26,984 bases of DNA from a virus (Duplodnaviria; Caudoviricetes). Each line of letters opens with the position of its first letter. The stretch's first letter is position 1. Location: positions 1 through 26,984 of IMG/VR virus record IMGVR_UViG_3300010052_000185; one strand, 5' to 3'. The notes beneath the pieces were generated by a model, which was given only the letters and a program-made list of their open reading frames with translations, was not told the origin of the DNA and did no database searches. The position numbers were made by a program, and so were the translations under genes. Shown one piece after another: positions 1-26,984 of the stretch.

Positions 1-231
1 TCAGGCTTCATCTCGAACGTGGTCGTGCGCGGCGTGCGCACGGCGGGCGCCACGGTGTCGGCGCTCAGGGCGCAGATTGCGCGGCGTGGCGCGGTGCAGG
101 CTGTGGCTCGCAAAGTTGGCAGCAGCCGGCGCGGCGGCGCTCCGATCGCGATCTCGAACGGGCAGGTCAAGGGCTACTACCGCCAGCAGGGCGGGAAGAG
201 CGTGTTCGTGCAGGGCTATCAGCGGCGGTAG
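1..231 (+). CDS. 5'-truncated small basic protein with C-terminal VKGYYRQQGGKSVFVQGY tag
   Basis: Frame 1 is open from base 1 to TAG 229-231; 14 K/R and no D/E in 76 visible residues; C-terminus shared with the next gene, with synonymous differences in this frame. Confidence 0.75.
   Translation, partial: SGFISNVVVRGVRTAGATVSALRAQIARRGAVQAVARKVGSSRRGGAPIAISNGQVKGYYRQQGGKSVFVQGYQRR
153..218 (+). repeat. 66-bp direct repeat copy 1 (encodes the shared C-terminal tag)
   Basis: 61/66 identical to 646-711 by manual alignment. Confidence 0.95.
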
Positions 232-234
232 GAA

Positions 235-271
235 GGCGCGGATGCTGGTGGGCATCCGAAGCGCCCAGCAA
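235..271 (+). promoter_or_regulatory. Conserved bulged stem-loop element, copy 1
   Basis: GGCGC-GGATG-ctggtggg-CATCC-GAA-GCGCC-cAGCAA, lying between stop 231 and SD AAGGAGAGGA (271-280); 30/37 identical to 25003-25039. Confidence 0.75.
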
Positions 272-283
272 AGGAGAGGAACG

Positions 284-724
284 ATGGCGAAGCGTGGATT
301 TGGTGGTCTCAAGGCAAGCCTGCGCCGCCTTTCCGGTGCAAACCTCAGGGCGATCGGTAGCGGTCGGCAATCGCTGGGGATGACGGCGTCTATTGCTGGA
401 ATGTTTATGCCGCCTGGCGCTGGCGCTGTTGTCAGTGGCCTGGGGGCTCTCTATGCCGTGACTGGTGCCGTCAAGACCTATCAGGGCCATAAGTTGATGG
501 GTGCGGCGGATCGGGCCGTGCGCATCGAGAAGATGCGACAAGCGCGCTCCGGCGTGGCAGCAGGCGCGGCGAAGCGGTCTGGACGGGCCATCCAGGCCAG
601 CAACCGCACGGGCGGCCGTCGCGTCGCGGCTGCGACGCCTCAGGGCTCGAACGGTTCGGTCAAGGGCTATTACCGCCAGCAGGGCGGCAAGAGCGTGTTC
701 GTGCAGGGCTACTCGCGGGCCTAA
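284..724 (+). CDS. Basic 146-aa hypothetical protein with Gly/Ala-rich hydrophobic segment and C-terminal VKGYYRQQGGKSVFVQGY tag
   Basis: ATG 284 with strong SD; 24 K/R versus 2 D/E; hydrophobic stretch SLGMTASIAGMFMPPGAGAVVSGLGALYAVTGAV. Confidence 0.85.
   Translation: MAKRGFGGLKASLRRLSGANLRAIGSGRQSLGMTASIAGMFMPPGAGAVVSGLGALYAVTGAVKTYQGHKLMGAADRAVRIEKMRQARSGVAAGAAKRSGRAIQASNRTGGRRVAAATPQGSNGSVKGYYRQQGGKSVFVQGYSRA
646..711 (+). repeat. 66-bp direct repeat copy 2
   Basis: 61/66 identical to 153-218. Confidence 0.95.
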
Positions 725-726
725 CC

Positions 727-775
727 CCGAGCGGATGCGGCGAGCGTGAGCGAGACGTGGGCATCCGAAGCGAGG
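727..775 (+). promoter_or_regulatory. Conserved bulged stem-loop element, copy 2 (expanded loop)
   Basis: GCGGATGC (731-738) ... GTGGGCATCCGAAGCG (757-772); same stem and GAA bulge as copy 1 with a longer loop; abuts SD GAGGA (772-776). Confidence 0.7.
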
Positions 776-783
776 AAAGAAAC

Positions 784-969
784 ATGGGGTGCAGATGTGG
801 AGAGCGCGCGAACGCGATCCGCGACGCTGCCCTTGCCATCGCGCGAGGTGACTCACAGGCGGTCGCTGAGGCCGCTCGCTTCGTCGCCCGCACTTCGGCC
901 GAGGATCTGAAGCACGGCGCCCAGGCGCTCAAGATCAAGGCAGCGGCGCGGCTCGGCCTGAAGCGGTAG
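784..969 (+). CDS. Small hypothetical protein (61 aa, starts MGCRCG)
   Basis: ATG 784 with SD GAGGA; Ala-rich helical sequence; fits the operon spacing. Confidence 0.75.
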   Translation: MGCRCGERANAIRDAALAIARGDSQAVAEAARFVARTSAEDLKHGAQALKIKAAARLGLKR

Positions 970-986
970 CGCCAAGGAAAAGTCCA

Positions 987-1688
987 ATGGGCTACACGCC
1001 GCGCTCGGGCTGGGGAGCAAACCGCAGCTACAAGTCGGCGGCTCATTACAACGCCGCGCGCGCGTCTCGCGGCGATCACATGTCGGGCGGCGTGTCGATC
1101 CACATCGATGCGCACAAGATCGAGCATCTGCGACGCGCGCTGATCGACGCCGGCACGGGATACAAGCGCGCCGAGGTCATTCTCGCGCAGTCGCTCAATC
1201 GGGCGGGCCAGCGTGTCGGCACGCAACTAAAGCGCTTCATCAAGCACTGGACCGGCATTCGCCGCTTCCAGGAAGTGACCAAGCGCATCAAGCCTGTCAT
1301 CGCGTCGGCCGGGAATATGCGGGCTGGCGTCACGGTGAGCGGTCGGCATTTCCGCGTGACGAAGGCGGACTTCGGCGCGAGCTGGCGGCCAGGGTCGGCG
1401 GGCGGCACGCACAAGGCGTGGAACCGGGGGCAGGTAGCGAAGGGCTCGTTCATGCCTCGCCGGTTTACCGGAGGGAGCGCATACGGCGGGGGGCTCCTGT
1501 TCACGCGAACGAGTAAGGCACGTCTTCCGATCAAGCCACTGTGGGGGCCGAACCCTGTCCGAGAGATGCAGCGTCACGCACCCATGTGTCGCGCCATCGT
1601 GAGGAAAGAGGCGAATTGGTTTCTGCGCGAGAGCGTGCGCCGTGCCGAAGTCGAGTTGAAGAAGGCCAAGGCCAAGTACGGTCTCTGA
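987..1688 (+). CDS. Lambda gpZ-like minor tail / tail completion protein
   Basis: Basic protein with SLNRAG near the N-terminus and LFTRTSKARLPIKPLWGP, matching the gpZ-family pattern; SD AAGGA upstream. Confidence 0.65.
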   Translation: MGYTPRSGWGANRSYKSAAHYNAARASRGDHMSGGVSIHIDAHKIEHLRRALIDAGTGYKRAEVILAQSLNRAGQRVGTQLKRFIKHWTGIRRFQEVTKRIKPVIASAGNMRAGVTVSGRHFRVTKADFGASWRPGSAGGTHKAWNRGQVAKGSFMPRRFTGGSAYGGGLLFTRTSKARLPIKPLWGPNPVREMQRHAPMCRAIVRKEANWFLRESVRRAEVELKKAKAKYGL

Positions 1689-1797
1689 GTGCAAGCGTCG
1701 CGCGTTGTGACGGGGGCGGGCGTGGGGCGTCACCCTATCCCATGCGCATGCACCTCTAACACGCGAACGACGAAACTCAACGCCGTTCAAATCGCAA

Positions 1798-1852
1798 GGT
1801 ACCTTCTGGCCTCGTTTTGCCTGCGGGCGCCGCTGCGCGCGAAAACTCGCTA
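1798..1852 (+). other. Putative cosQ/cosN packaging site (lambda-like)
   Basis: GGTACCT (1798-1804) ... TGCG|GGCGCCGCTGCG|CGCGAAAACTCGCTA parallels lambda GGGTCCT ... TACG|GGGCGGCGACCT|CGCGGGTTTTCGCTA, and lies just upstream of terS. Confidence 0.65.
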
Positions 1853-1869
1853 GGTGAGGTTCAAAATTG

Positions 1870-1974
1870 TGACTTCCCATGATTCCCATGGGCGATTGTC
1901 AACCTCGAAAACGCCCGCAAACGCTGGGCTTTCACGCTGGGAAGTCAGATGGGAAGTCAGGCCATTGATTCCCA
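1870..1974. repeat. cosB-like cluster of direct/inverted repeats (TGACTTCCCA / TGGGAAGTCA)
   Basis: TGACTTCCCA 1870-1879; its exact reverse complement at 1938-1947 and 1950-1959; variant TGATTCCCA at 1880-1888 and 1966-1974. Confidence 0.75.
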
Positions 1975-2545
1975 AACCGTGTGGGGAAGCCGGCAAGAAT
2001 GCGCGGATGCCCTAGGGATCGGGCGTCGACGGGTTGGTCAGTTGATCGAAAAAGGGGTGATTACCGAGACCGAGTTCGGCATCGATCTCGACAAGGCGAA
2101 GGGCGAATACGAGCGGAAGACTGATCAGGCGAAGCGAACTGCATATGGAAATCGCCCTGATCGCCGATCGGCAAGACATCCGGCAAAAGCGAAAAGCGCA
2201 CCCAAGACAAGGCGACCTTCTTTCGCCGGTAGTGGAGCTGCAGCCGACGAGGACGATCAGCCGGATATCTTCGACGACTATAATGTGGCTCGAGCGCGGA
2301 AAGTTGCCGCTGATGCTGAGCGGTCGCGCCTCACCGCTGATCAAATGGCCGGCAAATTGGTTTCGCGTGATGAGGTGCGCGAGAAAGAAGCGGCTATCGC
2401 GCGGGTCTTACGGGATCGCATTCTCGGGTTCCCTGCTCGTGTTGCCAACCTGATCCCGTTGGAGGCGATGAAGTCTTTGACAGAAGAATGCGAGCAGTTG
2501 GTGCGTGAGCTCCAGGAAGCAGCCAGCATGATCGCCGAGGGTTGA
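1949..2545 (+). CDS. terS: Terminase small subunit (Nu1-like)
   Basis: N-terminal HTH-like SRQECADALGIGRRRVGQLIEKG, coiled-coil C-terminus with GKLVSRDEV; directly upstream of TerL. GTG 1979 is an alternative start. Confidence 0.85.
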   Translation: MGSQAIDSQTVWGSRQECADALGIGRRRVGQLIEKGVITETEFGIDLDKAKGEYERKTDQAKRTAYGNRPDRRSARHPAKAKSAPKTRRPSFAGSGAAADEDDQPDIFDDYNVARARKVAADAERSRLTADQMAGKLVSRDEVREKEAAIARVLRDRILGFPARVANLIPLEAMKSLTEECEQLVRELQEAASMIAEG

Positions 2546-4410
2546 TGCAAGGTTACACTTGCGGGTGGCGCATAGGACTTGAGCTTCCGCCCAAACGAAC
2601 GATCTCGCAGTGGGCCGATGAAAAGCGTTTCATCGCTCGCGGCACGGGTCCAGAGCCTGGTCGCTGGCGCACTGATCGGCTACCGCTTCTGCGTGAGCCG
2701 ATGGATTGCGTCCACGAGCCGAATGTCGACGTGGCCGTTTTTATGTGCTCGTCACAGGCGGCTAAGACCGAGTTGCTGATTAACATCTCGGCATTCTTCG
2801 TCGACCAGGATCCGGCGCCGCAGATGTTCGTGCTGCCGACGTTAGAGCTCGCCGACAGTTTTTCTACAAAGCGCTTCACACCGACGATCGAGGAAACACC
2901 GGCGCTATTTGACAAAGTCGGGCGATCGGCATCTCGTGACACGTCGACGACCATCCGGGAAAAGAGCTATCCAGGCGGCGATATCGTATTTGCCGGCGCC
3001 AATTCACCCGCAAGCCTAGCGTCTCGTCCTCGACGCGTCGTCCTCATGGACGAAATCGACAAGTATTCGGCGTCGATCGGGCATGACGGCGATCCTATCG
3101 ACCAAGCGTTTCAGCGCACTCAGAACTTCTGGAACAGGGTGCGTGTGCTAGCTTCGACGCCGACACTCCATGGGCTATCGGCCATCGAGAGTTGGTTCGC
3201 GCGATCTGATCAGAGACACTGGCACGTCGCTTGCCCGCACTGCGGTGCAGATCAAGCTCTTTCCTGGTGGTCGGGCGAAGAAGATGATCGCGTCTGCAAC
3301 GTTCGATGGGAAAAGGGCCACCCCGAAACGGCGCGCTATCATTGTATCCATTGCGATGAACCGTGGGACCAACGCCAACTTGCGATCGCGAGCGTCGACG
3401 GCGAGTGGGTACCGCACAATCGTGAGCCCACGAAGATCCGTGGCTATCACTGGAACAGTCTCTATTCACCTTGGGTGAGCCTTGCCGATCTCGCTTCAGC
3501 TTGGGAAGCTGCGGAGGGCATCAGTGAGAAAGAGCAGACCTTTGTAAACCTGAAGCTAGGGCTGCCCTATAAACAGACCAGGGGTGCGCAGACGACCGTT
3601 CAAGCGCTTTTCGATCGGCGCGAAGACTACGGTCCGAACCCAGCGAATGGCACCTACAGCGACACGTTCAAGGTGCCTGAGGATGTCGTCCTCATCACAG
3701 CGTTCGTTGACGTGCAGGCCGATCGCTTCGAGGTGCAGTATGTCGGCTGGGCGCCCAACGAGGTTAAGTGGGTTCTCGACTACAGGGTGCTCTATGGCGA
3801 TCCCACAGACCCAACTGCATGGCGCCGGCTAGATGAAACCCTTCTTCGTTTGTCGTTCGCACACCCGATTGCTGGCGCTCTTGAGATAGCTGCCATCGGG
3901 ATCGATGCCGGCAACTGGCAGCAAATCGTTCTTGAATTCGTTCGCACGCAGCGAGAGGCGTTCCGCCCCTTCTATGCGATCAAAGGCAAGGAGGGTTTCG
4001 GTCGCCCGCTGTTCCACGAGTCATCGGACAAGTTCAAGCTTGGTGCCAAGCTCTACATTTCCGGCGTCGACGACGGCAAGACGATGACCATGCAGGAACT
4101 CGCGGCGAGACCTGATCCGAAGACCGGTGATGGGAAGTACCGGGTGCATTTTCCGCGACATCTCGAGCTTTCATACTTCGAGATGCTTCTGTCGGAGCGC
4201 ATCAAAGTCGAGTATCGGGCCGGTCGCGCAACGCCGAAGTGGGTGAAGATCAAGGATCGGAACGAGGCATTCGACACATTTGTCGGATGCATAGCCGTTC
4301 GATACTCGCCCCATTGCAAGGGCATCGATCTGACCGTTCTGCGAGAGCAGATGACCGGTCAACGCAAGGAACTGAGCGGTGGCGACCTTGCTGCCTTGTT
4401 CAAACGGTGA
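2545..4410 (+). CDS. terL: Terminase large subunit, lambda GpA family
   Basis: SQWAD..R, EPGRWRTDR.P, Walker A-like SSQAAKT, Walker B VVLMDEID, STPT, CPHC..C..C, VDVQADR, IDAG, RNEAFD; TGATG overlap with terS. Confidence 0.95.
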   Translation: MQGYTCGWRIGLELPPKRTISQWADEKRFIARGTGPEPGRWRTDRLPLLREPMDCVHEPNVDVAVFMCSSQAAKTELLINISAFFVDQDPAPQMFVLPTLELADSFSTKRFTPTIEETPALFDKVGRSASRDTSTTIREKSYPGGDIVFAGANSPASLASRPRRVVLMDEIDKYSASIGHDGDPIDQAFQRTQNFWNRVRVLASTPTLHGLSAIESWFARSDQRHWHVACPHCGADQALSWWSGEEDDRVCNVRWEKGHPETARYHCIHCDEPWDQRQLAIASVDGEWVPHNREPTKIRGYHWNSLYSPWVSLADLASAWEAAEGISEKEQTFVNLKLGLPYKQTRGAQTTVQALFDRREDYGPNPANGTYSDTFKVPEDVVLITAFVDVQADRFEVQYVGWAPNEVKWVLDYRVLYGDPTDPTAWRRLDETLLRLSFAHPIAGALEIAAIGIDAGNWQQIVLEFVRTQREAFRPFYAIKGKEGFGRPLFHESSDKFKLGAKLYISGVDDGKTMTMQELAARPDPKTGDGKYRVHFPRHLELSYFEMLLSERIKVEYRAGRATPKWVKIKDRNEAFDTFVGCIAVRYSPHCKGIDLTVLREQMTGQRKELSGGDLAALFKR

Positions 4411-4416
4411 GAAGCG

Positions 4417-4665
4417 ATGCCAGAACCTGCTCCGGATTGCGCGAACGAACTGCGCAAGCTTTACGACGCCATCATGGCGCTGCAGAGCGGCCAGCGCGCA
4501 GTTCAGATGGGTTTCGGAGACCGGCAGGTTACGTTCGGTGGCACGCAGCTCAACGAATTGAAGCAGATGTACTCCCTGTTTTACCGCCAATGTGGCGCAG
4601 ACAGTGGCCTGCTTGATCTGTCCAAAGCCGTTCAACGCGGCCCGCCTGCCACCGCGCGCTTCTAA
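4417..4665 (+). CDS. gpW-like head-tail joining protein
   Basis: 82 aa between TerL and portal; helix-hairpin-helix pattern ALQSGQRAVQMGFGDRQVTF. Confidence 0.8.
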   Translation: MPEPAPDCANELRKLYDAIMALQSGQRAVQMGFGDRQVTFGGTQLNELKQMYSLFYRQCGADSGLLDLSKAVQRGPPATARF

Positions 4666-4674
4666 GGGGCATTG

Positions 4675-6321
4675 ATGTCGGAAGATCTGGACGTTGCACC
4701 CGTCGCGCCGCAGAGCACGACGTTGCCGGCGGCTGTCACGGCGTCGGTCGAGCGCGCTTATCGCGACGCGAAGATAACCGGCGGCGGCGAGCTCGCGATG
4801 TGGCGGCCGAGAAATCTGTCGGCTGACGCGGCAATTCTTCGGGATCACAAGCTGATCCGGGCGCGTGCGCGCGATTTGGTGCGTAACGATCCTATCGCGA
4901 AGAATGCCGTGCGCATGAACCGCGACGCGGTTTCGGGTTCAGGTCTGAAACTTGCGCTTCGGATCGACTGGCAGACACTCGGCTTCAAAAATATCGCCGC
5001 AGCGAACGAGTATCAGGACCAGATCGTTCGAGAGTGGGAAGCATACGCCGAGTCCATCGAATTTCAGTCAGATGCACGCCGGCAGCGCACGTTCTCGCAG
5101 ATGTTTCAAACGGTCGATCAGACCGACTTCGTCGACGGCGAGAGCCTTGCTATTCTCGAAATGAAGCCCGGCGTCGGCGCCTATTTGACGTGTGCCAATC
5201 TGATCGACGTTGACCGGCTCGAAAACCCGACCGGCGTAATGGACTCAAATCAGGTCCGCGGCGGAATCGAGCGTGATATCTACGGCGAGCCGATTGCGTA
5301 TTACATCCGCGACGGGCACCCGGCGGACGTGGGTCTCGGTGCGAGCCTCGCATCTCTGACGCACAAACGCGTTGAGCGCATGTTCCCGTGGGGCAGGCCG
5401 ATCGTCCTGCATACCTTCGATCACACTCGACCCGAGCAGACGCGCGGTGTCTCCGAATTCGCCGCGGCGATCGTCCCGATGCGTATGTTGGGGCAGTACA
5501 ACGATACAGAACTGCAGACTGCCATCACCCAGGCCGCATTCGCCGCCGTCATCAAGACGGAGGTCGATTGGTCGGCGGCAATGCAAGTCCTCGGCACTCA
5601 GGCCCGAGGAGAAAATGGTGTTTGGGAGATCGCGAAAGCGCATCTCTCGAACGCAGCGGAATATTACGAAGGCCGCGACATCACCTTCAACGGTTCGAAG
5701 ATCCCGCATTTGCTCCCCAATGAGAGCCTCGATGTCCTTCGCTCTACGCACCCGAACGCCAATTTCGAGGCGTTCGAGAGCGCCTTCATCCGAAAGCTTG
5801 CCGCAGGCCTCGGTGTGGAAGCGCACGAGCTCGGCAAAAACTATCGCGAGGTCAACTACTCGGCCGCCCGTGCTGCGCTTGAAAGCGTGTGGCGCACATA
5901 TCGCGCTCGCAGAACGCGCCTCGTGACGCAATTTGCTATGCCGTTTTTCGGTGCATGGCTCGAAGAGGCAGTCGACCTGGGAACTGTCCTGCTTCCGCCA
6001 GGACATGACAATTTCCTGGCCATCCGGCCGTATCTCGTCAAGGGCACCTTTATCGCTTGGGGTAAGCCGAAGGTCGATCACTACAAGGAACGCCAGGGCG
6101 AACAGCTCGGCCTTCAGATGGGCGTTGAGACGCTAGAGGACATTGCCGCCAATGATGGACGTAGCTGGCGCGAGGTGCTCGAGCAGCGCGCCTATGAGCG
6201 CAGCACCATGATCAATCTGGGGCTCGATCCCGACGGAACCGGACCCGAAATGGCCGGCTTACAAGGCGTCCCGGACGAAGCCGGAGAAAATAGCAACGAC
6301 AAGAGGGACGCAGCAGAATGA
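4675..6321 (+). CDS. Portal protein, lambda family
   Basis: RARARDLVRND, FVDGE, RPEQTRGVS, VNYSAARA motifs; about 548 aa; position in head module. Confidence 0.95.
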   Translation: MSEDLDVAPVAPQSTTLPAAVTASVERAYRDAKITGGGELAMWRPRNLSADAAILRDHKLIRARARDLVRNDPIAKNAVRMNRDAVSGSGLKLALRIDWQTLGFKNIAAANEYQDQIVREWEAYAESIEFQSDARRQRTFSQMFQTVDQTDFVDGESLAILEMKPGVGAYLTCANLIDVDRLENPTGVMDSNQVRGGIERDIYGEPIAYYIRDGHPADVGLGASLASLTHKRVERMFPWGRPIVLHTFDHTRPEQTRGVSEFAAAIVPMRMLGQYNDTELQTAITQAAFAAVIKTEVDWSAAMQVLGTQARGENGVWEIAKAHLSNAAEYYEGRDITFNGSKIPHLLPNESLDVLRSTHPNANFEAFESAFIRKLAAGLGVEAHELGKNYREVNYSAARAALESVWRTYRARRTRLVTQFAMPFFGAWLEEAVDLGTVLLPPGHDNFLAIRPYLVKGTFIAWGKPKVDHYKERQGEQLGLQMGVETLEDIAANDGRSWREVLEQRAYERSTMINLGLDPDGTGPEMAGLQGVPDEAGENSNDKRDAAE

Positions 6322-7796
6322 CGGATCTCGCGCGTCTTTCATCTCTCATTTTCAACCGCGTGCACTGGATCCTTCCATCGCAGGCCGAGGCCATTCTCGC
6401 TGTGCTTGATGGCAGGGTTGGCGGCGATCTGCGTATGAGCCGGTTCGAGGGTGAAGCGGCTATCTCTCGTGAAGGACGCTGGAAGGGCTATCAGGTTACT
6501 CCCCGCGGCACCGCGATCGTTCCTATCGTCGGGGAACTGGTCAACCGCGGAGCGTACCTCGGCGCAAGCAGCGGCCTCGTTTCGTACGAGGGCGTTCGGC
6601 AGCAGCTCAAGAACGCAGCAAACGACCCGGCAGTTCGCGCAATTGTCCTCGACATCGACAGTCCTGGCGGAATGGTAGCTGGCTGCGCGGAAACGGCCGC
6701 CCTGGTGCGCGACGTTTCAAAAACCAAGGCCGTGGTGGCCTGCGCAAATTCGGATACGTGCTCGGCCGCTTACGCTATCGCATCGGGAGCCAATGCAATC
6801 GTTGCGACAGAGTCGTCCCGCGTCGGTTCGATCGGTGTTCTCTTTGTGCATGCGAACCGCGCCCGCGAACTCGACAAAAAGGGCGTCGATGTAACGATCT
6901 TCCAGGGTGGGAAGCACAAGACCGATGGGCACCCCTTCGGCCCGCTCTCTACTGAGGTGGCCGCCGAAATCCAAGGAAACATCGACGCTCATTACGACGC
7001 GTTCGTGAAGCTCGTTGTCTCCGGTCGCCCCCAGATGTCCGAGCAACAAGTTCGCGACACCGAAGCGCGCGTTTACCGCGGCGCCGATGCCGTGGCTCAC
7101 GGTTTAGCCGATTACGTCGGCACATTCGATCAGGCCGTCGCTCTAGCCGAGTCCGGTCAGGTACCCCGAAGAACGCAGGAGAGCCGGTCTAGCGTGCCTG
7201 CGCCCGTCAACAGCCCGCCGCAGAAGGTTGCGGCCAACAGAGGAGCATCCGGCATGGATCTCGCCGCCCGCGAACCGAATAGCGGCTTCGAAAGCATGAC
7301 TGTCGCTGAGGTCACTCAGGCCGTAGCCGCATTGCGGGGAACGCTCAACATGGAAGAGCCGGTTGCCACGGCGCAGCCAGCCGTTGCCGTGCCGCAGCAG
7401 CAAGGCACGCAGCCTGAGCCGCCTAAGGAAAAGCTCGAGACAGCCGACCAGGCTATGGCTCGTGGCCGCGAAGAGGAGAAATCCCGCATTAAAGGAATTC
7501 TTGCACTGCCGGAAGCAAGGGAGCGCCCCCTTGCGGCTCTCGCTCTGGCGATCGAGACGGACATTCCTGTCGCTAGTGCGGAGGCCACGCTCGCAAAACT
7601 TCCGGCCGAGGCGCAGCAGGTAACACGTAGCGGCGGGGGATACCTCCAGCGCGCTATCGAGGCGAACGGCGGTTCTCCCAAGGTCAGCCACCTAACACCC
7701 GCCGCCGACGTCGGCAAAGCGTCGACGCTTGGCGCTTCGATGGATCGGTTGCTCGCGAAGACGCAGCCGCCGCGATCAGCCGCGAAGGCCAGCTAA
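6318..7796 (+). CDS. S49-family prohead protease (lambda gpC-like) with C-terminal scaffold
   Basis: IVLDIDSPGG, CSAAYAIAS, VGSIGV, GKHKTDG; C-terminal GREEEKSRIKGIL is Nu3-like. Confidence 0.93.
   Translation: MTDLARLSSLIFNRVHWILPSQAEAILAVLDGRVGGDLRMSRFEGEAAISREGRWKGYQVTPRGTAIVPIVGELVNRGAYLGASSGLVSYEGVRQQLKNAANDPAVRAIVLDIDSPGGMVAGCAETAALVRDVSKTKAVVACANSDTCSAAYAIASGANAIVATESSRVGSIGVLFVHANRARELDKKGVDVTIFQGGKHKTDGHPFGPLSTEVAAEIQGNIDAHYDAFVKLVVSGRPQMSEQQVRDTEARVYRGADAVAHGLADYVGTFDQAVALAESGQVPRRTQESRSSVPAPVNSPPQKVAANRGASGMDLAAREPNSGFESMTVAEVTQAVAALRGTLNMEEPVATAQPAVAVPQQQGTQPEPPKEKLETADQAMARGREEEKSRIKGILALPEARERPLAALALAIETDIPVASAEATLAKLPAEAQQVTRSGGGYLQRAIEANGGSPKVSHLTPAADVGKASTLGASMDRLLAKTQPPRSAAKAS
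7254..7796 (+). CDS. Nested in-frame scaffold protein (Nu3-like)
   Basis: In-frame ATG 7254 preceded by SD AGAGGAG (7239-7245) with an 8-nt spacer, right after the protease domain linker. Confidence 0.65.
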   Translation: MDLAAREPNSGFESMTVAEVTQAVAALRGTLNMEEPVATAQPAVAVPQQQGTQPEPPKEKLETADQAMARGREEEKSRIKGILALPEARERPLAALALAIETDIPVASAEATLAKLPAEAQQVTRSGGGYLQRAIEANGGSPKVSHLTPAADVGKASTLGASMDRLLAKTQPPRSAAKAS

Positions 7797-7837
7797 ATCG
7801 CGTCCCAACGACAACCTCGAACCTATAGGAGGGCCTG

Positions 7838-8527
7838 ATGGCCTTGAGAACAGCAACCTACAACGAGCCCGACGCGCTTTCGGACTTTCTTAAGTTTGAG
7901 ATGGCGCAGGAATACTGCCGGGACAAGGTGACCATACTCAGCGGCGAAGGCGCACTCGACGTCAATACGCTGCTCGGCCAAATCACTCTCGGTGCCGCAT
8001 CGTCTGGCGCCAAAAGCGGCGGCAATACTGGCAACGGCACTTTCGTTCTCGACAATACGACGCCGATCCTCGCAGGCGCGGCCGCTGGTGTTTATCGCGC
8101 GCGGTTCGTCACGACGACGAGCGTTCGCCTCGAGGATCCGGACGGCAAGGTGTTGGGCGATATCGCCATCGGCGGCAGCACCGGCAACAGCGCAACCGTG
8201 CAGGAGCACATCAAGGGTGTGCTCACGCAGGGCGCCACCCCGTTCGCAGCCGGCGACGGCTTCGACATCACGATCGCCGAAGGCTCGTTGAAGTATCGCA
8301 AATGCGTGCTGGGCAATCTGGACGGATCGGCCGTAGCCGCTGGTGTGCTTTGCCACGCCGCAGACGCGACGAGTGGAGACGTCGCTGCGGTGGCCGTGGT
8401 GCGCGGTCCGGCTATCGGTGGCAGGCTCGGCCTCAAGTTCGACGCTTCGTTCGACAGTACGGCAAAGAAAAACAAGGCGGTCTCCCAGCTCGCCGCGCGG
8501 GGAATTGTGGTCCGCGATAGCGCGTAA
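7838..8527 (+). CDS. Head decoration protein (gpD-like, with inserted beta-rich domain)
   Basis: Between protease and capsid; YCRDKVTI, TLLG.IT, DGS..AAGVL, QLAARGI; SD AGGAGG. Confidence 0.85.
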   Translation: MALRTATYNEPDALSDFLKFEMAQEYCRDKVTILSGEGALDVNTLLGQITLGAASSGAKSGGNTGNGTFVLDNTTPILAGAAAGVYRARFVTTTSVRLEDPDGKVLGDIAIGGSTGNSATVQEHIKGVLTQGATPFAAGDGFDITIAEGSLKYRKCVLGNLDGSAVAAGVLCHAADATSGDVAAVAVVRGPAIGGRLGLKFDASFDSTAKKNKAVSQLAARGIVVRDSA

Positions 8528-8550
8528 CTCTTCAGTTCACCAACCGCCAG

Positions 8551-8590
8551 CGGCGTCGAAGTCTCCCGACTCGGCGCCGTTTCCATTTCC
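8551..8590 (+). other. Intergenic hairpin between decoration and capsid genes
   Basis: CGGCGTCG-a-AGTC-tccc-GACT-CGGCGCCG followed by TTTCCATTTCC; weak terminator or processing/stability hairpin. Confidence 0.5.
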
Positions 8591-8635
8591 GCGCCGCTCT
8601 CGCGGCATCGACAACCCAACCAAGGAGAGACGCCA

Positions 8636-9682
8636 ATGAGCGGCGCACTCGTTATCGACGGCTTTACCAACCGCGAGTTCTCGGCCGAAGAACTCACCCT
8701 CACGATGAACAAGATCCCCAACTTCTACAATCTCATCACAGATCTAGGGGTGTTCGGCGATCCGATCCCGCTTTCGACGACGTACGTCGCGCTCGAAATC
8801 GACAACATGGTGCTCAACCTCCTTCCCGCGACCGAGCGCGGCGGTCCGGCGACGCAGGGCACACGCGGAAAACGTCAGCGTAAACTCTTCGAAATCCCCT
8901 TCACTGCGCACGAGGACAGCATCAAAGTCGGAGACCTGCAGAACCTTCTGGCGTTCGGCTCCAAGGCGCCGATGATGCTGGAAGATCAGGTCAACCGGAA
9001 GCTGCTCAACATGGCGATGAAGCATCAGATCACGCATGAGTGGCGCCGCGTAGGCGCGCTCTGTGGCAAGGTGCTCGATGCCGACGCATCGACGATGATC
9101 GACCTCTTCACAGAATTCAATGTGACGGAGCAGGTTGAATATTTTGGGGCAGCCATCACCGGCGGACTCAACCAGCACATACGGAATGTCAAGCGCTACA
9201 TCGAGGACAATCTCGATGGCGATGTCATGACCGGCATTGCGTGCCTGTGCTCGCCGGAATTCTACGACATGCTTCTCAACGACACCGAAGTGAAGAATGC
9301 CTATAACGCTGCGGCGGCGATGATGCGGCTCAATCCGAACATCGACGACGTCCGACCCGCGTTTTTCCATCAGGGCGTGCTCTTCATGGAGTATCGTGGG
9401 CAATCGAGCCAACTCAACCAAGATGGCACGACGACGGCCCGCAAGTTCATCCCCGCGAACACCGCGCGCTTCTTCCCGCTTGGCACCGTCCAGAGCGCGG
9501 TGAGCTTCGCCGCACCGGGCGATTTCATCGAGTGTCTGAACATGCCTGGTGAGATTTACTATGCCAAGGCGGCTCCGGTTCGTTTCGATCGCGGCGTCGA
9601 TCTGCACACGCAGTCGAGCTTCTTGCCGATTTGGACGCGGCCGAAGACGCTCGTCAAGGGCACCACCGCGGCCGCGCCGTAA
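8636..9682 (+). CDS. Major capsid protein, lambda gpE family
   Basis: 348 aa; LNLLP..ERG, FEIPF..HED.I, THEW.R.GAL.GKVLDAD, DLFTEF, TQSS.LP..TRP; SD AAGGAG. Confidence 0.95.
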   Translation: MSGALVIDGFTNREFSAEELTLTMNKIPNFYNLITDLGVFGDPIPLSTTYVALEIDNMVLNLLPATERGGPATQGTRGKRQRKLFEIPFTAHEDSIKVGDLQNLLAFGSKAPMMLEDQVNRKLLNMAMKHQITHEWRRVGALCGKVLDADASTMIDLFTEFNVTEQVEYFGAAITGGLNQHIRNVKRYIEDNLDGDVMTGIACLCSPEFYDMLLNDTEVKNAYNAAAAMMRLNPNIDDVRPAFFHQGVLFMEYRGQSSQLNQDGTTTARKFIPANTARFFPLGTVQSAVSFAAPGDFIECLNMPGEIYYAKAAPVRFDRGVDLHTQSSFLPIWTRPKTLVKGTTAAAP

Positions 9683-9710
9683 TAAAGCAGCTCCCAATCG
9701 TACGACCCCA

Positions 9711-9734
9711 GCCCGGCTGCCATGGTAGCCGGGC
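9711..9734 (+). other. Hairpin downstream of capsid gene
   Basis: GCCCGGCTGCC-AT-GGTAGCCGGGC, near-perfect inverted repeat (one G-U), no U-tract. Confidence 0.6.
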
Positions 9735-9763
9735 CGCATCCCGTTCAGAATGGAGAGTTTTCT

Positions 9764-10216
9764 ATGATCTCGGTCCGCATGACCAAAGATTGGGAATACG
9801 ATTTCGTTGATATCAACGACGAGATTTCAACCCGCAAGTGCCCTCGCGGCCTCGTCCTCGAATTCGAAGAAGAGGTTGCGGCTTCTGCAATTGCGAGCGG
9901 CCATGCCGAAACACTGCAGCCGCCGTCTCCGGTGTTTGCCGACACGATCCGCGTGCACAAGCGTTGGCTGGATCTCCTGGCTGAGACCGGCGGCGATATG
10001 GAGCAGGCAGCCGCAATCCTTGAAAAAGAAGAGGTGGAACGCGCTGAAGCCGCTAAGTCGGCTGCGAAAACCAGCAAGAGAGCCAAGCAGGAAACTGCTG
10101 AGGCGAAAGCCAGGGCGGACGAAGAGGCCGTGGACGACCAAGCCGAACCCGCTGCTGCAAAGGCTGAGGCCGAGCAGGAAGCTGAAAAACCGAAAGCAAA
10201 AGCGAAAAGTCGGTGA
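9764..10216 (+). CDS. Hypothetical protein in the gpFI (DNA-packaging chaperone) position
   Basis: ATG 9764 with SD GGAGAG; follows the capsid gene; A/E/K-rich low-complexity C-terminus. Function inferred from synteny only. Confidence 0.6.
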   Translation: MISVRMTKDWEYDFVDINDEISTRKCPRGLVLEFEEEVAASAIASGHAETLQPPSPVFADTIRVHKRWLDLLAETGGDMEQAAAILEKEEVERAEAAKSAAKTSKRAKQETAEAKARADEEAVDDQAEPAAAKAEAEQEAEKPKAKAKSR

Positions 10217-10617
10217 TGCCGTCCATCTTCGCTGCGCTCGAAAACGCAGCTTTCAAAGAACTCGAGCGGGTCTACGGAGAGCCGTTCGAGTTTCGCCCGT
10301 TCACGTCGGCGCCTGGTGGCGGCCGTCGCGAGCCTGACGGCACGCGCGATGTTCGTCGTGTCGTTGGCATTCACGAGAGCAAGCCTTTCAAGAGCACGGA
10401 ATTCGGCTCGGAGGCGCGCGGCTCGATCCCCGCCATGCTCGATCGCGAGCACCTGAGCTTCGACATTCGTCAATTTCTCGCCGAGCAACTGCCGAAGGCG
10501 CTCGACCGCTTCAAGCGTCTGGATACCCGCGAGGTGTTCGAGGTGTCGTCTCTCGATCGAGATGGGGAAGGGCGCCTGAAGCTCACCGTAAAAACCCTGG
10601 GATTTGAGAGTGCATGA
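10216..10617 (+). CDS. Head-tail adaptor/closure protein (gpFII-like)
   Basis: About 133 aa beta-rich; D.F....EVFEV..LDRDGEGR..L pattern; synteny; TGATG coupling. Confidence 0.65.
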   Translation: MPSIFAALENAAFKELERVYGEPFEFRPFTSAPGGGRREPDGTRDVRRVVGIHESKPFKSTEFGSEARGSIPAMLDREHLSFDIRQFLAEQLPKALDRFKRLDTREVFEVSSLDRDGEGRLKLTVKTLGFESA

Positions 10618-11453
10618 GCCTTGAACGCACAGCCCTGCGACTTGGTGTCGTGATGGCGATGACCAACGCGATGCAGGCACCATTCCCGACCATCGCGGCA
10701 AACCGCGTGTTCGATAGCCGCATCGATCCGATCCAGGGCGCGACAGAGGGCGACATCGCGCCCATTGCGATCGTTTACACCGACGATGACGACCGCGACG
10801 CGCTCTCAGCAAACAACGGCGGCCCTCCGTGGCGTCAGCACGTCAATCTCGTGCTCGAATTGTCGATGGGCATGGTCGGCCCGCTCGTCAATGAAACCGG
10901 CACGCCGATGAAAGACGAAAACGGAAATCCGTTCAGCACGTTCCTACCGGTCGAGACAGAGCCCGAACTCGAAACGATGCTCGATCTTTTCGAGTCTCAA
11001 GTCGAGCGCATGTTCCGTCAGCCTTCGACCCCATGGGCTGAGCGACTGACGTCCGGGGCGAGCAACGGTGGCGTGATCGTGCGCCTCGAGTCGTGGAGTT
11101 CTAGACGCTTCGTTGAGCGCGAAGCGCAGTACCGCTTCGCAGCTCGGCAGGTCATGATCAAGGTCATGCTCGAGCAGCCGGCGGAGCCCGCGATCGTTGC
11201 GCCTCCGGCACCGGGAGATCCGCCGATTGAGGTTTCAATTCCTGCGCCGCTCGGCCCGCTTCTCGACGCAGTGATTGAGGACGGCGGGCCTTACGCCAAT
11301 TCCTGCGAACACATTCGCGAGCTCCTCACAGACAACGGCGGCTTCGGCCCGATCGTAGCCGCGCCGCTTCGCCGTGTGCGCATCAAGGAAGCCGATGCCG
11401 GCGGCGGTAAGCGCCCAGACGGCGTTGCCGAGGTGCAGTTCCCCGACGCTTAA
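10614..11453 (+). CDS. Putative tail terminator/neck protein
   Basis: PTIAANRVFDSRIDP and PIAIVYTD motifs typical of neck genes preceding Mu-like sheaths; ATGA overlap. Confidence 0.6.
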   Translation: MSLERTALRLGVVMAMTNAMQAPFPTIAANRVFDSRIDPIQGATEGDIAPIAIVYTDDDDRDALSANNGGPPWRQHVNLVLELSMGMVGPLVNETGTPMKDENGNPFSTFLPVETEPELETMLDLFESQVERMFRQPSTPWAERLTSGASNGGVIVRLESWSSRRFVEREAQYRFAARQVMIKVMLEQPAEPAIVAPPAPGDPPIEVSIPAPLGPLLDAVIEDGGPYANSCEHIRELLTDNGGFGPIVAAPLRRVRIKEADAGGGKRPDGVAEVQFPDA

Positions 11454-11481
11454 ATCCAGCTTTCCGCACAAAGGAGCGCCC

Positions 11482-11679
11482 ATGAAACAGGTTCATGTGA
11501 GGCCGGCACGTCCGGACCTCATCGTTCGCATTCCCGGCCGACCGAACGAGGTTCTGCCGACCGAGGGAATGACCGTCCCGATTACTGCCGCCGATCCTTA
11601 CTGGCAGCGGCGCATCGACGACGGCGACGTCATCGTCACCAAGGCGCCCGCCAAGGCCGCCGCGAAGAAGGAGGGCTAA
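11482..11679 (+). CDS. DUF2635 / Mu gp38-like small tail protein
   Basis: V.PA..L.VR.P..LP.EG..V...YWQRRIDDGDV; SD AAGGAG; immediately before the sheath gene. Confidence 0.85.
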   Translation: MKQVHVRPARPDLIVRIPGRPNEVLPTEGMTVPITAADPYWQRRIDDGDVIVTKAPAKAAAKKEG

Positions 11680-11682
11680 GAC

Positions 11683-13209
11683 ATGGCAGGCGTTCTGTTC
11701 AACAACATCCCGACCAATATCCGCGTACCGTTTTTCTACGCCGAGTTTCAGCCCGGCGGCACACCCTACCAGCAGAACGCGCGCTTGCTTCTGGTCGGTC
11801 AGAAACTTTCGGGCGGCGCTGCAACACCGAACATTCCGGTGCTCGCAACGGACTCGTCTATCTCCACGCTCGCCGGCACGAACTCGATGCTCGAGCAGAT
11901 GTACCGCACCGCGCGCAACAATGCGCCGGCGCAGGAAATCTGGATACTGCCGTTGAGCGACGACGGCTCCGGCGTAGCCGCGACTGGCAAGATCACGGTG
12001 GCTGCTCCGTCGATCACGCAGGCCCAGGCGCTTTCGGTCTACATCGAGGGGGTGCGCGTGCGTATTCCCGTTCAGACGACGGACACGCGGGCCACGATCG
12101 CGACGGCGCTGGCGGCTGCCATCAACAACTCTTCGCTGGGGCTTTCCGTTACTGCCGCGGTCAACGGCACCAACAACTACGAGGTCGACCTGACGGCGCG
12201 CCATAAGGGCGTACAAGGCAACACCATCGCCATCGATATCGGCAAGATCTCGGATGAAGGACCGCTCGGCGCGGCGCTCCTCACGATCGCAGCGATGGCA
12301 AACGGCGCGGCCGACCCGGACCTGACCACCGCGTTCTCAAACCTGGGCGACGACGAATTCGACTGGATCGTTGGGCCGTACGGAACCTCGGCCGCGCTAG
12401 GCGACGCCAGCGATCTCCTGAATGACATTTCGGGTCGCTGGTCGTGGGCAAAGCAGATTTACGGCCACTACATCGGCACGAGCGCCGAAACGGTCGCGAA
12501 CCTGTCCACGCTCGGCAGCGGTCGCAACGACCAGCACGCCACGATCTTCCCGGTGCGCAAATTCAGGTCGCCGTCCTGGCGTGTCGCCGCTGCGATCGGT
12601 GCCATCACGGCGTCGCATCTGCAGGCACCAGGCTCATCGGCCGAGATCTCCCGGCCGCTTCGCACTCTCGAACTCGTGGGCATCGCAGGGCCGCTGTCAG
12701 TGTCCGATCACATGGTGTTGTCTGAAAAGCAGACGCTTCTCTACGACGGCATATCGACATACTACGTCACGCGCGATGGCAAAGTTCGCATCGAGCGCAT
12801 GATCACAACGTATCAGTCGAATGTTTCCGGCGACGCCGATGCAACCTATCTCGACGTCAACACGATGGCGCAATCGATGTACGGCATCCGCTACATCCGC
12901 CAGAAGCTGACGAACGTGCACGGGCGAAAGGCGCTCGCGGACTCGAACCCGAGCAACAACCCTGGGATTGTCACGGCAGAAGACATCAAGCTCACGATGA
13001 TTCACGCCTACGAGGATCTTGTAGCGCTCGGCGTGTTCGAGAACGCCGAGATGTTCGCCCGCGACATCGTCGTCGAGCGCGACCTGGTTGACGCTAACCG
13101 GGTCAACGCTTCGCTGCCGCTCGACCACGTCAATCAGTTGCACATCGTTGCGGCTGCTGCCGTCAACTTCATGCAGCGCCGCGAGCCTCGCGACGCTCTC
13201 GCCGCCTGA
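11683..13209 (+). CDS. Contractile tail sheath protein (Mu gpL-like)
   Basis: FNNIP.NIRVPFFYAEF, LTARHKG..GN, GRWSW..Q.YGH, LLYDGIST, IER.ITTYQ, NQLHI.A. Confidence 0.95.
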   Translation: MAGVLFNNIPTNIRVPFFYAEFQPGGTPYQQNARLLLVGQKLSGGAATPNIPVLATDSSISTLAGTNSMLEQMYRTARNNAPAQEIWILPLSDDGSGVAATGKITVAAPSITQAQALSVYIEGVRVRIPVQTTDTRATIATALAAAINNSSLGLSVTAAVNGTNNYEVDLTARHKGVQGNTIAIDIGKISDEGPLGAALLTIAAMANGAADPDLTTAFSNLGDDEFDWIVGPYGTSAALGDASDLLNDISGRWSWAKQIYGHYIGTSAETVANLSTLGSGRNDQHATIFPVRKFRSPSWRVAAAIGAITASHLQAPGSSAEISRPLRTLELVGIAGPLSVSDHMVLSEKQTLLYDGISTYYVTRDGKVRIERMITTYQSNVSGDADATYLDVNTMAQSMYGIRYIRQKLTNVHGRKALADSNPSNNPGIVTAEDIKLTMIHAYEDLVALGVFENAEMFARDIVVERDLVDANRVNASLPLDHVNQLHIVAAAAVNFMQRREPRDALAA

Positions 13210-13212
13210 TCC

Positions 13213-13232
13213 GGCGAGGCTTCAGCCTCGCC
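13213..13232 (+). other. Perfect hairpin between sheath and tube genes
   Basis: GGCGAGGC-TTCA-GCCTCGCC, 8-bp stem. Confidence 0.65.
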
Positions 13233-13263
13233 TTCGTCAACCCCGACAACAGGAGCCTAATCC

Positions 13264-13638
13264 ATGGCCAGTCCCAATGCGGGCGGTTTCGTCGTGCTCA
13301 AAATCGACGGAGTGCCGCATCAGATCGCCGGCGAACTCGAAATCGAAGAGACAAATTTCGAAGCCGAAGCGCAAGTCAACCAGGACGGCAGCGTAAGCCG
13401 TACGCAGAAGCCGAAGCCGTTCAAGTTCAAATTGACGATCCGAGACCGCCAGGGCCCGTCCATCGTGCGGCAAATCTATCGCGACGACGCCCGCATCGAC
13501 GTCTCGGCCGTCGAGAAGCAGATGGGGCGCGCCGTGCTCCTGACGGGCGCCTTTGCGACGGGCTCGCCGTCCCGCAATACCGCGAACGGCGAAATCAGCG
13601 GCATCGAGCTCGTCTCCGATCAGATCCGCTACGTCTAA
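13264..13638 (+). CDS. Tail tube protein (Mu gpM-like)
   Basis: 124 aa beta-rich, directly after the sheath; AGG..VLKIDG, NQDG, GEI; SD AGGAG. Confidence 0.88.
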   Translation: MASPNAGGFVVLKIDGVPHQIAGELEIEETNFEAEAQVNQDGSVSRTQKPKPFKFKLTIRDRQGPSIVRQIYRDDARIDVSAVEKQMGRAVLLTGAFATGSPSRNTANGEISGIELVSDQIRYV

Positions 13639-13648
13639 GAGACATAAA

Positions 13649-13675
13649 GCGCCACGGTTAGGGTGACCGTGGCGC
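13649..13675 (+). other. Hairpin between tube and chaperone genes
   Basis: GCGCCACGGTTA-GGG-TGACCGTGGCGC, 12-bp stem with one G-U pair. Confidence 0.65.
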
Positions 13676-13699
13676 GTCATCACCAGCAAGGGGGTTACC

Positions 13700-14095
13700 A
13701 TGGCACGTCTCAGTGAAATGATTGGCACGACGCCGCAAGCCGCCGCTCCGGCGGCGGGCGGACCTGCGCCTGTCTCGTTCGCCGCAGAGATCCCGCTTTC
13801 CAAGCGGATTCACGCCCACACCGAAGATCTCAGCGTCCTTCGGTTGCGTGTTCCGACCTATGCCGACCTGATGGATATCGGCGAGATCGATCGCGTCTAC
13901 GTGCTCGAAATGGACCCGATCACGAATCGGCCGACGAAGATGGAGACGATCGTTGACCGCATCGCCGCGATGCGGTGGACGGAGCGCCTCACCGGGCTCG
14001 ATCAGATCGTGCTTTCGCAGCTTTCCATGCAGGACGGCATCGCTGTCGAAGCGGCCCTGCGGCGCATCATTGGTGCTGCGCAAAAGGGAAACTAG
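13700..14095 (+). CDS. Tail assembly chaperone (Mu gp41 / lambda gpG position)
   Basis: IPLSKRI..H....VLRLRVPT..D and LTGL....LSQLSM.D pattern; between tube and tape measure; ends in a slippery heptamer. Confidence 0.85.
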   Translation: MARLSEMIGTTPQAAAPAAGGPAPVSFAAEIPLSKRIHAHTEDLSVLRLRVPTYADLMDIGEIDRVYVLEMDPITNRPTKMETIVDRIAAMRWTERLTGLDQIVLSQLSMQDGIAVEAALRRIIGAAQKGN

Positions 14096-14265
14096 CGGAC
14101 CGGGTCGACGAACTGGTGTTTATCGCCGGCTTCGACCCGGAATACGTCGAGCGCGCTCCTGTGCATCGGCTCTTTTATTGGCACCATCGATTTTTCGCTT
14201 TCATCAGCCAGCGCGAAAACCGAGAAGTGCTGATCACTGACGCCGTCAAGAGACTCCGACCATGA
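14086..14265 (+). CDS. -1 frameshift extension of the tail chaperone (gpGT / gpE+E'-like)
   Basis: G GGA AAC at 14086-14092 immediately before TAG; the -1 frame reads GKLADRVDELVFIAGFDPEYVERAPVHRLFYW... to TGA 14263-14265, overlapping the tape measure ATG. Confidence 0.8.
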   Translation, partial: GKLADRVDELVFIAGFDPEYVERAPVHRLFYWHHRFFAFISQRENREVLITDAVKRLRP

Positions 14266-16283
14266 TCCTCAACGCCAACGCGGTCATTACTGCAGTCGAT
14301 CGGTTCTCTGGACCGGTCGGCCGCATGGCAGGTGCGCTCAACGCGCTCACGCGCGTCTCGAACCGCGCAAACGCGGTTGCCACGAGCGCCCGGCGCGCCG
14401 GCTCGGCCATGGCCGGGCCGATGGCAATGGGTCTTGGCGCGATCATCTACGGCACACAAGAATTCGAGAAAAAGGCGCTCGGTCTGCGCATCGCAAGTAT
14501 CGCGGACTCGATGGATCGCTTCGGCAATATCGACCATGGCAAGATTGCGCGTGATGCTGAGGCGATCAAGGCGTCGTCGCTCGCCACATCGACCATGCTC
14601 GGCGTGTCGCCAACCGGTCTAATCGAGGCGGCCGAAGCGGCGGCGAAAATGGGCATTGCGCTCAAGCAAGCCGATGCCATCATGAGGACGAGCGCGATCC
14701 TCAACATGATCGATCCGGATGTCGGGCATGGGACCGCTGCAGAACTGATGGGAACGTTAGGGCTGCAATTTAAAGCGCCAACCGACGCTGACGGCTATTC
14801 AAAGTGGATCGCCGCTACTGGTGACAAGATCGCAATGGTCGCAAGCGCCACGCGAACGTCCGTCTCACGCATACAGGACGGTTTAAGGCAGTTCAGCGGC
14901 GTGTTTGCCACCTTCGGCGCTAGTATCGATGAAACTGGCGCTTTGCTTGGGGGCATGGTGCAAGGCGGCCTGATGGACGAGGAGTCGGGCACGGCGCTCA
15001 AGAGCTCGGCCCTTCGGTTTATCAAGCCAACGTTCGAAGGCACTGCCGCGATGACGGCGCTTGGCATCGATCGTCGCAATTATATGGACCTGACCGGTTC
15101 GGATCCGTACCGCGCGACGAACCAGCTCATGCGTATGTTCACTGGATACATCAAAAAGGACAACAAGGCCTGGATACTTAACGAGCTCCAGAAGGCGCAG
15201 AAAGAAGGGCGCGGAGCAGATCCTGAGCACATTGATCGTATCGCAGGTTACATCAACAATCTGACGGGTGACAAAGAGACGATCGAGGATACCTATCTCA
15301 AAGTGCTCAACACGATCACGTCAGCGGGCGGAAAAGTCGACATTTTTAAGTACCTTTCCGATGTGGCCGGAATGGTGAAGGACGGAAAAATATCGGATGC
15401 GCAACTCGCGACCATCTTCGAGGGGCGCCACATTGCCCGCATGAAGACTCTCTTCAATCAGTGGGGAGAGGTGATGCGTGTTCTCGATATATCTCAGCGC
15501 GCTCAGGGGCAGGGGCTCGATGCGGCGAAGCTTGAGTATCAGCAATCAGCTTATGGTCGCTGGGAATCAGCTCTATCATCTCTACAGAGAGCGGCAATTC
15601 GCCTTCGCGAAACGGACGGGATAAACGCCGTCGTCACGAGCCTGGGCAACTTGGCGAACGCGGTGGCCTCCATGCCATCCGGCGCGATCGAAGTCATCGG
15701 TAAAACTGCGGCGGCTTTCGTTGCCCTTAGCGCTGTGGGCTGGACACTCGGCGGCGTGGCCATGGGTATATCGGCCGTGGCGGCCGCACTCGGCGCATTC
15801 GCCGCCATCCCAAGCGCACCTATTCTCGCGGTTTCAGCGGCGCTTGCGACCCTCGTCACGGCAATGACGGGATGGGAGTCGATCGCAAATGCCGCAAAGG
15901 TGCTGTCTGAAACCTTCCAAACCATCGGAAATGCGATCTCGTCCTTCATGAGTTCGATCGGTGGCGTTCTTGAGAAACTCAATCTTATGCCGAAGATCGA
16001 GAAGAGCGGCGCTGCAACCAACACCTACGATTACGGCGCGTATCGGCATGGTGTGAACCCGGACGGCACGCCGAAAGGCATGATCCGCGACATCGACCCG
16101 AATGCCGGTCCCCAGACGGTTGACGTTACGGGCCGCGTCGACGCCAACGTGCAAGGCACGGTGCAGGGCAGAGTCGACGTCGAAGTCACGGTCAAAGGTG
16201 GCGGCGAGGTCACGAAGAAGAGCGGTGGCGATCTCAAGGGATCGCTGCAGACCGGCAAGTCGATGTCGGACGCGGGGCGCTAA
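14262..16283 (+). CDS. Tail tape measure protein
   Basis: 673 aa Ala-rich helical; ITAVDRFSGP start, ESGTALKS core motif, hydrophobic C-terminal segments; synteny. Confidence 0.92.
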   Translation: MILNANAVITAVDRFSGPVGRMAGALNALTRVSNRANAVATSARRAGSAMAGPMAMGLGAIIYGTQEFEKKALGLRIASIADSMDRFGNIDHGKIARDAEAIKASSLATSTMLGVSPTGLIEAAEAAAKMGIALKQADAIMRTSAILNMIDPDVGHGTAAELMGTLGLQFKAPTDADGYSKWIAATGDKIAMVASATRTSVSRIQDGLRQFSGVFATFGASIDETGALLGGMVQGGLMDEESGTALKSSALRFIKPTFEGTAAMTALGIDRRNYMDLTGSDPYRATNQLMRMFTGYIKKDNKAWILNELQKAQKEGRGADPEHIDRIAGYINNLTGDKETIEDTYLKVLNTITSAGGKVDIFKYLSDVAGMVKDGKISDAQLATIFEGRHIARMKTLFNQWGEVMRVLDISQRAQGQGLDAAKLEYQQSAYGRWESALSSLQRAAIRLRETDGINAVVTSLGNLANAVASMPSGAIEVIGKTAAAFVALSAVGWTLGGVAMGISAVAAALGAFAAIPSAPILAVSAALATLVTAMTGWESIANAAKVLSETFQTIGNAISSFMSSIGGVLEKLNLMPKIEKSGAATNTYDYGAYRHGVNPDGTPKGMIRDIDPNAGPQTVDVTGRVDANVQGTVQGRVDVEVTVKGGGEVTKKSGGDLKGSLQTGKSMSDAGR

Positions 16284-16289
16284 GCGAAT

Positions 16290-17543
16290 ATGGTCAACTG
16301 GCTGAAAACGTGGAGGCGCGCCAGCTTCCGCGGTGCTCACTTCTGGGTCGATCGAGACCAAGTGCAGACCGGTCGACGCCTCGTCGTGCACGAATTCCCG
16401 CATCGAAACACACCCTACATCGAAGATCTCGGGCGTTCTGCCAACCGGATCAGCGTGACGGCGTACATCGCATCGGACAATCTGCTGCGTGAGGGCGATC
16501 GGCTATTTAAGGCCTGCAGCCAGGGCGGCGCTGCCACGTTGCAGTTGCCCGAGGAGCGGCTAAAAGCGCATTGCGAAAGCTGTGAGCGCGCTTGGGACAA
16601 AGACAAGCAGGGGTTTCTCGCATTCTCGCTGCAGTTCTGGCGCGAGGGCAGTGGCTCCGGCCCGTTCCCCGCGCCGTATCTGCAACGCCTGACGTTCTCC
16701 GCAGCGGCTGCGGTGACGACTGCCGTCGGCCAGTATCTTGCCGCCACGGTGTCGACTGTCGGCCGCGCTGGGTTCGTTCGTGACGCTGCAGCCGACGACA
16801 TTCGCAACATAGCTGCCGAGCTCTCTGCAGTACGTGAAGCGTTGCCGCTCGACACCGCGAAAGAGCCCGTAATCGTGCGCGCGGTGCAGGATATCTACGA
16901 CGACGCCGAAACGCTCGCCGCTATCGGTAGTGTCGGCAATGCGTTCGCGGCGGATTCCTTCGTGACGCAGCAGCGCGGCGACGAAGCTACCGCTGAGCTT
17001 GCAGAACGCATCGCAGGCGTCGTCGGCGGCATGCGGGAGTCCGCGAGCGCTAACGACGTTGCTGTTGCGCTCGCGCCCCTGACCGAACCGGCGAGCCCTG
17101 ACACTGTGGTCGCTCGAACGCTGAGCCGACGCATCCAGGTCGCGAATTCTACTGCTATCGCTCTGGCGCTGCGGCTGACGGCTCTCGCGCAGTGGGCAGT
17201 TGCGGTGACGGACATCGAATACCGCGACCGCCGGACCGCCATCCAGGCGCGCGCGGATCTCGCGGAACGCTTCGATGCTGCGCTCGAGGCGCTCGAGGGA
17301 CCGACGGCATACGCTGCCTACGTCGCTCTCTCTGAGGTTCGGGACAACGCAATTCAGTATTTCACCCGGTTGCTTACGGACCTCGCACCCGTGCAGATCT
17401 TCGAAACCTACGCATCAATGCCGTCGCTCTGGTGGGCAAACCGGCTCTATGCGGATGCAAGCCGCGCAGAGGAACTCGCAGCTCGCAATCGTGCTCTGCA
17501 CGCGTCCTTTATGCCGCTCGAAATCGAGGCTCTGGCGCGGTAG
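16290..17543 (+). CDS. Mu gpN-like DNA circularization / tail protein
   Basis: W....RRASFRG..F, GRRLVVHEFP, IEDLGR at the N-terminus; PSL..A.RLY.DASRA.EL..RN...H..FMP at the C-terminus. Confidence 0.92.
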   Translation: MVNWLKTWRRASFRGAHFWVDRDQVQTGRRLVVHEFPHRNTPYIEDLGRSANRISVTAYIASDNLLREGDRLFKACSQGGAATLQLPEERLKAHCESCERAWDKDKQGFLAFSLQFWREGSGSGPFPAPYLQRLTFSAAAAVTTAVGQYLAATVSTVGRAGFVRDAAADDIRNIAAELSAVREALPLDTAKEPVIVRAVQDIYDDAETLAAIGSVGNAFAADSFVTQQRGDEATAELAERIAGVVGGMRESASANDVAVALAPLTEPASPDTVVARTLSRRIQVANSTAIALALRLTALAQWAVAVTDIEYRDRRTAIQARADLAERFDAALEALEGPTAYAAYVALSEVRDNAIQYFTRLLTDLAPVQIFETYASMPSLWWANRLYADASRAEELAARNRALHASFMPLEIEALAR

Positions 17544-18584
17544 ATGGCGACGGAATTCGTTTCGGTCATAGCGGGCGGCTTCGAATACAGCGGCTGGACG
17601 CGATGCTCGTGGTCGGCAGCGATCGACGAAGCATGTCGTTCGTTCCAAGTGGATACAACCGAGATCCCTGGCGAATTTTCTTTCCCGCCTGGAACGCCGA
17701 TCACGCTGCTCGCGACGGGAAGCCTGATCTGCAACGGTTACGTGAACCGCTATCATTCGGGCGGCGGCGCGAAGCGCCACAGGGTGAACATCGCCGGCCG
17801 CAGTAAGGCACAGGATTTCGTCGACTCGTCGGCCGTCCATCCAACCGGGCACGCGAAGGACAAGACGGCCGGTGAATTCGCGTCGGAACTCGACAAGTTC
17901 GGCGTCGGCATCAATGCGAAGGTGCCGTTGCCGAAGATACCGATGCAACAGCTCAAGCAGGGAGAGCGCTGTTTTCGCTGCGTCGAGCGTTACCTGCGGT
18001 CGAGCGGCGCGACCCTCATGGGGGAGCCTGACGGTTCGATCTCGATCACCAACGCGTCTGTGGCGCAGCGCGCGGCCGGTGCGTTGATCGAGGGCGTCAA
18101 CATCCTCGAATGGTCCGTCGATTTCGACGACCAGAACCGCATGAGCGAATACACGGTCAAAGGCCAGAACCGCCACGGCTCGGGCGCCGAAAACCTGCGC
18201 ATCAAGGAAATGGCAAACGACGGCGGCGTTAAGCGCTATCGCCCCCGTGTCATCGTCCACGAGAGCGATACGGACAAGAGCCGGGCGCGTGATCGCGCCA
18301 ACCACGAGAAGGAACGCTGCGCAGGGAACGGCACCAAGGCGACTGTGACTGTTCAGGGATGGCGCGACGATGCCGGCAAGCTCTGGACGCCAAATACCAT
18401 CGTGTTCGTGCAGAGCCCGATCCTGATGCACCTGGTGCAGGACATGCTCATAGAGAAGGTCGATGCCGATCAGGACGACAAGAGCGGCACGACGGCCGTT
18501 CTCAGTCTCGTCGATCCGCGCGCTCATCGCGGCCAGGGCCAGAACGGCAAGGGTAGCGCCGGTTCGTGGAACGAGGGGTTCTAA
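17544..18584 (+). CDS. Baseplate hub protein (Mu gp44/gpP-like)
   Basis: G..YSGW, GRSK..D.VDSS, R.SEY.VKGQ, V.RYRP, TVQGWRD..G.LW.PN. Confidence 0.92.
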   Translation: MATEFVSVIAGGFEYSGWTRCSWSAAIDEACRSFQVDTTEIPGEFSFPPGTPITLLATGSLICNGYVNRYHSGGGAKRHRVNIAGRSKAQDFVDSSAVHPTGHAKDKTAGEFASELDKFGVGINAKVPLPKIPMQQLKQGERCFRCVERYLRSSGATLMGEPDGSISITNASVAQRAAGALIEGVNILEWSVDFDDQNRMSEYTVKGQNRHGSGAENLRIKEMANDGGVKRYRPRVIVHESDTDKSRARDRANHEKERCAGNGTKATVTVQGWRDDAGKLWTPNTIVFVQSPILMHLVQDMLIEKVDADQDDKSGTTAVLSLVDPRAHRGQGQNGKGSAGSWNEGF

Positions 18585-19313
18585 ATGCCTATCACGCGCG
18601 TACCGCACTATGCCGAGGATGAAGACGGCAGCCTTCTCTCGCATGACAAACTGCTGCGCATGAGAGAGAAGAACCGCGAGTCCAGTGATTGGACGAACCG
18701 CGTCGTGCGCAGTCTCAATCAAGGGACACAGGATTCCTTGGGTGATGACACACTGTGGGAGGGCCGTGATACGGCCCGCGATCCGGATGGCGCACCGCTT
18801 CCGAAGGACAAAGGCATCCAATGGGAAGCCGAGCGCGATGCGCCCTACATGTCCACCGACGAGTATCAGTTCAAACAACACTATCGGCCGCATTTTGCCG
18901 ACCCCGCTTCTCTCTCCACAGGCAAAACGATGAACTACGATGCCGACGTCGACATGGGTCGCAACGTCACGCGGCGCGTCGAAGTGATCGAAGTCGACGA
19001 CAGCGGGCCTATCCAGATGGTCAAGTGCATGGGCCTCGCGGACGAATACTTCGAATTGCCGTTGCGCGGACAGCCGCACGGCTTCACCGGCAATCCTCGC
19101 GTGGGTGCGATCGGTTACGTGATGATGGCGAACGGCCGCCCGGATCAGGCCTTCCTCATGGGGCTCGAGCATCCCGACGACCGCAAGAAAGACCGCGAGG
19201 CGGGCGAAACGACGATGTACGCCTCCCCTGGTCAGGAGATCAATGGCGACAAGGACGGCAACTGGGTCATCAAATCCCAGGGCGGCGGCACGGTTCATAT
19301 CAATCCGCTCTGA
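18585..19313 (+). CDS. Baseplate spike protein (Mu gp45-like) with long N-terminal extension
   Basis: C-terminal half VDDSGPIQMVK..GLADE, QPHGF..NP, GET.MY; SD GAGGGG before ATG 18585. Confidence 0.85.
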   Translation: MPITRVPHYAEDEDGSLLSHDKLLRMREKNRESSDWTNRVVRSLNQGTQDSLGDDTLWEGRDTARDPDGAPLPKDKGIQWEAERDAPYMSTDEYQFKQHYRPHFADPASLSTGKTMNYDADVDMGRNVTRRVEVIEVDDSGPIQMVKCMGLADEYFELPLRGQPHGFTGNPRVGAIGYVMMANGRPDQAFLMGLEHPDDRKKDREAGETTMYASPGQEINGDKDGNWVIKSQGGGTVHINPL

Positions 19314-19570
19314 TGCCGCTCATCGCTCGGCTGGGAGACACCAGCACACACGGCGGCGCCATCGTGACGTCCGCCAGCAAGAGCCTCTGTGAAGGCGCAC
19401 TGATTGCCCGCAAAGACGACATCCTGAACTGTCCGATCCATGGGCCCAACCCGATCGTCGGACATTCGCAGAAGATGCTCTGTGAGGGCAAGCACGTGGC
19501 TCGCCATGGAGATCTCACGGCTTGCGGCGCGGCGCTGATCTCTGGCGCCACCAAAACATATGACGAATGA
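19313..19570 (+). CDS. PAAR-domain spike tip protein (85 aa)
   Basis: Three PAAR-like repeats IARLGD, IARKDD, VARHGD with HGG, CPIHG and CGA.LI; TGATG coupled to the spike gene. Confidence 0.93.
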   Translation: MPLIARLGDTSTHGGAIVTSASKSLCEGALIARKDDILNCPIHGPNPIVGHSQKMLCEGKHVARHGDLTACGAALISGATKTYDE

Positions 19571-19576
19571 GGCCTG

Positions 19577-20179
19577 ATGCTCGTCCGTAAGCGCGACACA
19601 GAAGGGTGCGAGCGGCAGCCGCAACTCGTGTGGGACTCCGTTTGGGTTCAGAGGCTCGATGCGACTGGCGGATATGCCGACTGGATACTTGCGGGCGAAG
19701 GCGACCAAGTCGAGAGCCTGGGCGGGCTGCGAGCTGAGGCGGCACTTCATACCGCGACTCTGCTCATCCTCATGACGGACGCACGAGCGCCGGATGATCT
19801 TGATTTGGCTGGCGGCGATGACGATCGGCGCGGCTGGTGGGGCGATTCCCTGAAACTCGACGGAGAGCCCGAGCAGGCGCTGGGCTCGCTCATCTGGACG
19901 GAAGTCGAGCGCGGCATCGCCAGCGATGAAACGGCGGTCAGCGTTCGCGACTATGCGCTCGAGGCGCTCGCGGTGCTGGCCGAGCAGGGCGCAGTCGCGG
20001 AAACGCAGGTCGAGACAGAATTGCGCCAAGACCAAGGCTTTCTCGGCTTGATCGTGCGGCACTTCGATCATTCCGGCGCGCGCATCTACGACCAGCGTTT
20101 CGCGGTGCTGTGGGGTGAGACACGCCGCAACGCTCCGATGAACTTCGGCGATCAGGGGGTTTTTGCTCATGCCGTTTGA
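19577..20179 (+). CDS. Baseplate protein, Mu gp46-like
   Basis: L.TA.LI.LMTDARA, RRGWWGD, LGSLIW, YA.EALA.L. Confidence 0.92.
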   Translation: MLVRKRDTEGCERQPQLVWDSVWVQRLDATGGYADWILAGEGDQVESLGGLRAEAALHTATLLILMTDARAPDDLDLAGGDDDRRGWWGDSLKLDGEPEQALGSLIWTEVERGIASDETAVSVRDYALEALAVLAEQGAVAETQVETELRQDQGFLGLIVRHFDHSGARIYDQRFAVLWGETRRNAPMNFGDQGVFAHAV

Positions 20180-21251
20180 GACGCCGACACTGAAGGCTCT
20201 CGCTGAGCGATCCGCGCGCGCTTTCCGGTCAAACCTGAAAGGCTCGGACGCCTTTCTCTGGCCGAACAACCTGGCGGTGTCTGCCAAGGTCATAGCCGGC
20301 GCGGTTTGGGAAGCGTTCAGCTTCCTCAACTACATCTCGCGCCAGATCCTTGTTCACACCGCGACCGACCCCTATTGGATCGAGCGGCACGCCGCCGAGT
20401 ATGGCATGTCGCGCCTGCCGGCCACCTTCGCCGTCGGCAAGGCGACGATCAGCGGTGACACAAACATCACGGTTCCCGCTGGCATCATCCTGCAGCGCGC
20501 CGACGGCGTGCAATACGAGGTCACGGAGAGCGGCTCGACGAGCGGCGCTGGCAGCATCGACTTATCCGTGCGCTGTCTCACTGCGGGAAAGATCGGCAAC
20601 GCCGCATCCGGTGTCGGCCTCGCCATGACCGTGCCCATGAGCCGGCTGAACACGGCCGCTGTCGTGGCGGCGAGCGGAATTGGTGCTGGTGCCGACACGG
20701 AGAGCACGGAAAGCCTTAGGCAGCGCGTATGGTTCCGGAAGCGCATGCCGCCGCACGGTGGCGCCGTGCATGATTACGTAGCCTGGGCGCGCGAGATCAA
20801 CGGCGTGACGCGGGTGTACGTCGACCCCGTCACGGCCGACAACGGACGGTCTTCGGTCGGCGTGTGGTTTCTGATGGACACGTCCTATCCGAACGGCATC
20901 CCACAAGGCGCCGATGTGTCAGCGGTCGCCGCTTACATCGACACTGTCCGGCCGGCTGGCGCGCTTGTTGAAGTCGCGGCGCCTGTGCCTTCGCCGGTAG
21001 ATATCGAAGTCGCGCTATCGCCTGACACCGGCGCCGTCCGTGACGCCGTCCGGGCTGAAATTCTCGACATGCTCGATCGCGAAGGGCGCGTTTCGACGTC
21101 GACATCGCCATTCATCCTCTACCGATCGAAGCTGATCGAGGCGATCTCGATCGCGACCGGCGAGGACCATCACGAGCTCGTCGCGCCAGCCGATGACGTC
21201 GAATTCGCAACCGGCGAGCTACCAGTGCTCGGCACCTTGGAGTTCGCATGA
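20169..21251 (+). CDS. Baseplate J-like wedge protein (Mu gp47)
   Basis: MPFETPTL, G..GN, GAD.ES.ESLR.R, PPHGGA..DY..WA, RPAGA, LPVLG. Confidence 0.93.
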   Translation: MPFETPTLKALAERSARAFRSNLKGSDAFLWPNNLAVSAKVIAGAVWEAFSFLNYISRQILVHTATDPYWIERHAAEYGMSRLPATFAVGKATISGDTNITVPAGIILQRADGVQYEVTESGSTSGAGSIDLSVRCLTAGKIGNAASGVGLAMTVPMSRLNTAAVVAASGIGAGADTESTESLRQRVWFRKRMPPHGGAVHDYVAWAREINGVTRVYVDPVTADNGRSSVGVWFLMDTSYPNGIPQGADVSAVAAYIDTVRPAGALVEVAAPVPSPVDIEVALSPDTGAVRDAVRAEILDMLDREGRVSTSTSPFILYRSKLIEAISIATGEDHHELVAPADDVEFATGELPVLGTLEFA

Positions 21252-21973
21252 GCTGCGAAATAGCGGGCGAGCGGCCGTTCTTCTGCCCGACGAAATGGCA
21301 ACTGTGGCAGCAGATTATTTCGCTGCTTCCACGCGGCCGCGCGTGGCAAACGCACGAGCACGGCACTGAGCGCATCGTCGCGAGCGAGTCCAGCCAACTC
21401 GGTATCTACGAACTCGGCTCGACCGGGCTTGGCACCGAGCCTGTCGTCGAACGCCTTTCGGTGATGCAGCAGTTCTGGGCGGCCTACGCCGAGGTGCTTG
21501 AATATCTGCATCAGCGCGCCTGCGCCTTGCTCGAGGAATTCTTCTGTTCGACTACGCGCGAGCTTCGCATCGAATGGGGTCGCGAATATGGCTTTCCCGA
21601 CGAATGCGAGCCCTGGGACACTCTTTGCGACAAGGTGAGGTCGACGGGTGGCGCGACCTGCGCCTACCTCGCCGCGCTCGCCAGCCGCAACGGCTGGCAC
21701 GTCGAATGTCAGGATTGCGCGAACACGCGGATGGCTCTTGCCGACGCGGCCGTCGCGGACTGCACGCCTCTCGATTGTGAGTGCGAGGCGGCCGTCATTC
21801 GCATCCGCATCATCACGGAACTTAGCCCGGCATGGACGCGCCCAGTGCCGTTTAACGCAGACGCCGCTGTGGCGGACTGCACTCCTCCTTGCCCGCCTGT
21901 CCCTGACATCGTGCGCTGTCTGATCGAGCGCTGGAAACCGGCTCATGTGCGAGCCATCTATGAGGTGATCTAA
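21248..21973 (+). CDS. Baseplate wedge protein, Mu gp48 / YmfQ (DUF2313)-like, Cys-rich
   Basis: LLPRGRAW, TT.EL..EW..EYG.PD.C, C.IER.KPAH; 15 Cys. Confidence 0.88.
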   Translation: MSCEIAGERPFFCPTKWQLWQQIISLLPRGRAWQTHEHGTERIVASESSQLGIYELGSTGLGTEPVVERLSVMQQFWAAYAEVLEYLHQRACALLEEFFCSTTRELRIEWGREYGFPDECEPWDTLCDKVRSTGGATCAYLAALASRNGWHVECQDCANTRMALADAAVADCTPLDCECEAAVIRIRIITELSPAWTRPVPFNADAAVADCTPPCPPVPDIVRCLIERWKPAHVRAIYEVI

Positions 21974-22941
21974 TGCCCGGCACGAACATTTACGGTCCGC
22001 ACGGTCCTGGTATCAACGAGACGACCACGCGGCCTCCACAGACGGATTCCGAGTCCAGCGCCGACTCTTGGTTCGGCCCCTGTGTCGACAACGATCCCAA
22101 CACCGGAACGAAGATCAGCTACCGCTGGCTGAACTTCATCACCGCTAACTTGCGACGCGCGATCCGCGGCATGGGCGTGGCTGAGAACGAAGTCGATGAC
22201 GACATGCTGCTCAAGGCCATCCAGGCCGCGCAATCCAATCTCAGCCTTGCAGGCTTCCTCAACCTGCCGATCTTCCCGGAGATTCAGAACAGCAACGGCC
22301 TTCTCACGTTCGCCACGTCGACAGGGCAAGTCGTTATCAACAGCGGTCTGACGTTCCTGCATCGCGGCCACCGTCTCTACTCGACAACGAGCGACTTCGA
22401 CGCTGCGGCGCGCACGTTCGCGACCGCCCAGAGCAAGACATATCATCTTCGCTGGTACCCGCCGGGGCACGCGAACGCCAACCCCGGCACCTATCCCAAG
22501 GGCCGCTTCATGCTGCGCGATCTTGCGGACGGCTCGTACAACGCAGGCGCGGGCGCCGAAGGTCTGGAAGCGTTCGATACCGCCTACGATGACATGCTCG
22601 TCGCCCGGGTGGTCACCAACGCCGGCAACGTGCCGACGGTGACGCCGCTGGTCAACAAGCATACGCTGCAGGGCAGGTTCACCGGTTCTCTTGTAAGCGG
22701 CGGCACGCCGGTCAACGGCTTCTCGGCGCCCTGGACAGTTACGCACAACTGGGCGCGTACGCCAAAGGTGCTCGAGCGCCTTCGTCAAACCCAATTCGAG
22801 GAGGGATTTGGCGGCACCATGGATTGGGATACCTGGACTACGCTGACCACGAATACTCGATACATCTCGGCCGGCGTTTGCGGGCATGACATCGCGCGCG
22901 CTAACACGACGTTCTACGTCGATCTTCTCGCGGTTGCCTGA
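21973..22941 (+). CDS. Tail fibre / side-fibre protein 1
   Basis: N-terminal anchor-like GT.I...WLN.I..NL......DDDMLLKAI; directly after the gp48-like gene. Confidence 0.7.
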   Translation: MPGTNIYGPHGPGINETTTRPPQTDSESSADSWFGPCVDNDPNTGTKISYRWLNFITANLRRAIRGMGVAENEVDDDMLLKAIQAAQSNLSLAGFLNLPIFPEIQNSNGLLTFATSTGQVVINSGLTFLHRGHRLYSTTSDFDAAARTFATAQSKTYHLRWYPPGHANANPGTYPKGRFMLRDLADGSYNAGAGAEGLEAFDTAYDDMLVARVVTNAGNVPTVTPLVNKHTLQGRFTGSLVSGGTPVNGFSAPWTVTHNWARTPKVLERLRQTQFEEGFGGTMDWDTWTTLTTNTRYISAGVCGHDIARANTTFYVDLLAVA

Positions 22942-22976
22942 TCGCTTTCCCTCAACTTCATCACGGAGACTAGCAG

Positions 22977-24404
22977 ATGGTTGCCTGGGGATTCGACGGC
23001 GCCCATGGAACGGACATCCGGCCGCCGCACGTTCCGGCGACGATGCCGTGGGCGAAGGACGAGTCCGTACCTGGCGGCAACGACGGCACGAGGCTGACAG
23101 CGGCGCTCGTCAATCGCCTGATCGGAAACATCCGCGGGCTGGCGCTGGCCGCGGACGTGACGTTGACGGAGGACAGCGACGCCGATCTCACGACGGCAAT
23201 ATCGGCGTTGATCGGGCTTGTCGCTCCGGCGGCGCATGAGCACGATGATAGGTATTACCTTGAAAGTGAGGTCGACGCGCTGCTCGCCGGACTGCAGGAG
23301 ATCGGCCAGAAGGGCCTCGCGAACGGCTATGCCGGTCTCGACGGGTCCGGCAAGGTGCCGACGGCGCAGCTTCCGGACGCCGTGCTTGGGGCGATGGCTT
23401 TCCAAACCCTCTGGAATGCCTCGACGAATACGCCGGCGCTCACGAGCGGCGCGGGCACGAAAGGCCACTATTATATCGTCGATGCAGACGGCACGACGGC
23501 GCTCAACGGCATCTCGGATTGGAAGGTCGGCGACTGGGCTGTCTACGACGGCACTGCCTGGCGCAAGATCGACAACACGGACGCGATCGCCGCGGTTGCC
23601 GGTCTCACCGGAAACATTTCCGCCGCGTCGCTGAAGACAGCCCTCGAGATTACGGTTGCAGATATCACGAACGCATCGGCGAACGGTCGCAGCCTGATCT
23701 CGGCGGCGGATTACACAGCGATGCGTACACTGCTCGCGGTCGTCGCGACGGCCGATATCGTCAACAATCTAACGACCAACGACGCGCTGAAGCCGCTTTC
23801 GGCGGCACAGGGCAAGGCTCTTAAAGACCAGTTCGATGCATTTTCGGCTTCGTCCATTTGGTCCTCGCAGCCAATCGGCGTACCTATCCCGGTCGCGTCG
23901 AACCACTTCGCGAGCCTTTCCGCGGCCCTTCCGCCGACCGACAACCCTGCATTCCGATACGTTCTGCTGACGGCTGGCGAGGCAGATTCCGGCGAATACA
24001 ACGAAGGCATTCTGACATCCGAGAGTGTCAGTGGCTCGGCTCCGCTCGTCCAGGCGACCGGCGTCGTTTCGCTCAGCGGCTCACTACTCAACGGTAAGAC
24101 GATCCGCCTGATCAACACGGAACGTCGCTTCCTGCGCGCGGGCAGTGTCGGCACTGTCGAAAACGACCAGATGCAGAAAATCACGGGTTCTGTCGGCTTC
24201 AATCGCACGGCTGTCGCCAATGTCGATGGAGCAATAATTGTCGGCGGCACGCCTGGTTCTAGCGCAGCGGCTTCTGGTGCGCTTGCAACAGGCTCATTTG
24301 CTATCGACAGCTCGGCTTCACCGTCTGCGAGAGCATCTTCGACGACGGACGGAGAAACCCGCTCGAAGAACATCGGCATGACCTACATCATGAGGCTCAA
24401 GTGA
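22977..24404 (+). CDS. Tail fibre protein 2 (receptor-binding)
   Basis: Anchor-like N-terminus; KG.ANGYAGLDGSGKVP..QLP; collar/tip-like PIGVPIP...FLRAG...DQMQKITG...ETRSKNIG..YIMR; SD GGAG. Confidence 0.88.
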   Translation: MVAWGFDGAHGTDIRPPHVPATMPWAKDESVPGGNDGTRLTAALVNRLIGNIRGLALAADVTLTEDSDADLTTAISALIGLVAPAAHEHDDRYYLESEVDALLAGLQEIGQKGLANGYAGLDGSGKVPTAQLPDAVLGAMAFQTLWNASTNTPALTSGAGTKGHYYIVDADGTTALNGISDWKVGDWAVYDGTAWRKIDNTDAIAAVAGLTGNISAASLKTALEITVADITNASANGRSLISAADYTAMRTLLAVVATADIVNNLTTNDALKPLSAAQGKALKDQFDAFSASSIWSSQPIGVPIPVASNHFASLSAALPPTDNPAFRYVLLTAGEADSGEYNEGILTSESVSGSAPLVQATGVVSLSGSLLNGKTIRLINTERRFLRAGSVGTVENDQMQKITGSVGFNRTAVANVDGAIIVGGTPGSSAAASGALATGSFAIDSSASPSARASSTTDGETRSKNIGMTYIMRLK

Positions 24405-24946
24405 TGGCCTACTACGCAAAAGCTCCCGATCAGCTTTCGAGCGATCCGCTGCCTGGCGGTGTCGAAATCTCGAAAGCCGACTATCTTGCTGCAATCGACG
24501 TGTTGAGCGATCCAGACGACGCGCGGGTGATCACGATCACCGAAGGCGAGTTTTCGTTGGCGCTTTCCCCTGAGCCCGAACCCGTTGAGCCCCTTCCGCC
24601 AACTCAAGCGGACCTTAACGACTACGCCAACACAAAGTATGCGGCCCAAATGGCGGGCGGCGTGAACATCGGCGGCGTGTGGGTTTCGACCACCGGCAAC
24701 GGGCGCGTCGACATGCTCGGCGCCGTCTCGCTGGCGCAGCTTGCGCCGGAGCACGTCTTCGATTGGGTCAACGGGGCAACCATCATCCAGCTAACGGCCG
24801 CGCAAGTGATCGCTTTGGGTCTCACCGTCGGTGCGTGGGTGCAGGACAACTATACGATCCTCGGCGCTGTTCGCGCCGACATCGCGCTGGGCAACATCAC
24901 GACGACGGCTGAGATCGACGCAGCCGCGTGGCCGAGCAACACGTAA
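24404..24946 (+). CDS. Tail fibre assembly chaperone (DUF4376-like)
   Basis: L..YA......GGV.I.G..VST, W.....IQLTAAQVIALG..V..WVQ, ITT.AEIDAA.W; TGATG coupled to fibre 2. Confidence 0.8.
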   Translation: MAYYAKAPDQLSSDPLPGGVEISKADYLAAIDVLSDPDDARVITITEGEFSLALSPEPEPVEPLPPTQADLNDYANTKYAAQMAGGVNIGGVWVSTTGNGRVDMLGAVSLAQLAPEHVFDWVNGATIIQLTAAQVIALGLTVGAWVQDNYTILGAVRADIALGNITTTAEIDAAAWPSNT

Positions 24947-24969
24947 GCGATCCTTACAACTTGGGGTGT

Positions 24970-25002
24970 GGGCTGGTGCGAGAGCGCCGGCCCTTTTTAT
25001 TT
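24970..25002 (+). terminator. Rho-independent terminator between tail and lysis modules
   Basis: GGGCTGGTGC-GAGA-GCGCCGGCCC (10 bp, two G-U, GNRA loop) followed by TTTTTATTT. Confidence 0.88.
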
Positions 25003-25039
25003 GGCGCGGTTGGCTCTGGGCAACCGAAGCGCCGAGCAA
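25003..25039 (+). promoter_or_regulatory. Conserved bulged stem-loop element, copy 3
   Basis: GGCGC-GGTTG-gctctggg-CAACC-GAA-GCGCC-gAGCAA; 30/37 identical to 235-271 with a compensatory A-T to T-A swap; precedes SD GGGGGA of the endolysin. Confidence 0.75.
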
Positions 25040-25052
25040 TATGGGGGAACGG

Positions 25053-26237
25053 ATGTTCGAAATCCGAGACGACCGCCTGTTCATCGACGGGCGGGCGGCG
25101 CGCTATGTGCCGAGCCCGAACCATGGCGGGCGCATCGAGCCGACGCTGATCGTGCTCCACGACACTGCGGACCGGCTCAAAGCTGACGATTCCGTTGCGT
25201 GGTTTCAGGACCCGGCCTCGAAAGTGTCGGCGCATTTCGTCGTCGGCCGCGACGGCTCGATCACGCAAATGGTCGACTGTGACCGCTCCGCGTGGCACGC
25301 CGGGAAAAGCAATTGGCGCGGACGCGAGAATTGCAACGGCTTCTCGATCGGCATCGAGATCGATAATCCCGGCAAGCTGACGCCGCGCGGCGAGGGTGCG
25401 GTGGCTTGGTTCGGTGAGACGTTTCCGCTCGCCGATTGCGCGCGGTCGGACGCATCGTGCACGACCCACGGCCCCGGCGCCTGGCTGAATTACACGCCTG
25501 AGCAGATCGATGCTGTGTCGCGATTGATCTGGGCGTTGTCTCAAGCCTATCCGAGCATCGTCGACGTCGCTGGTCACTTCGAAATTTCGCCCCGACGCAA
25601 GGTCGATCCTGGTCCGCATTTCCCGATGAGCGAAATGCGTCGCGCCCTGGCCAACAAACCGGCACAACCACGCTACGATCTCGCGGCCGTGCAGCGGCGC
25701 CTGCAGGAACTCGGCTACGCGCCGGGCGACGCGGACGGCATCATTGGGCCGCGCACGCGCGGCGCCATCCGCACGTTCCAGGAACAGAACAGCTTGGACA
25801 TCACGGGTGAGATCGATGCCGCGACGGCAAAGGCGCTCGCCTCTGCTTACGCCAAGGAAATGCCGCTGGCGCACCGCGAGACGATCACCCGTGAGGACGT
25901 TGCGGCCGAAGGGTCGACGTCCGTGCAACTTACGGGCGGCACGAAGCGGGCTGCAGAAGTTGGCATAACGACGGCGCTCGTGCTCGCGCAAACGGGAGAC
26001 ACACCAGCGCCGGTTGTCGTGCCGAAGATCGAAACGCTGCCGGACCCGGAAAAGGTCGTCACCGCGATCGAGAGCAGCCGGTCACTCGGCGAGCGCATCG
26101 TCGACATCGGGCATTGGGCGCTCACGCCACGCGGACTGACGACAATCGCCGTGATTGTCGCGCTCACGGCGGTTTGGGCGTTCGCCAACAAGGTGGAATT
26201 CCGTCGCGTGCTGAAGGCGCGCCTCGGTCTCGGCTGA
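25053..26237 (+). CDS. Endolysin: N-acetylmuramoyl-L-alanine amidase (Amidase_2) + peptidoglycan-binding domain + C-terminal TM helix
   Basis: IVLHDT, VSAHFVVGRDG, AWHAG, NGFSIGIE, GH..ISP.RK.DPG; VQRRLQELGY.PG.ADG..GPRT..AI..FQ; LTTIAVIVALTAVWAFA. ATG 25053 chosen for its SD. Confidence 0.92.
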   Translation: MFEIRDDRLFIDGRAARYVPSPNHGGRIEPTLIVLHDTADRLKADDSVAWFQDPASKVSAHFVVGRDGSITQMVDCDRSAWHAGKSNWRGRENCNGFSIGIEIDNPGKLTPRGEGAVAWFGETFPLADCARSDASCTTHGPGAWLNYTPEQIDAVSRLIWALSQAYPSIVDVAGHFEISPRRKVDPGPHFPMSEMRRALANKPAQPRYDLAAVQRRLQELGYAPGDADGIIGPRTRGAIRTFQEQNSLDITGEIDAATAKALASAYAKEMPLAHRETITREDVAAEGSTSVQLTGGTKRAAEVGITTALVLAQTGDTPAPVVVPKIETLPDPEKVVTAIESSRSLGERIVDIGHWALTPRGLTTIAVIVALTAVWAFANKVEFRRVLKARLGLG

Positions 26238-26251
26238 TAGGGGGAAAATCC

Positions 26252-26704
26252 ATGTTCGCATATATCGGCGGCGCGCTGCGCGTCGCCTGGAGCTTCGTCG
26301 CGCCCACGCTCGGGCCGGTGATCATGAAATTCGCGCCGTGGCTGGCGCCTTTCGTGAGCGGCATCGCCTGGCGCCGCATCGCACGCGGCATTGCTATCGC
26401 GTCGCTGCTGGGCGCTGTCGGCTTGAGCGTGTGGTGGCTGTCTCGGCCGGACCCGTCTGCGCCGCGAATGGTCTCCGTTCCGGAGGTCGAAGCTCAGCGG
26501 TTCAAGGCGGAAGCTGCAGCGCTCAAGAAGGCCATTGCGGACGCGAAAGAAACGATCCGCCAGCGCGAGAAGGAATCCGATCTCGCTGACCAGTACATCA
26601 AAGCTCTCGAAGCCGAAAAGGAGGCGCTCCGTGCGCAAAGCTCTGATCCTCACTCTGCTGTGTTTGCCGCTGACGATCCTTGGCTGCTCCAAAGGCGCCG
26701 TTGA
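26252..26704 (+). CDS. i-spanin (Rz-like)
   Basis: TM helix GIAIASLLGAVGLSVWWL followed by a charged coiled coil; SD AGGGGG; overlapped by a lipoprotein gene. Confidence 0.8.
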   Translation: MFAYIGGALRVAWSFVAPTLGPVIMKFAPWLAPFVSGIAWRRIARGIAIASLLGAVGLSVWWLSRPDPSAPRMVSVPEVEAQRFKAEAAALKKAIADAKETIRQREKESDLADQYIKALEAEKEALRAQSSDPHSAVFAADDPWLLQRRR

Positions 26705-26984
26705 GACGTTGAAGTGGGACGCGCCGCTGGTTGTCGATGTGGCGCCCGTCGCGTGCCCCGAGATCGGCAGCAGAACGCGCGCTGAGTTCTCGCGCACGAC
26801 GCCGCGTCCGGCACCCGACACGGTCGGGGATGACGGTAAGTCCTACGTTTCGAAGGACGCGACGCGGGCCTGGATCGATGCCCTCGAGGTGTCAGAGGCG
26901 CAAAAGAACAAGGTGGGCCAGGCGCTCGTGAAAGAGCACGACCGTTGCAGGGGCGAAGCGCCGCCTGCAAAGCCGATCAGCTAA
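26631..26984 (+). CDS. o-spanin (Rz1-like lipoprotein)
   Basis: GTG 26631 with SD AAGGAGG (26618-26624); signal peptide MRKALILTLLCLPLTILG|C with lipobox; Pro/Cys-containing mature part; overlaps the i-spanin 3' end. Confidence 0.82.
   Translation: MRKALILTLLCLPLTILGCSKGAVETLKWDAPLVVDVAPVACPEIGSRTRAEFSRTTPRPAPDTVGDDGKSYVSKDATRAWIDALEVSEAQKNKVGQALVKEHDRCRGEAPPAKPIS

Follow-up and report, generated by a model that had tools for sequence, protein, structure and literature searches.

A bulged hairpin found three times in a phage genome belongs to a dispersed host repeat oriented along the chromosome strand

What is the function of a hairpin that stands in front of three phage genes, two at the left end of the genome and one 25 kb away before the lysis gene? 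The window analysed here is a 26,984-nt stretch of a Caudoviricetes genome (IMG/VR record IMGVR_UViG_3300010052_000185). The original prediction read its three hairpins as a cis-acting RNA leader that links an array of basic-protein genes to lysis.

The hairpins in the phage window

Copies 1 and 3 (Table 1) are identical at 30 of 37 positions, as had been predicted; two of the differences form a compensated A-T/T-A pair of the inner stem, four lie in the loop and one in the tail. Copy 2 retains the core and the bulge around an interior 16 nt longer than the 8 nt of the other two, whereas its outer stem, supposedly kept, is degenerate. At two or fewer mismatches, the 15-nt core matches only these three places in the whole window. 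A covariance model built from host copies only recovers all three, with scores of 52.5 bits for copy 1 (E = 5.6e-13), 39.0 bits for copy 3 (E = 4e-9) and 16.5 bits for copy 2 (E = 0.01), the next-best match in the window reaching 13.3 bits.

Table 1. Coordinates of the repeat copies and neighbouring features in the window
Feature	Position	Strand	Details
Basic protein P0002, 3′ part	1..231	+	truncated by contig end
D1 duplication, first copy	153..245	+	partner 646-738
Repeat copy 1	235..271	+	outer stem 235-239/261-265; inner stem 240-245/252-257; GTGG 248-251; GAA bulge 258-260; A-rich tail
Basic protein P0001	284..724	+	146 aa; unnamed family, at least 21 clusters
Repeat copy 2	727..775	+	core as copy 1; 24-nt interior; degenerate outer stem; bulge 767-769
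61-aa ORF	784..969	+	3′ of copy 2; homologue in phage locus L475
Intrinsic-terminator-like hairpin and T-tract	24970..25002	+	closes tail-fibre genes; hairpin 24970-24993
Repeat copy 3	25003..25039	+	T-A variant of inner stem; bulge 25026-25028
Amidase endolysin	25053..26237	+	Amidase_2 and PG_binding_1; 3′ of copy 3

The predicted placement is also borne out. All three copies are intergenic and on the + strand; each is followed by an ATG at a distance of 18-24 nt, and the three ribosome-binding sites are outside the predicted hairpins. Copy 1 begins 4 nt past the stop codon of the P0002 frame, and copy 3 follows the terminator T-tract immediately, 5′ of the amidase gene (the window has one match to the terminator pattern where shuffles predict 1.2, which makes it weak by itself). 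However, every called gene of the window is on the + strand, so that any intergenic element there sits upstream of a ribosome-binding site. Moreover, a 93-nt duplication of 82% identity (D1) spans the C-terminal codons common to P0001 and P0002, which encode a motif found in both proteins, together with the start of the repeat, and it includes parts of copies 1 and 2. The three repeats are all real, but because copies 1 and 2 lie inside one gene-end duplication they represent two independent sites.

Could the basic proteins bind the hairpins as a phage-specific operator, tying their array to lysis? Two copies 3′ of basic-protein genes and one 5′ of the amidase gene would fit such a role, which we nevertheless consider exceedingly improbable. 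Two of these copies are one duplicated block. Of 401 family genomes, just 5 have a match to the P0001 family; the repeat-rich genomes G002 and G012 gave none, and the match in repeat-rich G003 is weak (E = 3e-5). Four P0001-family loci scanned with the covariance model contain no repeat, and the element is absent from a related amidase locus. Nor is the predicted link to lysis supported elsewhere: copies are often antisense in other phages, and the closest phage, L475, has no core but nine copies of another, unrelated repeat, which occupies these junctions. A copy of that repeat precedes the homologue of the 61-aa ORF (44% over 41 aa, E = 5e-8). P0002 matched no Pfam or PHROG family and P0001 had no informative Atlas match; two matches to P0001 were discarded as spurious.

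Structure, spread and orientation of the repeat in host chromosomes

The repeat unit consists of a 4-5 bp outer stem, a 3-nt purine bulge, a 6 bp inner stem and an A-rich tail, around an interior of 6 to more than 150 nt that ends in GTVG. In 67 host copies, 94.2% of 670 cells are paired, and 72 cells show a double change, compared with 23.9 +/- 3.6 in shuffles. The predicted structured, covarying single-strand hairpin with a tolerant loop length is thus supported. The unpaired GAA is kept in 230 of 239 units and the GTVG is also conserved. The GC-rich stem is retained in genomes of 41-50% GC, and GNA triloops of all four types account for 66 of the 139 three-base spacers; among the matches listed for the low-GC family, most spacers are non-GNA. 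The bases at the 3′ foot vary (n = 408: CAAC 70, CAAG 44, CAAA 40, CACT 27), as do those at the 5′ foot. Copies 1 and 3 had suggested a loop-tail pseudoknot, an idea that was abandoned since other copies showed, by eye, no covariation between loop and tail.

The repeat was found in 19 of the 64 parts of the genome collection, at 123 loci in all, and by our own count 109 of these loci are titled Hyphomicrobiaceae, Hyphomicrobiales or unplaced Alpha-/Proteobacteria. Among 151 family genomes, 17 have at least 10 cores and 69 have none (controls, 0-3); among 301 genomes of the order, 8 have 21-229 cores and most are at background level. Copy number in relatives therefore ranges from 0 to 229 cores per genome. 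Copies cluster in arrays, predominantly head-to-tail in chromosomes, and orthologous sites turn over between genomes. For example, 14 of 16 orthologous gene junctions are empty, one (G004) is filled, with a stop codon inside the element tail, and one (G040) carries the tail and inner modules; at the sites compared, neither a target duplication nor a clean boundary was resolved. Rather than a phage-specific leader, the element is a repeat dispersed between the genes of Hyphomicrobiaceae and of a sister family. The original prediction had named a known REP or Rfam element spread through the host chromosome as what would speak against it. The repeat is indeed spread through host chromosomes, which in part counts against the prediction, but it matched no Rfam family and none of the named REPs that were checked.

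Its orientation is not set by the genes. In the complete chromosome G002, the 32 sites comprise 14 convergent, 1 divergent, 7 sense, 9 antisense and 1 mixed, 17 of them being unidirectional. In 84 host arrays, a count that includes about eight loci from other phyla, 23 are convergent and 8 divergent. The genes beside the copies (142 ORFs) have unrelated, housekeeping functions and either orientation. In contrast, 73 of 80 cores in G002 lie on one strand, and in all 20 skew windows the element strand is the C-rich one, leading and lagging strands being assigned from skew by convention. Three contigs of G606 have cores divided 23:1, 47:1 and 1:27 between strands; in G494, 99 of the first 100 among the matches listed agree with the orientation of their own contig. 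In 18 further regions without ties, the element strand is C-rich in 16 and A-rich in 18, and in contig C4 of G066 it switches along with the skew. Repeat orientation tracks the chromosome strand, not transcription. This makes a mobile DNA hairpin likely and a phage RNA switch improbable. The predicted cis-acting leader is accordingly not upheld, given the near balance of sense and antisense sites in G002, the unrelated neighbours and the small share of host copies before an ATG (8 of 196).

The conserved unpaired GAA, the GTVG and the variable insert might also suggest a small self-cleaving ribozyme or riboswitch. Neither the window nor any of five element-rich loci had an Rfam match at the gathering threshold; in the original prediction, too, the hairpin could not be matched to a known riboswitch or ribozyme. 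An orientation independent of transcription, beside neighbours without a common function, counts further against this idea, and we regard it as very unlikely.

A selected polar chromosome signal, read on one strand in fork restart, priming, translocation or nuclease control and mimicked by prophages as host DNA, would fit the near-perfect polarity across megabases and the GC-rich stem that persists at low genome GC. The GNA triloops are consistent with it as well: in the available text of PMC13037366, stable DNA mini-hairpins of GNA type occur at priming sites. Yet such a signal should hardly be missing from 69 of 151 family genomes, nor vary so widely in copy number, cluster in arrays and turn over at orthologous sites, and the spacers listed for the low-GC family are mostly of another type. 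A polar signal thus appears quite unlikely.

Copies in phages and a possible mode of spread

Provirus G403 contains 24 model matches at gene junctions in about 21 kb, with inverted pairs common and 13 of 22 cores on the strand opposite the late genes; its enrichment over its host contigs refers to one strict subtype pattern, and its element pair has no match in GenBank phages. In other phages, antisense copies are often present, flanking late genes, and some copies lie inside called ORFs, apparently in frame. In a first viral scan, 59 of 84 matches lacked the stem and were discarded as chance; L009, within a T4-like gene, was dropped too, and two near-identical loci were excluded with it without separate inspection. 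Close relatives of the window phage are scarce: terminase matches are only 28-33% identical, and a metagenome protein scan confirmed no close relative.

What survives of the leader idea is a phage-side excess of sense copies directly before start codons. An in-frame ATG follows the terminal copy within 25 nt in 17 of 56 phage cases, compared with 8 of 196 in hosts. The phage counts lack independence, many of them stemming from a single lineage; phage genes are also dense, and the gene caller is a simple in-house one. The purine-richer GAAGG variant makes up 13 of 17 ATG-adjacent phage copies against 13 of 39 others (p = 0.004).

These data raise the possibility that phages exapted a host-derived repeat as a translation-initiation or mRNA-processing cassette, in which a host factor would bind or cut the RNA hairpin and tune the next gene. 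Consistent with it are the junction positions in G403, the same pre-ATG placement in two unrelated phage loci, L543 and L550, and the sense orientation of all three window copies. However, apart from the limits of the ATG counts, most G403 cores oppose the late genes, the window copies are of the GAAGC type and their hairpins do not include the ribosome-binding site, and L475 has its unrelated repeat at the same junctions. We consider exaptation rather unlikely.

We favour, with a probability of roughly 0.6, the explanation that the window hairpins are copies of a dispersed, strand-polarised host repeat, probably acquired in the host and likely propagated at the replication fork in the form of a single-stranded DNA hairpin. 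The phage, likely temperate, probably picked up the repeat from its host, and from the repeat alone we infer that this host may be Hyphomicrobiaceae-like. Copy-in would be carried out by an enzyme that acts on single-stranded DNA. The lagging-strand template would be the T-rich complement of the written strand, in parallel with top-strand insertion of IS200/IS605. Selection in phages would probably spare only those copies that landed in frame or at a gene junction, and the exposure of both strands during phage replication would account for local blooms and for copies in either orientation. A sense copy next to an ATG may be kept where its tail spares or provides a ribosome-binding site; the mRNAs of the window would at most be affected secondarily, for example by 3′-end stabilisation.

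Several observations weigh against this mobile hairpin. First, the foot carries no fixed target or tag. Second, mismatch pairs on the written strand are G-T in 39 cases versus A-C in 7 (about eight loci from other phyla included). This excess points to folding of the C-rich strand rather than the lagging template; 22 of the 39 G-T pairs sit at a single position beside the bulge, and G-T is the first inner pair in 53 of 72 units of the 18-region set. Third, no mobiliser was found. None of 52 Y1/RAYT loci carries the core (draft genomes may miss a gene), and a RAYT scored above the cut-off in just 4 of the 28 genomes and records that were searched, with none in complete G002. IS200 provided no partner for the repeat. 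No long autonomous parent element was seen among 390 cores; the 5′ arm is missing within 60 nt in only 6 of them, none after a transposase gene. Other candidates were rejected: GIY-YIG (3 of 39), relaxase (1 of 30; considered because a single site lies 5′ of a mobC-relaxase pair) and IS91-type elements, present in 6 of 14 high-copy and 4 of 11 zero-copy genomes. The genes between arrays, the 142 ORFs near sites and 45 prophage ORFs left no candidate.

Taken on its own, the window yields a modest result, namely two independent insertions whose function, if any, is conjectural. The family, with its fork polarity, filled and empty alleles, 0-229 copies and dense prophages, makes it possible to hunt the mobiliser. 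The sequence of the repeat may also help to assign phages to Hyphomicrobiaceae-like hosts. As a caution, a hairpin that covaries and precedes a phage start codon can turn out to be a host repeat.

Comparison with known repeat systems

Integron attC sites are bulged single-strand hairpins with a variable terminal part, located just past small ORFs; they are defined by conserved core and inverse-core sites and by linkage to an integron integrase. The repeat resembles them in its bulge, its variable terminal part and its position directly 3′ of small ORFs. It differs in that no integrase occurs among the families of the 142 ORFs near copies, and in its housekeeping neighbours of either orientation. 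Like the repeat, the intergenic mosaic elements of rhizobia (RIME, motif C and BRU-RS) build mosaic intergenic regions from exchangeable hairpin modules. The comparison was by description; the repeat could conceivably be one of these modules, but its core is at background in most of the 301 order genomes.

IS200/IS605 elements transpose as single strands with a bias for the lagging-strand template, according to the available part of PMC5027513. They share with the repeat an orientation tied to replication direction and an imperfect hairpin as the likely recognition element. In contrast, no transposase gene lies between or beside the repeat ends, and there is no constant target tetranucleotide.

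The GTAG-REP/BIME elements with RAYT (Di Nocera 2013, PMC3733652, as far as its available text goes) resemble the repeat in several respects. They are short imperfect palindromes, multi-copy, intergenic and clustered, enriched near 3′ ends and between convergent genes; their stems have complementary variants and their loops are variable, and a neighbour's stop codon may come from the repeat. The E. coli REP beside rayT has the stem core CGGAT...GCATCCG in common with our repeat. However, the latter has no RAYT beside it and no fixed foot tag, its GTVG lying inside the loop; a permuted register would bring GTVG to the foot in tandem arrays, not in single copies. As to inverted dimers, which predominate among GTAG-REPs, the picture here is mixed: head-to-tail arrays dominate in chromosomes, and inverted pairs are common in provirus G403. 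The available text of that paper describes for GTAG-REPs neither phage blooms nor a strong polarity by replication strand. CGTC-tagged repeats of Alphaproteobacteria (same source and extent) share the host class, a short CCA-like tail and the lack of a known dedicated transposase, but our repeat has no CGTC terminus and is not mainly in inverted dimers. These genomes do have CGTC-type repeats as a separate set, which surrounds small GIY-YIG genes.

By sequence, the repeat appears to match no named REP checked. A literature search, with most subscription papers outside its reach, returned no description of it. How REP-like repeats without RAYT spread is an open question in the available text of PMC3733652. 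The repeat is apparently an undescribed, replication-polarised REP-like family. Tentatively, and with more doubt than confidence, it could represent a third type of REP-like parasite: untagged, head-to-tail and fork-polar, moved by an enzyme outside Y1, Y2, GIY-YIG and MOB-relaxase, blooming in some temperate phages at about one copy per kb and acting there as a portable ribosome-binding cassette.

The hairpin and its host family

The original prediction of a hairpin occurring three times in the window, with 30 of 37 positions identical between copies 1 and 3 and one compensated pair, was borne out, as were a copy 2 interior 16 nt longer and the start of copy 3 directly after the T-tract of a terminator-like structure. 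Copies 1 and 2 belong to one 93-nt gene-end duplication; the three copies therefore represent two independent sites. An Rfam scan of the window gave no match. The window spans the complete 26,984-nt virus record, and its genes (terminase, portal, head protease, decoration and capsid proteins, contractile tail, amidase) all lie on the plus strand. Because an integrase is absent from this fragment, the presumably temperate lifestyle of the phage is read from its relatives. The basic proteins at the left end belong to an unnamed family of 21 clusters and are unlikely partners of the repeat. Comparable shared basic C-terminal tags are found in several head-module proteins of the repeat-rich provirus G403 and in loci L336-L338 and L341; they may possibly target internal head proteins to the capsid.

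Features of the window and of the extracted loci
Feature	Location	Strand	Remark
Hairpin copy 1	window 235-271	+	
Hairpin copy 2	window 727-775	+	
Hairpin copy 3	window 25003-25039	+	
Tandem basic proteins	window 1-231 and 284-724	+	common C-terminal motif
Neck/tail-completion gene	window 987-1688	+	upstream of terminase genes, not in head-tail module; same order in G402, G403 and L475
Repeat arrays	L289:1650-2960 (G033)		inside and beside a fragmented rtcB gene
Three 39-nt units	L342:18114-18233 (G403)	antisense	seemingly in frame within tail chaperone gene; L537 and L542 likewise have copies within genes
Three units	L423:1979-2180 (G002)		upstream of a mobC-relaxase pair; sole such case among 30 relaxase loci
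Unrelated repeat family	L475:330-5680	both	9 copies, at gene junctions; several immediately before start codons
Identical cobD gene and repeat copy	G002:C1 ends, 23.6 kb and 4,452 kb (L417, L433)		suggests that ~43 kb of terminal overlap was left untrimmed in the assembly

Each unit has an outer stem of 4-5 bp and an inner stem of 6 bp, with a purine bulge of 3 nt between them (GAA in 230 of 239 units); the interior ends in GTVG, and the tail is A-rich. Compensated variation across the 239 units affects three pairs of the outer stem and one of the inner stem. The proposed covariation held up in a 67-row alignment, where 94.2% of cells were paired and 72 double-change cells were counted versus 23.9 +/- 3.6 after shuffling (0/500 shuffles), although the rows are related and were picked for having both arms, which overstates the significance. 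The interior measures 6 nt at its shortest and extends to nested hairpin modules of >150 nt. Units are arranged head to tail in arrays of up to ~10, and the intergenic regions are composed, mosaic-like, of exchangeable modules. In the low-GC sister family (L499-L504), intergenic regions are scaffolds in which several same-strand purine-rich modules are swapped between relatives.

In a viral scan, 25 of 84 matches had the full inner stem. The genome-collection scan returned 123 loci, spread over 19 of the 64 parts; 109 of these are titled, by our count, Hyphomicrobiaceae, Hyphomicrobiales or unplaced Alpha-/Proteobacteria, and 14 come from other groups. Among 151 Hyphomicrobiaceae genomes the core is present in 82 (at least 10 cores in 17) and absent from 69, with control counts of 0-3; among 301 genomes of the order, 8 carry 21-229 cores and the remainder 0-5. 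The richest genomes are mostly from a second, unnamed family (14 genomes, GC 41-50%). A covariance model trained on 67 host copies alone, without those of the window, finds the window copies (E 5.6e-13, 4e-9 and 0.01). The window hairpin is a member of the host repeat family.

Gene context and copies in phages

The hairpin had been read as a cis-acting leader, and its surroundings do not support this. Of the 32 sites in the complete chromosome G002, 14 lie between convergent genes and 1 between divergent genes; the element is sense to its flanking genes at 7, antisense at 9 and mixed at 1. According to a simple gene caller, 84 host arrays divide into 23 convergent, 8 divergent, 13 sense and 16 antisense; another 17 fall within a predicted ORF, and 7 could not be assigned. 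Of 196 terminal host copies, only 8 are followed by an in-frame ATG within 25 nt, and 36 lie directly against the stop codon of an antisense gene. One gene junction is conserved in 16 genomes: in G004 it holds the element, whose tail includes the stop codon; in G040 it holds the tail plus inner modules; the other 14 genomes are without the element. The repeat is not a gene leader.

Phage copies are frequently antisense to late genes. Nevertheless, their reading as passengers is challenged by an ATG following 17 of 56 terminal phage copies, 13 of these 17 bearing a GAAGG variant; these ATG-adjacent counts are, however, not independent of each other. G402 carries 7 cores within 52 kb, 6 on one strand. 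The provirus G403 carries 22 cores (9 plus, 13 minus). The covariance model gives 24 distinct hits there with E at or below 6e-5, located between 8.8 and 30 kb; almost every one sits at a gene junction, and inverted pairs are frequent. A strict subtype pattern matches 7 loci on a 627-kb contig, all within the first 27 kb (the five checked are identical to G403), and 6 on a 652-kb contig, 5 of which lie in the first 15 kb, amid phage-type genes. This one pattern suggests that the repeat may have bloomed inside the prophage. The closest phage relative found, L475 (neck protein 64%), retains the small ORF and neck gene of the window; it has no core, and some copies of its unrelated repeat precede those two genes.

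Strand polarity and possible mode of movement

In G002, 73 of 80 cores are on the minus strand, either side of dnaA. Counting the site that recurs at both contig ends once, we find 26 sites with cores on the minus strand only, 3 with cores on the plus strand only and 3 with both. All 20 sampled windows have positive GC skew, and the element therefore lies on the C-rich strand. These 15-kb windows (L262-L281) are spread round the 4.47-Mb chromosome G002:C1; the values, 0.016-0.112, are lower between 0.8 and 2.6 Mb, and the single sign looks as if replication ran in one direction. A literature search found no paper on one-directional skew or replication in the family. Among the matches listed, G606 contigs show strand ratios of 23:1, 47:1 and 1:27 (the first 100 of 197 matches), and 99 of the first 100 in G494 agree with their contig, as do 27 of 28 in G443 over 1.16 Mb. 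Twenty regions were picked for holding cores; two tied, and among the other 18 the strand bearing the element is A-rich in every case and C-rich in 16. Along G066:C4 the element strand flips together with the skew. Polarity is weaker in 6-kb loci (47 vs 24), and strands are mixed within contigs of some genomes, e.g. G004.

Besides its dispersal, turnover, polarity and covariation, all directly observed, the repeat may move as single-stranded DNA at the replication fork. By the usual skew convention, the T-rich complement of the written element strand serves as lagging-strand template. IS200/IS605 insertion favours the lagging-strand template (PMC5027513). On the written strand, G-T pairs outnumber A-C pairs (39 vs 7), and 66 of 139 three-base spacers are GNA, a DNA mini-hairpin motif (PMC13037366). 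The G-T excess and GNA spacers favour the written strand as the folding strand; spacers of the low-GC family are mostly without GNA. If the written strand folds, copies that lie exposed on the lagging template would be lost, and this loss rather than insertion bias would account for the polarity.

The search for a mobiliser gave none: the core was found in 0/52 Y1/RAYT loci, 3/39 small GIY-YIG loci and 1/30 relaxase loci, and the IS91 type showed no correlation with the repeat. Upstream of a mobC-relaxase pair, as in L423, a transfer origin might be expected. Many small GIY-YIG loci bear their own CGTC-type repeats, which flank the genes (L248-L254, L437-L466); these genes are a candidate partner for that class, reported to have no dedicated transposase.

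Comparison with known repeats

Compared with GTAG or CGTC REPs, the repeat fails both the tag test and the test for RAYT, the Y1 transposase partner of GTAG-tagged REPs, and it is therefore not filed with either. Hyphomicrobium is not named in the text of Di Nocera 2013 (PMC3733652), and a match of the repeat to one of the families listed there is improbable. No description of the repeat was found in the openly accessible literature. RIME, motif C, BRU-RS and attC are further elements for comparison. The hairpin is real, but its significance differs from that originally proposed: it apparently represents an undescribed, replication-polarised REP-like family colonising temperate phages.
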